Shown here: positions 1-52,980 of the stretch, piece by piece
How the letters are laid out: the number at the start of each line of letters is the position of its first letter
How positions within the stretch are numbered: the stretch's first letter is position 1
Program-made: the position numbers and the translations under genes
The notes under the pieces: model-generated
What the model saw: only the letters and a program-made list of their open reading frames with translations
What the model was told of the DNA's origin: nothing
The model's database searches: none
From: Desulfobacterales bacterium
Lineage (GTDB): Bacteria; Desulfobacterota; Desulfobacteria; Desulfobacterales; JAHEIW01
Reading direction: 5' to 3'
Length of the DNA: 52,980 bases
Assembly: GCA_030601425.1 (NCBI GenBank)
Contig: JAUVTR010000001.1
Span: forward strand, 1 to 52,980

Positions 1-1
1 T

Positions 2-499
2 ATGATTAAAGAGATGTTCAAGAAACTGGCCGGGCTTTCCATCGTAATTCTGACTTCGATGGCGGTCTTCTATGACTCAGCCTTGGCTGAACAGCGCTTT
101 ATTGACCATGGCAACGGAACGGTTACGGATCGCAAATTGGGACTCATGTGGGCCAAGACCGACAACCAGGCTGATATCTTCTGGAACGAGGTTCAAAGCT
201 GGCTGGAAAATGAGTTTCCGGACACCATCCCTCAAATTTACAATAACTGGCGCCTGCCGACGGTTTCGGAATTACAAAGCCTTTATGTGGAAGATCCTAA
301 ATATGAAGGATATGAAGTCGCCTGCGGACATCCGGTTAAAATCGTCCCTCAGATACGGCTCAGCTGTATACTCATCTGGACCTCAGATACCGCATTGGCG
401 TTACCGCTGGCGTTTAACTTCAATATCGGAAGCGCCTTTACCATAGACTTGCATGACAATAAGGGGTGCCGGGTGTTACCTGTAAGATTCTTACAGTAA
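2..499 (+). CDS. Secreted DUF1566-like (Lcl C-terminal domain) protein
   Basis: 165-aa ORF with an N-terminal signal-like hydrophobic segment (LAGLSIVILTSMAVFYDSALA). GTVTD..LGLMWAK and WRLPTVSEL motifs are typical of DUF1566. The ATG is at nt 2, so upstream context is not visible. Confidence 0.6.
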   Translation: MIKEMFKKLAGLSIVILTSMAVFYDSALAEQRFIDHGNGTVTDRKLGLMWAKTDNQADIFWNEVQSWLENEFPDTIPQIYNNWRLPTVSELQSLYVEDPKYEGYEVACGHPVKIVPQIRLSCILIWTSDTALALPLAFNFNIGSAFTIDLHDNKGCRVLPVRFLQ

Positions 500-752
500 C
501 AGCCTGATGGTGTGCTCACCTGCATGGCAGAAAACAAAAGATTCCAAACATCCGAGACAACAAGCACCCGCTTTCAATACACCCAATCATTAATTTTATC
601 ATGCCTGTCCGGCCCGGTTGTCCGGTTAAGCCGGTTTCACATTTAAAGCGTCCTCACCGTTACCATACGGATATATTTGGAAAGAGAGCCCTGAGATTCG
701 TGCTAAAATATTTCAAGGCCGCAATGGATCCAGCTCATAGGAGAATTTTTGA

Positions 753-1568
753 ATGATCGATATTTCAAAAATTAACTATTCAGTTCTAGATCGACCGGAG
801 ATACTGATGTTTCTGTTTCATCCGCGACCCGAATTCGGACGATCTATATCCTCATCTGACGAAGCCGACATCATGATACCGGTCGAAGCCGAAATTGGCG
901 TTGGGGCGCGATTTCATTTTTGTGATAAATCCGCCTGTAATATCCTTTTTTTTCACGGCAATGGGGAAATTGTCGCCGATTATGATGAATTCGGTCAGAT
1001 GGTTAATCAACTGGGGATCAACTTTTTAGCGGTTGATTATCGCGGTTACGGCCGTTCCACCGGACAACCCACTGTCAGCGCGATGATGCGGGACTGCCAC
1101 GTTATTTTCGATTATGTGATCCAATGGCTGCAAAAAAATGCTTATTTTGGCCCACTTATCCTCATGGGTCGATCCCTTGGCAGTGCATCGGTTCTTGAAT
1201 TAGCAGTTCATTATGCCCATCACATCGACGGTCTGATTGTTGAAAGTGGTTTTGCCTATGCCGGTCCATTATTGCAGCTTTTAGGAATCAATACCACAGC
1301 ACTGGGATTCGAGGAAGCTAAGGGATTTCGCAATATCGATAAGATCGCGTCTTTTAAAAAGACCACCCTGATTATCCACGCTGAACAGGACCATATCATC
1401 CCCTTTTCAGAGGGTCAGGCGCTGTTTGACGCGTGTGGAGCACCGCATAAATCACTGCTGAAAATTCCGGACGCAAACCACAATGACATCCTTATGCAAG
1501 GTCTTAAAGATTACATGGCTGCTATTCAGCAACTGGCAAATCAATTGAAGGTAAAAAAGGACAGATAA
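753..1568 (+). CDS. Alpha/beta-fold hydrolase
   Basis: 271 aa. HGNGE oxyanion-type motif and nucleophile elbow GRSLGS, with late D and H (ANHND) consistent with a Ser-Asp-His triad. AGGAG sits 8 nt upstream of the ATG. Confidence 0.8.
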   Translation: MIDISKINYSVLDRPEILMFLFHPRPEFGRSISSSDEADIMIPVEAEIGVGARFHFCDKSACNILFFHGNGEIVADYDEFGQMVNQLGINFLAVDYRGYGRSTGQPTVSAMMRDCHVIFDYVIQWLQKNAYFGPLILMGRSLGSASVLELAVHYAHHIDGLIVESGFAYAGPLLQLLGINTTALGFEEAKGFRNIDKIASFKKTTLIIHAEQDHIIPFSEGQALFDACGAPHKSLLKIPDANHNDILMQGLKDYMAAIQQLANQLKVKKDR

Positions 1569-1878
1569 GCATGATTGTGTCCGACACACCTCCGGGCTGA
1601 ATTGCCGGTTTCAGATGGATCAACCGACGCGATCATCGTAAATTTGATATATATTAAGCTGTTTACATATCTTATAAATAATAATCCATGCACGCCAACA
1701 ACCCCGCCACCGTTCTTCAACGAATTGCGCGACAATACCTGCCAGGTTAAAATTCTGCCGAATAGTCCCATTTTTCTATTTTTTCCTTAAGTTTATTTAA
1801 ATCTAAGACGATAATTGTCTATAGGTAAGATTGTTAGGAAATTTTGACGACTGTCGGAAGCAGCAGGGTTAATATCGT

Positions 1879-3102
1879 ATGGGTATAATTCACATCAATA
1901 AACTCAAACCGGGCATGGTTTTGGATGAAGCGGTCAAGGATATCAGTGGCAGATTGCTTCTGAAAAAGGGCAAAAATATCCAGTCAGCGCATATTAGAAT
2001 TTTTAAGATCTGGGGCGTAACAGAAGTCAATATCCGCGGAAATAATGGCAGTAAAAATACCTCTGACGGTAATCTGGATCCGGATAAGATCGCAAAAATA
2101 AAAGATAACACACAGAACCTGTTTCGGCATGCTGATTTGGAGCACCCCGCGTTAAAAGAAATATTTCGAATTTCAGTTGAGTTTCGCAGCCAATATAGTT
2201 TTCCGGAAAAAGAAAAGCAGGTTGATCTGGCGACAACCGAGTCCAAACAGGATACAGGTAATCACAATTTTCTGCAGGAACTGAATCAGGGAAACATTAC
2301 CCTGCCGGAGGTACCCTCAATCGTTTTTGAATTAAATGAGGTCATTGCCAACCCGTTATCATCGGCTGAAGATATTGCACAGGTGGTACACCGCAGCCCG
2401 AGTTTAACCGCACTTTTATTGAAAATAGTCAATTCGCCGTTTTACGGTTTCCCTTCTAAAATCGACAAAATTTCACTGGCGGTGACGTTGATCGGTACAC
2501 GCGAAATTTCGGGACTGGCACTCGGGATCAGCGTTATTTCACTGTTTAACAATATCCCAAAAGAAATACTCAGCATGCATTCGTTTCTGAGGCACAGCCT
2601 TGCGTGCGGCATTATTTCAAGAATTTTAGCGGCCCACAAAGGTCTCCCGCAGACGGAACAGTTATTCGTTTCCGGTCTTTTGCACGATTTGGGCCGTTTG
2701 ATTCTTTACAGCTATTTCCCGGAAGAATCGCTCAATATCCTAAGCCGGGCGCGATCAACAAATATGTTATTGTACCTGCAAGAAAATGATTCTCTAGGCT
2801 GCAATCACACTCACATTGTCAAGCAATTATTGCAACAGTGGAAGTTGCCGATGGTCCTTGAAAACAATGTGTTTTTTCACCACGATCCCTGTGAAGCGCC
2901 ACAACCGGTTCCCGCCATCCTGGTCCATCTGGCGGATATTATGACCAACGGTCTGGGAATCGGTACCAGCGGTGAGCGTTTTGTTCCGCCTCTGGATAAT
3001 AAAGCCTGGGATAGCCTGGGATTGTCGCCGTCCTGTTTTGATATTGTTGTTAAACAGGCGACCCATCAGTTTTTTGCATTAGAATCAATGTTGGAAATTT
3101 AA
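1879..3102 (+). CDS. HDOD-domain signalling protein
   Basis: 407 aa. The C-terminal 250 aa show the HDOD pattern (LPEVPSIVFELNEVIANP, SPSLTALLLKIVNSPFYG, LLHDLGRL, FFHHDP). Confidence 0.8.
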   Translation: MGIIHINKLKPGMVLDEAVKDISGRLLLKKGKNIQSAHIRIFKIWGVTEVNIRGNNGSKNTSDGNLDPDKIAKIKDNTQNLFRHADLEHPALKEIFRISVEFRSQYSFPEKEKQVDLATTESKQDTGNHNFLQELNQGNITLPEVPSIVFELNEVIANPLSSAEDIAQVVHRSPSLTALLLKIVNSPFYGFPSKIDKISLAVTLIGTREISGLALGISVISLFNNIPKEILSMHSFLRHSLACGIISRILAAHKGLPQTEQLFVSGLLHDLGRLILYSYFPEESLNILSRARSTNMLLYLQENDSLGCNHTHIVKQLLQQWKLPMVLENNVFFHHDPCEAPQPVPAILVHLADIMTNGLGIGTSGERFVPPLDNKAWDSLGLSPSCFDIVVKQATHQFFALESMLEI

Positions 3103-3109
3103 GGATTCC

Positions 3110-4876
3110 ATGAAAAACAATAACAGCTTTCATATGGATGCCAAAAAACTCTTGGCCCGCATCGATTATTTGGAAGAAAATCGTAGGTTTATCCAAAATG
3201 TTTTGGAAACGGCGCTGTCATTGGGCGATTTTCAGGAAAATATCAATAAGGGCTATGGATCCGAGTATATTTTGCAGGAAGCTGATAAACGAATCAACCG
3301 TCTAATTCCTTTCGAAGCCAATGCGCATTACATTGTAGACCAGGAAAAATCGGATTTCTCATTATCCGTATGCAATAAAGGCCACCTGAAATCGTTCATC
3401 AAGAATGAAGTCAACCACATGATCGACCAAGGTTATTTTGCCTGGGCGATAAGAGAAAGGCGCGGGGTTTTGATATCATCCAGCGATCATAGCTGGCGCT
3501 TTGTATTACATGTGATCGCCACCTATTCACGCACCCGGGGCATGTTCATCGGCCTGCTGCCGGATAAAAACCATACAATCCCCGATACGTCGCTGACCCT
3601 GTTATCCATTATTTTGCTCAATACAGCCAATGCCCTGGAGAGTCTTGAATTTTATTCTTTGCTGCGCAACCAAAATGAGACCCTTGAAAAAAAGGTCGAA
3701 GAGCGAACCAAAGAATTGGCTAAATATGAACGCCAGCTGCAACAGGTTCTAAAAATTCAAGCGATCGGCACCCTGGCGGGCGGTATCGCGCATGACTTTA
3801 ACAATATTCTATTTCCCATCGTCGGGTATACTGAATTGACTATGGATGAAGTTTCCGAAGACAGTGTCGCACACAAAAATCTTGAAGAAATTCTCAAAGC
3901 CGCGCATCGTGCCAAGAATCTGGTTCAGCAAATTCTGACGTTCAGTCGTCAGAGCGATCAGGAGCGCAAGCCGATAAAGGTACAAAGTATCATAACAGAA
4001 ACTCTCAGGCTTCTGCGGGCATCGATTCCGGCCTCTATTGAGATCATTCATAAAATACAAGACGATTGCGGCCATATTATGGGCGATCCCACCCAGATCC
4101 ATCAGGTCATCATGAATTTATGCACCAATGCTTATCAAGCCATGCAGGATAAAGGCGGCAAGCTGGAAGTGATTCTGACCGAAATCGATGTCGGCTACGA
4201 AGAAATGATCGATAAAGTCGGAATGCAGCACGGCAAGCATCTGAGACTATTAGTTAAAGACGAAGGATGTGGTATGGAAGCCTCGGTGCTGGACAGGATT
4301 TTCGAGCCGTATTACACGACTAAAGAACAGGGCAAAGGCACGGGTTTGGGATTATCTGTCATCCACGGAATTGTTAAAAACCACGGGGGCGATATCACCG
4401 TTAAGAGCACGCCGGGTAAAGGAACGATATTTCAGGTTTACCTGCCGCTGATCGAAGATGTTGACCCCGATGTAGAATTCGAATCCACCGATGGCGCGAC
4501 AAAAGGAGAGGAACGAATTCTACTGGTTGATGACGAAGAGCAAATTGTGGCTATGGAACAACAGATGCTCGAAAATTTGGGCTACCGGGTCACCGCCAGG
4601 ACTGACAGCGCGGAAGCCCTCAAAGTGTTTGCTGAACACCCTCAGGATTTTGACCTTGTGATCACAGATATGACCATGCCGCACATGACCGGTGATCAGC
4701 TGGCTCAAAAAATGCTGGATATTGAACCCAATATTCCTGTCATTCTATGCACCGGTTTTAACCAGGGCATTACCGAAGAAAAGGCTCTGGCAATGGGTAT
4801 TCAAAAATTTGTAATGAAACCGGTCGTAAAAAAGGAATTAGCCACCACGATTCGCACCGTGTTGGATCAAAACTAG
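3110..4876 (+). CDS. Hybrid sensor histidine kinase / response regulator
   Basis: 588 aa. H-box GGIAHDFNNIL, N/G boxes (NLCTNAYQAM, DEGCGM, GTGLGLS) and a C-terminal receiver (LLVDDEE..DLVITDMTMPHMTG..KP). Starts 8 nt after the HDOD gene. Confidence 0.9.
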   Translation: MKNNNSFHMDAKKLLARIDYLEENRRFIQNVLETALSLGDFQENINKGYGSEYILQEADKRINRLIPFEANAHYIVDQEKSDFSLSVCNKGHLKSFIKNEVNHMIDQGYFAWAIRERRGVLISSSDHSWRFVLHVIATYSRTRGMFIGLLPDKNHTIPDTSLTLLSIILLNTANALESLEFYSLLRNQNETLEKKVEERTKELAKYERQLQQVLKIQAIGTLAGGIAHDFNNILFPIVGYTELTMDEVSEDSVAHKNLEEILKAAHRAKNLVQQILTFSRQSDQERKPIKVQSIITETLRLLRASIPASIEIIHKIQDDCGHIMGDPTQIHQVIMNLCTNAYQAMQDKGGKLEVILTEIDVGYEEMIDKVGMQHGKHLRLLVKDEGCGMEASVLDRIFEPYYTTKEQGKGTGLGLSVIHGIVKNHGGDITVKSTPGKGTIFQVYLPLIEDVDPDVEFESTDGATKGEERILLVDDEEQIVAMEQQMLENLGYRVTARTDSAEALKVFAEHPQDFDLVITDMTMPHMTGDQLAQKMLDIEPNIPVILCTGFNQGITEEKALAMGIQKFVMKPVVKKELATTIRTVLDQN

Positions 4877-4954
4877 CGGTTTTGCGACAGCATACCTCTA
4901 ATTTGTAAACGATCTTTGGAGCTCACCGTTCGCCTCACAAATACAGATGCTCGG

Positions 4955-5003
4955 TCCTGGGTTCTGGCATCTGGCTGCTGGTCTCTGGCTGCTTGTTCCC
5001 CGT
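4955..5003. repeat. In-phase heptad tract, NNCTGGC dialect
   Basis: tcctggg ttctggc atctggc tgctggt ctctggc tgcttgt tccccgt: 7 consecutive heptads upstream of the 83-aa ORF. Confidence 0.75.
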
Positions 5004-5068
5004 GTTGACCTCAATGTTGTTTTCAATTATGAAACACAGCATATTCAATTACAAGGAGCAGCTGAAAA

Positions 5069-5320
5069 ATGACCATTCACTCTCATAATTTTGTGGAAAC
5101 TTACAAAGGCCTGGTGGGTTTTGGTGCAGATCGAAATACAGATGAAAACACGGTCATATACTATCTTCAGAAATTTTCGGATGACCGGCTGATGAAAACG
5201 ATCATAAAACGCCTGCCAGACGAGGAGTTATCAGAGATATTTTTATTGATGACCCGGCTTCTAAAAAACCATCTCACCAGTTCCGAGTACCACCAAATCT
5301 TCTTAAAAGAGGAACCTTAA
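5069..5320 (+). CDS. Hypothetical 83-aa protein
   Basis: ORF with AAGGAG 9 nt upstream of the ATG. I recognise no family. It is flanked on both sides by heptad-periodic non-coding tracts. Confidence 0.5.
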   Translation: MTIHSHNFVETYKGLVGFGADRNTDENTVIYYLQKFSDDRLMKTIIKRLPDEELSEIFLLMTRLLKNHLTSSEYHQIFLKEEP

Positions 5321-5324
5321 GCTC

Positions 5325-5506
5325 GTTACTGGCTTCTCGTCACTGGCAACTACTTGATACAAAAAGCCAGCTGCCCATTCGTTAAAAGCTAGTGGCAGAC
5401 GGCCCGCCGTAAGAAGAAAGCAGTAAGCTGCAAGGAATCAGAAACCAGTATCCTGGAGCTAAAAGCCAAAGACAAGGTGCCAGAAGCAAGTGACAAACAC
5501 AGGAGG
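5325..5506. repeat. Spacer built of 26 in-phase heptads (CACTGGC / GCCAGAA dialects)
   Basis: Cutting 5325-5506 into 7-mers puts G at position 1 in 16 of 26 units (gttactg gcttctc gtcactg gcaacta ... gccagaa gcaagtg). The 3' part (5435-5503) is the complement type of 4955-5003. Confidence 0.75.
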
Positions 5507-5600
5507 GGGGACGTGCTAACTAAAAAACAGTTGGTCCGATATGCAGATGTGCTGATATGTCGGCTGTAATGAATCGGTTTTTTGCAAAGACGCGAAATTA

Positions 5601-5972
5601 TCACGCACTGATAGCGGATTTGGATGGATTATTTGCTACTTTTTTTACCGACTCCACCAAATCTAGCAGTGGAAACGGTTTGGGTAAAACGACATCGAAG
5701 CCCGAATCCTGAATAAGCCAGGGCGTCCCTGAAATGCCGATAATCGGAATGGAATTTTTATGAGAATTGCGAATATGTCGAACCACGCCTTTGCCATCAA
5801 GCCCCGGCATGCGAAGATCGGTAATCACGATATCAAAGCTGCCATCGTCAAACTTTTGAATACCTTCATAACCATCGGCTGCTAATTCAACTTGATGTCC
5901 GAATTTTGTTAAGGCTTCTTCGATCACGCGCAAGATACCTTTTTCATCATCGATAACTAAAATGGTGCACAT
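5601..5972 (-). CDS. Single-domain response regulator (CheY-like receiver)
   Basis: 123 aa. ILVIDDE..DIVITDLRMPGLDG..LPKPF receiver signature with no output domain. Confidence 0.85.
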   Translation of the reverse strand: MCTILVIDDEKGILRVIEEALTKFGHQVELAADGYEGIQKFDDGSFDIVITDLRMPGLDGKGVVRHIRNSHKNSIPIIGISGTPWLIQDSGFDVVLPKPFPLLDLVESVKKVANNPSKSAISA

Positions 5973-6513
5973 GATTCCTTCCCCAAAAGCAGTTTGATGT
6001 TTAAAATCTTACTGACTTTCTATTTATCATACTCAAGAACAGGACGCCTGTCAACAATATGTTGTGGACATTATTTTTCAAAACACAATATATGGACATT
6101 TCGAGGAAATTAAACGGCTTTGGCGGTGCAGATCCAATCGAAATCCACTGGCAGCAGGCCATCGTCAATACACTTATATTTGGATAAAGTACTGCAGATG
6201 TCAAGCCGGATTATAACGATTTTTAATTTCCGGATGGAGCAGGTTATCAACAACATGCATCTTGTTGAAATTTAAATATAAAAAATAAGCTTGGTCGATT
6301 AACTGATTAAATTCTATTACTTATGGAATGTTTCATTTTTCTTAAGCATTTTAGTGAGATCCCAAGTTATCAACACGTTATGAACAATTTGGGTTGAGAA
6401 ACCAAACTAGTAAAATCGCTCTTTTTTAATTGTTTTCTAACGGAATGGAAATGATGGGCCAAATGGCGTAAGAAACTATATTCGAAGCCTAGCGGGCAGG
6501 AAACCTTAAAAAA

Positions 6514-6539
6514 AGCGCCGAAGCAACGCTTCCGGCGCT
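6514..6539 (-). terminator. Intrinsic terminator downstream of the miaB-nuclease operon
   Basis: AGCGCCGAAGC / GCTTCCGGCGCT stem (11 bp with one bulge). On the minus strand it is followed by TTTTTTT (complement of the A-run at 6507-6513). Lies about 100 nt past the stop at 6648. Confidence 0.7.
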
Positions 6540-6647
6540 ATTTTATAAACATATTTGAGCTGAAATGATAAGCACAACCCAATCGTAATTGTCAAATGCA
6601 AAAGTAAGGTGAAGGTTTAAATTCGTGATTTGTACCCTTGATGAAGC

Positions 6648-7154
6648 CTAAATCTTGAACTTGCCGAAATCTTCCGGTGAAAGGCCTTCCAGATAGTCAG
6701 CCCATTTTTTGCCTTCTTCGCTGGTATCTAACACCTCTGCTTCACCGTCCCCCATTTTCGATTTTTGCATGACCTCGTCCGCCACATAGATAGGGGCGTC
6801 ATATCGAAGAGCCAGGGCAATCGCATCGCTGGGACGCGCATCCATTTCAAAATTTCCATCCTTGGATATAAAATGGATTTTAGCGTAAAAAGTGTTATCC
6901 TTCAAATCACATACTTCAATCTTTGAAATTGATATATCTAATCGTTCCGTGAATTTTTTAAAAAGATCGTGTGTCATGGGACGTTCGTATTTAATATTTT
7001 GGAGGGCCGATGCAATTGAAGTCGCTTCGAGCAATCCAATCCATATCGGAATAGACTGGTCGTTTTTCTCAGATTTCAATATGATAATCGGCGTGTTCGA
7101 AGCCGGATCCATTGTCAAACCCGCTATGCTCACCTTATGCAGCATAATTTTCAA
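6648..7154 (-). CDS. Bifunctional nuclease family protein (DUF151/BFN domain)
   Basis: 168 aa. PIWIG..EA..I, RPMTHDL and ARPSDAIALALR motifs are typical of the BFN domain. Its start overlaps the miaB stop by 20 nt. Confidence 0.75.
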   Translation of the reverse strand: MKIMLHKVSIAGLTMDPASNTPIIILKSEKNDQSIPIWIGLLEATSIASALQNIKYERPMTHDLFKKFTERLDISISKIEVCDLKDNTFYAKIHFISKDGNFEMDARPSDAIALALRYDAPIYVADEVMQKSKMGDGEAEVLDTSEEGKKWADYLEGLSPEDFGKFKI

Positions 7155-8553
7155 CTCCTTTCAACCTTCCAGCTGAGGGTTCTGCGTTTATCGCTTTGCC
7201 AAACAGTGAATGTGAAAAGGCTTTATCAATGCGAACACCAATCAGTTTGCCGGAAAGGCTTTCAGTGTCGGCCGGGAGCTCATCCATATAAAAATTTACA
7301 ATTTTGTTTGTGATGGTACGACCCATCCACTGCAGCGCTTGGCCAGTGCTTTCCGGTTCACCGGATACCTGTTTTTTACTCAGACCATCGGTCAGGATCA
7401 ACTGAGTGGAACCGACCAAGACCTTATTTTTTCTTCTTGTAAATTTCTCCTGTAAATCCAAGAGGGTCTGCAGCCGTTCTCTCTTTAGCGGCTCGGAAAT
7501 CTTATGAGGCAGTTCCACAGACGGGGCGCGGGGACGATCAGAATATTGAAAGGCAAATAGCCCGTCATATTCCACCGTTTTTACGAGTTCCAAGGTTTGT
7601 TCAAAATCGGCCTCGGTTTCTCCCGGAAAGCCGACAATCATATCCGATGTGATCGCTATCTCAGAACAAGTATCCCGCAGTTTCGCCACTTTGTCAAGAT
7701 ACTGCTCTTTGGTGTATTTGCGGTTCATGCGCTTTAAAACCCTGTTTGAGCCTGACTGAACCGGCAAATGAATATGGGGACACAATTTATCAAGATCCCG
7801 AAAAGCCGCGATAAGATTCGAGCTTAAATCCTTAGGATGAGATGTGGTAAATCGAATTCTTAAAAGCCCTTCGATTTCATTTATCCTTGCTAAAAGTTCA
7901 GGAAACATGTCCAAGTTTTGTTTTTTACCATAACTGTTTACATTTTGTCCCAGCAGGGTGACCTCCCTTACACCGTTTTCAACCAGCGCCCGGATTTCTC
8001 GAAGGATGCTTTGGGGCTCACGACTGGTTTCTCTTCCACGGACAAAAGGTACCACGCAGTAAGCGCAATAGTTGTCACAACCCCGCATGATGGTAACGAA
8101 TTTGGAGACTTGACTTTCAGCCTGGGTACCGGCAAGAAATTCAGGCATATCCGGGGCTTCATCCATATGCACATCAACAATCCGGCATCGTCTCGCTTCG
8201 ATTTGTTGAATCATGCCCGGAAGCCTGTCAATAGCCTGCGTACCAAATACAAAGTCAATGCAGGGCATGCGTTCCAGAATTTTTTGGCCTTCCTGCTGAG
8301 CCACACAACCGCCGACTCCGATTATCAGTCGTCTTTTATTGCGCTTCATCCTTGCAAGCCGGCCCAGTAAGCTAAAGGCTTTTTGTTCAGCTTTGGCCCG
8401 GACAGTACAGGTATTAACGATAATCAAATCAGCCCTGTCCATCGAAGCGGTCTGTTCACATCCTAAAGTTGCCAGCCGTATGGCTATTTGCTCTGAATCA
8501 TAAACATTCATCTGGCAACCGATTGTATGCAGATAAAAATACTTCGCATTCAT
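7135..8553 (-). CDS. miaB: tRNA-2-methylthio-N6-dimethylallyladenosine synthase
   Basis: 472 aa. N-terminal UPF0004 cysteines (GCQMN..), radical-SAM CDNYCAYC motif and a C-terminal TRAM region. Confidence 0.93.
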   Translation of the reverse strand: MNAKYFYLHTIGCQMNVYDSEQIAIRLATLGCEQTASMDRADLIIVNTCTVRAKAEQKAFSLLGRLARMKRNKRRLIIGVGGCVAQQEGQKILERMPCIDFVFGTQAIDRLPGMIQQIEARRCRIVDVHMDEAPDMPEFLAGTQAESQVSKFVTIMRGCDNYCAYCVVPFVRGRETSREPQSILREIRALVENGVREVTLLGQNVNSYGKKQNLDMFPELLARINEIEGLLRIRFTTSHPKDLSSNLIAAFRDLDKLCPHIHLPVQSGSNRVLKRMNRKYTKEQYLDKVAKLRDTCSEIAITSDMIVGFPGETEADFEQTLELVKTVEYDGLFAFQYSDRPRAPSVELPHKISEPLKRERLQTLLDLQEKFTRRKNKVLVGSTQLILTDGLSKKQVSGEPESTGQALQWMGRTITNKIVNFYMDELPADTESLSGKLIGVRIDKAFSHSLFGKAINAEPSAGRLKGVENYAA

Positions 8554-8607
8554 GAAGAGTAAGGCTTTCGTTGCCGGGAAATCGAAGCTACCTTGATATG
8601 GAGATAT

Positions 8608-8841
8608 TTAATCGTGACCTGGCGGCCCGGGCATTACAGGCTCAATCAGGATGTCCTTTTTTAAATACTGCAAAATTTCCGCTACCTGCTTTTGGCAGCC
8701 CGGTGCGATGTGAAACGAAATAACCCCCCGGATCGGGTCTTCTGTTTTAATGGTGGCAATACCATCATAGGCTTCCAAAATAAATTTTAGAAAAGCAATT
8801 TCTCTGCGATCCACCCGGTAATACTTTTTTAGTGATTTCAA
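8608..8841 (-). CDS. DUF4911-like small protein
   Basis: 77 aa. The REIAFLKFILEAYDGIA pattern is characteristic of DUF4911. Lies upstream of and co-oriented with miaB. Confidence 0.55.
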   Translation of the reverse strand: MKSLKKYYRVDRREIAFLKFILEAYDGIATIKTEDPIRGVISFHIAPGCQKQVAEILQYLKKDILIEPVMPGPPGHD

Positions 8842-8871
8842 AATTTCTTTACTGTCACAAAACCATTTAGT

Positions 8872-9046
8872 AGGTTTCAGGTTTCGGGTGTCAGGCGTCA
8901 GGTAAACAGACGACAGAGGTCAGAGGACAGAGGACAGAAAACAGAAGATACAGTTGTCAGAATTGACAGTGCTGAAACCTGAACACTGAAACCTGACACC
9001 TGAAACCTCCTTATTCCTGACACCTGACACCCGAAACCTAAAACCT
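8872..9046. repeat. Long heptad-periodic hairpin element A (GGTTTCA/GGTGTCA plus GACAGAG dialects)
   Basis: 8875-8951 holds 11 in-phase heptads ending in CAG(G). 8970-9046 holds about 11 heptads of the complementary CTGA type. The outer arms 8872-8902 and 9016-9046 pair at 29 of 31 positions. Confidence 0.9.
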
Positions 9047-9266
9047 AATTTTTGCTGAAACCTGAAGCCATAATAAAGGCATATTAAACTTTCGTTCCGG
9101 CAAGCGTTTCGGAGACGAGCAAAACCGCTATCAGGCGAGAGATGATGGTATTAAAAGACGGTCTATTGAGTATAACCACATCTCCATTATTTGCAATAAA
9201 AAACACCTTGTGCATTTGATCAATTTTAGGTTGTCCAATCTGCGGTTATACGGTATAGGGCCGTCA

Positions 9267-10985
9267 ATGGAAAAAAAATGGCAAATACTGCAACCGGACG
9301 CCGAGGCCGTAAACGAATTGAGTGCAAGATTGCATTGCCATCCGATCACTGCGACTATTCTTCTCAACCGAAACTTGACATCCGCGCAGGAAGCCTCAAG
9401 CTTTGTCGCCGCCTCTTTGAGCAAGGTTCGCTCACCATTCAGCCTAAAAGATATGAACGGTGCGGTTCAGCGCATCTATCGTGCAATTATAGATCATGAA
9501 AAGATCTTAATCTTTGGTGATTACGATGTTGACGGCATCACCGCCACGGCTGTACTTTTGGATTTTTTCCGGGAAATCGGAGCCCGGGTATCCGCCTATA
9601 TCCCCCATCGAATAAAAGAAGGATACAGCCTGCAGACGCATCATATCCATGACTACGCTCTGCCCAACCGGATCCAATTGATTATCACCGCGGACTGCGG
9701 TTCCGGCAGCCATGATGCCATAATCGCAGCCCTCAATTCGGGGATCGATGTGATTATTACCGATCATCACACGATCTCTGAAAAAATACCTCCCGCTGCG
9801 GCCGTACTGAATCCAAAGCGTCATGATTGTCAGGCCGGCATGCAAATGCTGGCCGGTGTTGGCGTGGCCTTTTCACTCTTGATCGGTTTGCGGAAATATC
9901 TGCGAGATCTTCATTTTTGGAAAGACCGGCCGGAACCGAATCTCAAAAATCTTTGCGATCTCGTCGCTCTGGGTACGATCGGTGATAGGGTTCCCCTTGT
10001 TGAAGAAAATCGTATTTTTTCAAAAGTCGGACTTGCCCTCATAAATTCTTCAACAAGGCCCGGGTTGAGCGCCTTGCGCAAGGTGGCCGGTATTGCGAAT
10101 GAACCGACAGATGCCGAAGATATTGCTTTCAGACTGGCCCCACGATTAAACGCCGCAGGTCGCATGGATCATGCCTCGGTAGCGTTGAAGTTGCTGACAA
10201 CTGGAGACAACACCACCGCCCGGCAGCAGGCCGAATACCTGAATAGCTTGAACAGCCGACGTCAAGAACAGGAACGTTTGATCCTCGATGCTATTTTTTC
10301 AGACTTTCAGCGCTACCCGGAACGCCTCAAAAAAAGGACCCTTGTATGCTGGCATCCCGAGTGGCATCAGGGCGTAATAGGAATTGTCGCATCCCGTATC
10401 ATGGAAAGGTATTTCCGACCGGCTGTCGTGATTGCAATTGATGGCGAAATTGGCAAGGGGTCGGCCAGAAGCATCCCCGGACTGGATTTATTCAACGCTT
10501 TGCAGGACTGTCAACATTGCCTCGAAAATTTTGGCGGTCATTCGATGGCGGCCGGATTGACCATCAGAGCCAAAAAATTAGTAGAATTCCAACACGCTTT
10601 TGAAGAAGCTGTTACCCAAATGACCCGACCCGATGATTGGATACCCAAAATGACCATCGACGCCGAAATCAATTTCTCCGATATATCGGACAACCTGATC
10701 AATGAGATCGAGACCTTAAGCCCCTTTGGTAACGGAAACCCGGAACCCGTATTTATGGCTCGCGACGTTAAAGTGCTATCTTCAAAAATTGTGGGGAAAA
10801 ATCATCGCAAAATGGTGCTGGCTCAGGACGCCGGCCGTGTGCAAAATACGTTTCAAGCGATCCGGTTCAATGCCGACGGTCGAATGCAAACCGAGACAGC
10901 GTTCACCCAAATCGCTTTTCGGCTGCGGTGGAATCGCTGGAACGCAAATAAAATTTCTCAGCTGATTATTGAGGATGCCCGCTAG
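9267..10985 (+). CDS. recJ: Single-stranded-DNA-specific exonuclease RecJ
   Basis: DHH motifs (GDYDVDGITA, ITADCG, ITDHH) and DHHA1 (GGHSMAAG). I chose the ATG at 9267 (MEKKWQIL), because the ORF-track start at 9210 adds an unconserved leader. Confidence 0.92.
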   Translation: MEKKWQILQPDAEAVNELSARLHCHPITATILLNRNLTSAQEASSFVAASLSKVRSPFSLKDMNGAVQRIYRAIIDHEKILIFGDYDVDGITATAVLLDFFREIGARVSAYIPHRIKEGYSLQTHHIHDYALPNRIQLIITADCGSGSHDAIIAALNSGIDVIITDHHTISEKIPPAAAVLNPKRHDCQAGMQMLAGVGVAFSLLIGLRKYLRDLHFWKDRPEPNLKNLCDLVALGTIGDRVPLVEENRIFSKVGLALINSSTRPGLSALRKVAGIANEPTDAEDIAFRLAPRLNAAGRMDHASVALKLLTTGDNTTARQQAEYLNSLNSRRQEQERLILDAIFSDFQRYPERLKKRTLVCWHPEWHQGVIGIVASRIMERYFRPAVVIAIDGEIGKGSARSIPGLDLFNALQDCQHCLENFGGHSMAAGLTIRAKKLVEFQHAFEEAVTQMTRPDDWIPKMTIDAEINFSDISDNLINEIETLSPFGNGNPEPVFMARDVKVLSSKIVGKNHRKMVLAQDAGRVQNTFQAIRFNADGRMQTETAFTQIAFRLRWNRWNANKISQLIIEDAR

Positions 10986-11150
10986 TGTCAGGGTTCAGAG
11001 TTCAGAGGACAGAAGTCAGAGGTCAGAAAACAGAGGTCAGATGACAGAAGACAGATGGTAAGAACTGTAGGATGGAGCACCTTTTCTGACGTCTGTATCT
11101 TCTGTTTTCTGACATCTGTACTCTGTCCTCTGACACCTGACACCTAAAAC
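10985..11150. repeat. Heptad-periodic hairpin element B (GTCAGAG/GACAGAA dialect)
   Basis: Ten exact-phase heptads at 10987-11056. The reverse-complement arm is 11086-11150, about 80% complementary with one heptad indel. The loop is 11057-11085. It starts on the last base of the recJ stop codon. Confidence 0.9.
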
Positions 11151-11297
11151 GCTGGCACCTGTTTCCTGAAATTGCTGTCATCCAGCAAAAAACTTTAGGT
11201 ATATGTCGGGCGAATATTTTGCTTGCAAACAGGCGTGTTACCCATTATGATGCCACCACAATTCCGGTACTAATCATTTCAACCAGAAGGTGAAACC

Positions 11298-11720
11298 ATG
11301 GCTAAGGTATTTCGGCCAAGCACCCGCGAGGCCAGTATCCTATCCAAAATTGAATCTCAAAAAGAGTATGAACGCAAACGCGCAATTAATGCCATCAAGG
11401 ATTGCATCGATCCTCTATCCAATGCAATTGCGATGAAACTGGTAGACAGCAAACTGGTGGAAACCACCAACAAAAATGCGCTTGAAGAGCAAATCAAAGG
11501 GTGTCTGGAAAAATTGGGGCGCGCCGACGACTTTGAGATCGATTATCAATTGGCGCCGGTTCGAAACGTTGTTCCGCAGCCTCATATTGTCAGTCTATTT
11601 CTGACGTCCTTTGTCATTGAAAAGCTTATTAAGCATAAAGACGTAATAGATATTTTTGGATCAGATGAAGATATCTATCTGAATATCCATCAGCAAGTTA
11701 AAAAATTCCTACCAACATAA
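11298..11720 (+). CDS. Hypothetical 140-aa protein
   Basis: ORF with GAAGGTGA upstream. Its stop overlaps the start of the next gene (TAATG). No family recognised. Confidence 0.5.
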   Translation: MAKVFRPSTREASILSKIESQKEYERKRAINAIKDCIDPLSNAIAMKLVDSKLVETTNKNALEEQIKGCLEKLGRADDFEIDYQLAPVRNVVPQPHIVSLFLTSFVIEKLIKHKDVIDIFGSDEDIYLNIHQQVKKFLPT

Positions 11721-12742
11721 TGCGTCCGCGTTTTCACCCCAGGTTGATCAACGGGCCAAATGATGACCCCGGTTTATACGTCCCTTTTCTATTTGAAAAC
11801 CGGGCGATAATCTTTGACCTGGGTGATACCCATCCGCTGTCCACCAGAGATCTGCTCAAGATCAGCCACGCGTTCATCACCCACACGCATATCGATCATT
11901 TTATCGGTTTTGACCGAATTCTGCGCATCTTCTTAGGTCGGGAAAAAAACCTCCATCTGTACGGACCACAGGGATTTCTTAAAAATGTAGAAGGGAAATT
12001 GGCTGCCTACGCCTGGAACCTAGTTAAAAATTATAAATACAAACTTGGGCTGCATCTGACAGAAGTCCATCGCGATTATCTGCTGACCCGCGAGTACCTG
12101 TGCCAGAATGAATTTGTGCCGATCCACAATGCCGTAAAGCACGCCTTTAATGAAGTTTTATACGAAGAGCCTGCATTTAGGGTTTCGGCTGCTATTTTGG
12201 ACCACAGCATCCCCTGCCTGGGGTTTGCGATCAAAGAGCGATTCCACGTCAATATCAACAGAGACAGAATCGCTGCCTTGGAGCTTCACACCGGACCCTG
12301 GCTCACCGAATTTAAACAGGCGTTGTATGATGGCAAGGATGCTAAATCTAAATTTGAAGTTAAATCCGGCAAAGAAAAGATTCATCGATTTCGGCTGGGC
12401 GAACTGGCCGATCAGATTGCCATGATAACCCCGGGCCAGAAGATTACTTACATCGCCGATGTGGCATACAACTCAATAAATAAGAATAAAATTGTTTCCC
12501 TGGCAAAGGACTCCGATCACCTGTTTATTGAGGCCGCGTTTCTGGAAGCGCACAAAGATATTGCCGCTGAAAAAAATCATCTCACCGCCCGGCAGGCCGG
12601 CGCCCTGGCCGCAATTGCCCGGGTAAAGCAGTTTACTATTTTTCATTTTTCACCGCGCTACACCGATCAGGCGCATTTACTGCAGGAAGAAGCCAGGAAG
12701 GCCTACGAAAGTATAATGAGCCCGTCAATGGAGCAGAGCTGA
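11720..12742 (+). CDS. MBL-fold metallo-hydrolase (RNase Z-like)
   Basis: 340 aa. HTHIDH metal-binding motif, later D/H ligands and a C-terminal FHFSPRY typical of the RNase Z/BN-like branch. Confidence 0.8.
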   Translation: MRPRFHPRLINGPNDDPGLYVPFLFENRAIIFDLGDTHPLSTRDLLKISHAFITHTHIDHFIGFDRILRIFLGREKNLHLYGPQGFLKNVEGKLAAYAWNLVKNYKYKLGLHLTEVHRDYLLTREYLCQNEFVPIHNAVKHAFNEVLYEEPAFRVSAAILDHSIPCLGFAIKERFHVNINRDRIAALELHTGPWLTEFKQALYDGKDAKSKFEVKSGKEKIHRFRLGELADQIAMITPGQKITYIADVAYNSINKNKIVSLAKDSDHLFIEAAFLEAHKDIAAEKNHLTARQAGALAAIARVKQFTIFHFSPRYTDQAHLLQEEARKAYESIMSPSMEQS

Positions 12743-12820
12743 GGTCGGGGAGGCGGAAAGATGGAAACAGGCACAAATCTCAAATCATAGCGCCTCATAC
12801 CCAATTGCCAACTTCCAGCC

Positions 12821-14194
12821 TCAATCATCCACCTGATGTCCCATTTGGATCTGGATCAGGGCCAGCGGCCGGTCATCCGTATTTTCGATGCTGATGTAAC
12901 TCTGGCCTGTAAAGGTTGCAGACTGGCCGTTTTTTATGATTTGGCTCTGCTGATTGGCGCTGACCTTGGCGTTGCCGTCGAGGACGACCAGGTGGTGGGT
13001 ACTTTGGGGGGTAACGTCTAACTCCATACTGGCGCTCGGGTTCAGGACGAGCCTGGCAGTTTTGACATCACCTTTATCTTCGAGCACGGTTCGATTGCCC
13101 CAGGGGAAAATGACAGTTCGGTGCCGATGATACTCGGTGCGACCCTTTTGTTTTAGAATGGTGACAATTGATTTGACATCCCGGCTGTGCTCCATATCCG
13201 AAACAAAAATGGAGTCTGGTGTTTCCACCACAACCAGATCTTGCAGATGATTGACTGCAATGAGGCGTTCCTGGCCGAGGATAAAACAGTTTTCTGTATT
13301 TTCAACAAGGACATCCCCGTCAATCACATTTTTGTTTTCATCCTTGGGCAGGTAATCATAGAGGGATTTCCAGGAACCGATATCACTCCAGCCAAAATCC
13401 GAAGGCAGCACAACACCTTTTTCTGTTTTTTCCATAATGGCGTAATCGATGGAGATATCGGTCAGTTGATCGTAATCTTCTCTGGATATGAGTTTATGCG
13501 GATCAAAAATAGCTTCCATCTGTTTGAGTAATTCGGGCTGGTAGGTTTTAAATTCGCATAAAATGACCGAGGCTTTAAAGGCAAACATACCGCTGTTCCA
13601 GAAAAAATTGCCGGCTTTAATATATTTTTTGGCGGTTGGCAAATCGGGTTTTTCAACGAATCGCTTGAGCGCCAGGGCGCCATGTGACACTTTCTTTCCC
13701 CCTTCGACATATCCATAACCCGTCTCAGGATAATGGGGTTGAATTCCAAAGGTAACGATATACCCGTCGTTGGCTAGCTTTATGGCGGCATTGAGCCTGT
13801 CGTGGAAGCCGTCCAGATCTTTGATGACATGATCGGCCGGAAAAACGCATAGAATTGCATCCTTTTCAAAGGCCAGTATATGTAAGACGGCCAGTAAAAT
13901 TGCCGGAGCCGTATTGCGGCCGCTGGGCTCGCCAATCAATTTACCTTCCGACTTAAGGCCGAGATTTTCAATATGTTTGGCGGTTTCATGAAAATGCTGC
14001 TCGCCGCAAACCACTTTGACGTTTTCCGTATCCAGCACGGGCGGTAACCGTTTAATGGTGCCCTGCAGAAGGGAGTCATCCCCGATGAATTTGACCAGCT
14101 GTTTGGGATAGAGTTCTCTGGAGACCGGCCACAGTCGGGTCCCGGTTCCGCCCGCCAGCAGAATCGGATAAACCGTAAGGTCTAAATCCGTCAT
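12821..14194 (-). CDS. manC: Mannose-1-phosphate guanylyltransferase / mannose-6-phosphate isomerase
   Basis: 457 aa. N-terminal LAGGTGTRLWP nucleotidyltransferase motif and a C-terminal cupin (type II PMI) region. Confidence 0.9.
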   Translation of the reverse strand: MTDLDLTVYPILLAGGTGTRLWPVSRELYPKQLVKFIGDDSLLQGTIKRLPPVLDTENVKVVCGEQHFHETAKHIENLGLKSEGKLIGEPSGRNTAPAILLAVLHILAFEKDAILCVFPADHVIKDLDGFHDRLNAAIKLANDGYIVTFGIQPHYPETGYGYVEGGKKVSHGALALKRFVEKPDLPTAKKYIKAGNFFWNSGMFAFKASVILCEFKTYQPELLKQMEAIFDPHKLISREDYDQLTDISIDYAIMEKTEKGVVLPSDFGWSDIGSWKSLYDYLPKDENKNVIDGDVLVENTENCFILGQERLIAVNHLQDLVVVETPDSIFVSDMEHSRDVKSIVTILKQKGRTEYHRHRTVIFPWGNRTVLEDKGDVKTARLVLNPSASMELDVTPQSTHHLVVLDGNAKVSANQQSQIIKNGQSATFTGQSYISIENTDDRPLALIQIQMGHQVDD

Positions 14195-14253
14195 AAGACC
14201 CTCAATGTTTAGATTTTAAACGGGTGAATCATGCAAAATAATCAGGTAAAAAG

Positions 14254-14370
14254 AGTGCCTAAAATGAACTAAAATGAGCTAAAGTGCCTAAAGTTAAGGT
14301 GTCGCTTCGCTCCATCTTTTTAAATAAAAAAGACAGAATTCCTTAACTTTAGGCATTTTAGATCACTTTT
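14254..14370. repeat. Hairpin element C (GCCTAAAAT dialect) with a conserved core
   Basis: Arms are 14254-14299 and 14341-14370, whose inner 15 bp (tgcctaaagttaagg / ccttaactttaggca) are perfect. The core 14300-14340 is gtcgcttcgctccatctttttaaataaaaaagacagaatt. Confidence 0.85.
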
Positions 14371-14403
14371 AATCCCGCCTTATGGCGCTATCATTGGCGG
14401 GAC

Positions 14404-17400
14404 TCACTTGCTTTTGTAGGCGCTTCTCTTGGGTTCCGTCTTTGCTGCCATACACTGGGTTTCAACGGCGTTATAGCCCAGTAACTCATTAACTTCGTGG
14501 ATTAAGGCCCCACCGGCCTTTAGTTTCAAAGAATCCGGCAAGGCCACAATTGAGTCGGTGTTCTCAAGACTTCGCAAATGCAGGTAAGCGCGGCACCCAC
14601 CCGGATGTCCTTGTAATATTTCATGGAGTTTTGCTAGGGCCTCGCGATCGGTGCGCGAGATTTCCAGATTAAAATGGATGCTGGCCGTCCAGGTCTCCTC
14701 GGCCTTATCCATGGCGACAACCTTTTCAGCCAAAATTTTAACCGATTGTTCATCCTTTTGTACCTGTCCCTGAATCAAAACCGGATTATCCTCCACGAGC
14801 AGATCCGTCACACTGGCATACACCCTCGAAAACACCGTGGCCTCAACCGCACCGTGCAGATCCTCAATGGTGACAAAGGCCATCAAATCACCCCTTTTTG
14901 TTTTGATAATTTTGGTGCTGCGAATCAGCCCGCCGATTCGAACGGCGCCGCCGTTTGTTAACTCTTTAATGGAGATCGCATTGGCATTGGTAAATTTGTC
15001 GAGTAAATCCTCATAGCGCTTCAGGGGGTGTCCGCTGATGTAAAACCCAAGGGATTCTTTTTCAAAAGCCAGGCGCTGATTTTCCGACCATTCCTCGATT
15101 TCCGGAAAGGCCGGTGCGTTGATAACTTGTGGATTTACCGTACCGTCAAATAGCCCTATTTGAGGATCGAGGCGTTCCTTTTGCACGCGCTGGCCGTAAT
15201 CCAACGCATCTTCCAGAGACGCCATCATCTGGGAGCGGTTAAAACCGGTAGAATCAAAAGCGCCGCATTTAATGAGCGATTCAACCACCCGTTTATTTAC
15301 TTTTTTTAAATCTACCCGCTCACAAAAATCAAAAAAAGACGAGAACCCTTCGTCTCCACGGGACTCAATGATGGCCTCGATGGCACCCTCACCCACATTC
15401 TTGACCGCTACCAAACCGAACCGGATCTTATCACCATAAACATTAAAGGCTTTATCGCTGTAATTGATATCCGGTGGCAAAACCTCAATCCCGTGACTGC
15501 GACACTCAACGACGTATTTTACCACACCATCGGTGGAATGCATTTCACTGGTCAGCAATGCGGCCATAAATTCGACCGGAAAGTGGGCCTTGAGATAGGC
15601 TGTTTGATAGGCAATCAGTGCATAGGCCGCGCTGTGGGATTTGTTGAACCCGTACCCTCCGAATTTTTCCATCAGAGAAAATATCGGTGCGGCCTCATCG
15701 GAGGCAATCTCGTTTTCAGTGGCTCCATTGACAAAGCGCTCCCGGTGCTCGGCCATGATCGCTTGAATCTTTTTGCCCATGGCCTTGCGCAGATCGTCGG
15801 CTTCCGCCATAGAATAGTTGGCCAGATCGTTGGCTATTTTCATGACCTGTTCCTGATAGACGATCACGCCATAGGTTTCTTTTAAGATCGGCTCCAGCTG
15901 AGGCAAAAGATACTCCACCTTCTTTTTACCATGCTTGCGCGCCACATAATCGTCAATCATGCCGCTTTCCATCGGCCCGGGGCGATAAAGAGCCACCAAA
16001 GCGATAACATCATCAAATAATTCCGGTTTGAGCCGGACGAGCAAATCCTTCATTCCCGGACTTTCAAGCTGAAACACTCCGGTGGTATCTCCGGCAGACA
16101 GAAGGCGGTAAGTGTCTGCATCGGTCAACTCGATGTTCTCAAGATCCGGCGGGGTTTTCTGCTGGCCGGCGATTAGGGAAAGAGTGTTGGCAATGACCGT
16201 CAGGTTGCGCAGGCCCAGAAAATCAAATTTTACCAGTCCAATTTTCTCGACCATCTTCATATCGTACTGGGTCACCACCTCACCTTTTTTCCCGCGGTAA
16301 AGCGGCATATAGTTGACCAGGGGCTCGTCGGCGATGACCACACCGGCGGCATGGGTCGATGCGTGTCTTGGAAGGCCTTCTAAAACCCGGCAAATTTTGA
16401 TGAGCTCATCGATTTCAGGCTTTTGGCGCGCGAGTTCGCGCAGCCTGGGTTCCCGTGCCAGAGCCCCGTCAAGACTGATATTTAAGATATCGGGAACCAT
16501 TTTGGCGATCGCATCCACCTCCGCCAGCGGAATATCCAACGCACGACCGACATCCCGGATAACCGCCCGGGTTTTCAGTTTCCCAAAGGTAATAATCTGG
16601 GCGACATAATCCCCGCCCCCGTATTTGTCGACCACATATTTGTAAACATCTTCCCGGCCGTCGATGCAAAAGTCAACATCGATATCGGGCATGCTCTTGC
16701 GGGCCGGGTTAAGGAAACGCTCAAAAATAAGACCATGGGCGATGGGATCCAGATCGGTAATTCCCAGGCTATAAGCCACCAGACTGCCGGCGGCCGAACC
16801 CCGCCCGGGCCCGACGGGTATATCATTTTCTTTGGCGTAACGAATAAAATCAGCAACAATCAAAAAATAGCCTGAAAATCCCATATCGCGTATGACCGAT
16901 ATTTCATATTCCAGGCGATCGCGATAAAGCGCTTCATCTATTTGCGGATCCTTTTCTTTAATCCGCTGTATTCGCAGCTCAAATCCTTGCCGGACATTTT
17001 GGGCAAATAGCTCATCGCTGCTCAACTCTGACTCATCGGCAAAGCGTGGAAAGTGATATGTATTAAAATCAAAGTCGATATGACATCGGTCGGCAATATC
17101 CACGGTGTTGCTCAGCGCCCCCGGATAGTCCTTAAACGCGGCGTGCATCTCAGCTTTGGATTTGAAATAAAGCTGATCGGTCCGAAACTTAAGGCGGTCT
17201 TTATCCTGAATCGTTTTGCCGGTTTGAATGCACAGCAGCACATCATGCGCGCGCACATCTTCTTTACTCAGATAATGACAGTCATTGCTGGCCACCAGGG
17301 GAATCGACAGCCGTTGGCTGATATCTAAAAGCGTCTGATTGACCTGCTCTTGCTCTATGATCCCGTTGTTTTGTACTTCCAGAAAAAAATTATTATCCCC

Positions 17401-17910
17401 AAAAATTTCACGATACCCGCGAACCACCTCCTCAGCCTGATCGATGCGTCCCTGCTGGATGCAACGCGGGATCTCGCCGTGCAGACAGGCGGTTAAGCCG
17501 ATCAAGCCATTGCTGCAATCTTTGAGGATTTGTTTATCAATACGAGGCTTATAGTAAAAGCCTTCAAGCTGTGCAGCTGTGGCCAGCTTACACAGGTTGC
17601 GGTAACCTTCTTCATTTTTGATCAGCAAAATTAGATGCGAAAGATCTTTATTGTCCAGGGGCGTCTTATCAAACCGGGTCCTGGGAGCCACATAGATTTC
17701 GCAGCCGACAATCGGCTTTATCCCTGCCGCGGTGGCCTTTTCATAAAATTCTACCGCCCCGAACAACGTCCCGTGATCGGTAATGGTTACGGCTTTCATT
17801 TCAAATTCAGCGGCACGTCTTAAAAGATCATCAATCCGGATGGCGCCGTCTAAAAGACTATACTGGGTATGGACATGCAGATGAACAAAATCAGGAATGG
17901 CCTCGGTCAT
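14404..17910 (-). CDS. dnaE: DNA polymerase III alpha subunit
   Basis: 1168 aa. N-terminal PHP (FVHLHVHTQYSLLDG), palm/fingers (GPGRGSAAGSLVAY, PDIDVDF) and an OB fold near the C-terminus. Confidence 0.97.
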   Translation of the reverse strand: MTEAIPDFVHLHVHTQYSLLDGAIRIDDLLRRAAEFEMKAVTITDHGTLFGAVEFYEKATAAGIKPIVGCEIYVAPRTRFDKTPLDNKDLSHLILLIKNEEGYRNLCKLATAAQLEGFYYKPRIDKQILKDCSNGLIGLTACLHGEIPRCIQQGRIDQAEEVVRGYREIFGDNNFFLEVQNNGIIEQEQVNQTLLDISQRLSIPLVASNDCHYLSKEDVRAHDVLLCIQTGKTIQDKDRLKFRTDQLYFKSKAEMHAAFKDYPGALSNTVDIADRCHIDFDFNTYHFPRFADESELSSDELFAQNVRQGFELRIQRIKEKDPQIDEALYRDRLEYEISVIRDMGFSGYFLIVADFIRYAKENDIPVGPGRGSAAGSLVAYSLGITDLDPIAHGLIFERFLNPARKSMPDIDVDFCIDGREDVYKYVVDKYGGGDYVAQIITFGKLKTRAVIRDVGRALDIPLAEVDAIAKMVPDILNISLDGALAREPRLRELARQKPEIDELIKICRVLEGLPRHASTHAAGVVIADEPLVNYMPLYRGKKGEVVTQYDMKMVEKIGLVKFDFLGLRNLTVIANTLSLIAGQQKTPPDLENIELTDADTYRLLSAGDTTGVFQLESPGMKDLLVRLKPELFDDVIALVALYRPGPMESGMIDDYVARKHGKKKVEYLLPQLEPILKETYGVIVYQEQVMKIANDLANYSMAEADDLRKAMGKKIQAIMAEHRERFVNGATENEIASDEAAPIFSLMEKFGGYGFNKSHSAAYALIAYQTAYLKAHFPVEFMAALLTSEMHSTDGVVKYVVECRSHGIEVLPPDINYSDKAFNVYGDKIRFGLVAVKNVGEGAIEAIIESRGDEGFSSFFDFCERVDLKKVNKRVVESLIKCGAFDSTGFNRSQMMASLEDALDYGQRVQKERLDPQIGLFDGTVNPQVINAPAFPEIEEWSENQRLAFEKESLGFYISGHPLKRYEDLLDKFTNANAISIKELTNGGAVRIGGLIRSTKIIKTKRGDLMAFVTIEDLHGAVEATVFSRVYASVTDLLVEDNPVLIQGQVQKDEQSVKILAEKVVAMDKAEETWTASIHFNLEISRTDREALAKLHEILQGHPGGCRAYLHLRSLENTDSIVALPDSLKLKAGGALIHEVNELLGYNAVETQCMAAKTEPKRSAYKSK

Positions 17911-18131
17911 AAATCACTCGTTTCAAAATTGAATTTAGCTTGAAAAATTAAAGTTTAAATAAAGATCAATCATTTGTGAGGGCAAATGGGCAAGACTTCT
18001 ATTTATACCATAAATGAGATTTTTTTTCGATGCTCGATTTTCTGCTAAAAGACGAAGGCGCATAAACGGATTAAAAGCTAGCATGCGAGCATTTTAAGAA
18101 GCCCATAACGAAACTATTGCGCATTAGATAA

Positions 18132-18209
18132 CGAGAACGAGGACGACGACGAGTACGAAGCGAGAAGGAACGTTGTCTAACCTCGTATTCGTCGTCGTCC
18201 TCGTCCTCG
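18132..18209. repeat. Hairpin element D (GAGGACGAC dialect)
   Basis: 18132-18160 pairs with 18181-18209 at 26 of 29 positions, with a 20-nt loop. Lies 25 nt downstream of the guaB stop. Confidence 0.85.
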
Positions 18210-18233
18210 AGAATGGCATTTTTGAGATGGGTT

Positions 18234-19697
18234 CTACTCCAGGGAATAATTGGGCGCCTCTTTCGTGATAATCACATCATGCACGTGGCTTTCGCGCATA
18301 CCGGCAGCGCTGACTTTCACGAATCGGGCCTTTTCGCGTAGCTCATCTAAGTTGCGACAGCCCACATACCCCATGCCGGCCTTTAATCCGCCAATCAGTT
18401 GCAAGATCGTTCCGGCGAGAGTTCCGCGGTAAGGTACACGGCCGACAATACCCTCCGGAACCAGCTTGTCTTCATCGGCTTTTTCAGTTTGATAATAGCG
18501 GTCCTTGCTTCCTTTTTTCATGGCCTCGATGGAACCCATGCCGCGGTATACTTTATAGCTGCGACCCTGAAAAAAAATCTGCTCCCCTGGAGTCTCTTCG
18601 GTGCCGGCAAATAAACCGCCGATCATAACTACATGGGCGCCGGCACCGATCGCCTTGGTAATATCTCCTGAAAACCGGATGCCGCCGTCTGCGATCAAGG
18701 GGACACCGGTTTTACCGGAAATGGCCCGGCAGTTCATAATGGCGGTAAATTGAGGAATACCAATACCTGCAATGATGCGCGTGGTGCAGATGGATCCCGG
18801 GCCGATGCCGATTTTGACACCATCAGCACCGGCATTTATCAAATCTTCCGCCCCTCTGGCCGTGCCGACATTGCCGGCTATAAGCTCGAGGTCCTTGTGG
18901 TTACTCTTTAAAGTTTGAACGGCAGAGATGACATTTTCAGTATGTCCGTGTGAGGTATCAATTAAAACCACATCAGCACCGGCGCTTAACAGGACCGTTA
19001 CGCGTTCTTCCATATCCGGACCGACCCCAACAGCCGCGCCGACCCTCAACCGGCCCATCCTGTCCTTACACGCATTCGGATATTTTTTTAGTTTCTCAAT
19101 GTCTTTAATGGTGATTAAACCGGTCAAGCGACCCTTTTTGTCAACCACCAACAGCTTCTCAATTCGGTGCTGATGCAACAGTTTTTTCGAGTCTTCCAGG
19201 GTAATTCCTTCAGTAACGGTCACCAGATTTTCTTTGGTCATAACATCCGAAACATTTTTTCCAAGATCGGTTTCAAACCGTAAATCCCGGTTGGTAACGA
19301 TCCCCACGAGTTGGTCCTCCTTGGTCACCGGCAGCCCGGATATGCGGTAGTTTTCCATTAACTTGAGGACTTCGCTCACTTTCTGTTCGGGGTGAATCGT
19401 AACCGGATCTACAATCATACCGCTTTCTGATTTCTTTACTTTGTCAACCTCCATCGCTTGACTTTGGATGCTCATATTGCGATGGATGAAACCCATACCG
19501 CCTTCCCGGGCGATGCTGATGGCCGTATTCGCTTCGGTAACGGTATCCATGGCGGCACTGACAATCGGTATGTTTAAGGTGATATTTTGGGTCAGACGGG
19601 TGCTGGCATTCACATCTTTGGGTAACACATCAGAATAATTCGGAATAAGTAATACATCGTCAAAGGAATATGCTTCTTCAGGCGGTATTTTTGGCAT
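18234..19697 (-). CDS. guaB: IMP dehydrogenase
   Basis: 487 aa. CBS pair inserted in a TIM barrel, with the catalytic loop [11 protein letters not shown]. Confidence 0.97.
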
Positions 19698-19874
19698 GTG
19701 TTTTCTCCGTTAGATTCGTTTAGGCACCCGAATAGCAAAACACACCGCCTTTAGCAATCATTAATTTGCTTCCTTGACAAGCAGCCTATTTGCATAATAG
19801 AAGCTATCTCCAAAATGCATTTTATCCGCCTCAGATAGGCGGGATTTCACATTAGAATATGGGGTTTTTGAAAT

Positions 19875-20483
19875 ATGCTGATTAAAGTAAATCCAATCAA
19901 CCCCCAGACTCGACTCATTCAAAGGGCGGTCAACATCCTTATAAATGGCGGCATCGTCGTCTATCCAACCGATACCCATTACGGCATCGGCTGTGATATC
20001 CTGAATAAAAAAGCCATTGAACGCATCTACCAATTGAAACAACGAAATAAAAGCAAGCCCTTTAGTTTTATTTGTTCAGATCTCAAAAACATCAGTCATT
20101 ATGCCAAGGTATCCAATTATGCCTATAAGACCATGAAAAGGCTTTTACCGGGCCCCTATACCTTCATCCTTGAAGGTTCCAAACTCGTACCCAAAATTAT
20201 GTTGACCAAACGCAAAACCGCTGGAATTCGTGTGCCGGATCATAAAATATGTCTCGAGCTGGTAGAGGGGTTGGGAAATCCCATTATCACCACCAGCGCC
20301 ACGATGCCCGATGGCAGCATCCTGAATGATGCTTCCCTGATTCATGACGTATTTAAAGACCGCATTGATATGGTGATTGATGGAGATATCGTCTCGGGAA
20401 AACCGTCGAGCGTTATTTCCTTGATAGATGACACACCTGAGGTTATCCGCAAAGGGATGGGGGATGTAAGTATTTTTGAGTAA
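19875..20483 (+). CDS. tsaC: L-threonylcarbamoyladenylate synthase (YrdC/TsaC type)
   Basis: 202 aa. YPTDTHYGIGCD, KQRNKSKPFS and GIRVPDH motifs of the YrdC/Sua5 domain. Confidence 0.85.
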   Translation: MLIKVNPINPQTRLIQRAVNILINGGIVVYPTDTHYGIGCDILNKKAIERIYQLKQRNKSKPFSFICSDLKNISHYAKVSNYAYKTMKRLLPGPYTFILEGSKLVPKIMLTKRKTAGIRVPDHKICLELVEGLGNPIITTSATMPDGSILNDASLIHDVFKDRIDMVIDGDIVSGKPSSVISLIDDTPEVIRKGMGDVSIFE

Positions 20484-20588
20484 AAAACCTCTGCCCAAGC
20501 GAATAAATATTTCCTAAACAGGTTTACGAAGGTTGGCCATCACAAACCCAGTCCAGATATTCATTCTGCTGCATGGGCAGAGATTTTT

Positions 20589-22433
20589 TTAGTCGTCGTT
20601 TAATTTCTCTTGCAAGTTCTCGCGCAAAATTTCGCCAAAAGAGGATGTAGCGGGCCTTATATTATTCGCATAGTCGCTGAGCAGGTTTTGTTCATCCTCA
20701 ATTTCGAGTCGTTTGATTGAAAGACCAATGCGCCTTTCTTCAGTGTTGATGTTCATGACTCTGGAAGTAATGACATCGCCCACCTTAAATTTTTCCGTCG
20801 GTGATTTTATTTTATCTTTGCTGATCTCAGAGATATGTACAAGGCCTTCAATCCCTTCTTCCAGCTCAACAAAGACTCCGAAATCCGTCAGGTTGGTGAT
20901 GGTTCCGGTTATTTCTTTGCCAACTTCGTACCGTTCGGACACCGACTGCCATGGATCATTCTGTAACTGCTTGATGCCCAGGGAAAACCGCTCGTTGTTT
21001 TTTTCAATATCTAACACGATAGCCTGGACAACATCGCCTTTTTTATACAGCTCAGAGGGGTGTTTAATCCGTTTTGTCCAGGAAATATCGGAAATATGAA
21101 CCAGCCCGTCAATGCCCTCATCAATACCGATAAACAACCCAAAATCCGTAATGTTTTTTATTTTCCCTTCAATGGTGGTACCGATCGGGTATTTTCCGCT
21201 GATCACATCCCATGGGTTCGGAACAACCTGTTTCATCCCCAGAGAAATCCGACGGCTTTCGGGTTTTATATCCAGCACAACAGCTTCCACCTCATCTCCG
21301 ACAGACACCACCTTGGATGGATGCCGAATTTTGCGTGTCCAAGACATTTCGGACACGTGGATGAGTCCCTCGATGCCCTCTTCAAGCTCTATAAATGCAC
21401 CGTAATCCGTCAGGCTGACGACCTTGCCCGTCACACGGGAACCAACGGCGTATTTTTCAGCAGCCGTGGTCCACGGATCTTCGGCAAGCTGTTTCATTCC
21501 CAATGAGACTCTTTCGTTTTCCAAGTCCAAATTTAAGATTTTAACGGTAATATCATCGCCGATTGAAAAAAGCTCTGAGGGATGCTTCACCCGTCCCCAT
21601 GATATATCGGTAATGTGAAGCAGTCCGTCAACACCGCCGAGATCCACAAATACGCCATACTCGGTTATGTTTTTAACGGCGCCTTCAACAACCTTGCCTT
21701 CTTCGATATTGGCCAGGGTGGCGGTACGTTTTTCGTCGAGTTCTTTCTCTAAAATGGCCCGCCGGGAAAGAACAATATTACTGCGTTTACGGTTGTATTT
21801 TAGAATCTTGAAATCAAATTCTTTGCCGACCATTTCATCAAGATTTCGAATCGGTCGCAAATCCGCCTGGGAGCCGGGTAAAAACGCCGGAACGCCGATG
21901 TCCACTGAAAATCCACCCTTGACCCGGTTGGTAATCGTTCCTTTGACGGTACCTTCTTCATCATAGGACGTCTTAATCGATTCCCAGATTTTTATATTGG
22001 CGGCTTTATCCTTGGATAACAGGACGCGCTCCTCTTCATCGTCCCACCATTCAACCATAACCTCGATGGCATCTCCCACTTTGGCCGTGATATTGCCGTT
22101 TTCATCTAAAAATTCTTGCATCCGTACTTGGCCTTCAGATTTGTATCCGATGTCAATCAGAACGTGATCTTTATCTATCGAAATAATCCTGCCGGTGACC
22201 ACTTCTCCCTCGGCAAAGCGCTTAAAACTTTCTTCATACATGTCCATTACGCTTTCCATGCTGTCACCCGCATCTTTTGGAATATCTTCGGATGAGCCAT
22301 CCGGTGATTCCTGGGCTTTGACTTCTTCCTTTTGCGGTTTACTTTCGGTTTTCAATTGCTCAGCAGCCATGTCATCAGTAATTTCAGTTTGCTCTTCATT
22401 TTGAGTTTCATCCTTGTTTGTTTCATCAACCAT
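20589..22433 (-). CDS. rpsA: 30S ribosomal protein S1
   Basis: 614 aa. Six S1 repeats (G.V..I...G.FV.L..G..GL.H.SE). An acidic, low-complexity extension of about 75 aa sits at the N-terminus. Confidence 0.95.
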   Translation of the reverse strand: MVDETNKDETQNEEQTEITDDMAAEQLKTESKPQKEEVKAQESPDGSSEDIPKDAGDSMESVMDMYEESFKRFAEGEVVTGRIISIDKDHVLIDIGYKSEGQVRMQEFLDENGNITAKVGDAIEVMVEWWDDEEERVLLSKDKAANIKIWESIKTSYDEEGTVKGTITNRVKGGFSVDIGVPAFLPGSQADLRPIRNLDEMVGKEFDFKILKYNRKRSNIVLSRRAILEKELDEKRTATLANIEEGKVVEGAVKNITEYGVFVDLGGVDGLLHITDISWGRVKHPSELFSIGDDITVKILNLDLENERVSLGMKQLAEDPWTTAAEKYAVGSRVTGKVVSLTDYGAFIELEEGIEGLIHVSEMSWTRKIRHPSKVVSVGDEVEAVVLDIKPESRRISLGMKQVVPNPWDVISGKYPIGTTIEGKIKNITDFGLFIGIDEGIDGLVHISDISWTKRIKHPSELYKKGDVVQAIVLDIEKNNERFSLGIKQLQNDPWQSVSERYEVGKEITGTITNLTDFGVFVELEEGIEGLVHISEISKDKIKSPTEKFKVGDVITSRVMNINTEERRIGLSIKRLEIEDEQNLLSDYANNIRPATSSFGEILRENLQEKLNDD

Positions 22434-22600
22434 GAATAATTAGTCCCCCTTAGCCTATTTTATTGCAGCCAGATAGAGCCCTGGCGCAACCTCCTATCTT
22501 TAACAGAATGGCGAAAAAATGCAATCCTTTATTTAATTTTTGGTAAAATCCGTGGATCAGAACTATTGAGATTAGGAATAGCAACTATTCTCCAATTTAT

Positions 22601-23266
22601 TTATAGCTTTTTTTCGATGTACGACAGCATTAAATCAACCACCTTCTCAACAGATAAACCGGTGGAATCAATCCGAATCGCGTCATCAGCCGGTTTTAGA
22701 GGCGCCAGGCTCCGCGTGCTGTCATTTGTGTCGCGCTTTTTCATATCCTGCGCAACCTCTTCCAGAGACTGGCTTGATTTAGATTCGAGCTCTTGATACC
22801 TACGCAGGGCTCGGGTTTTTGATGATGCATCCAAAAAAAATTTAACATCAGCCTCGGGGAAGACGATGGTTCCCATATCGCGTCCTTCAAAAACCGCCGC
22901 TTTCTTTTGGCCAATATCTCTTTGCACTTCAAGCAAATAATCCCTCACAATCGATTTAGCCGAAACTGCCGATGCCAGCATGCTAATTTCCGGAGTGCGT
23001 ATAGGGTCTGAAATGTCGACCCCATCTGAATAGAGCCGCAACCCCGTCCCTTTCGATTCAAAACCAAGCTGAATTAGATGACAAAGTTTCTGCAACTTGG
23101 CTTCATTTTCCGGGTTGATTCCGCGACGTTTAACCTCATAAGCCACCCCGCGATAAAGGGCGCCGGTATTGATATAACGGTATCCCAGCCGGTCGGCGAG
23201 CGCCCGGCTCACGGTTGTTTTTCCGGCCCCGGCAGGCCCATCAATGGTGATCAATAGTTTCTTCAT
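22601..23266 (-). CDS. cmk: Cytidylate kinase
   Basis: 221 aa. ITIDGPAGAGKTT P-loop and typical CMP-binding region. Confidence 0.93.
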   Translation of the reverse strand: MKKLLITIDGPAGAGKTTVSRALADRLGYRYINTGALYRGVAYEVKRRGINPENEAKLQKLCHLIQLGFESKGTGLRLYSDGVDISDPIRTPEISMLASAVSAKSIVRDYLLEVQRDIGQKKAAVFEGRDMGTIVFPEADVKFFLDASSKTRALRRYQELESKSSQSLEEVAQDMKKRDTNDSTRSLAPLKPADDAIRIDSTGLSVEKVVDLMLSYIEKKL

Positions 23267-23270
23267 AGTC

Positions 23271-23417
23271 CTGGTGTCAGGTGTCAGGTGTCAGGTTTCA
23301 GGCCACTGGCTACTAGTTACTGCTACCCGTCACTGGTTTCCGGCAGCCGCAGAGGGCTGCCCTTCTCCGGTTTTCATCTATCTTCTGACTTCTGACTTCT
23401 GTCTTCTGATTTCTGAT
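23271..23417. repeat. Element E: the whole cmk-hisC spacer as 21 in-phase heptads
   Basis: ctggtgt caggtgt caggtgt caggttt caggcca ctggcta ctagtta ctgctac ccgtcac ... ttctgac ttctgac ttctgtc ttctgat ttctgat. The left GGTGTCA arm is 23273-23302 and the right TTCTGAC arm is 23381-23416. A central GGCAGCC/GGCTGCC hairpin lies at 23342-23361. Confidence 0.9.
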
Positions 23418-23420
23418 CGC

Positions 23421-24512
23421 TTAAATTACCTGTTCAAACGCTTCTAAAAAACGAATATTTTCCTCATGTTTTCCAATATTTACCCGGATATATTCCGAAT
23501 ATCCGTAAGATGTCAATGAGCGTACGATCACCCCTTGTTTAAGAAGATTTTCGAAAACCTCATCCGCGGTTCTCCCATCTCCAACCTTGACCATAAAAAA
23601 ATTGGCCTGGGATCGAATATAAGGCATCTCCAGCTTTTCCAGAACGCCATATATAAATTCGAGCTCGTTGTGAACCAGATCGACAGTCTTTTGCAGGAAT
23701 TCAGTATCGTTAAGCGCAGCGGACGCTGCCACCTGGGCAAGTGTATTGACATTAAACGGTTGTCTGACCCTGTGAAGGAGTTCGGCCAAAGCCGACGGCA
23801 TCACGCCGTAGCCCACACGCAGTCCCGCTAAACCGAAAGCTTTGGAGAACGTGCGTATCCCCACAATGGCTTTATCGGTTCTCAAAAATTCAAAACTGTT
23901 AGCGCAATTCGATTCTCTGACAAATTCGATATAGGCTTCATCCAACACAATGACGATTTGGGGCGGAATCTCTGCGATAAATTCTTCAAAATCATGTCTT
24001 GATATAATAGTTCCGGTCGGATTGTGGGGAACATTTATAAAGATCATGCGGGTTTTCGGGCTTATTTTCCGTAACATGCCTGCCAGATTCGTTTCAAACG
24101 ATTTTAGGGGAACCCAGACCGGAATAGCACCGGAGGTAAGAATCGAAATTTCATAAAATAGAAAGGACGGTTGCGGTAAAATAACCTCGTCATCAGGTCT
24201 CAACAAAACCCGCGCCAGCAAAGCGATGATATCGTCGGATCCGTTTCCTAAAACAATATTTTCCGGAGCAATGTTATTCTTTTCAGCAATAGATTGAATC
24301 AGTTCGTAGCCACCGGCGTCCGGATACCGATGCAGTTTTGCTATTGCCCGGCGGATGGCTCCAACAGCCATCGGTGACGGTCCCAATGGGTTTTCATTGG
24401 ACGCCAGCTTAATGGGATTATCGATCCCATATTCCCGCTGAACTTCCTCGACAGGCTTCCCGGGAACATAGGGTTTAATCTTTGAGAAATAATCCGGGAT
24501 TTTCAGTTTCAT
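23421..24512 (-). CDS. hisC: Histidinol-phosphate aminotransferase
   Basis: 363 aa class-II aminotransferase. LASNENPLGPSP, NPNNPTG-like PHNPTG and RTFSKAFGLAGLRVGY (PLP lysine). Confidence 0.9.
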   Translation of the reverse strand: MKLKIPDYFSKIKPYVPGKPVEEVQREYGIDNPIKLASNENPLGPSPMAVGAIRRAIAKLHRYPDAGGYELIQSIAEKNNIAPENIVLGNGSDDIIALLARVLLRPDDEVILPQPSFLFYEISILTSGAIPVWVPLKSFETNLAGMLRKISPKTRMIFINVPHNPTGTIISRHDFEEFIAEIPPQIVIVLDEAYIEFVRESNCANSFEFLRTDKAIVGIRTFSKAFGLAGLRVGYGVMPSALAELLHRVRQPFNVNTLAQVAASAALNDTEFLQKTVDLVHNELEFIYGVLEKLEMPYIRSQANFFMVKVGDGRTADEVFENLLKQGVIVRSLTSYGYSEYIRVNIGKHEENIRFLEAFEQVI

Positions 24513-24576
24513 TTTAGGTATAAAGCGTTAATATTACAAGTTAATACATTTTTGAGATTAAAAATATAATTTAAAA

Positions 24577-24662
24577 AATTACCACGAAATCACGAAAACA
24601 TAAAAGCACGAAATATTCTTTCTTTTTCGTGTTTTCGTCATTTCGCGCTTTCGTGGTAAATT
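24577..24662. repeat. Hairpin element F (CACGAAA dialect)
   Basis: aattaccacgaaatcacgaaaacataaaagcacgaaa (24577-24613) versus tttcgtgttttcgtcatttcgcgctttcgtggtaaatt (24625-24662). About 30 of 38 positions are complementary, with an 11-nt loop. Confidence 0.88.
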
Positions 24663-24714
24663 ACTTTTCGATTTATTAAGTATAGATTCGGGTACAGAAA
24701 TTATTCGATCTTTG

Positions 24715-25254
24715 TTAAGTTGCCATTGCGGCTTTTTGGCCCTCTTCCAGTGCCTTCATGTTAAGCGGGATCAGTTTTTCTTTACTGGCAAATTTGACTT
24801 TTACCGATTCACGCAACCGCTCAAAGTCGACCACCTGGCTGCGACTGACGAATGCCGCCAGTGCCACGATATTGGCAGCTTTAACATTTCCCAATTCCTT
24901 GGCAATTTCGATAATCGGAACTTTAAGAACGTCCACATCGTCCCGACCGGCATCAATCGAAATGATGGAACTATTGATAAAGATGATGCCGCCGGATTTT
25001 ACAGCCGGTGCGAATTTTTCAAGAGAAGGGCGATTCATCGCTACCAGATGTTTCGGATTCCGAATAATCGGAGAACCGATAGGCCGGTCGCTGATCACCA
25101 CCGTACAATAAGCCGTACCCCCTCTCATTTCCGGCCCGTATGACGGAATCCAAACGACTTCATAGCCTTGATCCATGGCAGCCTGAGCCATAATCTGACC
25201 CATTAGCATAATTCCCTGGCCGCCGAATCCGGCGAATTGAATTTCGTTTTGCAT
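24715..25254 (-). CDS. 2-oxoacid:ferredoxin oxidoreductase, gamma subunit
   Basis: 179 aa. The GFGGQGI motif is typical of POR/KOR/VOR gamma subunits. Substrate specificity is not resolvable from sequence. Confidence 0.85.
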   Translation of the reverse strand: MQNEIQFAGFGGQGIMLMGQIMAQAAMDQGYEVVWIPSYGPEMRGGTAYCTVVISDRPIGSPIIRNPKHLVAMNRPSLEKFAPAVKSGGIIFINSSIISIDAGRDDVDVLKVPIIEIAKELGNVKAANIVALAAFVSRSQVVDFERLRESVKVKFASKEKLIPLNMKALEEGQKAAMAT

Positions 25255-25285
25255 TATACCTCCTCCCCTAACCCGGACGAGCCGG

Positions 25286-25432
25286 TTGGAGCGAAGCAGA
25301 AATCCCGGTTTATCGGGGAATTGAAAATTGAAGATTTCAAATTGAATATTTATGGATGTCGCTTCGCTCCGTCCTTTTTAAAATGGAAAGAATTCCTTAA
25401 ATATTCAATATTCAATCGAAAATATTCAATCG
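25286..25432. repeat. Hairpin element G (ATTCAAT dialect) with the conserved core
   Basis: Arms are 25318-25355 and 25395-25432, and the core is 25356-25394 (gtcgcttcgctccgtcctttttaaaatggaaagaattcc). An extra upstream ggagcgaagc (25288-25297) is exactly complementary to 25361-25370. Confidence 0.85.
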
Positions 25433-25458
25433 TTACAAGACAGTAAAGAGCAATGGAT

Positions 25459-26238
25459 TTAACCATTTTTTGCGGATGACGAACTCGTTGCGCTCTCCTC
25501 TTCTTCAGGTCTTTTAAAAACGCCTAAAGAATAATAAGGAAGCATTTTTTCTTCAGCCCACTTGATTGCATCCAGCGGCGTCATCCCCCAGTTTGTTGGG
25601 CAGGTGCTGACCAATTCGACAAAACTAAAACACGTATTTTCTATTTGATAGGTAAAAGCCTTTTTGATAGCCTTTTTCGCTTTGTTGATATATTTGGGAT
25701 TTAGCAGTGTCTGACGGGTTATATAGGCCGGCGTCTGAAGTGCGGCCAGCATTTCAGACATTTTTATCGGCATCCCGGTATCCAGAATTTTGCGCCCAAA
25801 GGGTGAGGTGGTGGTCCGCTGATCCGGCATGGTTGTGGGCGCCATCTGACCGCCGGTCATACCATAGACTGCGTTATTGATAAAAATAACCGTAAACTTT
25901 TCCCCCCGGTTGGCTGCATGCACAATTTCACCCATCCCGATGCTGGCCAGATCCCCGTCACCCTGATAGGTAAATACAACCAGATCAGGGCGCACACGTT
26001 TAATGCCGGTCGCCATCGCCGGCGCGCGACCGTGGGCGGCTTCCTGAAAGTCGAAGGTGAAGTAGTTATACATCAAAACAGCACACCCCACTGGCGCAAT
26101 ACCAACGGTTCGGCCGCGGATGTCGAGTTCATCGATCACTTCCGCCACGAGTCGATGCGCCACACCATGCGTACAGCCCGGGCAATAGTGAGTGATCGTA
26201 TCGGCCAGGGCTTCGGGTTTCTGAAATGTTTTCCCCAT
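25459..26238 (-). CDS. 2-oxoacid:ferredoxin oxidoreductase, beta (TPP-binding) subunit
   Basis: 259 aa. CPGCTHG, the GDGD..IG TPP motif and NN.VYGMTGGQ. Confidence 0.9.
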   Translation of the reverse strand: MGKTFQKPEALADTITHYCPGCTHGVAHRLVAEVIDELDIRGRTVGIAPVGCAVLMYNYFTFDFQEAAHGRAPAMATGIKRVRPDLVVFTYQGDGDLASIGMGEIVHAANRGEKFTVIFINNAVYGMTGGQMAPTTMPDQRTTTSPFGRKILDTGMPIKMSEMLAALQTPAYITRQTLLNPKYINKAKKAIKKAFTYQIENTCFSFVELVSTCPTNWGMTPLDAIKWAEEKMLPYYSLGVFKRPEEEESATSSSSAKNG

Positions 26239-26257
26239 TTATTTTCTCCTATATTTG

Positions 26258-26366
26258 GTCGATTTGTTGAATGGTTAACTGGTTAATTAGTTTGATGAAA
26301 AAAGCACTGACGGTTAAACCTAATAACTATTCAACCCATCGACTATTTGACTATTTAACTATTTTG
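26258..26366. repeat. Hairpin element H (GTTAACT/CTATTTA dialect)
   Basis: 26258-26290 pairs with 26320-26343 at 21 of 24 positions with a 9-nt bulge. It is followed by ctatttga ctatttaa ctatttt, which overlaps the stop of the alpha-subunit gene. Confidence 0.75.
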
Positions 26367-27421
26367 CGAACTTCTTCCATGACCTCTTCGGGAGTGGGAA
26401 CTTCACCGCCACATTTGCCGTACCAATGCACCGGGCGCCGGCCGGAAACACTGCGTTCAACATCTTCCACCATCTGTCCCATGGACATTTCCACGCACAG
26501 CACAGCCCGGCAGCTTTGCCTGTCAACCGCAGCGTAGATGGCAGTCTTTGGAAACGGAAATACGGTCTGGGGTCTGATCATACCCACTTCAAATCCCTGC
26601 TCTTTGAGATTATCAATGGCAGTTCGACATACCCGGCTCATGGTGCCGTAGCTGACGATAAGCACGCGATAGTCCCCATCGACATTGTAGGCTTCATAGC
26701 GCACCTCTTCCCGTTCCATCTGCTCATACTTGGCTTTTAACATCAGATTGTGAGAATTGAGTTCCTCGGGATCCAGATAGAGCGTTTTAACCAGGTTGCG
26801 CCGCTTGCGATTGCGCGTCGCCATGCCGTTGGTGGCCCAATCATCTTTGTTGGTGGGTTCGGCTTTAAGCGAATCCGGGAATTCCACCGGTTCCATCATC
26901 TGACCGATAAGCCCGTCTCCCAGGATCATTACCGGATTGCGGTATTTCTCGGCCAGAGCAAATGCGCCCATCATCATCTCAACGGCTTCCTGAACACTGG
27001 CCGGTGCCATGACCAGCAGTTTATAGTCTCCGTGCCCGCCCCCTTTTACCGATTGCATATAGTCGGCCTGAGAAGGAAGGATACCACCCAATCCCGGCCC
27101 GCCGCGCATGATGTTGACAAACACCGCCGGGCACTGGGCCGCGGTGATATAGCTGATGCCTTCACTCATCAAACTGATGCCGGGGCTGGAAGAGGTTGTA
27201 AACACCCGCTCCCCGCAGGCAGCGGCGCCAAAGATCATATATGATACGGCCACTTCGCTTTCACCCTGCAAAAACACACCGCCTGCTTCCGGTAATCGGC
27301 GGGAGAGATATTCAGCAACTTCAGATTGAGGCGTGATTGGATAGGCAAAATAATTCAAACAGCCTGCCCGAATAGCGGCCTCTCCAATGGCTTCATTGCC
27401 TTTCATCAATACTTTCCCCAT
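26351..27421 (-). CDS. 2-oxoacid:ferredoxin oxidoreductase, alpha subunit
   Basis: 356 aa. KGNEAIGEAAIRAGC..YPITPQSE is the N-terminus typical of KorA/VorB-type subunits. Confidence 0.9.
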   Translation of the reverse strand: MGKVLMKGNEAIGEAAIRAGCLNYFAYPITPQSEVAEYLSRRLPEAGGVFLQGESEVAVSYMIFGAAACGERVFTTSSSPGISLMSEGISYITAAQCPAVFVNIMRGGPGLGGILPSQADYMQSVKGGGHGDYKLLVMAPASVQEAVEMMMGAFALAEKYRNPVMILGDGLIGQMMEPVEFPDSLKAEPTNKDDWATNGMATRNRKRRNLVKTLYLDPEELNSHNLMLKAKYEQMEREEVRYEAYNVDGDYRVLIVSYGTMSRVCRTAIDNLKEQGFEVGMIRPQTVFPFPKTAIYAAVDRQSCRAVLCVEMSMGQMVEDVERSVSGRRPVHWYGKCGGEVPTPEEVMEEVRKIVK

Positions 27422-27433
27422 AATATCCTCCGA

Positions 27434-27667
27434 TTATTTTTTCGCTGCCGCTTCTTCTTCAATTTCTCTGATGGTTATGGCGACATCCGGGCACATCGTG
27501 CAGCATAGTGCGCAAAAAATGCAATCTTCAGGACGCGCCTGATATGCCGGAAAATAGCCTTTGGTGTTAACATTATTGGAAATTTCTAAAACGTTCTTAG
27601 GGCAAACGGCTACACACAACCCGCAGCCTTTACATTGATCCTCGTCAACTGAATGCTGATATGTCAT
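27434..27667 (-). CDS. 2-oxoacid:ferredoxin oxidoreductase, delta (2x[4Fe-4S]) subunit
   Basis: 77 aa with two CxxCxxCxxxCP-type motifs (CKGCGLCVAVCP, CIFCALCCTMCP). Lies 12 nt upstream of the alpha subunit. Confidence 0.85.
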   Translation of the reverse strand: MTYQHSVDEDQCKGCGLCVAVCPKNVLEISNNVNTKGYFPAYQARPEDCIFCALCCTMCPDVAITIREIEEEAAAKK

Positions 27668-27750
27668 AGATCAAAACTCCTTCACCGAGCTTTAAAACCG
27701 ATTTTTATTTTATCTAAAATAATATAATTTACTTGCATATTTGGATTCAA

Positions 27751-27834
27751 CCACGGAGTTCACGAAGGCCACAAAGTGAGGAATAAAAAATCTCTGGCCT
27801 TAATCTTTGTGACCTTTGTGCCTTTGTGGTGAAC
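27751..27834. repeat. Hairpin element I (CACAAAG/CACGAAG dialect)
   Basis: The left arm contains gttcacgaaggccacaaagtgagg. The right arm is ctttgtgacctttgtgcctttgtggtgaac. This is an imperfect inverted repeat. Confidence 0.7.
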
Positions 27835-27896
27835 AAAATCAATAGCTACTTTTTTGCCGGATCCATAATAGCGCCAGAAGCTTTAAATCGCAACCA

Positions 27897-28610
27897 TCAT
27901 CCCGATGGGCTCTGTTTTTCAAATGGGAGCGCCTTTTTCCACGGCGGAACCAGCTGTCTTTCTATCGACAAAACCGGGCAGGAAAATCGCCGCACATCGA
28001 TCGCGGGCAATAATTCGCGGGCAACAGTAATAAATTCAAGCGCTAAACCACTTTGTTCGGATAATCCGTTAACAAATTCATAGCCGTCATAAATATCATC
28101 CGCTGAGGTTTCATCAATTAAATTAGCGTTGCCGATAATGCCATCGACAGCCAACTTGGCGGCCTGCTCGATCTCTTTGCGGACTTTGAGACAGCCTTCA
28201 AATGTTTCCGTAAAAGGTCTTAACGGATTGACCACCTGCAAAACCCTTATGAGTCTGTTTTTAAAAGCATCTTCAAGTGTCGCCAGGATGGTCGCGCCAG
28301 CATCATCACCGCCGACATCCAACAGCGTCAACTCAGCGGGCTGGCGTATCATTCCGGCAACAAGCGGACTTAGAATTGGAAGATCGGCATGCAGGTATTG
28401 ATCCGGCGGGAGCACAACCTCAATTCCCATTTCTGAAAGCGGCCCTTTGGCTTCACGCGTTCGAAAATACGGGTTAACCAGATCAAGATCGGCAATGCGC
28501 ACATCCACCCCGGCGCGTTTGCGGTGCACAGCCAGGTTAATGGACACTTCGGTCTTACCGCTGCCGTAGTTACCGACGACAACGACAATTCCTGTTAAAT
28601 TAATTTCCAC
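27897..28610 (-). CDS. P-loop NTPase (SIMIBI-like, possibly a GTPase) of unknown role
   Basis: 237 aa with a GTG start. Walker A GNYGSGKT, DVGG (DxxG-like) and NLID (NKxD-like). Lies upstream of and co-oriented with the oxidoreductase operon. Confidence 0.6.
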   Translation of the reverse strand: MEINLTGIVVVVGNYGSGKTEVSINLAVHRKRAGVDVRIADLDLVNPYFRTREAKGPLSEMGIEVVLPPDQYLHADLPILSPLVAGMIRQPAELTLLDVGGDDAGATILATLEDAFKNRLIRVLQVVNPLRPFTETFEGCLKVRKEIEQAAKLAVDGIIGNANLIDETSADDIYDGYEFVNGLSEQSGLALEFITVARELLPAIDVRRFSCPVLSIERQLVPPWKKALPFEKQSPSG

Positions 28611-28820
28611 CAGTTATCAACTCAATAGCCTAACCCGGAAAAACCGGAAAAGTTAATAGTGCAAAAATAATTATTAAGAGGCTAATGTGGTTCCGATACG
28701 ATGTAAAATGGGCAAAACACACAGGCAACCCAACCAAAAATAGCCTGCATTTGTAAGAATTATTCCCTGTGATGTCAAGCTTTTTCACTTTGAATACGGA
28801 CAGCAATATGATAATAAAAA

Positions 28821-29112
28821 AGTGCCTACAAAAAAAAGTGAGCTAAAATTCAAAATGATCTAAAATGCCTAAAATTAATGAATTCTGCCCGTCGAGAGCC
28901 TCTGGGTCGAACGACTGAGTCGAACGATCCATTTTATTTAAAAAGATGGAGCATGGCGACTCCATAACCCTGGCCCAGACCCTGATTACAGATTTAAGGG
29001 GTTACTCGAAATCCTCCACGTTAACTGAAGTAATCGCATGATAGTATTTTATAGCGCGAGGGCGGGCTTTAGGCACTTTAGATCATTTTAGGCATTTTAG
29101 GCATTTCAGGCA
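28821..29112. repeat. Element J (GCCTAAAAT dialect) enclosing a 191-nt interior with the inverted conserved core
   Basis: 28853-28875 (aaaatgatctaaaatgcctaaaa) pairs with 29067-29089 (ctttaggcactttagatcatttt) at 21 of 23 positions. The interior 28881-28961 carries the reverse complement of the C/G core, with a 38-nt insertion. Confidence 0.8.
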
Positions 29113-29146
29113 ATACATGGGGTTATAAACACCCTTCAGAATAGGA

Positions 29147-30328
29147 GTGACTTTGACGACCGTACAAACCGGACTGGAAAGATTTTTAGAATCACCGCCA
29201 AAATGGATTGCGGACAGCCGTTTGGGACTTTTGTGTAATCCGGCTTCAGTAGACCGGATGCTCAATCATGCCCGATTTCTGGTCGATCGCCGCTTCCCGG
29301 GCAAACTGACCGCCCTGTATTCTCCCCAGCATGGATTTTTCGCAGAAAAACAGGATAACATGATTGAATCCGGTGATATGATTGATCCGGTATTGCACAT
29401 TCCAGTTTACAGCTTATACGGGGAAACTCGAATCCTCACCCAAGAAATGCTTGACCCCATTGATGTACTTATCGTCGATCTCCAAGATGTCGGTACCCGG
29501 GTCTACACCTTTATATATACGCTCTCCCATTGCCTTGAAGCCGCCAAAACGTTTAATAAAAAGGTGTTGGTTCTCGACCGGCCTAATCCGATTAATGGCA
29601 TGACGATAGAAGGCAACTGCTTGAATCCAGATTGGAGCTCATTTGTCGGACGCTATCCCCTGCCCATGCGGCATGGATTAACCATGAGTGAACTGGCCAG
29701 ATTATTTAATGAGCACTTTGACATCGGCTGTGATCTTGACATCATCTCGATGAAGGGCTGGCAGCGATCCATGTTTTTCCAGCAGACGGGACTTCCGTGG
29801 GTTGCACCGTCGCCAAATCTTCCCAGTCCCGTATCGACCATGGTTTATCCTGGACAGGTTATATGGGAGGGCACCAATGTCTCTGAAGCTCGCGGGACAA
29901 CCCTGCCCTTTGAGCTTTTTGGCGCCCCTTACCTGGATCCGCAAAGAATTCTTTCCGCTCTTGACACACAATCAATGCCGGGCATTATCCTCAGACCGGC
30001 AGCATTTGAACCGACAGCAAACAAATGGCAGGCTCAACTATGCCGGGGATTTCAGATTCATGTCACGCAGCCGGAAACATACAGACCGTATGAGACCAGC
30101 CTGCGGCTGCTTCGTGCGGTCATCAAACATTACAAAAACGACTTCAAATGGAAGCAGCCGCCCTATGAATACGAAACCCTGCGTCTGCCTATCGATCTGA
30201 TTATCGGGGATGGCAAAATTCGCAGTCGCCTTGAAAATATGGAGCCCATCGAAACGATTATAGAATCCTGGCAAGCCGAACTTCATGAATTTTTTGAAAT
30301 CAGCCGAACGTTTCACCTTTACAAGTGA
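29147..30328 (+). CDS. namZ: DUF1343 family exo-beta-N-acetylmuramidase (NamZ-like)
   Basis: 393 aa. LLCNPASV, LYSPQHGF, PVYSLYGETR, DLQDVGTRVYTFIYT, VLDRPNPING and PMRHGLTMSELA match the YbbC/NamZ family. No signal peptide is visible. Confidence 0.8.
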   Translation: MTLTTVQTGLERFLESPPKWIADSRLGLLCNPASVDRMLNHARFLVDRRFPGKLTALYSPQHGFFAEKQDNMIESGDMIDPVLHIPVYSLYGETRILTQEMLDPIDVLIVDLQDVGTRVYTFIYTLSHCLEAAKTFNKKVLVLDRPNPINGMTIEGNCLNPDWSSFVGRYPLPMRHGLTMSELARLFNEHFDIGCDLDIISMKGWQRSMFFQQTGLPWVAPSPNLPSPVSTMVYPGQVIWEGTNVSEARGTTLPFELFGAPYLDPQRILSALDTQSMPGIILRPAAFEPTANKWQAQLCRGFQIHVTQPETYRPYETSLRLLRAVIKHYKNDFKWKQPPYEYETLRLPIDLIIGDGKIRSRLENMEPIETIIESWQAELHEFFEISRTFHLYK

Positions 30329-30460
30329 CCAGAGGTCAGATTACAGAGGACAGAGGACAGCAGTCAGATGACAGAGAACATGCGTTAGAAAATGGTGCCA
30401 GCATTCAGTCTACTGTCTTCTGTTATCTGTTTTCTGACTTCTGACATCTGACATCTGACA
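30329..30460. repeat. Heptad-periodic hairpin element K (GTCAGAG/GACAGAG dialect)
   Basis: The left arm 30329-30380 starts on the base after the namZ stop. The right arm 30408-30460 is about 70-75% complementary in heptad register. Confidence 0.85.
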
Positions 30461-30478
30461 AAGTGGGGAGAAACACAA

Positions 30479-31120
30479 GTGGAAACGGATAATCCGGAAT
30501 GGAAGCGAATGCGCTTTAAAAAAAACAAGGTCTGGCTGTCAGTTGATTCTGTCGGAAATCCGGTTGAACAGAACGGAAAGGTTTTAATCAAATATCAGCT
30601 GGATCAGCCGCATGAATATTGGGTTCGCAAAAGCAACATAAAACCCCTGGATACAAAGCCGGTGAAAACTCAACGGTCAGAAAAGAACACAGCGGCGCGT
30701 AAGCCGGGCGGCCGGGAAGAAATCTGCATATTTTCCGACGGCGCTTCATCCGGAAATCCCGGTCCATCTGGAATCGGAGTCGTGCTGCGCTTTGGCGAAC
30801 ATGAAAAAGAAATATCAGAATATATCGGCATGGCAACCAATAATATCGCCGAGCTTAAAGCGATCCAGGCGGGATTGCAGGCCATAAAAAATACCGATCT
30901 TCCGGTACGGATTTTCACTGACAGCAATTATGCACACGGGGTCCTGGCACTTGGCTGGAAAGTTAGGGCAAACAGGGAAATGGTGGAATCTATAAAAAAA
31001 ACAATGGCAAAATTTAAAAATCTAAAGATCGTTAAGGTAAAAGGCCACTCCGGCGATGAAGGCAATGAGCGAGCGGATTTTTTGGCCACATCCGCAATCA
31101 AACATGCCCCCAAAAAGTAA
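30479..31120 (+). CDS. rnhA: Ribonuclease HI with an N-terminal extension of about 85 aa
   Basis: The C-terminal 130 aa carry the RNase H fold motifs (DGASSGNPGPSG, NNIAELKA, TDSNY, HSGDEGNERAD). GTG start with GGGGAG 8 nt upstream; an alternative ATG is at 30509. Confidence 0.85.
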   Translation: METDNPEWKRMRFKKNKVWLSVDSVGNPVEQNGKVLIKYQLDQPHEYWVRKSNIKPLDTKPVKTQRSEKNTAARKPGGREEICIFSDGASSGNPGPSGIGVVLRFGEHEKEISEYIGMATNNIAELKAIQAGLQAIKNTDLPVRIFTDSNYAHGVLALGWKVRANREMVESIKKTMAKFKNLKIVKVKGHSGDEGNERADFLATSAIKHAPKK

Positions 31121-31126
31121 AAAATA

Positions 31127-31162
31127 ATCAGAGCCCGGCATGTCGGCATCCCGGGCTCTGAT
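31127..31162. terminator. Bidirectional terminator-like hairpin between convergent genes
   Basis: ATCAGAGCCCGG / CCGGGCTCTGAT form a perfect 12-bp stem with a 12-nt loop, followed by GGTTTTCC on the plus strand and GATTATTTT on the minus strand. Confidence 0.6.
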
Positions 31163-31184
31163 GGTTTTCCAAATTTAAAAGCCG

Positions 31185-31469
31185 CTATTCCTTCTTGAGC
31201 GTTTCGATCTCGTCTTTAAGACCGTCGATTTCTTTTTTATATTCCTCTACATCCTCACCTCCACTGCTTTCGGGAACGGGCTCAGCGGCTTCATCCGATT
31301 TCCAAGTATCTTTAAGTTCGTCAAAGCCGAGATAAACAGCTAAAGCACCGCCCAGCAAAAGCATCGCTGGGACAATTCCGGCCAAAACCATTAAGAATTG
31401 TCCCCACCAAATGACGAGACCAACGAGGCCCAGTGCCGCTGCGATTGCGCCACCAATTAAAGTTTTCAT
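31185..31469 (-). CDS. Small membrane protein with an acidic coiled-coil tail
   Basis: 94 aa. Two predicted TM helices, then an E/D/K-rich C-terminus. Strong RBS (AAGGAGG) upstream. Confidence 0.6.
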   Translation of the reverse strand: MKTLIGGAIAAALGLVGLVIWWGQFLMVLAGIVPAMLLLGGALAVYLGFDELKDTWKSDEAAEPVPESSGGEDVEEYKKEIDGLKDEIETLKKE

Positions 31470-32054
31470 ATAAAATTAACCTCCTTTCACATAAAATCAA
31501 TTCAAAAGATGAGACTGGCTTTACAAATGGATAACACAATATTATTAATATGATTAGTTGAGAGCGTCAAATAAAAATTACAGGTAAAGGCAAGAATCCA
31601 TTCGATTTTATGCTTCTGTGCACTTTTTTAGAAACAGAACGGCATAGACGCGCGCGCGATAATGTTTGAAAATGCAGCAGGAATCAGGAATTCTGTAATA
31701 TTATTTGCTATCACAACCTATGTGTTTTCACAAGCTTAATTTACACTTTTTCAGATCGGGTGCACCGGGGAGAAGAAGCATATCAGGAAAGATAAACACC
31801 GGCGGGGTTCTGTCACCCTGGCATATTTATGGAGTCACAGAAGTCAAAACCAAACAGAACGAATAAAATATTGCAAAGCACTCTTTGTTCTGTTAGCCTT
31901 AAATTTTATAAATTTGTAAATACTTAGACAAACTCCAACAATCAATCCTCCGAATTCCATGTAGAACATATCGGTCTTCATCCAAATAGTATCAACGTTA
32001 TCTGTAATTTGAAATCAAACGTAGCATTCGAACACAAAACCAAAGGTTGATTAG

Positions 32055-34673
32055 ATGGCGGCAAAATTCAGCCGGAAATGGAACCGATCGATCGGAAAGA
32101 TGCTGAAAGGCACCCACAACCACTATAGTTGCGCCCTTCCGAAGAACCTCGGGCTGTTTTCATCACTTATCCTAAAACTTTTTTATTCCGGCATTAAGAC
32201 TGATAAAAGTCAAACCGACTTACTACAACAACTTGAAGACGACGCCGTCATTGTATACGCTACAAAATATAGAAGCTATTTTGAATACCTGTTTTATTAC
32301 ACCCGATACCAGCAGATTAATCTTCCGTATCCGCAAATTGGCTTTGACTATAGAATCTATTTCTGGCAGCCACTTTCCCGCCTGCTAAAAATGCTTGTGG
32401 CACATGTCGATTACTTTATTCACAAGCGGGCGTTCCCCAACTCATATAAAAGTGGCTATATTCGGCAGGCCCTGCTGGAAAACAAAGCCGGTTTTCTTTC
32501 CCTGGTCAGCAAAAGAGGATTTTACCGCCGCTTTGTGAAATCCCAAACTGATCCAATCCAATATTTAATTGAATTGCAAAAATCCACCGATCGACCGGTT
32601 TATGTTATTCCGCAACTTATGTTCTTCAGTAAAAACCCCCATCGCGCCAATCCGACCCTTATCGATATTTTATTCGGTCCCGAAGATAAACCTGGACGAA
32701 TCCGACGCTTGATCGCATTGTTCAAAAATCCCGGCAAAGTCTTCTTTGAGCTCTCAGAACCGGTGAATCTAAAAACGTATCTCCAAAATGATTCCATTCA
32801 AAACCAACCACTGGAGTATCAATCATTGGTGCTGCGACGCAATCTGCTTGTTCAGCTGAACCGTCATCGCCAAAGCATTACCGGTCCCATTCGCAAGAGC
32901 AGACAAGAGTTGAAGGAAAGCATTCTGACAAGTTCACGCTTTCAGCAATTCATGGACACCTATTCCAAAAACCGAGAACTCCCCATACTTGAAGTCCGCA
33001 AAAAAGCAGATGCGTATATCGAAGAAATTGCCGCCGGCTATAACCCGGCCTATATAAGGATCTACGCAGCTATTGTTGGGTGGATTACTCGCACTATATT
33101 TGACGGGGTCACAATCGATAATAATGCGCTAAATAAAATCAAAAGATTGGCGCTAAAAGGGCCGTTAATCCTGATTCCCTGCCACAAAAGCCATATTGAC
33201 TATCTAATTTTGTCCTATCTGCTGTACAATAATAATATGCCGGTGCCATTGGTTGCGGCCGGCAAAAATCTGTCATTTTGGCCGATGGGGCCTTTATTCC
33301 GCAGTGGCGGAGCCTTTTTCATCCGTCGCACCTTTAGCGGGGCTGTCCTGTATTCAAAAGTTTTTGCTGAATATATCCATAAACTGCTTGAAGAAGGATT
33401 TAACATTGAACAGTTTATCGAAGGGGGCCGCAGCCGAACCGGCAAACTGCTAATGCCCAAACTGGGTTTGCTTTCGATTCTCCTCAATGCTTTCAAAAAC
33501 GGCGCCTGTGATGAAATGATAATCGTGCCGATTTATATCGGCTATGACAGGGTACTGGAAGAAAAGTCGTACCTGCAAGAGCTTGAGGGCGTGCAAAAAG
33601 AACCTGAAACTCTGCGAGGGGTTATCAGGGCCGGAAAATTTCTAAAACAACGCTATGGCAAAATATACATTGAATTTAACGAGCCCATCCTGGTGAATGA
33701 GCTGGTGGAAAAATTGGGTGCCCCCCTGGCGGAAATGAAACCCAAAGAACAAAATGCCTTTTGCCGCAATCTGGGTTACCGGGTCATCAACTCTATTAAT
33801 CGAGCCGCTGTTGTCACCGCCTATGGGCTGGTTGCCAGTGCGATTCTAAACTGTTCCAGAGATCAATTCACATACGGTCAAATGACGTCGATAATCGACA
33901 CTTACATCAAATTCTTAACGACGCAGAACGCCAAGCTGGCCGATACACTGGTACTGGATCAGATTCACGCAATTGAACATGCACTGGATGCCTATGTGCA
34001 AAGTAAATTCATAGAACCGGTTTCAAAAGATAAGGAGATACCTTATTCAGAAAGAAGCTATATAATCAACGTCGCCCGCAGACCCTCTCTTGAATACTAC
34101 AAAAATAATTTCATTTCTTTTTTTATTCCCGCTGCCTTTACAGGTATGGCGATTCTTGAAAAAGATGCCTTTCAATTTTCAGCGGCCGATCTGCATTCCG
34201 ATTATAAATTCTTGCAAAGTTTTTTTAAATTCGAATTCGCTTATGATGTCGACCAAACACCCGAATACTACGTCCGTAAAACCATCAAGGCTTTTATTGA
34301 CGATGCCATTTTAATGCCGCACCAGACCTTGCCTGATACGTATAATGTCACATCAGCAGGCTTACGAAAATTGAAGCTTTTTTCTATTTTCTTAAAAACG
34401 TACTTTGAATCCTACTGGATCGTATTAAACTTCTTGCAGAACAATTCTCAGAACTCCATGAAAGCCAAAGATCGCTTGAAGAAAATAGAAACCAACGCAA
34501 ACCGCATGTATAAACGACATGAAATTGATAACCCGGAAGCGCTTTCTAAAGTCAGTTACAAAAATGCAGTCGAGTTCTTTACCAGCCGAGGAATTAAAGG
34601 ATCAGACGATATCGAGAAGATCGACTTCTACAAAGAAACCATTCGAAAATCACTGAAGACCCTGCAACCTTAA
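32055..34673 (+). CDS. plsB: Glycerol-3-phosphate acyltransferase (PlsB type)
   Basis: 872 aa. The HKSHIDYL H(X)4D acyltransferase motif and FIEGGRSRTGK. Length and layout match PlsB. Confidence 0.85.
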   Translation: MAAKFSRKWNRSIGKMLKGTHNHYSCALPKNLGLFSSLILKLFYSGIKTDKSQTDLLQQLEDDAVIVYATKYRSYFEYLFYYTRYQQINLPYPQIGFDYRIYFWQPLSRLLKMLVAHVDYFIHKRAFPNSYKSGYIRQALLENKAGFLSLVSKRGFYRRFVKSQTDPIQYLIELQKSTDRPVYVIPQLMFFSKNPHRANPTLIDILFGPEDKPGRIRRLIALFKNPGKVFFELSEPVNLKTYLQNDSIQNQPLEYQSLVLRRNLLVQLNRHRQSITGPIRKSRQELKESILTSSRFQQFMDTYSKNRELPILEVRKKADAYIEEIAAGYNPAYIRIYAAIVGWITRTIFDGVTIDNNALNKIKRLALKGPLILIPCHKSHIDYLILSYLLYNNNMPVPLVAAGKNLSFWPMGPLFRSGGAFFIRRTFSGAVLYSKVFAEYIHKLLEEGFNIEQFIEGGRSRTGKLLMPKLGLLSILLNAFKNGACDEMIIVPIYIGYDRVLEEKSYLQELEGVQKEPETLRGVIRAGKFLKQRYGKIYIEFNEPILVNELVEKLGAPLAEMKPKEQNAFCRNLGYRVINSINRAAVVTAYGLVASAILNCSRDQFTYGQMTSIIDTYIKFLTTQNAKLADTLVLDQIHAIEHALDAYVQSKFIEPVSKDKEIPYSERSYIINVARRPSLEYYKNNFISFFIPAAFTGMAILEKDAFQFSAADLHSDYKFLQSFFKFEFAYDVDQTPEYYVRKTIKAFIDDAILMPHQTLPDTYNVTSAGLRKLKLFSIFLKTYFESYWIVLNFLQNNSQNSMKAKDRLKKIETNANRMYKRHEIDNPEALSKVSYKNAVEFFTSRGIKGSDDIEKIDFYKETIRKSLKTLQP

Positions 34674-34688
34674 ATCAAGACATCAAAG

Positions 34689-36413
34689 ATGAAAGCATTG
34701 ATCCTGGCAGCGGGCCTGGGAACCCGGTTGCGGCCCTACACGGACCACACCCCCAAACCGCTTTTCCCCATCCTGGGCAGACCGCTCCTGGATATTATGA
34801 TTACCAAACTGATCGATGCCGGTTGCAAAGCGGTTATTATCAATACGCACCACCTGCACGACCAAATCGAATCGTTTATCGCGCACCAAGCTTACCCCAT
34901 CCCGATCCAAACACGCTATGAACCGAATATTCTTGGGACCGGCGGTGCCATCAGAAATGTTAAAGATTTCTGGAACGATCAACCCTTTATGGTGATTAAC
35001 GCAGATATTTTCACGACAATCGATCTCAAAAGAGTTTACGATTTCCACTGTCGGCATTCGCATCCGGCAACTCTCGTGCTTGCGGACGACCCCGATTTTA
35101 ACAGTATCGTTTGCGACAGCGATGGTTTTGTTACCGAATTTCATCACCGTTCAGACACGACTGATCGATCCTCGATCGCTGCGCTCACCTTTACAGGCAT
35201 CCAGGTATTGGATCCGGAAATCTTAAATTTTATACCTGTTGAGGCGCCATCCAGCAGTATTGATGCCTATACCCGTATGATTGCGGAAGGAAAAAAAATA
35301 AGAGCCTATCTCTCCAAAAAAACTTACTGGAAAGATATCGGTACCGCTGAACGCTACAAATTAGCGGTATTTGAAGTCACAGCACCCGAGGTATTTAAGC
35401 AAGTTTTCCCCGACTTGCAAATCGGCCCTATTTGCCGTGAACCGCTTAAAGGCGATGGGTCCGACCGGCAATGGTCGCGATTAAAAATGGGTACAGCGTC
35501 AATGATAGTCGTTGATCATGGCATCAAGAAAGCCGCTCGGGTAGATGCGGCCGATGCCTTTGTAAACATTGGCCGCCATCTGTTCGACCGGGGCGTGCCG
35601 GTTCCGCAAATCTATGATGGAGATACCTTCGCCGGATATGTGTTTTTAGAGGATCTTGGAAATCTCGATTTGCAAACCATTGTGCAGCAAACCGACAATT
35701 TTGAAAAGATCATCAGCCTGTATCAATCCGTGATTCATCTGCTGACAGAATTTTCGGCATCCGGTGCGGAACAATTCAACGTGGCCTGGACCTATCAGAC
35801 GCCCCGCTATAACAAAAAACTGATTCTGAAAAACGAATGCCGCTATTTTGTAGAAGCGTTTTTAAATACATACCTCGGGTTAGAAGTCATATATGATGAC
35901 TTTAAAAAGGAATTTGAATATCTGGCTGAAAATGCCCTGCAACATGCCTTAGAGGGCCTGATGCACCGGGATTTTCAGTCTCGTAATATTATGGCTAAAA
36001 ATGATGAGTTTTATTTTATCGATTTTCAGGGAAGCCGCCTGGGACCCATCCAATACGACCTGGCATCGTTACTGATTGATCCCTATGTCCAGTTACCGCA
36101 AGACATCCAAACTCAGCTGCTCGGATACTGCGTGGAAAAACTGGAAGCGGATATGAACCTGAATGCCGATAATTTTCGCCGCTGCTATCGGTACTGCCGT
36201 TTGACGCGCAACCTGCAGATTCTGGGGGCATTTGGGCATTTGAGCCGTGTCAAAGCAAAACCCCATTTTGAACAATATATTCCGCCAGCCGTCCGAACGC
36301 TTAGAAACAATCTTAAAAAACACGAACAAAAAACACTGCCAATGCTAAACGCCCTTATGGATAAGATCATCAAACATAATCAAATTCAAAACCCGGTTCG
36401 AAAGGCGACTTGA
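34689..36413 (+). CDS. Fused MurNAc-1-P uridylyltransferase-like (MurU) and MurNAc/GlcNAc kinase-like (AmgK) protein
   Basis: 574 aa. N-terminal LAAGLGTRLRP sugar-nucleotidyltransferase fold, and a C-terminal APH-type kinase with HRDFQSRNIM and IDFQG motifs as in AmgK. Confidence 0.75.
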   Translation: MKALILAAGLGTRLRPYTDHTPKPLFPILGRPLLDIMITKLIDAGCKAVIINTHHLHDQIESFIAHQAYPIPIQTRYEPNILGTGGAIRNVKDFWNDQPFMVINADIFTTIDLKRVYDFHCRHSHPATLVLADDPDFNSIVCDSDGFVTEFHHRSDTTDRSSIAALTFTGIQVLDPEILNFIPVEAPSSSIDAYTRMIAEGKKIRAYLSKKTYWKDIGTAERYKLAVFEVTAPEVFKQVFPDLQIGPICREPLKGDGSDRQWSRLKMGTASMIVVDHGIKKAARVDAADAFVNIGRHLFDRGVPVPQIYDGDTFAGYVFLEDLGNLDLQTIVQQTDNFEKIISLYQSVIHLLTEFSASGAEQFNVAWTYQTPRYNKKLILKNECRYFVEAFLNTYLGLEVIYDDFKKEFEYLAENALQHALEGLMHRDFQSRNIMAKNDEFYFIDFQGSRLGPIQYDLASLLIDPYVQLPQDIQTQLLGYCVEKLEADMNLNADNFRRCYRYCRLTRNLQILGAFGHLSRVKAKPHFEQYIPPAVRTLRNNLKKHEQKTLPMLNALMDKIIKHNQIQNPVRKAT

Positions 36414-36445
36414 ATATTCAATAGTCAATCGAAAATATTCAATCC
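36413..36445. repeat. Solo ATTCAAT arm, a near-identical copy of the right arm of element G
   Basis: aatattcaatagtcaatcgaaaatattcaatcc matches 25400-25432 at 31 of 33 positions. It fills the gap between the murU-amgK stop and the dapB RBS. Confidence 0.9.
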
Positions 36446-36462
36446 AGTTGGGAGGTAGTAAA

Positions 36463-37293
36463 ATGAACCCTACAAAAGTAATGGTGAACGGAATTCCTGG
36501 CAACATGGCCGTAAATGTGGCCCAGCATATTTTGGCTGACAAACGGTTTGAACTTGTACTCTATTCACTGACAGGACCGGAAATTCAAGCGGCTGAACAC
36601 AAAGTCGAAGCGGCCTCCGTGCGCCTGCTTAAGCCGGATGAGCGGGAGCAGGTCATTGAAGAAATCGCACAAAAAGAAGGCGCTTTTCTCAGTGTAGACT
36701 TTAGCCACCCATCGGCAGTCAATGCCAATGCCGAGTTTTATTGTAATTACCATCTGGCGTTTGTCATGGGTACAACCGGGGGGGACCGTAATCAGCTCGA
36801 AGAAACCGTGCGGGTATCCTCCATCTCGGCCGTCATTGCACCGAATATGGCCAAACAGATTGTCGGATTTCAGGCCATGATGGAATATGGGGCCCAAAAT
36901 TTTCCTGATCTTTTCAAGGGCTATGCTTTGGAAATTAAAGAAAGCCATCAAAACGGAAAAGCAGACACCAGCGGTACGGCGAAAGCCATGGTTCGATATT
37001 TCAATCAGATGGGGTTAAGCTTTAACGAGGATCAAATTGTTAAAGAACGGGATCCTGAAATGCAATCATCCCAATGGGGCATCCCGCAGGAATACCTTGC
37101 CGGCCATGGCTGGCACACCTACGCCCTGATTTCCGGCGATAAAACCGTCCGCTTTGAATTTACCCACAATGTCAACGGCCGCGACGTTTATGCCAAAGGT
37201 ACGTTAGATGCTCTGGTATATTTAAGCGCCAGGATCAGCGAAGGGAATAAAGGAAAAGTTTACACGATGATTGATGTGTTGAAAAACCGCTAG
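36463..37293 (+). CDS. dapB: 4-hydroxy-tetrahydrodipicolinate reductase
   Basis: GTTG, APNMAKQ and E.HQ..K.DTSGTA motifs. I chose the ATG at 36463, 8 nt after GGGAGG, because the ORF-track TTG at 36448 overlaps that RBS. Confidence 0.85.
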   Translation: MNPTKVMVNGIPGNMAVNVAQHILADKRFELVLYSLTGPEIQAAEHKVEAASVRLLKPDEREQVIEEIAQKEGAFLSVDFSHPSAVNANAEFYCNYHLAFVMGTTGGDRNQLEETVRVSSISAVIAPNMAKQIVGFQAMMEYGAQNFPDLFKGYALEIKESHQNGKADTSGTAKAMVRYFNQMGLSFNEDQIVKERDPEMQSSQWGIPQEYLAGHGWHTYALISGDKTVRFEFTHNVNGRDVYAKGTLDALVYLSARISEGNKGKVYTMIDVLKNR

Positions 37294-37307
37294 AATGCGT
37301 TTGTTTA

Positions 37308-37439
37308 AAATAGTTTAAAAGCCCCATAGTTTGTTCGATGGCAAGGCGCAATTCGCCTCAAAAGCGGAGCGTACACGTAAGTACGTGAGCATTTTGATGT
37401 GAATTGTAACACAGCCAGCGGGCAAAATATGGGCCTTTT
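37308..37439. repeat. Structured convergent spacer L
   Basis: aaatagtttaaaa (37308-37320) is identical to 41287-41299 in element M. The outer stem aaaagccccata (37317-37328) / tatgggcctttt (37428-37439) pairs at 11 of 12 positions. Inner small hairpins are ggcgcaattcgcc and cgtacacgtaagtacg. Confidence 0.6.
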
Positions 37440-40065
37440 AGCTGTTTTCGATGACTTTGTAGGCCTTTTGTAAGGCCTGATCCAGCTTTTCAGGTTTTGT
37501 ACCGCCGGCCTGGGCCATATCCGGTCGTCCCCCGCCGCTGCCTCCCACTGTTGAGGCGATTTGTTTAATGACATTGCCGGCATGAAAACGGTCGGTCAGA
37601 TCTTTGGTCACCACCACGATTAGAAATGCTTTGGGACCGTTGGCACTGCCCAGCACAACGATACCCGATTTTAGCTTTTCTTTGAGCCTGTCAGCTAAAT
37701 CTCTGAGCGCGGCGGGATTATTCACCGACACCTTTTGAATCAGAACCTTTGTATTGTTGACTGATTTGATGGCGTCGCCGCCGACTTCGGCCGAATCGGA
37801 TGCGATTTTAGCCTTAAGGCGCTCAACCTCTTTTTCAAGCGTTTTCAAATCACTTAGTATCTTTGCGACTTTTGAAGTTACGGCATCCGGTTTGTCTTTG
37901 ACCAGATGCGCGGTATCCTCCAAAAGCCTGGATGTCTTCTGGACATACTGAAGTGCCCCTTCTCCGGTTAAAGCCTCGATTCGCCTGACGCCGGAGGCAA
38001 TGCTGGACTCGCTGACAATTTTAAAAAGTCCGATGTCGCCGGTTTTAGCGGTATGGGTACCCCCGCAAAACTCTTTGCTGAAATCGGATAAGGAAACCAC
38101 CCGAACATGATCGCCGTACTTCTCTTCAAAAAGCGCCGTGGCGCCTGATTTAAAAGCCGCCTCGGCCTCCATCTCTTCAGTATGAGTGGCAACGTTCTCA
38201 CGGATTCGCCGATTGACACGGGTTTCGATTTCAGCCAGGGTTTCGGGGTCGACCGGGGAAAAATGCGTAAAATCAAAGCGCAGTCGATCCGGTGCGACCA
38301 GCGAGCCGGCCTGTTTGACATGTTCGCCAAGCACCTCGCGCAATACAGCATGCAGAATGTGCGTGGCCGTATGATTCAAGGCAGTTGCCTCGCGTTTGGC
38401 CCCATCCACATGAAGCGTGACCTTTTTTCCTTTTTTTACCTTTCCGGAAATTATATGGCCTTTGTGGATGATCAGCCCGGTGGGGTCTTTGATCGTGTCC
38501 ACAACTTCCATTTCAAAGTTTTTATGGGTGATTTCCCCGGCATCGCCGACCTGGCCACCGGCTTCTGCATAAAACGGCGTTTCTTCAGTAACCAGCTCAA
38601 TGGTTTGGCCCGCATTGGCTTCAGAAATTTCAGAACCGTCCGCAACGATAAGTAAAACCTTTGATTCGGAGGTCAGCATCTGGTAACCGCGAAACTCCGG
38701 TTTGAATCCTTTAGCCGATAAATTTTTATAAGCCTCGCTGATGCTTGCAAAGGTGGTCACCGACCGGGATCTGGCACGCTGTTTCTCCATGGCGCTGTCA
38801 AATCCTTCCATATCGAGGCTCATGTTTTCATCCCGGACCACATCCCGGACGATATCCGCCGGAAAGCCATAAGTGTCATAGAGTTTGAAAATGATATCAC
38901 CGGGTACCTGGGTTGCACCCTTGGCCTTGATCTCAGAGAGCGTATCGTTTAGCAGCTTCAGACCCGTGTCCAGTGTTTCCAGGAATCGGACCTCTTCATT
39001 TTCAATGACGTTGGTGATAAAGGCAGACGCCTCGGCGAGTTCGGGATAGGCGGGCTGCATGATATCAAAGACCACCCTTGCGGTTTTGTGCAGAAACGGC
39101 CGATTCAAGCCGATATTGCGCCCGTAGCGAATTGCGCGGCGCATAATGCGGCGCAACACATATCCGCGGCCTTCATTGGAAGGCATAATACCGTCACCGA
39201 TCAAAAATGCGGCCGCCCGGCTGTGATCGGCAATGACTTTCATGGCCACATCGGTAGGTCCGGATTCACCGAATCGTTTCTCAGCCAGTTTTTCAGTCTC
39301 CTGGATGATCGGCTGGATAAGGTCAGTATCATAATTGGTCGGAACGTCCTGAATGAGCGAAACGATGCGTTCAAGCCCCATTCCGGTATCAATGCTGGGC
39401 TTGGGCAGCGGCGTCATTTTCCCTGAGGCATCCCGGTTAAATTGCATAAAGACCAGATTCCAGATTTCAAGATAGCGATCACACTCGCAACCCACAGTAC
39501 AATCCGGCTTACCACATCCATATTGTTCGCCGCGGTCGATAAGAATTTCAGAGCAGGGACCACAGGGCCCGGTATCTCCCATGGACCAGAAGTTATCTTC
39601 TTCTCCAAAGCGCATGACCCGCTCCTCCGGCAGACCGATGTTTTTGCGCCACAACTCATAGGCCTCGTCGTCGTCAAGATAAATGGAACCGTACAATTTA
39701 TCTTGCGGCAGCCCATAGCCGTTGGTTAACAAATCCCAGGCAAATTCGATGGCACCTTCTTTAAAATAATCTCCAAAAGAAAAGTTGCCCAGCATTTCAA
39801 AAAAGGTATGATGTCGAGCGGTATAGCCAACATTTTCCAGGTCATTGTGCTTGCCCCCGGCGCGCACGCATTTCTGAGACGTTGTTGCGCGCACATAATC
39901 TCTTTTGTCTTCACCTAAAAAGACGCGTTTAAACTGCACCATGCCCGCATTGATAAACAGCAAGGTGGGATCATCCTGGGGGACCAGCGAAGAACTGCGA
40001 ACAATCCGGTGATGGTGTTTTTCAAAATAGTTTAAAAATTGCGTACGAGTCTCATTGCCTGTCAT
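37438..40065 (-). CDS. alaS: Alanine--tRNA ligase
   Basis: About 875 aa. Class II motifs, the HxxxH/CxxxH editing site, and a C-terminal DHHA1 with GGGG. The ATG at 40065 follows GGAG; the track start at 40077 is a TTG. Confidence 0.96.
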   Translation of the reverse strand: MTGNETRTQFLNYFEKHHHRIVRSSSLVPQDDPTLLFINAGMVQFKRVFLGEDKRDYVRATTSQKCVRAGGKHNDLENVGYTARHHTFFEMLGNFSFGDYFKEGAIEFAWDLLTNGYGLPQDKLYGSIYLDDDEAYELWRKNIGLPEERVMRFGEEDNFWSMGDTGPCGPCSEILIDRGEQYGCGKPDCTVGCECDRYLEIWNLVFMQFNRDASGKMTPLPKPSIDTGMGLERIVSLIQDVPTNYDTDLIQPIIQETEKLAEKRFGESGPTDVAMKVIADHSRAAAFLIGDGIMPSNEGRGYVLRRIMRRAIRYGRNIGLNRPFLHKTARVVFDIMQPAYPELAEASAFITNVIENEEVRFLETLDTGLKLLNDTLSEIKAKGATQVPGDIIFKLYDTYGFPADIVRDVVRDENMSLDMEGFDSAMEKQRARSRSVTTFASISEAYKNLSAKGFKPEFRGYQMLTSESKVLLIVADGSEISEANAGQTIELVTEETPFYAEAGGQVGDAGEITHKNFEMEVVDTIKDPTGLIIHKGHIISGKVKKGKKVTLHVDGAKREATALNHTATHILHAVLREVLGEHVKQAGSLVAPDRLRFDFTHFSPVDPETLAEIETRVNRRIRENVATHTEEMEAEAAFKSGATALFEEKYGDHVRVVSLSDFSKEFCGGTHTAKTGDIGLFKIVSESSIASGVRRIEALTGEGALQYVQKTSRLLEDTAHLVKDKPDAVTSKVAKILSDLKTLEKEVERLKAKIASDSAEVGGDAIKSVNNTKVLIQKVSVNNPAALRDLADRLKEKLKSGIVVLGSANGPKAFLIVVVTKDLTDRFHAGNVIKQIASTVGGSGGGRPDMAQAGGTKPEKLDQALQKAYKVIENS

Positions 40066-40113
40066 TGATATCTCCAAAGATTATCGATGCCTTCAGGGAG
40101 ATTGTGTATCCGA

Positions 40114-41154
40114 TTAGACCTTTTCCGCTTTCACGTCTTTCGCTTGCTCTTTGGCCTGATCCAAAAGCCCCAATGCCTCTCTGGCTTTAAGATACATCGA
40201 TTCATAAAGGTCCGGGTTGTCTTTTAAAAATTTTTTGACGTTTTCCCGCCCCTGGCCGATGCGTTCGCCGTCATAGCTGTACCAGGACCCGCTTTTTTCA
40301 ACAATGCCGGCTTCAACCCCCACATCAATTAAATCTCCGAATTTTGAGATGCCTTCTCCGTACATGATATCAAATTCGGCTTCGGTAAATGGGGGTGCCA
40401 TCTTGTTTTTGACAACCCGAACCCGCGTGCGGTTTCCGACGACTTCCTGCCCGTCCTTGATTTGTCCAATTCTCCGGATGTCGATCCTGACCGAGGAATA
40501 AAATTTTAAGGCATTACCGCCGGTGGTTGTTTCCGGGTTTCCGAACATCACCCCAATTTTCATCCGAATCTGGTTGATAAAAATAATTGAAGTCAGGGTT
40601 TTGCTGATCGTGCCGGTTAACTTGCGCATGGCTTGAGACATCAGCCGCGCTTGAAGACCCATATGGGAATCACCCATCTCGCCCTCAATTTCTGCGCGCG
40701 GCACCAGTGCGGCCACTGAGTCAATCACCAGGATGTCCATGGCACCGCTTCTCAACAGCATATCCACAATTTCAAGCGCCTGCTCACCGGTGTCGGGCTG
40801 AGCAACGAGCAGGTCATCGCAATTGACTCCCAGCTTTTTAGCATAGGCCGTGTCAAGGGCGTGTTCCGCATCGATAAAGGCCGCGATGCCGTCTTGCTTC
40901 TGGGCTTCGGCAACCGCATGCAGGGCAAGCGTGGTTTTACCGGATGCCTCGGGGCCATAAATTTCAATAACTCTTCCCCGGGGCAAGCCTCCGATTCCCA
41001 GCGCTTTATCAAGGGCAAGCGAACTGGTCGAGATAACCGGTACATCAATAACCGGACGGCTTCCCAATTTCATAATGGCACCTTTGCCGAACTGACGCTC
41101 GACCTGTGACACAGCGGTTTCTAGTGCTTTTTCTTTATCCGGTGAAATAGCCAT
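40114..41154 (-). CDS. recA: Recombinase A
   Basis: 346 aa. [10 protein letters not shown] Walker A, L1/L2 loops and high similarity to RecA throughout. Confidence 0.97.
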
Positions 41155-41256
41155 AATCCCTCCTCTTTGCTTAATACGCGTTGCTCGATGCGGGTTACTC
41201 GATTACTTTATTGATTGTCGTTCCTGAGGATTATCGAGCCCCGGAACCCATAGGTA

Positions 41257-41350
41257 TAGTTAAATGGTCAATTAGTTGATTCGTTAAATAGTTTAAAATG
41301 GATTGAATCCTTTGACTAATTGACAATTCGACGAATTAACTAATTGACTA
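41257..41350. repeat. Hairpin element M (GTCAATTAG/TTAACGA dialect)
   Basis: Centred on ggattgaatcc (41301-41311). 41275-41324 is the reverse complement of 51346-51396, about 90% identical over roughly 50 nt. Confidence 0.88.
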
Positions 41351-41416
41351 AAACTGCGAGCCGCTGAACCCAGGACCCTGATCCCACAGGATAAATACAA
41401 CGACAATAATTGATTG

Positions 41417-41992
41417 TTAGAGTGTTGCCAAGGTAACCCGCTGCACCTTGCTATAAACCGCACCGGTCGGCTGCAACTCGCTTTTAAACAAAATAATCTC
41501 GTTGATTTCAAACGATTCCGATTCAAACCCTTTTAATTTTTCAATCGCCGTTTTCATCCGGGCAGAGGCGATTTTCCCTTTAACACGCCCCAATGTCAAA
41601 TGGCCTTTAAACGCGCGGGTTTCTTTGGGAAAGCCCAAATCCGCCAAATGGCCGTCAAGAGTCTGCTGCAAGTTTTCCAGTATTTTGAGCTGTCCGTTAA
41701 GGCCGACCCATATTACCCGCGGCCGTCTGATGTCCGGGAAAACCCCAATTTCTTTAGCAGACAGAGACACGCCTGTAGAATCTTTTGCCGCTAAGGTCAT
41801 CGCCGCAACGATCTTATCGATATTGCCTGGATCAATATTACCTAAAAATTTAAGGGTCAGATGAATATTTTGCGGTCGAACCCATTTTACCCGAAACCTA
41901 AAGGACTTGAGTATCTCCTGAGTCTCCCCCAGAAAGGATCGGATGCTTGCAGGCAGATCGATGGCGATAAAGGCGCGAAAGGTTTCAGACAT
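41417..41992 (-). CDS. thpR: RNA 2',3'-cyclic phosphodiesterase (2H family)
   Basis: 191 aa with two HxT/Sx motifs (HLTLKFLG and HLTLGR). Confidence 0.85.
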   Translation of the reverse strand: MSETFRAFIAIDLPASIRSFLGETQEILKSFRFRVKWVRPQNIHLTLKFLGNIDPGNIDKIVAAMTLAAKDSTGVSLSAKEIGVFPDIRRPRVIWVGLNGQLKILENLQQTLDGHLADLGFPKETRAFKGHLTLGRVKGKIASARMKTAIEKLKGFESESFEINEIILFKSELQPTGAVYSKVQRVTLATL

Positions 41993-42019
41993 AGTAAATT
42001 GGGGACTCGATCCACTGAA

Positions 42020-43423
42020 TTATTTATGAGCCGGGGCAGCCGGCAGCACTTCGATCTTGGATAAGATATTGTTTTTTATCCAGGCCGCATCCCACCATTC
42101 GATCGGATTGACAAAAGTGTTGTGAATAAGGATGCCAAAATGAAGATGGTCACCGCCCGCAAGACCGGTGCTGCCGGTACGGCCTATTGTCTCTCCCTTG
42201 GACACCCGCTGCCCTTGGCTGACATCGCTACGATTTAAGTGAGCGTACATGCTGAACAGGCCGAATCCGTGATCAATGAGAACGGTTTTCCCATAAATAC
42301 CTAAAGGCTCACTGAAAATGACGACTCCGCTGTTGGCAGCCGGTACCGGCGCGTGCGTCACCGATGCCAGATCCAGGCCGAGGTGAACCTGGCGGTCAAT
42401 TACCTTACCTTTATAATAATACACACGATGGTCGGCAAATCCCGCCTGATTCGCCGACCCGGGCATTCGTAAAAACACGCCTTTCCACAGTTTGACTGTC
42501 GCTGTCTTTTTGGCCAGCTCAGTTATTTGCTGATAATTGGCTTTCCGTAATTCCCGGTTGATCTTTATAAATTTATCCACCAAAGAACCGGTCGATTCCG
42601 ACGTGATAGTGTTCTCAAATTCGGGCATTTTCCAGTTTAAAAACCGATCCGAAATCCGGATGTCATCATTTCTAAAAACTTTTTTACGAATGTGATGCCT
42701 GACCCCTGCTTTGGCAGTATTTCCGGCTTCATCAACTGCTTTTATCGAAATCCGGGTTCCGGGACCCTGTTGATAACCGAGCCCGATAAATGCCATCCGA
42801 ATCTGAGGGTTTTTATAATAGCCGGCATAACCGGGGAAAAAATTGTCACCGACCTGAATCCCGCTAAGTCGACAATCTTCTGAAGTGCTGTAGATGACAA
42901 GCCCGGCGCCGCCCTGAGTCAAATTGTGTGCCCGGCTAATCACTTCAATTTCCGGCGGGTGCGTATCAATAATCAGGCTCTTTTCAACATAGGTTTGATT
43001 ACCCTTCCACCACCCGCGCCATGAATAATCCCAGACCGCCAGGCGTAATATGGCTTTTCCGTCGGAGAATTCATGTTTTTCAGGCTCAAATGTGATGTTC
43101 AGGGTTTTGGTTTTAATTTTTCCACCGCTGAATAACCCGGCTGAAGGAAGTTCATCATCGGAGAGCACCACTTCTTTTCCATTTTTGATCATCGCGACCC
43201 AAATTTTTCGCAGCCCGCTCTTTTTATCCTCGAGCGAGATTGAAAACTCATGGAACTTTCCGATAAAGGGCGATGTGAGTTCAAGAACAATTTCGGGTTT
43301 TTGGCCTTCGAACCGAATCAATAAGAGCCAAAGAACAGGCAACAATAAGATGGCACCGATAATTCCCACACGCCATCGTTTTCTATTTTTATTTTTTTCT
43401 TTCAACGGGTTACGCTCCACCAA
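42020..43423 (-). CDS. M23 family metallopeptidase with an N-terminal membrane anchor
   Basis: 467 aa. C-terminal HLGLD..., GRTGSTGLAGGDHLHF and LytM-type HxH motifs, with one TM helix near the N-terminus. Confidence 0.85.
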   Translation of the reverse strand: MVERNPLKEKNKNRKRWRVGIIGAILLLPVLWLLLIRFEGQKPEIVLELTSPFIGKFHEFSISLEDKKSGLRKIWVAMIKNGKEVVLSDDELPSAGLFSGGKIKTKTLNITFEPEKHEFSDGKAILRLAVWDYSWRGWWKGNQTYVEKSLIIDTHPPEIEVISRAHNLTQGGAGLVIYSTSEDCRLSGIQVGDNFFPGYAGYYKNPQIRMAFIGLGYQQGPGTRISIKAVDEAGNTAKAGVRHHIRKKVFRNDDIRISDRFLNWKMPEFENTITSESTGSLVDKFIKINRELRKANYQQITELAKKTATVKLWKGVFLRMPGSANQAGFADHRVYYYKGKVIDRQVHLGLDLASVTHAPVPAANSGVVIFSEPLGIYGKTVLIDHGFGLFSMYAHLNRSDVSQGQRVSKGETIGRTGSTGLAGGDHLHFGILIHNTFVNPIEWWDAAWIKNNILSKIEVLPAAPAHK

Positions 43424-43571
43424 GAGGAAGTAGTCAAATTCGTTTTAATAACAGCTCGGCCTGGGAGAATCAAGGTCTCTTTTCGTTTCTTGACTTTTAA
43501 CGGTGTGCAGGATAAATATTCTTTTCCGAAATTTCAGACCTCTGGCATTCCCAACCGACAGCGAAATTTGC

Positions 43572-43664
43572 ATTTATAATCCACAGATTACGCAGAAATA
43601 AATATTCAATAATTTCTTTATAATTTTTTAAATCTGTGTAAATCTGCGAAATCTGCGGATAAAT
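43572..43664. repeat. Hairpin element O (CGCAGAT dialect)
   Basis: atttataatccacagattacgcagaaat (43572-43599) versus aatctgtgtaaatctgcgaaatctgcggataaat (43631-43664), with an AT-rich 31-nt loop. Confidence 0.8.
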
Positions 43665-43734
43665 AATCTGATTGATGAGCTGGCGGCGCAGCGCGGAATT
43701 GTGTCGGGTCGTTTGTCTATAAAGCAGCATATTC

Positions 43735-44316
43735 ATGGCCACTGAATATAAAAAACCCAAAAAGATAAAAATATTTCTGCTGGCGACGATATTAATTACA
43801 CTCGGCGGCGTTATCGGGGTTTACATTGGTTTTCGGCAGGATTCAAAAATTTCAGAATCAGTTCCGGAATCTGTCGAGCCCGATGCAACCTTGTCGGTCG
43901 GCAAGATCCAACAAACGGCTACCCGTAAAGGAAAGAAGGAATGGAGCCTTGAGGCCAACTCGGCCTATTATATCCAAAAGATGAATCAAATGGTTCTTAA
44001 AGACCTGACGGTCACATTTTTTCTCAAAGATAATAGTGAGGTTACCCTGGTAGCCGATCAAGGCATATTGAAAACCGATTCAAACGATATTGAAGTATCC
44101 GGCAATGTCATGGTAAATAACAACGAATACCGATTGTTAACCGAAAAACTGAGTTACGCTCATAATCGGCGCGTACTGTATTCGAGTGTTCCGGTAACTA
44201 TCTCCGGAACTTCAACGCAGGTAGTAGCTGATTCGATATCATTTGATCTCAATTCAAAAAAACTTACGCTGGAAGGAAGCGTTGAAGCCACTATTGCTAA
44301 AAATTTTAAACTTTAG
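43735..44316 (+). CDS. lptC: LPS export protein LptC
   Basis: 193 aa. N-terminal anchor plus an OstA-like beta-jellyroll. Position immediately upstream of lptA-lptB-rpoN. Confidence 0.75.
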   Translation: MATEYKKPKKIKIFLLATILITLGGVIGVYIGFRQDSKISESVPESVEPDATLSVGKIQQTATRKGKKEWSLEANSAYYIQKMNQMVLKDLTVTFFLKDNSEVTLVADQGILKTDSNDIEVSGNVMVNNNEYRLLTEKLSYAHNRRVLYSSVPVTISGTSTQVVADSISFDLNSKKLTLEGSVEATIAKNFKL

Positions 44317-44329
44317 ATTCGGTCACCGC

Positions 44330-44875
44330 ATGGCATTGATCGGTGGGCTGGGCACACTCATCATGGCAACGGTATTTATATGGGCACATGCAACCGTTAC
44401 GGCCTCCGAAACAATTGCTACAAATGTCAAAAAAAATAAAAATAATCAAATTCGAATTATGGCCGATAAGCTCTTTGCTGAAGTTGATGCCGGCGTAATT
44501 GAATTTGTCGGAAACGTCAAAGCCACCCATGCTGAAACCGTAATCACCGCAGATCACCTTATAATTTTTTATGATCCGGATGCAATTAAAAGCCAAACTA
44601 ACACGCTCAAAAACGAATCCATCGAAAAAATCATCGCCACCGGGCACGTAAAAATAATATATGAGGATATCATCGCTGAAACGGACAAGGCTGAATATAT
44701 AATGAAATCGGAGGTTCTTATCCTTACCGGTAAGCAGTCCAAAGTCACCCAGGGAGGCCATTCGATCACCGGAGCGAAATTTACATTGCAGGGCTTAGAT
44801 GGCAAGCTAACCGCGGAAAGCAGCGAGGAAAATCGTGTCAAGGCTGTGATTCAACCACCGGAAAAAGATAAGTGA
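44330..44875 (+). CDS. lptA: LPS transport periplasmic protein LptA
   Basis: OstA_N-like repeats after a signal peptide. I chose the ATG at 44330 (MALIGGLGTLIMA), because the longer track ORF overlaps lptC. Confidence 0.8.
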   Translation: MALIGGLGTLIMATVFIWAHATVTASETIATNVKKNKNNQIRIMADKLFAEVDAGVIEFVGNVKATHAETVITADHLIIFYDPDAIKSQTNTLKNESIEKIIATGHVKIIYEDIIAETDKAEYIMKSEVLILTGKQSKVTQGGHSITGAKFTLQGLDGKLTAESSEENRVKAVIQPPEKDK

Positions 44876-45024
44876 ATTCCGGCATGGACGATATCCGGAC
44901 CATCTGAAGGGTTGCATTTTTCGAGCATCTCATCTAAAATAAGATAGTTGAGTCGATGCGTCGTCAGTGAGTATCGAAGCATCAAATCAGCTCAAGCGCG
45001 AACGCATCGATTAAACCGGAGCAA

Positions 45025-45747
45025 ATGACAACACTTTATCTTAAAAATCTAATTAAGAAATATGGGGCAAGGCAGGTTGTAAATTCGGTTAGCTTAAATG
45101 TTGAAAGTGGCGATGTCGTCGGCCTTTTGGGACCCAACGGTGCCGGCAAAACGACAACCTTCTATATAACCGTGGGAATGGTAAAGCCCGATGGGGGAAA
45201 TGTACTTCTTGACGATGAAGATATCACTGATTATCCTATGCACATCAGATCTCGCAAAGGTCTCGGATATCTTCCCCAGGACACATCGATATTCCGAAAG
45301 CTGTCTGTGAAACAAAACATCATGGCAATTCTTGAAATTCTACCGATTTCGAATTCAGAGCGAGCTGAGCGGGCTGATATGCTTCTTGAAGAGTTAGGCA
45401 TCAAACATCTCTCCAAACAAAAAGCCAGCTTGCTCTCCGGTGGAGAAAAAAGGCGGCTTGAAATTACGCGATCACTTGCCACAAATCCTTCATTTATTCT
45501 TTTAGACGAACCGTTTGCCGGCGTCGATCCTTTAGCGATAAACGATATCAAAAAAATAATCGGTCACCTTAAACGACGCGGTATCGGTATCCTTATTTCC
45601 GACCATAATGTCAGGGACACATTGGGTGTCTGTGACAAGGCGTATATATTATGTGAAGGGGAGGTAATCGAATCCGGCTCTCCGCAAAAAATTGCGAACA
45701 GTGAAGCGGCCTGCCGGGTATATTTGGGAGACGAGTTCAGATTATAA
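45025..45747 (+). CDS. lptB: LPS export ABC transporter ATP-binding protein LptB
   Basis: 240 aa. GPNGAGKTT, LSGGEKRRLEI and ILLDEPFAGVDP. Confidence 0.93.
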   Translation: MTTLYLKNLIKKYGARQVVNSVSLNVESGDVVGLLGPNGAGKTTTFYITVGMVKPDGGNVLLDDEDITDYPMHIRSRKGLGYLPQDTSIFRKLSVKQNIMAILEILPISNSERAERADMLLEELGIKHLSKQKASLLSGGEKRRLEITRSLATNPSFILLDEPFAGVDPLAINDIKKIIGHLKRRGIGILISDHNVRDTLGVCDKAYILCEGEVIESGSPQKIANSEAACRVYLGDEFRL

Positions 45748-45748
45748 G

Positions 45749-47185
45749 ATGGCACTTGAATTACGACAACAACTCAAACTAACTCAACAGCTCATCATGA
45801 CGCCGCAGCTGCAAATGGCGATCAAATTGCTGCAGCTGTCAAGACTGGAGATGCTGGACACGATTCGCCAGGAATTGGAGGAAAATCCGGCCCTGGAAGA
45901 AGTTCAGGATCGCGGGTCGGATGAAAATCTACCGGAGCAGCCTGAAACCACAAATTCGGATACATCCCAAACCGAGGAAGTCACCATCAAAGAAAAAATT
46001 CATGATGACATTGACTGGAGTATTTATCTGGGTGAATACAATACTCCCGGCAGGGTCAGTTATGAAGCCGAAAGTAAAGATGCACCGCAATATGAGGCTT
46101 TTATCGCGCCTAAAAAATCTTTAAAGGATCATCTGTTATGGCAATTCCTGATGACCAAGCCGGCCAGGAATGAAGAGGAAATCGCCAGCCAGATTGTCGG
46201 CAACCTCAACAAAGACGGTTTTCTCGATGGTTCAGTTGAAGAAATTGCAACAATGAGCGAAAAACCGGTTGAAGAGGTTGAATACATTCTAACGAAAATG
46301 CAGACCTTTGACCCTGTCGGTGTATGTGCCAGAGATCTTAAAGAGTGCTTGATTATCCAGGCCAAGCATTTCGGTTTTGAAAATACAATTATCACCGACA
46401 TCATCAGCAATCATCTGCATGATCTGGAGAAGAAAAATTATAAGGGAATCTGCAAAGCATTAAAAACAACCCTGGACGATGTGATTGCCGCCGTCAATGT
46501 CATTAAAGCCTTCGAACCCAAACCCGGCCGACAATTCAGCGATGAAACACCGCAGTATATTAATCCGGACATTTACGTCTACAAATTGGATGACGATTTT
46601 GTGGTTATGCTCAACGATGACGGCATGCCCAAGCTTCGCGTCAACTCATTTTATAAAAATACCATCAGTCGGGGCAAGAAGATTTCGGGGGAAGCCGAAG
46701 ATTACATCCATGGTAAGATCCGATCGGCCGCCTGGCTGATTAAAAGCATCCATCAACGCCAAAAGACCATTTACAAAGTCATGAACAGTATTTTGGAATT
46801 CCAGAGGGAATTTTTCGAAAAGGGAGTGACCCATCTCAAACCAATGGTTCTTAGGGATGTTGCTCAGGATATCGGGATGCATGAATCCACCATCAGCCGG
46901 GTGACCACGAACAAATACGCTTACACTCCCCAAGGAATCTTTGAGTTAAAATACTTTTTTAATAGTTCGATTAGGCGGGCCCACGGTGGAAATATTGCTT
47001 CCGCCAGTGTTCAGGAAAAAATTAGACAGATCATTCTCAATGAAGATTCTAAAAAACCTTACAGTGACGATAAAATTTCACAACTTTTAAAAGAAGAACA
47101 TCACATTCATATCGCACGCCGAACTGTTGCGAAATATCGTGAACTGTTAAAAGTATTACCGTCAAACAAACGCAAGCAAATTTAG
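45749..47185 (+). CDS. rpoN: RNA polymerase sigma-54 factor
   Basis: Region I MALELRQQLKLTQQLIMTPQLQ and the RpoN box ARRTVAKYR. The ATG at 45749 lies 1 nt after the lptB stop. Confidence 0.95.
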   Translation: MALELRQQLKLTQQLIMTPQLQMAIKLLQLSRLEMLDTIRQELEENPALEEVQDRGSDENLPEQPETTNSDTSQTEEVTIKEKIHDDIDWSIYLGEYNTPGRVSYEAESKDAPQYEAFIAPKKSLKDHLLWQFLMTKPARNEEEIASQIVGNLNKDGFLDGSVEEIATMSEKPVEEVEYILTKMQTFDPVGVCARDLKECLIIQAKHFGFENTIITDIISNHLHDLEKKNYKGICKALKTTLDDVIAAVNVIKAFEPKPGRQFSDETPQYINPDIYVYKLDDDFVVMLNDDGMPKLRVNSFYKNTISRGKKISGEAEDYIHGKIRSAAWLIKSIHQRQKTIYKVMNSILEFQREFFEKGVTHLKPMVLRDVAQDIGMHESTISRVTTNKYAYTPQGIFELKYFFNSSIRRAHGGNIASASVQEKIRQIILNEDSKKPYSDDKISQLLKEEHHIHIARRTVAKYRELLKVLPSNKRKQI

Positions 47186-47196
47186 GGGGATTCCGT

Positions 47197-47730
47197 ATGC
47201 AGACATCGGTAACGTTTAAAAATCTTGACCCTTCCGACACGTTGAAATCCTATGTTGGAGAGAAACTTGATCGATTCGATCGTTTACTTGACAATCCAGC
47301 CGAAGCCAATGTGGTTTTATTGGTTGAGAAATTCCGCCATACTGCTGAAATTAGTATTAATGGAGACCGACTTACGATAAATGGTAAAGAAGAAACCAAT
47401 GATATGTACTCAGCGATTGATATTGTGCTGGACAAGCTTGAGAAACAAATAAAAAAGAGCAAGGATAAAATCAGGAAACGCCGAACCGGCGCCAGGGCCA
47501 AAAACAAGAACATGATGCAAACAGAGATAAACTTGCCGGACGAGGAACTCGAACGGCAAGTTAAAATCAAAAATATTGAGTATAAGCCCATGGATGTCGA
47601 GGAAGCTGTTTTACAGATGGACTTGTTAAATGATAATTTTTTAGTGTTCTCCAATGCCCGTTCTGACCAGGTCAATGTTTTGTATCGCCGCAAGGACGGC
47701 CATTATGGATTGATTCAACCCAACAGCTAA
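47197..47730 (+). CDS. hpf: Ribosome hibernation promoting factor (long HPF)
   Basis: 177 aa. S30AE N-domain plus a C-terminal dimerisation domain (KPMDVEEA...F.VF). Confidence 0.9.
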   Translation: MQTSVTFKNLDPSDTLKSYVGEKLDRFDRLLDNPAEANVVLLVEKFRHTAEISINGDRLTINGKEETNDMYSAIDIVLDKLEKQIKKSKDKIRKRRTGARAKNKNMMQTEINLPDEELERQVKIKNIEYKPMDVEEAVLQMDLLNDNFLVFSNARSDQVNVLYRRKDGHYGLIQPNS

Positions 47731-47738
47731 ATCAAATG

Positions 47739-47805
47739 CGGGTAGTGAGTTTTAATTGCCGCAATTATCGAAAGATAGTATAACTCGCTACCCGATTTTA
47801 TTTTT
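47739..47805 (+). terminator. Intrinsic terminator after hpf
   Basis: CGGGTAGTGAG / CTCGCTACCCG form an 11-bp stem including one G-T wobble. The 34-nt loop holds a small inner hairpin, and ATTTTATTTTT follows. Confidence 0.6.
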
Positions 47806-47980
47806 GATCAAATCAAAATCGAAGAAATTCCCCAGGTAAAGACGCAGAGGGCCAAAAATAAGTTTCCCTATTGATTTTAATGATTTTAGAATTACCTTTA
47901 TGCGTCTGGCGGCCTGGCATGAAAACGACCCAATAAAATTGTACGAAACTATTTAGGATTTTTATCCGCACGAGCTTAAC

Positions 47981-48439
47981 ATGAAGATTCTTGATGTCAT
48001 GCAAAAAGAAGCGATTATAGATGATCTAAAATCGCAAACCAAAAAGGGTATTCTCGAAGAAATGGTAGCGCCGTTGGCCAACATCACCGGTCGGGATCAT
48101 AAGGACCTGGTTCGGGTCTTAATGGATAGGGAACGGCTCGGAAGTACCGGTATCGGGGGGGGCATCGGAATCCCGCATGGAAAGATAAAGGATCTCGAAT
48201 CTCTTGTTCTCGGTTTTGGCCTCAGCCGCAAGGGCGTCGATTTTGAAGCGATTGACGGAGAGCCCACACATATCTTTTTTATCCTGATAACGCCTGAGAA
48301 TTCAACCGGTCTTCATCTGAAACTTTTGGCACGGATCTCCAGAATTCTTAAAAACGACCATTTCAAGGAACGACTGCAAAACGCGACTGACCGCGATGAA
48401 ATATTCGATATTATCAAAGAGGAGGATGAAGACTTTTAA
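47981..48439 (+). CDS. ptsN: PTS IIA-like nitrogen regulatory protein PtsN
   Basis: 152 aa EIIA(Fru/Ntr) fold with GIGIPHGK (phosphorylatable His). Canonical position after rpoN-hpf. Confidence 0.85.
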   Translation: MKILDVMQKEAIIDDLKSQTKKGILEEMVAPLANITGRDHKDLVRVLMDRERLGSTGIGGGIGIPHGKIKDLESLVLGFGLSRKGVDFEAIDGEPTHIFFILITPENSTGLHLKLLARISRILKNDHFKERLQNATDRDEIFDIIKEEDEDF

Positions 48440-49325
48440 TCCGAATCGTTCTAATGTGAAACAGTTAACCATCATCATTATAACCGGACTTTCGGGATCC
48501 GGGAAAAGCACCGCAATGGCAGCCTTTGAAGATTCCGGCTTTTATTGCGTTGATAATATGCCTGTCGCCCTCCTTCCGAAGTTTCTCGAATTGCCCATCG
48601 AAAGTGAAACTGAAATCGCCGGTATTGCCTTCGTGATGGATTTGCGCGAAAAGGGATTTCTTTTAACCTATGAGGGCATATTCCAATCTCTTAAGAAAAA
48701 AGGATACCATTTTGAAATCCTTTTTCTGGAAGCCGACGAAGACATTTTGGTGCAACGTTACAGCACCACAAGAAGACAACATCCACTTTCACAGGGCAAG
48801 GGACTTATAGACGGTATTACGGCTGAAAAAGAACAGTTAAGAGATCTCCGGGCGGCGGCCGGCAAAATCATTGACACATCCAATTATAATGTCCACGAAC
48901 TCAAAGCCAAGATTCTTGAATTTGCCCGCAAAAGCAAAAAACTTGTACCCATGCGGATCCAAACTGTCTCATTCGGTTTTAAATACGGTGTGCCGCATGA
49001 GGCCGATCTGATAATAGATGTCCGCTTTCTGATAAACCCGTATTTTGTTCCGGAATTGAAAGCGCTGGATGGTGAGAACCCGAAAATTAAAGATTTCATT
49101 TTAAACCCTGTTGAAACCCGAACCTTTTTGAAAAAGTATTTAGATCTCCTTGACTATTTGATCCCCATGTACGAAAAAGAAGGCAAAGCCTATTTGACCA
49201 TTGCCATCGGCTGCACCGGAGGCCGGCATCGGTCGGTGACCATCGCGCGCACCATTTTTAATCACATTCGAAAAACAAAAAAACAGGTCGAAATTATCCA
49301 TCGTGATATTGACCAATCCCAATAA
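48426..49325 (+). CDS. rapZ: RNase adapter protein RapZ
   Basis: ITGLSGSGKS P-loop and the C-terminal GCTGGRHRSV motif. The ATG at 48426 is preceded by GAGGAGG and overlaps the ptsN end. Confidence 0.92.
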   Translation: MKTFNPNRSNVKQLTIIIITGLSGSGKSTAMAAFEDSGFYCVDNMPVALLPKFLELPIESETEIAGIAFVMDLREKGFLLTYEGIFQSLKKKGYHFEILFLEADEDILVQRYSTTRRQHPLSQGKGLIDGITAEKEQLRDLRAAAGKIIDTSNYNVHELKAKILEFARKSKKLVPMRIQTVSFGFKYGVPHEADLIIDVRFLINPYFVPELKALDGENPKIKDFILNPVETRTFLKKYLDLLDYLIPMYEKEGKAYLTIAIGCTGGRHRSVTIARTIFNHIRKTKKQVEIIHRDIDQSQ

Positions 49326-49350
49326 CTTGAAGCTATCTCAAAAAAACAAA

Positions 49351-49510
49351 TGAGCTAAAGCTGAAAAGCGGAAATAATTCATTTTATTTGATACTCACGC
49401 AAAGCCGCTAAGCTCGCAAAGAATAATGATTTAAACAATTAAAAAACTCTTGGCGTCTTTGCGCCTTTGCGTGAGGCCTAAAGTATTCGTTCATTTTAGG
49501 CACTTTTTTT
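49351..49510. repeat. Nested element P: outer GCCTAAAAT-type arms, inner CGCAAAG hairpin
   Basis: The inner 49394-49422 pairs with 49447-49475 at about 24 of 29 positions. The outer right arm gttcattttaggcact (49489-49504) is the exact reverse complement of 14254-14269. A T-run at 49504-49510 follows. Confidence 0.85.
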
Positions 49511-49521
49511 AAAGGTGATTT

Positions 49522-49935
49522 ATGATCGGTATCGTTATCGTTACGCATAGTCAATTAGGTGATGCATTAATTGAAGCTGCTGAATTTATAATCGGCAAAC
49601 GCCCTGAAGCACTGGTTTCGGTTTCCATTGATTTGAATGAGAGCGCCGACATGCTGCGTAGAAAAATTGCTGACGGCATAAAAAAGGTCAAATCAAAAGA
49701 TGGTGTGCTCATCTTAACAGACATGTTTGGTGGGACACCTTCCAACTTGAGCTATTCGTTTCTTGAAGAAGGACAAATTGAGGTACTCTCCGGGGTAAAT
49801 CTTCCAATTTTGATCCAGGCAGCAAACACGCGAGCGAAAGTGGACCTCACCAAATTGGCCGTCAAATTGGAAGCATTTGGTAAAAAGAGTATCTCATTGG
49901 CAAGCGGCTTACTAAAAGGAAATAAACGGAGCTAG
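49522..49935 (+). CDS. PTS EIIA component, mannose/fructose family
   Basis: 137 aa. IGIVIVTHS (active-site His near the N-terminus) and the TDMFGGTPSN motif. Confidence 0.8.
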   Translation: MIGIVIVTHSQLGDALIEAAEFIIGKRPEALVSVSIDLNESADMLRRKIADGIKKVKSKDGVLILTDMFGGTPSNLSYSFLEEGQIEVLSGVNLPILIQAANTRAKVDLTKLAVKLEAFGKKSISLASGLLKGNKRS

Positions 49936-49965
49936 AGGGTTGAGGGAAAAGTATAGGGAGAGACT

Positions 49966-50970
49966 ATGACGGTTAAACTTGGCATTAATGGTTTTGGAAG
50001 GATCGGGCGCCTCGTCTTTAGAGCGGCCTTAAAAAATCCTGAGGTTGAAGTCGTTGCCATCAACGACCTTACAAACGCGGCCACAATGGCCCATCTGCTT
50101 AAATATGATTCAGTACATGGCACATTGGATGTCGATGTTAGCGCTCAAGATGACCGGCTGGAAGTGGATGGCAAAGCCGTTGCCATCCGATCTATTAAGG
50201 AGCCTGAGAATCTCGGGTGGAGCGAACTCGGCGTAGACGTTACCGCGGAATGCACCGGGTTGTTTCGTGATCGCGAAAGTGCCTCCAGGCATCTGGCTGC
50301 CGGAGCACGTAAAGTCATCATATCGGCTCCAGCCAGCGATCCCGATATTACAATTGTCATGGGAGTCAACTCGAATCAATATGATCCGCGACAGCATCAT
50401 ATTATTTCAAATGCCTCGTGTACAACCAATTGTCTGGCGCCGGTAGCCAAAGTACTTTTGGAAAATTTCGGCTTGAAAAACGGATTGATGACCACCATCC
50501 ATGCCTATACCGGTGATCAACGACTGTTGGACTTTCCTCACAAAGATTTGCGCCGAGCCAGAGCAGCAGCGCTTTCAATGGTACCCACCACCACGGGTGC
50601 GGCCAAAGCCGTGTCGCTGGTGCTGCCGGAATTGTCCGGCAAACTTAACGGACTTGCCGTCCGTGTCCCCATCCCCAATGTTTCGATGGTGGATTTTGTG
50701 GCCACCTTGGAAAAAACCGACATTACCGTCTCAGAAGTCAACGCAGCCTTGAAAAATGCTTCGGAAGAATCCCTGGCCGGCATTCTGGGATACAGCGAAG
50801 CGCCTCTGGTTTCGATCGACTTTAACGGATCCACACTGTCCTCAATCGTGGATGCCCCCACCACCCATGTTATCGATAATATGGTAAAGGTGCTTGCCTG
50901 GTATGATAACGAAGCCGGCTATTCACATCGAATGGTGGACCTGGCGGTCATGGTGGGAGCGGAGCTATAG
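49966..50970 (+). CDS. gap: Type I glyceraldehyde-3-phosphate dehydrogenase
   Basis: 334 aa. INGFGRIGR and the SNASCTTNCLAP catalytic motif. Confidence 0.96.
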   Translation: MTVKLGINGFGRIGRLVFRAALKNPEVEVVAINDLTNAATMAHLLKYDSVHGTLDVDVSAQDDRLEVDGKAVAIRSIKEPENLGWSELGVDVTAECTGLFRDRESASRHLAAGARKVIISAPASDPDITIVMGVNSNQYDPRQHHIISNASCTTNCLAPVAKVLLENFGLKNGLMTTIHAYTGDQRLLDFPHKDLRRARAAALSMVPTTTGAAKAVSLVLPELSGKLNGLAVRVPIPNVSMVDFVATLEKTDITVSEVNAALKNASEESLAGILGYSEAPLVSIDFNGSTLSSIVDAPTTHVIDNMVKVLAWYDNEAGYSHRMVDLAVMVGAEL

Positions 50971-50984
50971 CTCTGGTTTCAGAG

Positions 50985-51013
50985 TCCGCAGATTTCGCAG
51001 ATTTCCGCAGATA
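50985..51013. repeat. Solo CGCAGAT arm
   Basis: In tccgcagatttcgcagatttccgcagata, the first 20 nt are identical to the reverse complement of 43641-43660 in element O. It starts 15 nt after the gap stop. Confidence 0.85.
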
Positions 51014-51016
51014 ATA

Positions 51017-51302
51017 AAGCTGTTAAGCTAGTACCTGAATTTTGCACGAGTCGGAGGCTTTCATGTGCAAGGCACTTAAGGGCGAAGCCATAGTGAACTA
51101 TTGCGAGCCCTTAATAACGCAGCAGATGGAAGCCTCCGGCTCGCCCGCAGGGTGAAAAGTAATGAGATAAAATGATTTTCATCCATTATACCTGATAGGT
51201 ATTTTGGTTTACTTCGCTGGTTTGCTTAACCTGTTGTCATTAAAAATAATCTTAACTTCTCATTAATTTTCATGAAAGATCCAGGTAGTAAGCTGTTGAG
51301 CT
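51017..51302. repeat. MITE-like 286-bp block with imperfect terminal repeats
   Basis: aagctgttaagct-agtacctg (51017-51037) versus caggtagt-aagctgttgagct (51282-51302). I see no target-site duplication. Confidence 0.45.
51047..51143 (+). ncRNA. Candidate structured RNA (unknown family)
   Basis: An 18-bp closing helix 51047-51064 / 51126-51143 has 16 Watson-Crick pairs plus 2 T-G positions that pair only in the plus sense. Inner hairpins are gtgc-aag-gcac and ttaagggc(51076-83)/gcccttaa(51107-14). Confidence 0.45.
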
Positions 51303-51339
51303 GATATGCCGATAAGATGTTGGCACCTGGTTAAATGTT

Positions 51340-51467
51340 CAAATAGTCAATTAGTCAGAGGATTCAATCCGTTTTAAAACTATTTAACGATTCGACGATT
51401 TAACCAATTAACTTATCATTTTACTAATTGACTATTCGATTAATTGACCATTTAACGAATTAACGAT
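51340..51467. repeat. Hairpin element N (GTCAATTAG/TTAACGA dialect), the partner copy of M
   Basis: Centred on ggattcaatcc (51360-51370). It equals the reverse complement of element M with an internal insertion of about 44 nt. It ends 27 nt before the tpiA ATG. Confidence 0.88.
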
Positions 51468-51494
51468 GCCCCACCGGGCGAGAGGACGATAAAA

Positions 51495-52256
51495 ATGGGA
51501 AATCGCAGACCTCTGATTGCCGGTAACTGGAAAATGTACAAAACCCCGCAGGAAGCCGCTGATACTGCAAAGCAGCTGGTTGAACAGGTGCGCGAAGTCG
51601 CAGACGTCGATATCATGATTGCCCCGCCATTTACGGCTCTTGAATCGGTATCCAGGGTGATTAAAAACAGCCCGGTTGCGCTGGGCGCTCAGAATCTTTA
51701 CTGGGAAGATGAAGGCGCATATACGGGTGAGATATCGGCCCCCATGCTTAAATCAGCGGGCTGTCAATACGCCATCATCGGCCATTCCGAGCGTCGCCAG
51801 TATTTCGGCGAGACCGATAAAACCGTCAACCAAAAAATCCAGGCAGCGATCCAGATTGGCCTGAAACCGGTTTTTTGTATAGGTGAAACCGAACAAGAGC
51901 GGGAAGCGGAGCAGACGTTATCCGTACTTGACAAACAGGTTAGGAAGGGGTTAGAAAGGCTGCTTCCGGAACAACTGGATACGCTGATCATCGCTTATGA
52001 ACCCGTGTGGGCCATTGGAACCGGCAAAACCGCCACAGAGGATCAGGCCCAGGAGGTTCATCAGTTTATCCGGTCTCTGATTGAGAAAAGTTTTGGAAAT
52101 GACCTTTCCAAATCCATCAGAATATTGTATGGTGGCAGTGTTAAACCGGATAATATTTTGAATTTAATGGCAATGCCGGACATTGATGGCGCCCTTGTCG
52201 GGGGAGCGAGTCTAAGCGCCGACTCCTTTAGCCGGATTATAAAGTTTAAAGGGTAA
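51495..52256 (+). CDS. tpiA: Triose-phosphate isomerase
   Basis: 253 aa. AGNWKM, GHSERR, YEPVWAIGTG and GGASL. Confidence 0.95.
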   Translation: MGNRRPLIAGNWKMYKTPQEAADTAKQLVEQVREVADVDIMIAPPFTALESVSRVIKNSPVALGAQNLYWEDEGAYTGEISAPMLKSAGCQYAIIGHSERRQYFGETDKTVNQKIQAAIQIGLKPVFCIGETEQEREAEQTLSVLDKQVRKGLERLLPEQLDTLIIAYEPVWAIGTGKTATEDQAQEVHQFIRSLIEKSFGNDLSKSIRILYGGSVKPDNILNLMAMPDIDGALVGGASLSADSFSRIIKFKG

Positions 52257-52264
52257 GAAATATT

Positions 52265-52621
52265 ATGTCTCTAATACTGATAATCATTCATATTTTCGTA
52301 TGTATCGCCCTGATCATGATTGTATTGCTCCAAACAGGCAAAGGAGCTGATATGGGTGCGGCGTTTGGCGGGGGTTCCAGTCAAACTCTGTTTGGCAGTA
52401 CCGGGGCTTCGACATTTTTGAGCAAGGCCACCACTGCTGCCGCCATAATTTTTATGCTCACGTCCTTGAGTCTTGCATGGATGTCCGGTCATCGAACCGG
52501 AGATTCGATCATGGACAAAGCCCGGGCCCCTGTAGAACAGCCGGCTCCGGCTTCACCAGCCCAAGGTGATACTTCAACACCGGAAACACCGACTCCGGCT
52601 AAACCGGCGCAAACAGAATAA
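52265..52621 (+). CDS. secG: Preprotein translocase subunit SecG
   Basis: 118 aa. LLQ.GKGA..GAAFGGG motif, two TM segments and a Pro/Ala/Thr-rich tail. Canonical position after tpiA. Confidence 0.85.
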   Translation: MSLILIIIHIFVCIALIMIVLLQTGKGADMGAAFGGGSSQTLFGSTGASTFLSKATTAAAIIFMLTSLSLAWMSGHRTGDSIMDKARAPVEQPAPASPAQGDTSTPETPTPAKPAQTE

Positions 52622-52655
52622 GCCGTGAATGATTACGTTTCGTATTTACGCAGAT

Positions 52656-52742
52656 GCCGAAGTGGTGGAACTTGGTAGACACGCTATCTTGAGGGGGTAG
52701 TGGCCAAAAGCCGTGCCGGTTCAAGTCCGGCCTTCGGCACCA
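52656..52742 (+). tRNA. tRNA-Leu (anticodon GAG)
   Basis: 87 nt. Acceptor GCCGAAG/CTTCGGC, T-arm GCCGG-TTCAAGT-CCGGC, long variable arm, anticodon stem CTATC/GGTAG with loop TTGAGGG (GAG at 52691-52693), and an encoded CCA. Confidence 0.9.
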
Positions 52743-52935
52743 GCTAATTTAGAGGCAGCAATTGAAACGGTTGCAGCCTTATTCCTTTTCGATCCTTGTA
52801 TTTTAGAAAATATCGAACTAAGAATAGCCCGTATACATTATAATATTGCGATATTTTAGAATAGCTGTTATTTTAAATACTTGAAATCAATCAGCAGAAA
52901 GAAATCCATACTGCATATCAACGGCGAATAGATCA

Positions 52936-52980
52936 TGGAAAAAATTCTCAACATTCATATCAAGAAACTGCCGGAAGGTG
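52936..52980 (+). CDS. 5' end of an ORF running off the window (possibly a HicB-like antitoxin)
   Basis: Only 15 codons are visible (MEKILNIHIKKLPEG). The resemblance to HicB/UPF0150 N-termini rests on recollection only. Confidence 0.2.

Follow-up and report, generated by a model that had tools for sequence, protein, structure and literature searches.

The intergenic spacers of the 53 kb window, the whole stretch of 52,980 nt analysed here from an uncultured marine-sediment Desulfobacterales bacterium, raise the question of which kind of element fills them and at which level, DNA or RNA, it acts. The original prediction described about 20 loci of one architecture and left open a non-autonomous mobile family or a role in RNA. 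Long imperfect hairpins with arms of tandem 6-10 nt units, mostly of 7 nt, are indeed present at about 14 of these 20 loci. Each of these elements is an imperfect DNA palindrome with a short-unit array in one arm and its reverse complement in the other. The remaining listed loci are solo arrays, one solo arm and two non-periodic hairpins from other repeat families; the common architecture does not extend to 4955, 5325, 36413, 50985 and 37308, and pairing is weak at 23271 and 51340. All elements are intergenic, measure ~35-300 bp and sit among housekeeping genes. They occupy 15-17 of the 26 spacers longer than 100 bp, in agreement with the two thirds originally estimated, while the in-phase runs of up to 26 units described there shrink to about 10 units for the longest run in the window.

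The periodic-arm hairpins are real and lie far above chance. TRF reports arrays of period 6-10 at nearly all listed coordinates, and an inverted-repeat search recovers matching arms at 10985-11034/11101-11150, 18132-18165/18176-18209, 24576-24613/24625-24662, 25320-25356/25394-25430, 14271-14299/14341-14369 and 41267-41292/41323-41348, among others. Folding energies fall 4-9 SD under dinucleotide shuffles at 8872, 10985, 14254, 18132, 24577, 26258, 27751, 28821, 30329, 41257 and 49351, and likewise at 43572 on the - strand. Autocorrelation at lag 7/14/21 is raised in spacers only (0.297 vs 0.244 in coding sequence), as had been anticipated for lag 7. With a strict detector, 10 of the 15 periodic blocks in the window have a reverse-complement partner; no partnered block appears in 20 shuffles, and two appear in 1,278 kb drawn from the genomes of 72 unrelated bacteria. 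Period 7 leads in the window and its relatives (23/34 blocks), period 6 in other bacteria (90/108 blocks). The elements are not assembly artefacts, because independent assemblies reproduce them: the 99.84% identical L081 assembly shows no difference within 41257 or 43572, and L203 and L205, which come from different samples, have an identical nested element in common.

In the first half of the window, the direct array at 4955-4993 (~5 NNCTGGC units; TRF; z = 0) lacks an inverted partner and lies upstream of 5069-5320, a small ORF with no Pfam family. At the syntenic position in L203 and L204, small ORFs are called as well (93 and 83 aa). The locus at 5325 was considered as partner of this array and rejected, as it lies past the small ORF and folds weakly (z about -2). 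A composite nested foldback element at 8869-9066 (z = -8 and -9.3) has outer arms of TCAGG-type heptamers (8871-8902/9016-9047 in the inverted-repeat search, 94% complementary), which recur in L002 and at 20 metagenome loci; its interior contains two arrays, CAGAGG (8906-8947) and CTGAAAC (8972-9008), and a small hairpin at the centre. Abutting the recJ stop codon (0 nt apart), the foldback element at 10985-11161 (z = -7.1) consists of ~10 NNCAGAN units, a loop and ~9 NTCTGNN units, and all in-phase registers of its arms pair about equally well. The foldback element in the dnaE-manC spacer (14254-14372; z = -5.3 and -6.9; CM score 92.7 bits) combines GCCTAAA(A/G)T-type arms with a conserved loop core TCGCTTCGCTCC at 14302-14313. 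Period-6 arms (AACGAG/GACGAC ... CGTCGT/CCTCGT, 85% complementary) form the foldback element at 18130-18212 (z = -7.9 and -8.6), which lies 25 nt past the stop codon of guaB. The whole hisC-cmk spacer is taken up by a composite element (23271-23416; z = -2.8) with (GGTGTCA)x4, a CTGG-type stretch, a small GGCAGCC..GGCTGCC hairpin and (CTTCTGA)x5, that is, two poorly paired arrays of different unit types. After the vorC stop codon, the foldback element at 24576-24662 (z = -6.9) has the period-8 arms CACGAAAN ... NTTTCGTG and looks terminator-like, because on either strand the stem is followed by T-runs. The vorB-vorC intercistronic spacer holds a foldback element (25286-25430; CM score 90.3 bits) whose heptamer arms are of ATTGAAN/ATTCAAT type. 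Its loop core TCGCTTCGCTCC lies at 25359-25370 and is complementary to a further module upstream, GGAGCGAAGC. In the vorA-vorB intercistronic spacer, a hairpin with GGTTAA/GTTGAAT-type arms (26258-26364; z = -5.5) also contains the direct array GACTATTT x3 and is weakly related to the recA-upstream element described below.

The second half of the window begins with a foldback element upstream of the vor operon (27751-27830; z = -6.0), whose CAC(G/A)AAG-type arms have a period of 8-9. A large nested foldback element lies in a divergent promoter region (28821-29112; z = -6.0; CM score 35.6 bits). Its arms GCCTAAAAT (28852-28873/29068-29089, also recovered by the inverted-repeat search) are 95% complementary, its diverged loop core lies on the - strand, and it carries an inserted module with its own 13-nt tandem repeat (28902-28927) that recurs in L107, L116, L164 and L185. 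The foldback element that makes up the whole namZ-like/rnhA spacer (30329-30460; z = -4.8 and -5.9) begins right after the stop codon and has CAGANNN/NNNTCTG arms with no unique pairing register. At 36413-36445 lies a solo arm without partner or core; its 33 nt repeat the right-hand ATTCAAT arm found in the vorB-vorC element (97% identity over 32 nt). The long hairpin between convergent dapB and alaS (37316-37440; z = -7.1) lacks periodic arms and represents a separate dispersed family with the core GCGGAGCGTACACGTWAGTACGTGAGC, which is also present in L094 (33 nt, 97%). A spacer of L204 resembles this hairpin more loosely, as judged by eye. Upstream of recA, the foldback element at 41257-41351 (z = -5.4) has the period-8 arms GTCAATTAG/TTAAATAG ... 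CTAATTGAC and is unchanged in L081 and L082. Period-9 arms CGCAGAAAT ... AAATCTGCG form a hairpin in the divergent M23-peptidase/lptC region (43579-43660; z = -3.3 and -5.4), which has its unit in common with the array at 50985. The feature at 49394-49505 (z = -4.3) consists of two hairpins, one with CGCAAAG/CTTTGCG arms (49394-49476) and, directly after it, a small one of GCCTAAA type that lacks the core (49477-49505). The direct array TCCGCAGATT x3 at 50985-51012 (TRF) lacks an inverted partner; it adjoins a separate long non-periodic hairpin (51047-51143), and the segment 50980-51150 as a whole, array included, gives z = -6.1. Upstream of tpiA, a complex element of GTCAATTAG/TTAACGA type (51320-51473; weak, z = -2.5) shows multiple alternative pairings in the inverted-repeat search and is related to the recA-upstream element (93% over 45 nt).

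One family is characterised by a conserved loop module with a bulge, TCGCTTCGCTCC...GAATTCC. By manual reading of aligned sequences, the module interrupts one side of a stem that is otherwise continuous, as an 8-nt bulge CGCTTCGC. The core pattern is found in at least 120 metagenome stretches, and nearly all matches lie between an array and its inverted counterpart, the arms being of at least five types. Copies share ordered unit variants as well as a 45-nt core that is not repetitive, and unit numbers vary independently in the two arms among different copies. Likeness is limited to about -60..+150 around the core, with unique flanks and a sharp left end; target-site duplications were not found at the core copies. 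Double compensatory changes between subfamilies are present in 9 of 10 arm pairs, the arms being complementary whatever their sequence. The unit dialects are sequence families, limited in number, that recur across this genome, related MAGs and metagenome contigs. Whole-element identity is 86-97% for four window elements: e14254 and L084 (92% over 109 nt), e25286 and both L099 and L170 (96-97% over about 120 nt), e18132 and L175 (91% over 82 nt), and e24577 and L130 (86% over 79 nt). Non-orthology was checked for e25286 vs L099 by inspecting flanks by eye and for e18132 vs L175 by one flanking ORF (L175:501-1985), which is not GuaB. At the level of sequence comparison, it is shown that elements have been copied into unrelated spacers, and the predicted dispersed copies, as opposed to independent slippage products, are borne out by e25286, e18132 and e24577.

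Comparison of orthologous spacers reveals gain, loss, replacement, inversion and nested insertion of elements. In relatives whose RecJ is 80-89% or whose RecA is 82% identical, spacers hold different elements or none; the recA-upstream spacer contains a different element in L002 or none at all. In L210, a strain of 98.5% identity, e8872 lies in the opposite orientation as a whole and carries an additional insert of ~120 nt. Elements also sit within the loops and arms of others, and nested mini-hairpins and inserts are observed. The 41257 and 43572 elements are invariant between 99.8%-identical strains. A clean filled-versus-empty site pair was not found among the relatives. Only the recJ 3' hairpin, with orthologues in five RecJ relatives, is kept across 80-100% RecJ identity, in six lineages, and its unit sequence drifts.

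A primary role in RNA, as co-transcribed 3'-end stabilisers that counter exonucleases, unconventional terminators, RNase III sites or in intercistronic translational coupling, with the periodicity a mere by-product of hairpin origin, appears possible to us yet rather unlikely. Many elements start 0-5 nt past a stop codon or lie between operon cistrons (vorA/B/C, recJ, namZ-like/rnhA, hisC/cmk), and because of these positions they must be transcribed. The retention of the recJ 3' hairpin despite drift, with the sense strand more stable in 4/6 lineages, the T-runs flanking e24577, and an orthologous element in L084 and L160 that is better conserved than its flanking coding DNA (74% identity) speak for such a role, and the same was proposed for the cyanobacterial STRR hairpins between hupS and hupL (PMC2670836). 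However, the asymmetric core is oriented randomly relative to flanking genes (34 same, 26 opposite). G·U wobbles are not in excess among arm mismatches, either overall (G·T 46 vs A·C 49) or on the mRNA-sense strand (23 vs 26), and transversion-type mismatches predominate. Sense versus antisense stability in the window divides 6 to 5. A U-tract is missing from most elements, which are not terminator-like, the terminator scan being at chance level, and no element matches Rfam. Orthologous spacers, moreover, often lack an element or carry an unrelated one. The RNA-level role originally put forward is not supported as the primary one.

The same DNA-level symmetry and missing RNA signature would suit arms that serve as duplex-DNA binding-site arrays for a nucleoid-associated or global regulator of IHF/HU type, shaping local architecture or transcription, as proposed for paired sites in Geobacter metallireducens (PMC2700814). 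Elements often lie in promoter-containing divergent spacers (8872, 28821, 43572), the 21-nt super-period frequently favoured by TRF corresponds to two helical turns, and the related unit NNNCTGA is paired in Geobacter, in another bacterial order. We nevertheless consider this improbable: at least 10 unrelated units with periods of 6-10 nt share one architecture and even one loop core, so no single sequence-specific protein can explain the elements. Moreover, units spaced 7 bp apart do not keep helical phase, elements are also common within operons and at gene 3' ends, and promoter-like matches in them are at chance level. That the elements are pure mutational by-products, made in neutral spacers by in-place slippage and quasipalindrome correction, with neither dispersal nor function, is highly improbable. 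It draws on the documented heptamer slippage bias (PMC4692102), on unit numbers that differ among copies and arms, on the drift in place at the recJ 3' site and on the CAGA-type arms, whose equal pairing in every in-phase register would promote slippage. The core, e18132 and e24577 families already contradict this reading. Near-identical whole elements occupy at least 120 unrelated contexts and different genomes, the same few families recur, and the relatives L001, L003 and L004 are without elements despite similar GC content and spacer lengths.

We favour, with moderate confidence, the interpretation that the elements are non-autonomous, DNA-level foldback repeats of REP/REPIN/MITE-like character, with RNA effects secondary. 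Turnover, inversion and nesting among relatives fit the mobile family of the original prediction. Against it stands that neither a mobilising enzyme nor a target-site duplication nor a clean pair of filled and empty sites was found, so that transposition itself is a proposed step. The invariance of the 41257 and 43572 elements between 99.8%-identical strains, the persistence of the recJ 3' hairpin and the conserved L084/L160 element also speak against it, and the analysis covers 53 kb of the host genome. Consistent with the earlier statement, no transposase, RAYT, RT or cas gene is present among the 39 window ORFs scanned, the few others being named by synteny alone or outside the scan, and no mobilising gene is enriched near the 120 core loci, which fits mobilisation in trans. 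Dispersal would then depend on a function supplied in trans by another part of the genome; this function possibly recognises the bulged hairpin. The periodic arms may arise and change length via replication slippage, which is known to favour heptamers, and their likeness may be kept by hairpin-templated (intrastrand template-switch) copying and inter-arm recombination, probably not by selection on RNA pairing.

REP/REPIN and MITE elements are comparable as non-autonomous repeats, and eukaryotic foldback transposons are nearest in architecture. For some REP sequences, a role at the RNA level is established. The STRR repeats named as analogue are described hairpins, but they are not the only one. 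In G. metallireducens, tandem-heptanucleotide sites are paired on opposite strands, with a closely related unit (MTYCTGA; PMC2700814), and inverted heptamer pairs, with a slippage explanation of heptamers cited, are reported from Xanthomonas (PMC4692102). This kind of element thus has precedents in a few bacteria, without explanation there. At some sites in the host, for example the conserved recJ 3' hairpin, long RNA hairpins probably affect termination, the stability of 3' ends or the translation of downstream genes, effects that would be secondary or co-opted. Together, the persistence of this hairpin and the conservation between L084 and L160 suggest purifying selection, i.e. a host function, at least at some sites.

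Tandem arrays of period 6–10 are detected by TRF at almost all of the 20 loci for which one common architecture had been predicted, and an inverted-repeat search pairs arms of 22–51 nt at 70–95% complementarity. At 12 loci, the folding energy lies 4–9 SD below that of dinucleotide shuffles on at least one strand. Autocorrelation at lags 7, 14 and 21 is elevated in spacers but not in coding DNA. With a strict detector, the window has 15 periodic blocks, of which 10 have a reverse-complement partner at most 300 nt away; the controls gave no partnered block in 20 shuffles and two in 1,278 kb around recA from 72 other bacterial genomes. In Desulfobacterales loci sampled without bias, 23 of 34 blocks have period 7, while 90 of 108 blocks in other bacteria have period 6, equal to two codons. 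Because of these shuffle, autocorrelation, detector and period-count results, we conclude that the hairpin architecture is real, as are its confinement to spacers and the preference for heptamers. The loci are also not assembly artefacts, a way of refuting them that the original prediction had raised, since independent assemblies reproduce the elements.

The full architecture is found at about 14 of the 20 loci. Among the rest, the loci starting at 4955 and 50985 carry only direct arrays of tandem units, 36413 consists of a single arm and 5325 is weak, while 37308, like the stretch 51047–51143, is a long hairpin without periodic arms. The estimate that about two thirds of the spacers longer than 100 bp contain an element holds with 15–17 of 26. 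Elements take up roughly one quarter of the spacer DNA in the window, at a density of about one per 3 kb. CAGA-type arms reach a complementarity of 0.64–0.75 in every in-phase register and are thus degenerate arrays able to pair in many registers; the other elements have a single clearly best register. TRF often favours a super-period of 21 nt (or 14 or 28 nt) over 7 nt, as at window positions 10995–11055, 8906–8945, 11082–11139 and 23377–23416 and at 7832–7874 and 9016–9104 of the compared contig L002. This suggests higher-order duplication of 2–4 units per event; 21 nt corresponds to two helical turns.

The non-periodic hairpins form a separate group of observations. A second hairpin family, found at window 37316–37440 and in the compared contigs L094 (~2850–3000) and L204 (~9800–9870), shares the conserved centre GGCAAGGCG...AAAGCGGAGCGTACACGTWAGTACGTGAGCATT, in L204 with a looser likeness read by eye, and its member in L094 also has the outer arms AACCCATCTCAAAA/TTTTGAGATGGGTT. 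The motif CATTTTTGAGATGGGTTCTA occurs 3' of e18132 (elements are named by their start coordinate) at 18212–18233. The hairpin at 51047–51143 is a GC-rich, 97-nt structure in the gap–tpiA spacer with 37-nt arms of 76% complementarity; the segment 50980–51150 folds with z = -6.1, and no copy of this hairpin is present in the fetched loci.

By ORF annotation, these 53 kb are a chromosomal housekeeping segment. It contains genes for a hybrid histidine kinase, miaB, recJ, RNase Z, manC, dnaE, guaB, rpsA, cmk and hisC, subunits of a vor 2-oxoacid:ferredoxin oxidoreductase, a NamZ-like protein, rnhA, plsB, a murU/amgK-like gene, dapB, alaS, recA, thpR, an M23 peptidase, lptC, lptB, rpoN, rapZ, PTS IIA, gap, tpiA, secG and tRNA-Leu; lptA and hpf are named solely from the syntenic contig L081 and its Pfam labels. 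The nearest RecA and RecJ relatives come from MAGs of uncultured Desulfobacterales and from metagenome contigs of marine or estuarine sediment, and the top RecA match among species-representative genomes is 82% identical. As predicted, no transposase, RAYT, reverse transcriptase or cas gene is found among the 39 ORFs scanned in the window.

Several gene boundaries touch on the spacers. Nearly all RecJ homologues among the matches listed (at least 120) have 572 aa, so that recJ probably starts at 9267 and not at the GTG at 9210, which would lengthen the spacer holding e8872. The small ORFs 5069–5320 and 8608–8841 inside long apparent spacers look like real genes, and part of the apparent spacer length is therefore coding. 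The former encodes 83 aa without a Pfam family, and in the relatives' contigs L203 and L204 the syntenic position also has called ORFs, of 93 and 83 aa; the latter is taken as a DUF4911 protein from Pfam labels of syntenic genes in L203, L204, L206, L208 and L210. Neither a periodic element nor an ORF of 100 aa or more nor an Rfam match is present in the spacers 5973–6647 (675 nt) and 31121–32054 (934 nt); at 31121–31172 lies a hairpin that, with its T-run, resembles a canonical terminator. Genes are mostly on the minus strand over 12.8–43.4 kb and on the plus strand over 43.7–52.6 kb. The switch at ~43400–43750 coincides with the minimum of the cumulative GC skew, has no dnaA or dnaN nearby, and may merely reflect gene-strand composition.

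The elements fall into sequence families. TCAG/CAGA-type units are common to 8872, 10985, 23271 and 30329, and GCCTAAA-type units to 14254, 28821 and 49477. Elements 25286 and 36413 are 97% identical over 32 nt, 41257 and 51340 are 93% identical over 45 nt, and 43572 and 50985 have one unit in common. One loop sequence, the core, is present in two elements of differing arms, 14254 and 25286, and a diverged copy with an insert in 28821. A scan of metagenome contigs with the loop pattern returned at least 120 stretches, and in nearly all of those listed a tandem array precedes the core and an inverted array follows it. The arm types around it include ATTGAAG/ATTCAAT, GTGCCTAAA, GAATGACGA, CGAATATCGAATGTCGAAGG, GATTGATGATTG and GGGTCAAG. 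Similarity between copies is confined to about -60 to about +150 around the core, with a sharp left end (CCYAACCCGG...) and modular right ends; no target-site duplication is seen at either. The core also occurs in contigs from IMG/VR classed as viral, L211 (12025–12105) and L212 (6576–6658 and 10762–10844), where its arms are of a further type, GGGTCAAG/GGATTCGAG, with period 8.

Copies of other window families turn up in loci that were fetched solely for the core, the TCAGG arms of e8872 in 20 of them. A copy of e18132 in such a locus is 91% identical over 82 nt, and the single flanking ORF compared is not guaB; one of e24577 is 86% identical over 79 nt. Whole elements are dispersed to unrelated spacers. 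The recurrence of these families in core-selected loci excludes their independent origin in place, and the prediction of dispersed copies rather than independent slippage is borne out. Among the most recurrent protein families of 513 ORFs near the at least 120 core copies, no transposase linked in cis turned up, and no family is enriched as a candidate. The recurrent families near the core are ordinary paralogues (ABC transporters, sigma-54 activators, permeases, MttB), and the ten most recurrent include no RAYT. In the searchable literature, core and unit sequences gave only chance matches to primers.

Read manually, the core loop has a left half, GGAAT-CGCTTCGC-TCTGTC, and a right half, GACAGA-ATTCC, which lacks eight bases but is otherwise the exact complement of the left. 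This reading would make the core a one-sided bulge CGCTTCGC within an otherwise continuous stem, above which a small CYRTC/GAYAG cap stem and an A/T-rich loop are predicted; RNAalifold on the same alignment gives inner pairs that differ from this manual model. Copies of the type seen in contig L163 keep the full core palindrome, and e25286 and contig L113 have an upstream module, GGAGCGAAGC, complementary to the core. The arms are wholly different between subfamilies, yet always mutually complementary, and double compensatory changes are found in 9 of 10 arm base pairs in an alignment of 25 sequences. Small modules are nested within arms or loops, among them the mini-hairpin TCCGCCGGAGGCGGA and the insert CGTTCGACCC...GAGGCTCTCGACGG, which has tandem repeats of its own and is also present at window 28890–28930. 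Two other readings of the core were discarded. A micro-ORF (MSLRS...RIP) is rejected because loop and T-run lengths differ by 1–2 nt among copies, which breaks the frame, and a sigma-70 promoter (TTGATG ... TAAAAT) would have a spacer of 20 nt, with promoter scans at chance.

Comparison of relatives and strains shows how the elements change. Directly 3' of the recJ stop codon, a hairpin is present in all six lineages compared, at 80–89% RecJ identity. Its units drift from GGTTCAG through GTGTCAG to GTCAGAG, the whole hairpin measures between 70 and 260 nt, and in one lineage a second element is nested in the loop. The DUF4911–recJ and manC–dnaE spacers and that upstream of recA hold a different family or none, depending on lineage. 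An element orthologous between the compared contigs L084 and L160 is conserved above the neighbouring coding DNA, with flanks 74% identical, and two elements are unchanged between strains that are 99.84% identical. Element e8872 (window 8842–9114) is wholly inverted in the relative's contig L210 (3421–3727), where the flanks are 98.5% identical, and has an unrelated insert of ~120 nt there. Unit numbers of left and right arms vary independently between copies, and a symmetric expansion of the arms is not seen. Elements are not only nested but also gained, lost, replaced and inverted.

Other rearrangements were seen at the same loci. Beside the inverted e8872 in L210, the DUF4911 gene has had its 5' leader replaced as well. 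An apparent variant of e10985 lies at most 30 nt from the end of L210 and may be an assembly break. In relatives, two extra genes, for an HDOD-domain protein and an MshE-type T2SS ATPase, lie between recJ and a 140-aa gene (L203 9764–13111, L204 11720–14940 and L205); they are absent at window 10986–11297, and e10985 sits at this junction.

The original prediction had left the choice between an RNA-level role and a non-autonomous mobile family. Dispersal and turnover of the mobile type are what we observe, while RNA as the primary level finds no counterpart in three tests. Relative to flanking genes, the asymmetric core is oriented at random (34 same, 26 opposite; 13 convergent and 11 divergent contexts). 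Arm mismatches comprise 46 G·T and 49 A·C, with 217 of transversion type forming the majority, and the mRNA-sense strand in co-directional contexts has 23 G·U versus 26 A·C. Among window elements, the more stable strand is the sense strand in 6 cases and the antisense strand in 5. Arm complementarity is hence kept without an RNA-specific signal in orientation, mismatches or strand stability. The covariation is strong, but we do not take it as proof of RNA structure, given that mismatch spectrum and orientation are not RNA-specific. The terminator scan is at chance (28 found versus 23.8 expected, and 27 versus 23.7) and does not mark the elements as intrinsic terminators, in which a GC-rich stem with a short loop precedes a U-tract in the orientation of the upstream gene; matches inside elements are two small internal stems, at 23352–23375 in e23271 and 28965–28946 in the diverged core of e28821, and no whole hairpin. 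T-runs accompany only e24577 and one side of e14254, and canonical promoter matches are at chance level. Rfam gave no match at gathering score, and at E ≤ 0.1 solely a spurious miRNA-precursor on the e18132 hairpin; these negatives are to be read with caution, because both Rfam scans missed the tRNA-Leu (GAG) that ARAGORN places at 52656–52742. Since the elements sit in operons and abut stop codons, they must be transcribed, and co-option as structures at RNA 3' ends is plausible for some, such as e24577 and the hairpin after recJ. As primary explanation we consider an RNA role rather unlikely. It is likewise hard to reconcile with the data that the arms are a protein-binding array on duplex DNA, an idea of the authors who described similar sites in Geobacter, because ten or more unrelated units have one and the same architecture.

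Taken together, we read the elements as DNA-level, non-autonomous foldback repeats. Periodicity could stem from heptamer slippage, as already proposed (PMC4692102), the likeness of the arms from hairpin-templated copying and arm–arm recombination, and dispersal would proceed through a trans-acting function, for which the 39 scanned window ORFs contain no candidate. A bolder and, in our estimate, unlikely proposal is that the elements are acted on by a DNA enzyme system not described so far, RAYT-like or wholly new, that recognises hairpins or bulges; it would mobilise and maintain them in trans, with the bulge CGCTTCGC as recognition site, and would build, copy and flip the heptamer-array foldbacks. 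If true, one process would lie behind the heptamer hairpins of cyanobacteria (STRR), Geobacter, Xanthomonas and the large sulfur bacteria.

STRR had been suggested as the nearest analogue. Heptamers in spacers and hairpins are indeed shared, but the closest description is that of paired sites in G. metallireducens, which belongs to another order than the window host. As described in the sections of Aklujkar et al. 2009 (PMC2700814) on these intergenic 'predicted global regulator binding sites', classes 1–3 are pairs of opposite-strand tandem arrays 75–115 nt apart, the same periodic-arm hairpin as here, in several classes of differing units, with one pair between the cistrons proB and proA. 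Class 3 there has five tandem heptanucleotides MTYCTGA (ATTCTGA/CTCCTGA), and its polarity 5'-(TCAGxx)n...(xxCTGA)n-3' is that of window elements 8872, 10985, 23271 and 30329 (CTTCTGA, TCTGACA). Opposite-strand NNNCTGW arrays of 4–10 units, paired as in class 3, lie at window 8906–9003, 10988–11140, 23277–23416 and 30336–30458. Strict MTYCTGA forms no run of three or more in the window and at most two consecutive units; 23382–23416 reads CTTCTGA CTTCTGA CTTCTGT CTTCTGA TTTCTGA, with three of five units strict and two consecutive. The CTTCTGA-type unit is akin to MTYCTGA and may be homologous to it. The same sections give 8–24 pairs per class in 4 Mb, versus about one element per 3 kb in the window, merely guess at IHF/HU binding as function and, with Fig. 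S5, mention neither a conserved loop core nor nesting.

STRR are hairpin-capable, multicopy 7-nt tandems in intercistronic and intergenic DNA, for example between hupS and hupL, with a proposed role in transcript stabilisation (PMC2670836). Window period-7 arrays, found in spacers only, share the tandem heptanucleotides in intergenic DNA; the inverted-array architecture is the rule here and the exception in STRR, and periods of 6–10 nt also occur. STRR1 CCCCAGT, STRR2 TTGGTCA and STRR3 CAACAGT have no twofold tandem on either strand of the window, and HIP1 sites number only 2. STRR hosts are cyanobacteria, unlike the Desulfobacterales MAGs nearest to the window host in RecA and RecJ. Elhai and colleagues are said to have described, in 2008, dispersed repeats of very small size that lie nested among tandem heptamers in Nostoc, which would resemble the nested mini-hairpins of the window elements. 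TAACTGA repeats are abundant in intergenic DNA and patchily distributed among Beggiatoaceae, Cyanobacteria and Bacteroidetes; the best described genome, BOGUAY, has a single unit type in 169 direct sets and one indirect, mostly just upstream of start codons (MacGregor 2015, PMC4679880). Window units have the CTGA tetramer in common with the TAACTGA unit, which itself occurs five times in the window, singly and never in tandem. In Xanthomonas, some arrays of GGGAATC heptamers are inverted pairs whose length differs between close species, with G-rich, quadruplex-forming units unlike those of the window (PMC4692102).

REP-type repeats exist in hundreds of copies, and REPINs are long hairpins from two inverted units (PMC3116915). 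Like REP, BIME and REPIN, the window elements are short, imperfect, intergenic palindromes in many dispersed copies, in both orientations, within operons and after stops, non-autonomous and without target-site duplication. REP arms lack internal periodicity, no GTAG-type conserved head was recognised in the elements, and no RAYT (Y1 HUH transposase) is present in the 39 scanned window ORFs or the ten most recurrent families near the at least 120 core copies. MITEs are rejected: inverted arms are present, but there is neither target-site duplication nor a parent IS near those copies. The defining features of integron attC sites, STRR and TAACTGA repeats are also missing. CRISPR arrays have 23–50-nt repeats with unique spacers between them and usually cas genes, while the units here are contiguous, 6–10 nt long and without spacers, and none of the 39 scanned ORFs is a cas gene. 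Foldback (FB) transposons, such as Drosophila FB, have long inverted terminal arms of short tandem repeats of variable length, with a loop or an insert at the centre, and they readily recombine and invert. Their hosts are eukaryotes, their size is in kilobases and some copies encode a transposase; the likeness is one of architecture only, with no homology implied.

To our knowledge, intergenic heptamer repeats have been known in bacteria since 1990 and are still unexplained. In the window they occur at very high density, and inverted arrays, loop module and nesting make up one coherent architecture; for this lineage, the literature searched has no earlier description of such repeats. In practice, the elements break metagenome assemblies and confound the prediction of promoters, terminators and sRNAs in Desulfobacterota; they could also serve as strain markers. 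They are a very dense, modular form of a kind of repeat that was noticed before and never explained, and the comparative material shows its behaviour: families common to genomes, turnover and inversion between strains, drift of units in place, and complementary arms without an RNA-type signature. The idea of DNA-level foldbacks provides a testable framework, and the conserved bulged core a handle for finding the machinery.

Follow-up and report, generated by a model that had tools for sequence, protein, structure and literature searches.

The repeat cluster at 8872-9046, here called element A, is a real and very stable hairpin with arms built from heptad repeats. It represents one member of an abundant and rapidly changing family of intergenic hairpins in a cold-seep relative of sulfate reducers, of a kind already noted in Geobacter and Xanthomonas. 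With little more than even confidence we regard it as a microsatellite palindrome of a genome-wide class that would evolve by slippage, resembling, by analogy, REP/BIME elements in behaviour and foldback elements in architecture. Its odd layout would then reflect history and not design. The whole stretch of DNA that was analysed, 52,980 nucleotides long, is referred to as the window throughout.

Re-reading of the sequence confirmed the heptads at 8872-9046, the outer stem and a second internal right arm. The arrays are intergenic with at least three tandem heptanucleotide units, and TRF detected period-7 arrays at 8872-8903, 8906-8938, 8972-9008 and 9016-9039. Four in-phase CAG heptads (CAG x4) were found 28 times in the window, with 0.00 matches expected. 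The outer left arm (8872-8902, inverted repeat I1) consists of about 4.4 heptads of the GGTTTCA/GGTGTCA type with a CAG or CGG core and is followed by a GACAGAG-type block of 6-7 units (8903-8950). The earlier note had counted 11 in-phase heptads on this side. Ten 7-nt frames were recovered at 8875-8944, but the eleventh (8945-8951, AAGATAC) is degenerate and the CAG core moves by +1 nt where the repeat type changes (8878, 8892, 8899, then 8907, 8914 ... 8942). To judge from the letters, this shift looks like a junction between two arrays rather than gradual drift; the same junction (CAG-T/C-AAACAGA) also occurs in L018 and L002. At the tip of the predicted fold lies the centre (8955-8968), a small palindrome (TGTCAGAATTGACA). 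On the right side, the supposed single run of about 11 heptads was actually composed of two blocks with a 7-nt spacer and a phase offset of 3 nt, namely the inner right arm (8972-9008) with 5.3 heptads CTGAAAC/CTGACAC and the outer right arm (9016-9047) with about 4.4 units of CCTGACA/CCCGAAA/CCTAAAA heptads, the partner of 8871-8902. The spacer between the two copies (CCTTATT, 9009-9015) belongs to a 38-nt higher-order unit (direct repeat D3), found by TRF as a tandem repeat of 2.3 copies at 8978-9066 (period 38, score 95). The layout recurs in independent assemblies (L008), and no differences from the window were seen in Logan contigs of run X1 up to 9000 and from 9002 on; element A is thus not an assembly artefact.

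The claim that the outermost 31 nt pair at 29 positions held and was slightly extended, as the outer stem (8871-8902 / 9016-9047) comprises arms of 32 nt with 30 of 32 positions complementary (94%). Both mismatches are C.A on the plus strand and become G.U on the minus-strand RNA, so that the stem of the latter is an uninterrupted 32 bp. Fold z-scores were -7.2 for the plus strand and -9.1 for the minus strand, and none of 200 shuffles was as stable. The inverted repeats I1 and I2 are convergent pairs with 113 and 73 nt between their arms. The left arm can pair with the inner right arm as well (complementarity 80% over 35 nt, 87% over 23 nt), and the two pairings are mutually exclusive. This layout, within a probable leader, is what an attenuator-like switch would need, in which the left arm and either the inner or the outer right arm set read-through into DUF4911-miaB. 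We consider such a switch very improbable. On the plus strand the inner arm would be made first, but in the minus-strand RNA both right-arm copies are transcribed before their single partner, and thus there is no ordered competition. The comparison of both folds that had been suggested earlier was run and gave -78.6/-91.6 kcal/mol (plus/minus strand) for the outer-stem fold versus -53.5/-49.3 kcal/mol for the inner-arm fold. The alternative is therefore weaker by 25 (plus) to 42 (minus) kcal/mol, and the mutually exclusive folds of the earlier note do not stand as a designed feature. Moreover, neither a U-tract terminator nor a leader peptide was found at element A, the slot of relatives holds quite different hairpins, and one strain (L001) does without the element. 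The number of right-arm copies also varies, with 1 in L005, 2 in the window and 3 in L008. Both right arms of element A are copies of the one 38-nt tandem repeat; read from its sequence, the "second right arm" appears as a copy-number-variable tandem duplication, and since the conspecific L008 has one more copy, how many alternative arms there are is a matter of length polymorphism. As had been proposed, the GACAGAG block is without a good partner inside the element, where solely weak ones were found, and it matches elements B and K, being complementary to their right arms at 11082-11142 and 30404-30462. The duplex energies were -57 and -54 kcal/mol, respectively, and -54 kcal/mol for a third partner at 23371-23420. 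A scan of 8700-9350 revealed no promoter- or terminator-like site inside element A, the Rfam 15 covariance models yielded 0 matches at the gathering score across the whole window, and a tRNA scan returned nothing at element A.

Pfam gene calls placed the site between the DUF4911-miaB operon and recJ, in agreement with the earlier assignment. The DUF4911 gene (8608-8814, minus strand, GTG start at 8814) is the first gene of the unit and is followed by the gene for a MiaB-type radical-SAM enzyme (7135-8553, minus strand), while recJ lies on the plus strand (9267-10985). Element A starts 58 nt upstream of the DUF4911 start codon. A sigma-70-like promoter, TTGCAA-16-TATACT (9196-9169, minus strand; a consensus match only), points through element A towards DUF4911-miaB, and the block with this promoter-like site was conserved in 17 of 17 lineages compared. 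Element A is therefore probably part of a leader of about 350 nt, which would extend from the promoter-like site to the operon. RNA contigs were found to run from miaB through DUF4911 to 8901 (X25), 8888 (X26) and 8900 (X29) and thus extend into the left arm of element A. This RNA evidence consists of assembled contigs that break within the repeat, and as contigs of RNA as well as of DNA are interrupted within the arms, their ends are uninformative on RNA 5' ends. The possibility that no transcript covers the element and no other copy shares its layout was thus removed, as RNA contigs enter the left arm and other copies exist. The RNA depth of recJ was 0 in X25 and X26, and no RNA contigs were detected for the right flank (9036-9300) in four metatranscriptomes. 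RNA coverage around the sister elements was too sparse for a comparison of upstream with downstream regions; some repeat families were very abundant in RNA. Neither a reverse-transcriptase nor a cas gene is located near element A (the RVT_3 match at 30479-31120 is an RNase H domain), and its arms are no homopurine mirror repeats; an intrastrand triplex, a retron, CRISPR and telomere-like repeat addition were dropped on these grounds. Transcribed with the operon, element A would form a very stable stem-loop with the 32 uninterrupted pairs, and would probably act as any structured leader or hairpin between cistrons does, via RNA processing or stability or as a roadblock.

The slot was then compared between strains and relatives, the nearest genomes being Desulfobacterales MAGs. 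In relatives with 76-99% identical RecJ it nearly always holds a repeat-armed hairpin. Hardly any lineage leaves either of the two recJ slots empty although the repeat type turns over, and the types found there do not follow RecJ identity or phylogeny. Among conspecific strains (flanks about 98.5% identical, range 98.2-100%) several forms of the element were observed. The near-identical strain L001 carries a 225-bp deletion between two GTTTCGG repeats, one located in the arm (8880-8886), the other 58 nt beyond the element (9105-9111), past a flank conserved in other lineages. L001 was considered as an ancestral empty site and rejected, because the deletion also takes this conserved flank. L008 possesses an extra 31-nt unit in the right arm and a C-to-T change which perfects the stem. 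In L007 and L009 a 109-nt part of the core, 99% identical, lies in the opposite orientation. Since both core orientations occur among conspecific strains, each in two independent assemblies, a phase-variable inverton had to be considered, with the heptad arms as inverted repeats and a flip altering the expression of miaB or recJ. This is highly improbable in our view, as 8872-9046 contains no promoter-like site, the window encodes no recombinase and the two forms also have different flanks outside the arms; a simple flip in place is thus insufficient. Element B, at the other recJ slot, likewise varies among conspecifics, with one arm differing by 35 nt (5 heptads) and the other by 7 nt; in L007/L009 its right arm was lost to other elements.

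Comparison with other copies also agrees with the suggestion of the earlier note that one element was inserted into another, and the composite layout recurs in L008 and, in reverse, in L007/L009. In L018, outer GGTGACA.../...TGACACC heptads surround a GACAGAA/TTCTGTC hairpin with both arms present, which is the complete nested form. The junction GTAAACAGACGACAGA is the same in L018 and the window, but the window lacks the right arm of the inner hairpin. The GACAGAG block is therefore likely, from these alignments, the surviving left arm of an inner, nested hairpin that has lost its right arm. The orthologous hairpin of L005 has a sole right arm that is identical to 8979-9008 of the window (30 nt). 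Accordingly arranged, the history would be an outer GGTGTCA-type pair enclosing the remnant of a GACAGAG-type hairpin, with a 38-nt tandem duplication creating the second right arm afterwards. Change would proceed by four routes. Steps of 7 nt and of 31-38 nt would come from slipped-strand mispairing or unequal exchange, hairpin-associated deletions would arise between short direct repeats, the orientation would switch, and related families would replace the element or nest in it. As the arms are periodic, a stem can re-form in another register after gain or loss of whole units.

The 53 kb contain about 14 intergenic hairpins, element A among them, whose arms are tandem repeats of 6-10 nt. This one genome uses repeat periods of 6, 7, 8, 9 and 10 nt with the same hairpin layout throughout, and a census of the repeat-armed hairpins in the window gave fold z-scores reaching -6.7. 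Sister element B (10986-11165) begins at the recJ stop codon and contains 10 CAG heptads, a loop and CTG heptads, with outermost heptads of the GGTGTCA/TGACACC type. Several hairpins span whole operon spacers from the stop codon to the ribosome-binding site. Thus, GGTGTCA x4 ... CTTCTGA x5 (23268-23420) fills the entire spacer between the stop codon of an aminotransferase gene and the start codon of cmk, and element K (30329-30462) occupies the spacer from the namZ stop codon to the RNase H gene. In the oxoacid:ferredoxin oxidoreductase operon, hairpins of this kind fill all spacers. In four cold-seep and marine metagenomes the DNA contig depth was 1000-20000 on 8864-9051 versus 4-46 on the flanks.

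Such a high copy number, together with the nesting of elements in one another (L017, L018, L007-B), would also be expected of a non-autonomous mobile element (MITE-, REPIN- or foldback-transposon-like), i.e., a hairpin moved in trans by a transposase encoded elsewhere and inserted preferentially into existing hairpins or certain intergenic slots in either orientation. The reversed 109-nt core with different immediate flanks and the independence of the repeat types at the two recJ slots from RecJ identity would fit as well. Families with non-periodic cores were moreover found at unrelated slots (28876-28990 of the window with about 87% identity to L011/L015; L017 604-803 versus L007/L009 4408-4595 with an 80% match). 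We take mobility of this kind to be possible, but not probable. The flanks of element A, ...CATTTAGT| and |AATTTTTG, share no direct repeat, so there is no target-site duplication beside it. No transposase, invertase, recombinase or RAYT was detected among all 48 ORFs of the window, and the only "empty" allele is the deletion of L001 including conserved flank, not a precise excision. A search of the window and 20 loci found the centre of element A (8940-8975, 36 nt) solely at its own locus and orthologues, with no match at unrelated loci, and the centre of element B was equally restricted to orthologous loci. Cores common to several slots do exist in other repeat-armed families. The arms were seen again in the metagenomes with many different loops, which fits recurrent array formation better than copy-and-paste.

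A strict rule was observed for the polarity of the arms. In every pair of the window the arrays run 5'-CAG-type first and CTG-type second, and the left arm was purine-richer in 13 of 14 hairpins. The same polarity was found in viral contigs (20:0 and 45:3) and in 8 of 8 class-3 pairs of Geobacter metallireducens, and is therefore common to Desulfobacterales and Geobacter as well as to many phage contigs that differ widely in G+C. GGTGTCA and GACAGAG were enriched above control heptads in unrelated viral contigs (50-70% GC), and GGTGTCA arrays were 5-7 times commoner there than two control heptads of the same composition, which hints at sequence-specific use. Single viral arrays beside start codons had CTG in sense orientation in 25 versus 8 cases; we report this as a trend only, as ORFs were called naively and, in high-GC contigs, 116 of 199 arrays fell "inside" such ORFs. 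These data, together with a period-21 superstructure in several arrays (3 heptads, about 2 DNA turns), would suit heptads acting as oriented protein binding sites on DNA or RNA, with the hairpin potential as a by-product of convergent orientation; the RNA version would be a C/A-rich leader array acting on translation. Hypotheses of this kind have precedents (PMC2700814; PMC4679880), and binding of a global regulator or IHF/HU was put forward as a proposal for the Geobacter sites (PMC2700814). For element A we nevertheless think it quite unlikely. Many repeat types with periods of 6-10 nt share one layout and would require many proteins, at one and the same slot the type changes freely from lineage to lineage, strains differ in unit number and arm symmetry, and none of these repeat families has a known binding protein. 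More broadly, the arrays may be cis-elements of a conserved machinery, either an oriented factor that binds or translocates along nucleic acid or a process by which repeats are generated in a strand-specific way, which we judge rather unlikely. If so, the hairpins would be functional, for instance as bidirectional barriers to transcription or RNA decay or as translation-tuning leaders, and nearly every lineage would keep a hairpin per slot despite the turnover of its sequence.

The reading of element A as a slippage-driven microsatellite palindrome leaves several of these observations at odds with it. Neutral slippage and a plain hairpin do not predict a fixed polarity, and the excess of GGTGTCA in viral contigs hints at specific use of the sequence. 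The nearly constant occupancy of the recJ slots could mean selection for presence, and conservation in the element B loop stands at 87.5% where RecJ itself is 76-79% identical. The different immediate flanks of L007/L009 demand more than a simple flip. Selection on RNA pairing received no support either, as among 12 co-directional elements the sense strand was the better-folding one in only 5.

No other long simple repeats are as over-represented in bacterial genomes as heptanucleotide microsatellites. To our knowledge, neither function nor origin has been established in more than 30 years for any of the bacterial heptanucleotide repeats (STRR, Xanthomonas, Geobacter, Beggiatoa). The locus described here is an unusually clear natural experiment, since a single intergenic slot can be traced across strains and species through gains and losses of whole units, higher-order duplication, hairpin-spanning deletion, a switch in orientation, nesting and complete exchange of the repeat type, while occupancy of the slot and strict arm polarity are kept regardless of the turnover. 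The polarity rule, found in three unrelated data sets, is a testable constraint on any model of origin or function. In practical terms, repeat-armed hairpins break short-read assemblies of cold-seep Desulfobacterales and can mimic regulatory RNA structures in genome scans.

Several known systems resemble element A in part. The cyanobacterial STRR heptamers were reportedly described by Mazel in 1990. Their units CCCCAGT, TTGGTCA or CAACAGT occur in heterocystous cyanobacteria, and thus units and host both differ from those of element A. An exact-string literature search for the arrays matched only two papers, both human and unrelated. Closest in layout are the paired tandem heptads noted in 2009 in Geobacter metallireducens, where class 3 comprises intergenic pairs of about five tandem heptads per opposite strand with a spacer of 70-115 nt and the consensus MTYCTGA with a CTG core (PMC2700814). 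Shared features are the convergent intergenic pairs, the CTG core, the CAG-type array first on either strand, and octamer and nonamer versions in the same genome. The CTTCTGA units at 23382-23416 fit MTYCTGA, whereas the CCTGACA/CCTGAAA right arms of element A do not. The arrays of the window also reach greater lengths (up to 10-12 units), have a composite or nested build and occur in far larger numbers, and their host is a Desulfobacterales relative from cold seeps. In Xanthomonas, 70-75 convergent, stem-loop-capable pairs of intergenic GGGAATC heptamers were described per genome, with a repeat length that varies between species and a conserved single or paired type (Rehm et al., 2015; PMC4692102). 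Intergenic heptamer microsatellites in convergent inverted pairs are common to both systems, but the Xanthomonas unit is G-rich and forms G-quadruplexes, unlike the heptads of element A, and one repeat type per genome with no reported nesting or higher-order repeats stands against many nested types in the window. TAACTGA repeats of Beggiatoaceae, cyanobacteria and Bacteroidetes (MacGregor, 2015; PMC4679880) are, like STRR, tandem heptanucleotides with a patchy distribution across phyla, overwhelmingly intergenic and often just upstream of start codons, and TAACTGA likewise has a CTG core. Both are almost always direct arrays, with one inverted pair among 170 sets of TAACTGA (PMC4679880), while inverted pairs are the rule in the window. 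Foldback/Galileo elements (PMC3573991) have long inverted termini of short tandem repeats, very variable in length and linked to inversions; being eukaryotic, kilobase-sized and transposase-dependent, they offer an analogy of architecture only. REP, BIME and REPIN sequences of enterobacteria and pseudomonads (PMC3116915, PMC2817692, PMC3733652) are, similarly to the family described here, high-copy extragenic imperfect palindromes that lie in operon spacers and at 3' ends, where they are co-transcribed, form clusters and mosaics and are polymorphic in presence between strains. REPs carry a conserved GTAG or CGTC tetranucleotide at the end of the palindrome (PMC3733652). Element A has no such tag, as its arms begin with AGGTTTCAGG and end with CCTAAAACCT; they are internally periodic and variable in length in comparison to the fixed 20-40-nt REP palindrome, and the 48 ORFs of the window include no RAYT, i.e., IS200/IS605-like Y1 transposase. 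By analogy, REP/BIME stem-loops, which affect mRNA decay or translation termination, would nevertheless be the best functional parallel. Effects of REP sequences on mRNA were reportedly described by Newbury in 1987 and by Liang in 2015.

Element A, the heptad-repeat hairpin at 8872-9046, is a real feature. Reading of the sequence showed that the earlier note had described it accurately, with two details of layout to be corrected. Tandem Repeats Finder placed period-7 arrays at 8872-8903, 8906-8938, 8972-9008 and 9016-9039 and a period-38 repeat (2.3 copies) at 8978-9066. The left heptads are present; at 8903, together with the change of repeat type, their CAG core shifts by 1 base. The right side does consist of CTG-type heptads, not as a single run but as two blocks, separated by CCTTATT and 3 nt out of phase. 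Over the whole window, in-phase CAG x4 was observed 28 times (0.00 expected). The outer stem pairs 8871-8902 with 9016-9047 (32 nt each, 94% complementary), and both of its mismatches are C.A on the plus strand, corresponding to G.U on the minus strand. A second partner for the left arm lies at 8977-9011 (35 nt, 80% complementary), and a shorter one at 8986-9008 (23 nt, 87% complementary). RNA of the 211-nt region folded with -78.6 kcal/mol on the plus strand (z = -7.2) and -91.6 kcal/mol on the minus strand (z = -9.1), with no shuffle as stable in either case. The mutually exclusive folds suggested before were not supported as a switch by the energy comparison: with the outer right arm blocked, so that the left arm paired onto the inner copy, much weaker values of -53.5 (plus) and -49.3 (minus) kcal/mol were obtained, and the arm-only duplexes reached -43.0 and -38.7 kcal/mol for the inner arm versus -55.4 and -63.4 for the outer. 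Because the inner fold is weaker, the number of right-arm copies varies (one in the relatives' recJ locus L005, two in the window, three in L008) and neither a terminator nor a leader peptide is present at element A (region scanned, 8700-9350), a designed switch is unlikely.

The position between the DUF4911-miaB operon and recJ was confirmed by Pfam, with DUF4911 at 8608-8814 and a MiaB-type enzyme at 7135-8553, both on the minus strand, and RecJ at 9267-10985 on the plus strand. A block of about 110 nt immediately 5' of the recJ ATG (9146-9266) is nearly invariant in 17 lineages. It contains a sigma-70-like minus-strand site, TTGCAA-16-TATACT at 9196-9169, found by consensus match in a promoter scan, and can also fold (GACGGTC...GTATAACC / GGTTATAC...GGCCGTC). 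Candidate roles for this block are a recJ leader, a small RNA and a shared divergent promoter region. If the site is the operon promoter, element A would lie midway along a leader about 350 nt long. Adjoining element A on the right, a small hairpin at 9100-9140 (GAGCTGATA...TATCAGC / AGCTG...CAGCT) was seen in most lineages; judged from the orthologous flanks of L005, L007, L011, L015, L017 and L020, it varies in sequence, possibly with compensating changes. In three metatranscriptomes, miaB and DUF4911 were covered by RNA contigs ending in the left arm of element A (8901, 8888 and 8900). As the RNA depth of the recJ region was 0 in two of these three, DNA carry-over is argued against. DNA contigs break at the same repeat positions, so these ends do not mark RNA ends. 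To the right of element A, at 9036-9300, no RNA contigs were found in four metatranscriptomes.

Comparison of 19 relatives' recJ loci (76-99% identity, from genome and metagenome scans) accounted for the composite layout. Nearly all carry, in the interval from the DUF4911 start to the conserved promoter block, a repeat-armed hairpin, i.e., an inverted pair of short tandem-repeat arrays, and the repeat type varies independently of the RecJ identity pattern. At this 5' slot, the GGTGTCA type occurs in the window, L008, L005, L020 and L017, the GACAGAA type in L018 and L002, the GGTTCAA type, often with GGTGTCA...TGACACC as outermost heptads, in L003, L012, L014 and L019, and the TTTAGGCAC type in L011, L015 and L016. 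L018 has a complete nested form, in which outer GGGTGACA.../...TGACACC heptads surround a GACAGAA/TTCTGTC hairpin, and its junction GTAAACAGACGACAGA is identical to window 8902-8917. L005 has a simple hairpin, whose sole right arm shares an identical 30-nt stretch with the "inner" right arm of element A (window 8979-9008). On the basis of these two loci, element A is read as having three components, namely an outer pair, a nested inner hairpin of which only the left half is present, and a duplicated right arm; the nesting idea of the earlier note was right. The slot 3' of recJ behaves in the same way, with arrays beginning 0-5 nt past the stop codon in every lineage. There, the loop of the sister hairpin element B (11049-11090; L004 1275-1314; L015 2706-2745) is 87.5% identical between lineages with only 76-79% RecJ identity, while the closer relatives L010, L012 and L013 have other elements. 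This suggests constraint on the loop or an intergenic allele exchanged between lineages.

Conspecific strains differ at both slots. L008 (98.6% identical overall) has one 31-nt right-arm repeat unit more than the window, and its T at 8896 removes one stem mismatch. In the independent assemblies L007 and L009 (flanks 98.2-98.7% identical) 109 nt of the core of element A are reversed at 99.1% identity, with an insertion of about 100 nt within the CTGTCCT block. As the immediate flanks also differ from the window, either a flip plus remodelling or re-insertion of the unit is indicated. In L001, whose flanks are about 100% identical, 225 bp are missing between the GTTTCGG repeats at 8880-8886 and 9105-9111; this locus was considered as an empty site and rejected, as the flank AAGGCATATTAAACTTTC, conserved in other lineages, is lost too, making it a derived deletion across the hairpin. 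In element B, the left arm differs by 35 nt (five heptads) between window and L008, the right arm by only 7 nt, and L007/L009 have other elements in place of the right arm. Arm symmetry is not maintained.

Folding of all window intergenic regions of at least 70 nt yielded about 14 long hairpins with short-tandem-repeat arms, of differing repeat types and periods of 6, 7, 8, 9 or 10 nt. Besides element A, they include those at 10986-11165 (element B, whose start coincides with the recJ stop codon), 14254-14365, 18130-18209 (hexamers), 23268-23420, 28830-29115 (nonamers plus a nested hairpin), 30329-30462, 41255-41350, 49395-49475 and 51330-51455. Several occupy an operon spacer precisely, with the stop codon at one end and the ribosome-binding site at the other. 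The four-gene 2-oxoacid:ferredoxin oxidoreductase operon (24715-27667, minus strand) has one in every intercistronic spacer (24583-24655, octamers; 25319-25416; 26256-26345; 27750-27835), each of another repeat type, including octamer CACGAAAT and heptamer AATTGAA. The window is core chromosome (dnaE, guaB, rpsA, cmk, alaS, recA, rpoN, gap, tpiA, secG), and no transposase or recombinase was found among its 48 ORFs. Beside the hexamer hairpin, 18200-18233 holds CATTTTTGAGATGGGTTC, one end of another inverted-repeat element (GAACCCATCTCAAAAATG ... CATCTTTGAAATGGGTTC) with a complete copy 3' of recJ in L002 (5713-5860). One repeat type was also found as unpaired direct arrays, TAAATCTGCG x3 at 43629-43657 and TCCGCAGATT x2.9 at 50985-51012, mutual reverse complements 7 kb apart. 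In four metatranscriptomes, RNA contig depth was 43-308 on the repeat elements at 25310-25610 and 6-101 at 28621-28921; adjoining genes showed 0-8 in three RNA-Seq runs and more in run X29. Either many transcribed copies or unusually stable hairpin fragments would give such depth.

Slippage would generate and resize the arms of this class, and some members, or whole slot alleles, may move by transposition or inter-lineage recombination. The centres of elements A and B matched only orthologous loci (window plus 20 loci searched), and no target-site duplication flanks element A. A non-periodic core (…CCCGTCGAGAGCCTC…GGGTCGAACGA…GGAGC.A.GCGAC.CCA…) with CTAAAGTG/TTTAGGCAC arms occurs at unrelated slots in different lineages with about 87% identity: window 28876-28990, which matches the recJ 5' slots of L011 (2189-2266) and L015 (572-726) at that level, window 14290-14345 and L016 717-751. 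This family appears dispersed and is probably mobile. Nested in the GGTGTCA hairpin 5' of recJ in L017 (604-803) is a 200-nt element that combines CTGGCTT/CTGGTCT heptad arms with a conserved core; it recurs 3' of recJ in L007/L009 (4408-4595; 80% over 188 nt). Its arm type also occurs as a lone array at window 4957-4987.

Read 5' to 3' on either strand, the purine-richer CAG-type array always precedes the CTG-type array in all pairs of the window and the Desulfobacterales loci. This polarity held 45:3 in viral contigs for 3 or more units, 20:0 for 4 or more, and in 8/8 Geobacter class-3 pairs; for all repeat types, the left third is purine-richer than the right in 13/14 window hairpins. Particular heptads themselves appear to be preferred, as GGTGTCA x2.3 gave 106 viral contig stretches versus 16 and 22 for two control permutations of the same composition; GACAGAG x2.3 gave 53. 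The array-bearing viral contigs range from 37 to 70% G+C. Neither polarity nor preference is predicted by a bare hairpin requirement. Possible explanations are that a C-rich arm is kept from early exposure to Rho, that the RNA:DNA hybrid, being pyrimidine-rich, is weak during stem closure, that the arrays have a strand-specific fold-back origin, or that protein binds them in an oriented way. In phage-like contigs (L022-L127), GGTGTCA/CCTGACA arrays and hairpin pairs (for example, L071 4585-4600, 5777-5792, 8838-8853; L034 4100-4151) often end a few bases before an ATG, and one viral contig (L031/L090/L099) also has GGGGATT and other heptad arrays.

The closest genomes are Desulfobacterales MAGs (RecJ identity 76-83%), and the window sequence is present in cold-seep and marine-sediment metagenomes. 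In four of these, contig depth was 4-46 on the flanks of element A, versus a summed depth of 1000-20000 on 8864-9051, where hundreds of other contigs match, many sharing arms and differing in loops. The heptad arrays are thus extremely abundant in these communities.

An exact-string literature search found no paper quoting these heptad arrays. Cyanobacterial STRR are direct arrays. TAACTGA repeats are direct arrays as well (PMC4679880). In Geobacter metallireducens, tandem octamers, nonamers and heptamers form arrays that are paired on opposite strands, among them class 3 (MTYCTGA, five units), which its authors guessed to be IHF/HU sites (PMC2700814). The Xanthomonas GGGAATC arrays (70-75 convergent pairs per genome; PMC4692102) share convergent pairing with the class of element A. 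Foldback and Galileo transposons resemble it in architecture only. REP/BIME/REPIN sequences are the best behavioural analogy, although their GTAG/CGTC tag is absent from element A and no RAYT is known for the window's genome. The polarity rule is worth pursuing, as is the comparative series at the recJ 5' slot. Element A belongs to a known kind of element with an unexplained mechanism, in a host group new for that kind and with an unusually composite layout.

Follow-up and report, generated by a model that had tools for sequence, protein, structure and literature searches.

The spacer between hisC and cmk in the stretch of Desulfobacterales DNA analysed here (52,980 nt, referred to as the window) is very probably one copy of a lineage-wide family of intergenic foldback elements carried by a group of uncultured Desulfobacterales. 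Elements of this family consist of two opposed tandem arrays of short units around a non-repeat core, and their units are mostly 7 nt long and frequently have CAG/CTG as core. Across 345 kb of the clade, 120 arrays have a period of 7 nt, and periods of 6, 8 and 9 nt are found in 30, 25 and 15 arrays, respectively. CAG or CTG occurs in 64 of the 120 heptad consensus units, whereas approximately 20% would be expected by chance according to our own estimate. The host belongs to an uncultured lineage whose closest species representatives share 89% cmk identity. A sequence-only reading of the same DNA had treated the spacer as a singular object; it is actually a weakly pairing copy of a large family, in which the majority of the copies folded give much stronger predicted hairpins (z between -4 and -10).

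Layout and periodicity of the hisC-cmk spacer

The spacer lies between two co-directional genes, and its earlier reported length of 154 nt is borne out by the gene ends. Its parts and neighbours are as follows.

23421..24512, - strand: hisC, histidinol-phosphate transaminase, upstream gene (TIGR01141, 337.9 bits)
23267..23420, - strand: hisC-cmk intercistronic spacer, the foldback element, 154 nt (from gene ends and sequence)
23376..23417, - strand: hisC-side arm (5' arm in the mRNA), six heptads (TRF and autocorrelation)
23342..23361, no strand assigned: non-repeat core, perfect 7-bp stem GGCAGCC/GGCTGCC with a 6-nt loop (inverted-repeat match)
23271..23340, - strand: cmk-side arm (3' arm in the mRNA) (TRF and autocorrelation)
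23269..23272, - strand: AGGA, the sole Shine-Dalgarno-like motif for cmk (read from sequence)
22601..23266, - strand: cmk, (d)CMP kinase, downstream gene (TIGR00017, 237.6 bits)
20589-22433, - strand: rpsA, beyond cmk (NCBIfam equivalog model)

The hisC stop codon occupies 23421-23423 and the cmk start is at 23266 on the - strand. Flanks of 4 nt had been described on either side of the repeat tract; this holds on the cmk side, but the hisC side has 3 nt. The opposed arrays are ~70 nt apart. The hisC-side arm is built of GUCAGAA-type units on the mRNA strand (CTTCTGA on the + strand), for which TRF reports period 7, 5.0 copies and 89%. The cmk-side arm begins with four clean heptads at 23273-23302, ACACCUG on the mRNA strand and GGTGTCA on the + strand (TRF: period 7, 4.3 copies, 95%), and continues inward as about five decayed NNNNCAG-type heptads reaching ~23340. 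The stretch homologous to these decayed heptads in the relative L006 consists of clear NNNCCAG heptads. Written as NNCCTGA, the cmk-side arm has three to four units and ends at most 11 nt before the cmk ATG.

Over the 147 nt of the heptad parse, the period-7 autocorrelation is 0.63, compared with 0.27 +/- 0.04 in dinucleotide shuffles, and none of 2000 shuffles was as high. Only 7 stands out among periods 3 to 12. The value is 0.82 for units 1-5 and 0.61 for units 5-9, both significant, and 0.83 for units 16-21 (equalled by 0 of 2000 shuffles). Units 9-15 reach 0.38, which was matched by 121 of 2000 shuffles, and are not clearly periodic. The sequence-only reading had divided 23271 to 23417 into 21 heptads in a single phase, of which 12 of the first 14 begin with C. 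The parse and the count are both correct as written, although any sequence divides into heptads; the arms (units 1-8 and 16-21) are periodic as claimed, but units 9-15 are not clearly so. That the two arms are in phase follows solely from the 21-nt length of the non-repeat core, for which the odds are one in seven. Two indels, of 2 nt and 1 nt, put the homologous centre of L006 out of phase, so the phase continuity put forward as a property of the element is not conserved.

The perfect 7-bp central hairpin (23342-23348 paired with 23355-23361 across a 6-nt loop) had been described correctly. It occurs once in the window and, among 80 relative loci, in L006 only, and is thus locus-specific; the idea that it might be a dispersed module was rejected on the same grounds.

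A search of the whole window against Rfam gave no match at the gathering score, and around the spacer the matches were at chance level only (E >= 0.69). Terminator scanning of the - strand from 22400 to 24800 found no site of the type with a GC-rich stem and U tract, and the promoter and terminator scans found nothing within the spacer on the mRNA strand. A 67-aa + strand open reading frame at 23244-23447 was taken as a chance product, as it is antisense to both gene ends and built of heptads. The AGGA motif is separated from the cmk ATG by 2 nt, an unusually short spacing, and other spacer alleles have no consistent Shine-Dalgarno motif before cmk. Of the neighbouring genes, hisC has no recognisable Shine-Dalgarno sequence (ACCTAAA before the ATG; 24513-24530) and rpsA has GGGGGA. 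A second public record (L081, run SRR19020584) has the same hisC and an identical spacer over its 147 nt; its contig stops within the last heptads of the spacer.

Sister elements in the window

The window is otherwise an ordinary housekeeping region (recJ, dnaE, guaB, tsaC, vorABC, namZ, rnhA, plsB). It contains about 13 further candidate foldbacks, again opposed tandem arrays with units of 6-9 nt, and the elements take up about a third of its intergenic regions. The heptad copies have a common layout, an NNNNCAG-type array, a non-repeat centre and a CTGNNNN-type array. Eight of the other elements were folded, of which six gave z between -3 and -10 on both strands, the exceptions being 25305-25430 and 4940-5003.

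4940-5003: weak heptad run, folding no better than shuffles
8871..9066, no strand assigned: nested-dialect heptad foldback, outer GGTKTCA and inner RNCAGAG (z -7.3 on one strand and -9.8 on the other)
10986..11161, no strand assigned: heptad foldback directly past the recJ stop codon (z -6.4)
18127..18210, - strand: hexamer foldback GACGAG / CTCGTC in the dnaE-guaB gap (z -7.7, -9.1)
24573..24660, - strand: octamer foldback CACGAAAW / WTTTCGTG in the vorC-hisC spacer (z -5.5, -7.2)
25316-25418: foldback of another unit with the layout of the heptad copies (folded as 25305-25430, z only about -2)
26260-26367, within 26250-26370: foldback of hexamer/octamer type (folded)
28852-29117: candidate foldback, spotted by eye only
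30329..30461, no strand assigned: heptad foldback filling the namZ-rnhA spacer (z -4.6)
41250-41350: candidate foldback, spotted by eye only
43580-43660: candidate foldback, spotted by eye only
49395-49475: candidate foldback, spotted by eye only
51330-51465: candidate foldback, spotted by eye only

The octamer hairpin at 24573-24660 has 76% column identity across 12 lineages, unlike the hypervariable heptad spacers. A covariation analysis of this hairpin (12 sequences, 26 predicted pairs) found no compensatory changes, an uninformative outcome. Every one-sided change in it keeps G-U or A-U pairing on the mRNA strand. Hexamer units of the GACGAG type, as in the dnaE-guaB gap, are also found within the hisC-cmk spacers of L034 and L075.

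Three of the four divergent promoter regions of the window carry candidate foldbacks, of which only 8871-9066 was folded; the elements are therefore not confined to intercistronic RNA. No transposase was found among the 25 window proteins scanned (scan up to 37.4 kb).

Several candidates share details of sequence. Those at 41250-41350 and 51330-51465 are octamer-type foldbacks of the TTGACTAA / TTAGTCAA dialect with a common palindromic centre, GGATTSAATCC, and this octamer subfamily, unlike the heptad copies, may have a conserved core. The candidate at 28852-29117 consists of 9-mer arrays (TTTAGGCAT / ATGCCTAAA) around ~190 nt that contain the hairpin ATGGAGCATGGCGACTCCAT. A near-identical hairpin, GGAGTCGCTATGCTCCA, stands beside the same 9-mers in the hisC-cmk spacers of L054 and L055. 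Arrays of another 9-mer, AAATCTGCG / CGCAGATTT, are found at 43580-43660 and 50979-51006, the first being an inverted pair in a divergent promoter region. A rule that the purine-rich arm always comes first (17 vs 4) was dropped, given the non-independence of the copies and the exceptions formed by the inner hexamer hairpins in L001, L008 and L039.

Probable origin of the spacer at gene junctions

The hisC-cmk junction was compared at the 80 relative loci. Fifteen distant relatives, at 57-69% cmk identity, have overlapping genes, the 4-nt ATGA comprising both the end of hisC and the beginning of cmk. Closer relatives have spacers of 69-575 nt, consisting largely of nested opposed arrays in several dialects: GGTTCAG/CTGAACC, GTCAGAG/CTCTGAC, GGTGTCA/TGACACC, GACGAG/CTCGTC, GGTTTGATT-type 9-mers, CGGAATG/CATTCCG and others. 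The vorC-hisC junction provides a parallel, with an ATGA or 1-nt overlap at one end of the range and 97-289 nt of arrays at the other. From this comparison the ancestral state of the hisC/cmk junction was most likely the 4-nt ATGA overlap. Empty ATGA sites (L013, L014, L016, L022, L065, L067) are scattered among filled ones on the cmk tree, which indicates repeated gain or precise loss. The element would have arisen at the hisC/cmk junction and then changed by unit slippage, deletions, nested additions and recombination.

The same comparison may explain why the two arms of the window allele differ. The spacer of L043 contains the complete nested order of outer array (GGTGTCA), inner array (GACAGAN), loop, inner' and outer'. 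Read along the mRNA, the window allele combines an inner-type 5' arm with an outer'-type 3' arm, separated by the locus-specific core and the decayed NNNCCAG heptads, both of which it shares with L006. We read the window allele as a deletion and recombination derivative whose arms (GUCAGAA and ACACCUG) are non-cognate, which would account for both the two dialects and the weak pairing.

Turnover between near-identical strains

Four spacer alleles, unrelated to each other or mosaic, are found in strains whose coding flanks are 99.4-100% identical; beside an identical cmk protein they measure 134, 154, 167 and 213 nt. Over 6.5 kb of coding sequence the window and L001 share 99.4-99.9% identity, yet the spacers on either side of hisC have been replaced by unrelated ones. 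Within cmk, the alleles differ at six sites, all synonymous and all at the third positions of consecutive codons 3-8 (23243-23266), and the remaining ~640 nt are identical. This clustering marks where a recombination tract ended, shortly within cmk. Among the alleles, 3' ends of hisC and 5' ends of cmk occur in mosaic combinations, which likewise points to recombination that ended slightly within the coding sequences. Direct evidence of slippage comes from L001 and L002, between which the difference is exactly one CTCGTC hexamer unit. An assembly artefact was rejected as the source of these differences: four independent assemblies agree exactly on the 167-nt allele, and L081 agrees with the window on its allele.

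The strains with the 167-nt allele (L001, L002, L005) also differ in rpsA, where ~156-162 nt of the 5' part are tandemly duplicated (L001 about 3851-4168 vs window 22255-22416). The S1 protein called in these strains has 666 aa, compared with a 614-aa open reading frame in the window.

Strand and folding of the spacer

The sequence-only reading had predicted that each heptad would form GUCAG/CUGAC plus a G-U pair and a regularly spaced U-U mismatch. The arms are indeed in different dialects and the GUCAG/CUGAC blocks can pair, but the full pattern applies to RNA of the + strand only. As hisC, cmk and rpsA all lie on the - strand, the helix with G-U pairs and U-U mismatches belongs to the antisense strand; on the mRNA strand, each heptad would form 5 pairs with A·C and A·A mismatches. 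For the arm-arm duplex, the calculated energies are -19.0 kcal/mol in the mRNA and -26.3 kcal/mol for the + strand, compared with -59 for four cognate units. The whole spacer folds only slightly better than its shuffles (mRNA strand, z about -1.8 to -2.1; + strand, -2.4 to -2.8), and the minimum-energy structure of the window allele leaves the first 24 nt unpaired. The L001 allele has a strong predicted fold (z -7.2 to -7.5).

Across 40 distinct spacers, no RNA strand bias was found: the sense strand had the lower z in 18 of 40 and the lower energy in 24 of 40. An origin at the DNA level or a neutral one therefore fits as well as an RNA role. In 27 of the 40 the predicted stem starts 0-1 nt past the stop codon, and it ends at a median of ~7 nt before the ATG, positions that are to be read with the caveat that the sequences were cut exactly at the spacer ends, which favours pairing of the ends.

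Proposed mechanism

Our preferred reading is that the element is a member of the foldback family and acts at the RNA level as a folded-back structured spacer in the hisC-cmk(-rpsA) mRNA. We would put the two parts jointly just short of an even chance, and the RNA-level action is tentative and somewhat further below it. In typical copies, a stem would reach from 0-1 nt past the upstream stop codon to a few nt before the next start. Because the stem begins at the stop codon, a terminating ribosome would have to open the stem base. Given that cmk has no consistent Shine-Dalgarno sequence, we propose that melting of the stem base by this ribosome would unmask the pyrimidine-rich NNCUGAN run before the Shine-Dalgarno-poor start codon. 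The long imperfect duplex could also be a plausible target for a double-strand RNase, by analogy to the H. influenzae hmw hairpin described below. Any such effect should be weak in the window allele. The weak fold of that allele (z about -2), the absence of a sense-strand bias in folding, the lack of compensatory changes in the octamer hairpin and the candidates in divergent promoters either argue against an RNA role or do not decide for it.

Comparison with known repeat systems

The closest match among known systems is with the class 3 "predicted global regulator binding sites" of Geobacter metallireducens, which have approximately five tandem MTYCTGA heptads per site (Aklujkar et al., 2009, PMC2700814, Fig. 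S5). These sites are multicopy, form opposite-strand pairs at variable distance, and lie between co-directional housekeeping genes such as moaA-mosC, cbiG-cobQ and proB-proA; binding of IHF/HU to them was put forward in the source paper as no more than a hypothesis (PMC2700814). The window arm at 23382-23416 matches three MTYCTGA units with 1-2 mismatches, where no match is expected by chance, and the cmk-side arm (CACCTGA, - strand) keeps only the YCTGA of this consensus. The pairing of class 3 sites is also found here, as opposed intergenic arrays in the spacer and in three more heptad pairs of the window. Octamer and nonamer classes with the paired layout occur in G. metallireducens and here alike. 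The two systems differ in host lineage, Geobacter rather than Desulfobacterales, and in density: the 53 kb here contain roughly 14 candidate foldbacks, compared with only 8 class 3 pairs reported for a whole genome. Nested arrays, mixed dialects and replacement between strains are seen here and are undescribed for Geobacter class 3.

Cyanobacterial STRR heptamers have the consensus units CCCCAGT, TTGGTCA and CAACAGT. They are hairpin-capable and occur between co-transcribed genes, e.g. hupS-hupL, where transcript stabilisation or translational coupling has been proposed as their role (PMC2670836). The spacer resembles them in having tandem, hairpin-capable heptamers between genes. It differs from them in its units (GTCAGAA and GGTGTCA) and in its host, a Desulfobacterales MAG lineage rather than a cyanobacterium; STRR are mostly described as direct arrays, whereas the arrays here are opposed.

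In the 5' UTR of H. influenzae hmw1A, one arm of a long, imperfectly paired RNA hairpin is a pyrimidine-rich (ATCTTTC)n heptad array with a number of copies that differs from cell to cell, and cleavage of this hairpin by RNase III has been shown experimentally (PMC12721329). For the spacer here, a hairpin with heptad arms is predicted weakly in the window allele and strongly in L001. The hmw hairpin is however a single locus upstream of a phase-variable adhesin gene, not an intercistronic genome-wide family, and its second arm is a non-repeat G-rich stretch.

TAACTGA direct repeats abound in the intergenic regions of Beggiatoaceae, cyanobacteria and Bacteroidetes, and they often stop a few nt short of a start codon without Shine-Dalgarno sequence; sets have 2-6 copies each, and 1 of 170 is inverted (MacGregor 2015, PMC4679880). 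The arrays here likewise have CTGA-core heptads, with the cmk-side arm near the start codon. They are inverted pairs whereas TAACTGA repeats are direct, and the TAACTGA dimer TAACTGATAACTGA had no match here at up to 2 mismatches.

Mobile elements offer two further points of comparison. Drosophila FB transposons, which are eukaryotic, have long inverted arms made up of short tandem repeats, and both the length of the arms and the loops vary. REP, BIME and REPIN elements are bacterial multicopy intergenic hairpins in housekeeping operons, and REP elements have a conserved ~35 nt palindrome and a cognate RAYT transposase. The copies here have loops and cores that are unrelated to each other, and the 25 scanned window proteins include no transposase-like protein.

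Alternative explanations

The first alternative is that the elements are neutral or selfish by-products without function, which we consider unlikely but take seriously. Slippage in one arm of a small palindrome would be copied across to the other by hairpin-templated strand switching, and the opposed arrays would stay wherever their harm is slight. Extreme turnover among near-identical strains is what such a process would produce, as are the one-unit difference between L001 and L002 and the many unrelated unit sequences and periods. The absence of strand bias in folding and of covariation also fits, and two records retain the window allele although most of its pairing is gone. Such a process does not readily explain why a few of the same dialects return at unrelated loci, why the arrays take up nearly the whole distance between the stop codon and the next start, why the octamer hairpin has kept its 76% column identity over 12 lineages, or why the MTYCTGA consensus is found again in Geobacter.

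The arrays might alternatively be DNA binding sites, with converging rows of CTGA heptads bound cooperatively by a nucleoid-type protein or a global regulator. This explanation, by analogy to Geobacter, is improbable in our view. It would make sense of the CAG/CTG core that recurs at 7-nt spacing in both arms despite their lost pairing, of the excess of CAG or CTG among heptad units (64 of 120 against ~20% by our estimate) and of the fit of one arm to MTYCTGA, and it agrees with the elements in divergent promoter regions, the lack of RNA strand bias and the IHF/HU binding proposed by Aklujkar et al. (PMC2700814). No binding protein is known in any lineage, unrelated units of 6, 8 and 9 nt share the architecture, and complete replacement from strain to strain would be unexpected if the arrays regulated housekeeping genes.

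A non-autonomous mobile element of the foldback/MITE type, with the arrays as terminal repeats and insertion at the gene junction, is about equally doubtful. Presence on the cmk tree is patchy, with empty ATGA sites nested among filled ones; the same module types recur at different loci and in different genomes, and modules are nested inside modules. A ~10-nt direct repeat, GGTKYTATGA, surrounds the insert in L030, L041 and L042, which is suggestive only. A register-fixed test for flanking duplications gave a weak result (4.4 of 12 identities compared with 3.1 in controls, none reaching 8). Loops and termini vary between copies, the core hairpin is locus-specific, and none of the 25 scanned window proteins (up to 37.4 kb) is a transposase.

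The original view of a single 21-heptad tract in one phase, forming a regular helix with periodic G-U/U-U defects, is very improbable and is largely refuted by the strand assignment and the L006 indels: its parse and its 5-bp GUCAG/CUGAC blocks are real, but the centre is not periodic, the phase is broken in L006, the G-U/U-U pattern is on the antisense strand and the fold has z of about -2.

Implications for operons and assemblies

To our knowledge, the apparent replacement of gene overlaps, the nesting of dialects and the wholesale replacement of spacers between near-identical strains are new. The elements appear to have replaced tight gene overlaps in the core operons of vorABC-hisC-cmk-rpsA. 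The hisC/cmk junction provides a natural series, from ATGA overlap through weak to strong predicted hairpins, that bears on operon expression.

CTGA-core heptad arrays in the Desulfobacterales group, in Geobacter (MTYCTGA) and in Beggiatoaceae, cyanobacteria and Bacteroidetes (TAACTGA) may be the footprint of one unrecognised sequence-specific system across lineages, an idea that we regard as speculative and rather unlikely. If true, a single system, which could be a protein or a ribonuclease, would act on the transcribed arrays and drive their expansion, and in the lineage studied here it would have turned gene junctions with overlap and translational coupling into tunable hairpin spacers specific to each strain.

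Since the spacers differ completely between strains with near-identical genes, they can serve as sensitive strain markers. Contigs in metagenome assemblies also probably break at the arrays, which are likely to fragment short-read assemblies of this lineage. Short-read contigs of L081, L012, L036 and L038 end or begin within arrays.

Follow-up and report, generated by a model that had tools for sequence, protein, structure and literature searches.

MITE/REPIN-like palindromic repeats as the probable source of hairpins between the genes of an oxidoreductase-hisC-cmk string in Desulfobacterales

Genes and hairpins of the string

The window (the whole stretch of 52,980 nucleotides that was analysed) comes from a seep-sediment sulfate reducer. 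It holds a string of genes that is conserved and co-directional at syntenic loci, all on the minus strand: in the direction of transcription, a P-loop gene (27897-28610), the genes for the oxidoreductase subunits delta (2x[4Fe-4S], 27434-27667), alpha (VorB-like, 26351-27421; 512 bits with NF005507, whose cut-off is 399), beta (TPP-binding, 25459-26238) and gamma (24715-25254), then hisC (23421-24512), cmk (22601-23266) and rpsA (20589-22433). The junctions measure 229 nt (P-loop/delta, with element I), 12 nt (delta/alpha), 112 nt (alpha/beta, H), 204 nt (beta/gamma, G), 202 nt (gamma/hisC, F), 154 nt (hisC/cmk, E) and 167 nt (cmk/rpsA). The original prediction placed a hairpin in each of junctions E, F, G, H and I, and this is borne out: tandem arrays located with Tandem Repeats Finder (TRF) agree with RNA folds scored against 200 dinucleotide-preserving shuffles, which all five hairpins beat (z -2.5 to -6.5), and the arms are imperfect tandem repeats of 7-9 nt units. 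The further claim that every long junction carries a hairpin holds for these five and fails at cmk/rpsA (22434..22600), which is long and without a repeat hairpin (fold z -0.56); this junction is also long among relatives (median 161 nt) and is probably an rpsA leader or promoter region. The 12-nt delta/alpha junction (27422..27433, TCGGAGGATATT) holds a Shine-Dalgarno (SD) site only, without an element. All downstream cistrons keep an SD outside the stems, with the exception of hisC: no SD is recognisable there, and the 4-nt overlap with gamma seen in several relatives has been lost.

All five elements are given on the minus strand. Element I (27750..27834) has CACAAAG-type arms (5' arm CACCACAAAGGCACAAAGGTCACAAAG, 3' arm CACTTTGTGGCCTTCGTGAACTCCGTGG), with a TRF period of 8-9 at 27805-27828 and a fold of -28.0 kcal/mol (z -3.7). 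Element H (26258..26343) is the hairpin GTCGATGGGTTGAATAGTTA...TAACCATTCAACAAATCGAC, in a junction that folds at -22.2 kcal/mol (z -3.4). H had been described as overlapping the alpha stop; the overlap belongs to an AAATAGTY x3 tandem array (26341..26364, TRF period 8), which runs over the stop TAG at 26351-26353, whereas the predicted stem begins 8 nt past the stop. Element G (25268..25446) is a complete core-bearing copy of a dispersed element, with ATTGAATATT-type arms, a core (AAGGAATTCTTTCCATTTTAAAAAGGACGGAGCGAAGCGACATCC, 25351..25404) that scores 68.9 bits (E 3e-12) with covariance model R1, and a terminal hairpin CCGGCTCGTCCGGGTTAG; its TRF period is 7 (25319-25350 and 25400-25416), its fold -26.8 kcal/mol (z -3.0), and an alternative hairpin reaches -35.4 kcal/mol (z -2.5). 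The ends of G were set by alignment with L081, L149, L114, L121 and L180 together with loose contig ends at 25267/8 and 25430/1. Element F (24579..24659) is a hairpin with CACGAAA-type arms (inverted repeats I1/I2; TRF period 8 at 24583-24614 and 24624-24655) and an AU-rich stem of 30 pairs, folding at -31.6 kcal/mol (z -6.5), directly after which lies a T6 tract (24578-24573). Element E had been placed within 24577-27834 and in fact lies outside that range, at 23270..23418, where it occupies the entire hisC/cmk junction with a 5' arm of TCAGAAG x5, a 3' arm of CCTGACA x4 and a GC-rich centre (TRF period 7 at 23273-23302 and 23382-23416; fold -43.1 kcal/mol, z -2.5); its dialect recurs in the window at 8872-9066, 10986-11161 and 30330-30460. 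The mRNA strand has no folding advantage. The sense minus antisense MFE is +7.6 for E, +0.2 for F, -4.8 for G, +7.1 for H and +6.8 kcal/mol for I, the mRNA strand folding worse than the opposite strand in three of the five; over 13 window elements, sense and antisense folding split 7 to 6.

A dispersed repeat family

Such elements fill 14 of the 27 intergenic gaps of at least 100 nt in the window, including gap/tpiA, rapZ/EIIA, recA/ligT and dnaE/guaB; these 14 elements per 53 kb, all intergenic like the long ungapped hairpins of the window, make up ~3.7% of it. The pattern had been presented as special to the gene string, where 5 of 6 long gaps are occupied, but its enrichment over the rest of the window is not significant (one-sided hypergeometric p ~0.10). 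The units differ completely from one dialect to the next (CACGAAA, ATTGAAT, CAGAGGT, CTAAAGT, CGAACAT) and offer no common recognition motif; in the element at 18131-18210, read directly, unit variants are mirrored between both arms. In four metagenomes the contig word depth relative to the flanks rises ~100x at E, 50-100x at G and ~10x at F, spikes that sum over the whole community and are not one genome's copy number; H and I are low-copy, without a spike. Metagenome contigs end at E and G. No transposase or RAYT/IS200-like gene was found among the 44 ORFs of the window scanned against Pfam.

The core of G, ~55 nt long, consists of AAGGAATTCT, a small AT-rich stem-loop and GGAGCGAAGCGAC, and species-representative genomes contain it in at least 119 stretches; the matches listed are nearly all in Desulfobacterales MAGs, where a genome often has several copies, and 2.9 million viral contigs yield a single match. 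Within the window, G and the stretches at 14294-14350 (72.6 bits) and 28871-28967 (27.7 bits, with a 55-nt insert) match core model R1 and have complementary arms, as expected of a core-bearing Desulfobacterales element, while the model finds no match in E, F, H or I. Across 107 cores the flanks are periodic (7-10 nt), mutually complementary in 84%, and form duplexes of -27.2 kcal/mol against -12.0 for shuffles; they fall into ~15 arm clusters, 8 of which have at least two members. In the dominant core subfamily the unit is ~330 nt long, conservation stops sharply at its boundaries and the flanks are unrelated; G-type copies have both ends in common. Orientation is independent of transcription: cores lie co-directional in the sense (19) or antisense (33) direction, or between convergent (19) or divergent (16) genes. 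Rfam 15 gives no hit at the gathering threshold for the window and five core-bearing loci, and below it only chance-level hits, at F (E 0.3-0.5). A literature search returned no paper with the core sequence or with such elements in sulfate reducers.

Orthologous junctions and strain alleles

Junction lengths were compared over 80 syntenic loci, a check that the original prediction had proposed. Outside Desulfobacterales the orthologous junctions are short or overlapping (0-20 nt; medians of 2 nt for alpha/beta and 1 nt for beta/gamma); within the order, lengths span -11 to >400 nt, with long junctions sporadic and bearing other dialects. When the element is subtracted, the remainder of each junction (5 nt for E, 25 for G, 19 for H, 38 for the I block) matches the lengths in relatives.

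At the P-loop/delta junction, element I and an AT-rich tail form an insertion-like block (27688..27887, minus strand) with the 9-nt direct repeat TTTAAAGCT at both ends (27887-27879 and 27696-27688), exactly at the breakpoints of a strain allele. L200 matches the window at 99.8-100% identity across 4.3 kb, except that the 189 nt at 27695-27883 that hold I are swapped for 98 unrelated nt carrying a different perfect hairpin; both alleles coexist in run X1, branching at 27884. Element H is likewise flanked by a direct repeat, CAAATA (26349-26344 and 26257-26252), and is absent from X8 and X14 contigs, in which 26254 is joined to 26346 within that repeat. The repeats beside H and the I block resemble target-site duplications and match empty or alternative alleles; for E, F and G none was recognised. 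I and H are nevertheless kept at orthologous sites in L001 and L039 (91% alpha identity), with similar fold energies and one compensatory pair change in H, and the closest relative breaks 22 of 73 pairs of the I junction and 7 of 26 of H. Two contigs from metatranscriptomes (25721-26438 and 25813-26383) run across the H junction from end to end.

Origin of the hairpins and likeness to known repeats

The hairpins are best read as copies of a genome-wide repeat family that lie in gene spacers, not as a device built for the operon. We put at roughly three in four the probability that the five are independent insertions of non-autonomous palindromic repeats, MITE/REPIN-like, which are abundant here and across Desulfobacterales. 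Copies are many, sharp-ended and orientation-independent, and their occupancy of orthologous sites is sporadic; alleles are swapped between strains at the I block, and direct repeats stand beside both H and that block. Each element is an extended inverted repeat, its arms built of arrayed 7-10 nt units; dialects differ by unit, and one large superfamily, G included, has the ~55-nt core in common. AT-rich intergenic targets would receive the elements, spacers within operons included, and insertions would be tolerated there because the downstream cistrons (hisC excepted) keep their own SD; the elements would be mobile now or formerly, via an enzyme encoded elsewhere. Several observations weigh against insertion: the window holds no transposase or RAYT-like gene, candidate target-site duplications are seen for two of the five elements only, the depth spikes are community-wide sums, and the I allele swap could be homologous recombination instead of transposition. 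The retention of low-copy H and I at 91% alpha identity, with its compensatory change, could moreover reflect selection for structure and not slow decay.

Alternatively, the hairpins would be selected cis-acting RNA elements that set segmental mRNA stability or processing, or decouple translation, for the right proportions of the subunits, HisC and Cmk, as the E. coli malEFG REP/BIME do; the original prediction took this view and linked the hairpins to fixed subunit stoichiometry. Their position in a conserved co-directional string, the co-transcription of H with alpha and beta, stem energies of -22 to -43 kcal/mol, the retention of H and I in L001 and L039, and SD sites outside the stems for each downstream cistron bar hisC all agree with such a role. 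We nevertheless consider it unlikely, and stoichiometry does not hold up as the reason for the elements: in orthologous operons, junctions of 0-20 nt or overlapping genes suffice, the I block is replaced in a 99.8%-identical strain and related contigs lack H, the families are dispersed in all orientations without bias, three of the five hairpins fold worse on the sense strand, pairs of both I and H are broken in the closest relative, and the operon is not significantly enriched (p ~0.10). Slightly less likely again is that some hairpins are terminators or attenuators and that the inserted blocks bring promoters, so dividing the string into separate units, with F stopping transcription before hisC-cmk and the I block driving delta-alpha-beta-gamma. 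The 30-pair stem of F followed by TTTTTT, a promoter-like TTGAAT-18-TATATT at 27750-27721 just past the I stem, a promoter-like site at 24539-24511 ahead of hisC, and the missing SD and lost gamma overlap of hisC would fit this arrangement; a consensus terminator scan, however, calls none of the five hairpins, only F has a T6 tract, behind an AU-rich stem that greatly exceeds the short GC-rich stem of a canonical intrinsic terminator in length, no U-tract follows E, G, H or I, promoter-like matches are in modest excess (17 against a shuffle expectation of 9.9 +/- 3.3), and RNA contigs read through H.

The 7-10 nt units, being short, periodic and recurrent genome-wide, might instead be arrays of DNA or RNA binding sites for a host protein (nucleoid-associated, cold-shock-type or regulatory), their inversion reflecting binding and not a hairpin; for intergenic heptamer direct repeats of Beggiatoaceae and cyanobacteria, a possible function as sites for cold-shock-type proteins has been considered (PMC4679880). 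This seems improbable given that unit sequences are unrelated between dialects and that the conserved feature is the complementarity of the arms (84% of cores), across which unit variants are mirrored. Finally, because metagenome contigs break at E and G, one could suspect assembly artefacts or chimeric joins at repeats, an idea to which we give almost no credence: the independent assembly L200 has identical H, G and F junction sequences, 77-95% of the words sampled from 23200-28000 recur in each of at least 20 runs, which belong to 12 studies, I and H are each spanned by single contigs, and both have orthologues in L001 and L039.

If the hairpins are insertions, as we favour, they may still act on the mRNA in a REP/BIME-like way or by decoupling, because H is co-transcribed with alpha and beta and the elements lie inside a co-directional string. 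The inserted elements would simply be read through within the polycistronic mRNA, where they would break ancestral translational coupling and may hinder 3' exonucleases or recruit double-strand RNases; F with its U6 tract may terminate some transcripts ahead of hisC; such effects would be by-products of insertion and not the reason for the elements. More speculatively, the elements could form an undescribed mobile hairpin superfamily of Desulfobacterales, seep and ethane-oxidising consortium partners among them, in which the ~55-nt core, with its GCGAAGC mini-hairpin motif, is recognised for mobilisation, perhaps as ssDNA, while the arms diversify rapidly by unit slippage and stay complementary through fold-back copying or conversion. 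This model, doubtful as it is, would explain how one core stands beside many unrelated arm dialects, and if true, strain-level turnover of elements inside operons would make gene expression vary within uncultured sediment populations.

Enterobacteria, Pseudomonas and Neisseria have been studied closely for intergenic palindromic repeats. The present family, for which we found no description, takes up ~3.7% of the window and occurs across many Desulfobacterales MAGs; it raises the question of how unrelated arms around a conserved core arise and stay complementary. In practice, its elements break metagenome assemblies, can mislead predictions of operons and regulatory RNAs, and provide strain-level markers, an example being the pair of alleles at the P-loop/delta junction. 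Separate invasions of corresponding operon spacers, repeated in different lineages, are also a natural experiment on how far a multi-subunit operon tolerates changes in spacing and structure.

Among described systems, enterobacterial REPs are imperfect palindromes of 20-40 bp, one end of which is tagged by an unpaired GTAG or CGTC tetranucleotide, and for which roles in mRNA stabilisation and termination have been proposed (PMC3733652). The elements resemble REP/BIME in being high-copy extragenic palindromes, often within operons and co-transcribed. They differ in their length (85-330 nt overall, with stems and loops of 81-179 nt for the five), their arms of tandem 7-10 nt arrays and a core common to subfamilies with unrelated arms; no GTAG or CGTC adjoins the stems of E, F, G, H or I, the nearest GTAG lying ~15 nt upstream of I. 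REPINs are REP doublets mobilised by RAYT transposases, with a cognate RAYT gene flanked by the same repeats. Their replicative unit, two inverted repeats and a spacer, folds as ssDNA or mRNA into a single long hairpin, and they come in several sequence flavours per genome with compensatory changes (PMC3116915). Inverted arms around a spacer or core are found here too, but the arms are multi-unit and the conserved part is the centre, the reverse of a REPIN. The intergenic 7-nt tandem repeats of filamentous cyanobacteria (STRR) and marine Beggiatoaceae (TAACTGA) number hundreds of sets per genome with several unit types, often just upstream of start codons, and have a proposed post-transcriptional role; one Beggiatoaceae genome has 1 inverted set among 170 (PMC4679880). 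Unlike these direct arrays, those described here are paired with their reverse complement into a hairpin, often around a conserved core.

As in MITEs, the elements are short (85-330 nt), free of ORFs and have complementary terminal arms; many copies, conserved ends and unrelated flanks characterise the dominant core subfamily and G-type copies, H and I being low-copy. Correia (CREE/NEMIS, Neisseria) and ERIC (Yersinia, enterobacteria) are MITE-like too: 100-160 bp in length and ending in long terminal inverted repeats, they lie between operon genes and are polymorphic in presence among strains; co-transcribed, their RNase-processed hairpins alter the stability of flanking mRNA, and they sometimes supply promoters. 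The elements of the window are similarly hairpin-forming, situated between operon genes and polymorphic among strains, without sequence relationship to either. Correia arms are unique 26-bp TIRs, with an IHF site in the core and TA as target duplication, whereas the arms here are tandem repeats and the direct repeats measure 6 and 9 nt. The MITE 'Chunjie' of Geobacter uraniireducens, a deltaproteobacterium, offers another likeness, being described as an insertion that leaves the operon around it undisrupted; it forms one family, has ordinary TIRs and is associated with a known IS partner family.

The oxidoreductase gene string and its repeat-armed hairpins

On the minus strand the genes run P-loop gene, delta, alpha, beta, gamma, hisC, cmk and rpsA, delta to gamma being the genes of a four-subunit 2-oxoacid:ferredoxin oxidoreductase with a VorB-type alpha (a match to model NF005507 above its cut-off), and the successive junctions measure 229, 12, 112, 204, 202, 154 and 167 nt. 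As the original prediction had it, each of five named junctions holds a hairpin of its own dialect, that is, a subfamily defined by its arm unit: the arms are built of 7-9 nt units repeated imperfectly in tandem, and the unit differs among all five elements, being CACAAAG in I (P-loop/delta), of GTTAAC/TTGAAT type in H (alpha/beta), ATTGAATATT in G (beta/gamma), CACGAAA in F (gamma/hisC) and TCAGAAG paired with CCTGACA in E (hisC/cmk). The arm arrays were detected by Tandem Repeats Finder (TRF), F and G directly by an inverted-repeat finder, and the mRNA-sense RNA folds reach -22 to -43 kcal/mol (z -2.5 to -6.5 against dinucleotide-preserving shuffles). The delta/alpha junction is indeed free, its 12 nt being only a Shine-Dalgarno (SD) site. 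Three small details need correcting: E lies outside the range 24577-27834; the alpha stop is overlapped by the threefold AAATAGTY array at H but not by the stem itself; and the cmk/rpsA junction is long without such a hairpin (z -0.56).

The P-loop gene (27897-28610, minus strand) encodes a 237-aa protein with the sequence GNYGSGKT, which had no match in a Pfam/NCBIfam search and matched the Mrp/MinD-like structure 2ph1 weakly in the PDB (E 0.007). The gene stands directly upstream of delta-alpha-beta-gamma in 80/80 loci with a contig reaching upstream of delta, from Desulfobacterales to Clostridia, and could encode a dedicated ATPase, acting in maturation or as a partner.

A tandem-repeat search combined with a stem finder located further elements of like build at 8872-9066, 10986-11161, 14254-14369 (with the core, a conserved ~55-nt centre that G also has), 18131-18210, 28831-29112 (with an interrupted core), 30330-30460, 41265-41351, 49395-49475 and 51328-51461, between housekeeping genes such as recJ, manC, dnaE, guaB, recA, rapZ, gap and tpiA. 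In the window, 14/27 gaps of at least 100 nt hold an element, the rest having ordinary hairpins or none; occupancy is 5/6 in the gene string versus 9/21 elsewhere, which is not significant (one-sided hypergeometric p ~0.10). The pattern is genome-wide, not operon-specific, and together the 14 elements cover ~1.9 kb (3.7% of the window). Under a strict detector, periodic-armed hairpins have a density of 11.3 per 100 kb here, 1.2 in other Desulfobacterales loci and 0.9 in outgroups. Short-word BLAST among the window elements groups E with 8872, 10986 and 30330; 14254 with 28831 and part of 49395; and 41265 with 51328 and, distantly, H.

Classically tight operons other than the oxidoreductase string are likewise stretched by elements. 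The gap/tpiA spacer (50971-51494, 524 nt) combines a TCCGCAGAT array, a GC-rich hairpin and element 51328-51461, and the rapZ/EIIA spacer (49326-49521) holds a hairpin with CGCAAAG arms. Directly downstream of element 30330-30460 lies the gene of an RNase H domain protein (30479-31120, plus strand) whose N-terminal extension of ~75 aa has no domain match. A CTGGCTG heptamer array (4964-4993) and CAG/GCCAG-rich sequence (5321-5520) flank, upstream and downstream, an 83-aa ORF without a Pfam match (5069-5320); 4964-5520 could possibly be one element split around a small gene, or something else.

A conserved core between variable arms

The central sequence common to G and element 14254 consists of AAGGAATTCT, an AT-rich stretch and GGAGCGAAGCGAC, and at least 119 stretches from species-representative genomes contain exact matches to AAGGAATTCT-N12-40-GGAGCGAAGC. 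The matches listed come almost entirely from Desulfobacterales/Desulfobacteraceae MAGs of sediments and seeps, Eth-SRB1, Eth-SRB2 and Desulfosarcina among them, with multiple copies in several genomes; the few listed from other phyla fall within long ORFs and seem to be fortuitous. Carriage by phages was set aside, with one match in 2.9 million viral contigs. Around the core, the 45-nt flanks are mutually complementary in 84% of 107 usable copies (mean duplex -27.2 versus -12.0 kcal/mol with a shuffled partner), with a period of mostly 7, 9 or 10 nt, and the arms fall into about 15 clusters, eight with at least two members, that include CTAAAGT/GAGCTAAAG, ATTGAATATT, GAATGTCGAAT, CGAACATCGAACGTC and TGCCTAAAAT.

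These multi-copy families have defined ends. The commonest core subfamily (in loci L089, L091-L095, L125, L127, L134 and many others) measures ~330 nt, is over 90% conserved from genome to genome, and has sharply marked borders, unrelated flanks and the same small hairpin, CCTGGTCC..GGGCCAGG, at both ends in direct orientation; such identity across species-level MAGs suggests recent spread or function. G-type copies in five other loci (L081, L149, L114, L121, L180) have both ends in common with the window copy. This alignment delimits G as 25268-25446, in agreement with the loose ends of metagenome contigs. The sequence at G-type ends is CCGGGTT(A/T)G (window 25261-25270 and the first three of these loci). 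Directly after the end, a GGAG-type SD and the ATG of the downstream gene follow in several unrelated loci, and the element end may contribute to ribosome-binding sites or may prefer insertion beside them.

A covariance model of the core scores 72.6 bits at 14294-14350, 68.9 bits at G and 27.7 bits at 28871-28967, where a 55-nt insert in the core, with tandem units CTGAGTCGAACGA, resembles either a nested insertion or an expansion from within; E, F, H and I do not match it. We also considered a conserved small stem inside the core and set it aside, covariation being only modest: 79.9% of cells are paired versus 74.4% in shuffles, the covariation score is 0.213 versus 0.132, 10 to 18 of 37 sequences are unpaired at variable positions, and the dominant subfamily frequently folds to 0 kcal/mol. 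The core also contains GCGAAGC (25358-25370 and 14301-14313), which forms a DNA mini-hairpin of unusual stability and may be a lead towards a single-stranded DNA intermediate. Rfam returned nothing at its gathering threshold for the window and five core-bearing loci, and at an E-value threshold the hits for 22400-28000 were no better than chance and all lay at F (NsiR8 with E 0.3 and a plant miRNA with E 0.5). The literature searched contained no description of the core or of such repeats in sulfate reducers; the one relevant paper is on the TAACTGA repeats of Beggiatoaceae (PMC4679880).

Occupied and empty junctions in relatives

The source organism, a member of the Desulfobacterales that has not been cultured, is sampled in metagenomes of cold seeps and marine sediments, and its best species-representative relative has 91% alpha identity. 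The order of the string is kept in 59 Desulfobacterales loci, and that from the P-loop gene to gamma also in Myxococcota, Zixibacteria, Ignavibacteria and Clostridia. Whether orthologous operons have short junctions had been proposed as a check, and in the outgroups they do: medians are 2 nt for alpha/beta and 1 nt for beta/gamma. Desulfobacterales junctions range from overlaps (-11, -4, -1) to more than 400 nt without phylogenetic order, and many long ones hold repeat-armed hairpins of other dialects (loci L002, L014, L019, L021, L022, L034, L037 and L044). Occupancy of orthologous sites is sporadic, and the hisC/cmk spacer is occupied by different dialects in different lineages. Subtracting the elements leaves 5 nt at E, 25 at G, 19 at H and 38 at the I block (27695-27883 with its direct-repeat borders), which are lengths found in relatives.

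Word depth on metagenome contigs from four runs rises ~100-fold at E and G and ~10-fold at F, and does not rise at H and I. Since the same sites are occupied by orthologues in two other loci, L001 and L039, H and I are older; across these two to three sequences the fold energies are maintained, with a mixture of kept, compensated and broken pairs. H is bordered on both sides by the direct repeat CAAATA, and contigs in two runs connect 26254 to 26346 across an empty site, TCAAAATATAGGAG.

At the I block an allele has been replaced between near-identical strains. L200, a locus from an independent assembly (GCA_049188685.1), is 99.8-100% identical to 23896-28345 outside the block, where 98 unrelated bases (L200:463-560) stand for the 189 nt that contain I, and the breakpoints of the swap coincide with a 9-nt direct repeat, TTTAAAGCT. 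The L200 allele forms a perfect 17-bp hairpin, GGGGTTGTCAAAAAAACG...TTTTTTTTGACAACCCC, unlike I and with no counterpart elsewhere in the window, and its P-loop/delta junction folds to -47.8 kcal/mol; it is a second, unrelated element at the same AT-rich target. The contig graph of run X1 branches at 27884, with depth 9.65 for the I allele and 6.3 for that of L200; confirmation of the latter is indirect and comes from a loose contig end at this position.

Transcription, RNA role and mode of spread

Some metatranscriptome contigs (25721-26438 and 25813-26383) cross H and reach into beta on one side and alpha on the other, and others (27818-28049) link the P-loop gene to the 5' arm of I; contigs from the RNA runs are broken by repeats at E and G. 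The elements crossed are therefore transcribed with their neighbours, H with alpha and beta, provided that the libraries are RNA. Two observations speak against selection of the hairpins at the RNA level: the elements are independent of orientation, core-bearing copies among the matches listed being sense (19), antisense (33), convergent (19) and divergent (16), and the mRNA strand has no folding advantage, being 7-8 kcal/mol worse than the opposite strand in E, H and I, equal in F and 5 kcal/mol better in G; across 13 elements the split is 7 versus 6. The proposal that the hairpins are there to keep the synthesis of the subunits in balance is not supported. More locally, F could terminate some transcripts together with the T6 that directly follows it, and hisC has lost both a recognisable SD and the 4-nt gamma overlap of several relatives. 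Promoter-like hexamers lie after I and before hisC, but their number hardly exceeds that expected from shuffles, and a terminator scan called none of the five hairpins. Effects on the mRNA are plausible, and the elements may uncouple translation, block exonucleases or cause partial termination at F.

The most economical explanation is that the elements are palindromic non-autonomous repeats colonising the spacers of this genome, and less so those of other Desulfobacterales. The five junction hairpins would then be copies in intergenic spacers, mobilised by an enzyme encoded elsewhere; the arms would diverge by slippage of their units and stay matched either because they are copied together as a unit or through conversion inside the hairpin, and any consequences for the mRNA would come with the insertions. 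Like REP/BIME, REPIN, Correia and ERIC sequences, the elements are located in operons, read through and foldable in the transcript. They differ from REPs in size and in lacking the GTAG/CGTC tag (PMC3733652), and from REPINs in their conserved centre and variable, internally repetitive arms (PMC3116915). They resemble MITEs in size, in their inverted arms and in being multi-copy with defined ends, and the direct repeats at H and the I block may be target duplications. In a Myxococcales outgroup locus (L066:8395-8524) the arm of a long hairpin is formed by a nearly perfect hexamer array, (CGAGCA)n, so repeat-armed hairpins are not strictly confined to Desulfobacterales.

In every run examined, metagenome unitigs end at E and G (stretches 23244-23454 and 25143-25564), which makes these repeats a likely reason why MAGs of this clade are fragmented. 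Of the related contigs retrieved, several measure only 2-7 kb.
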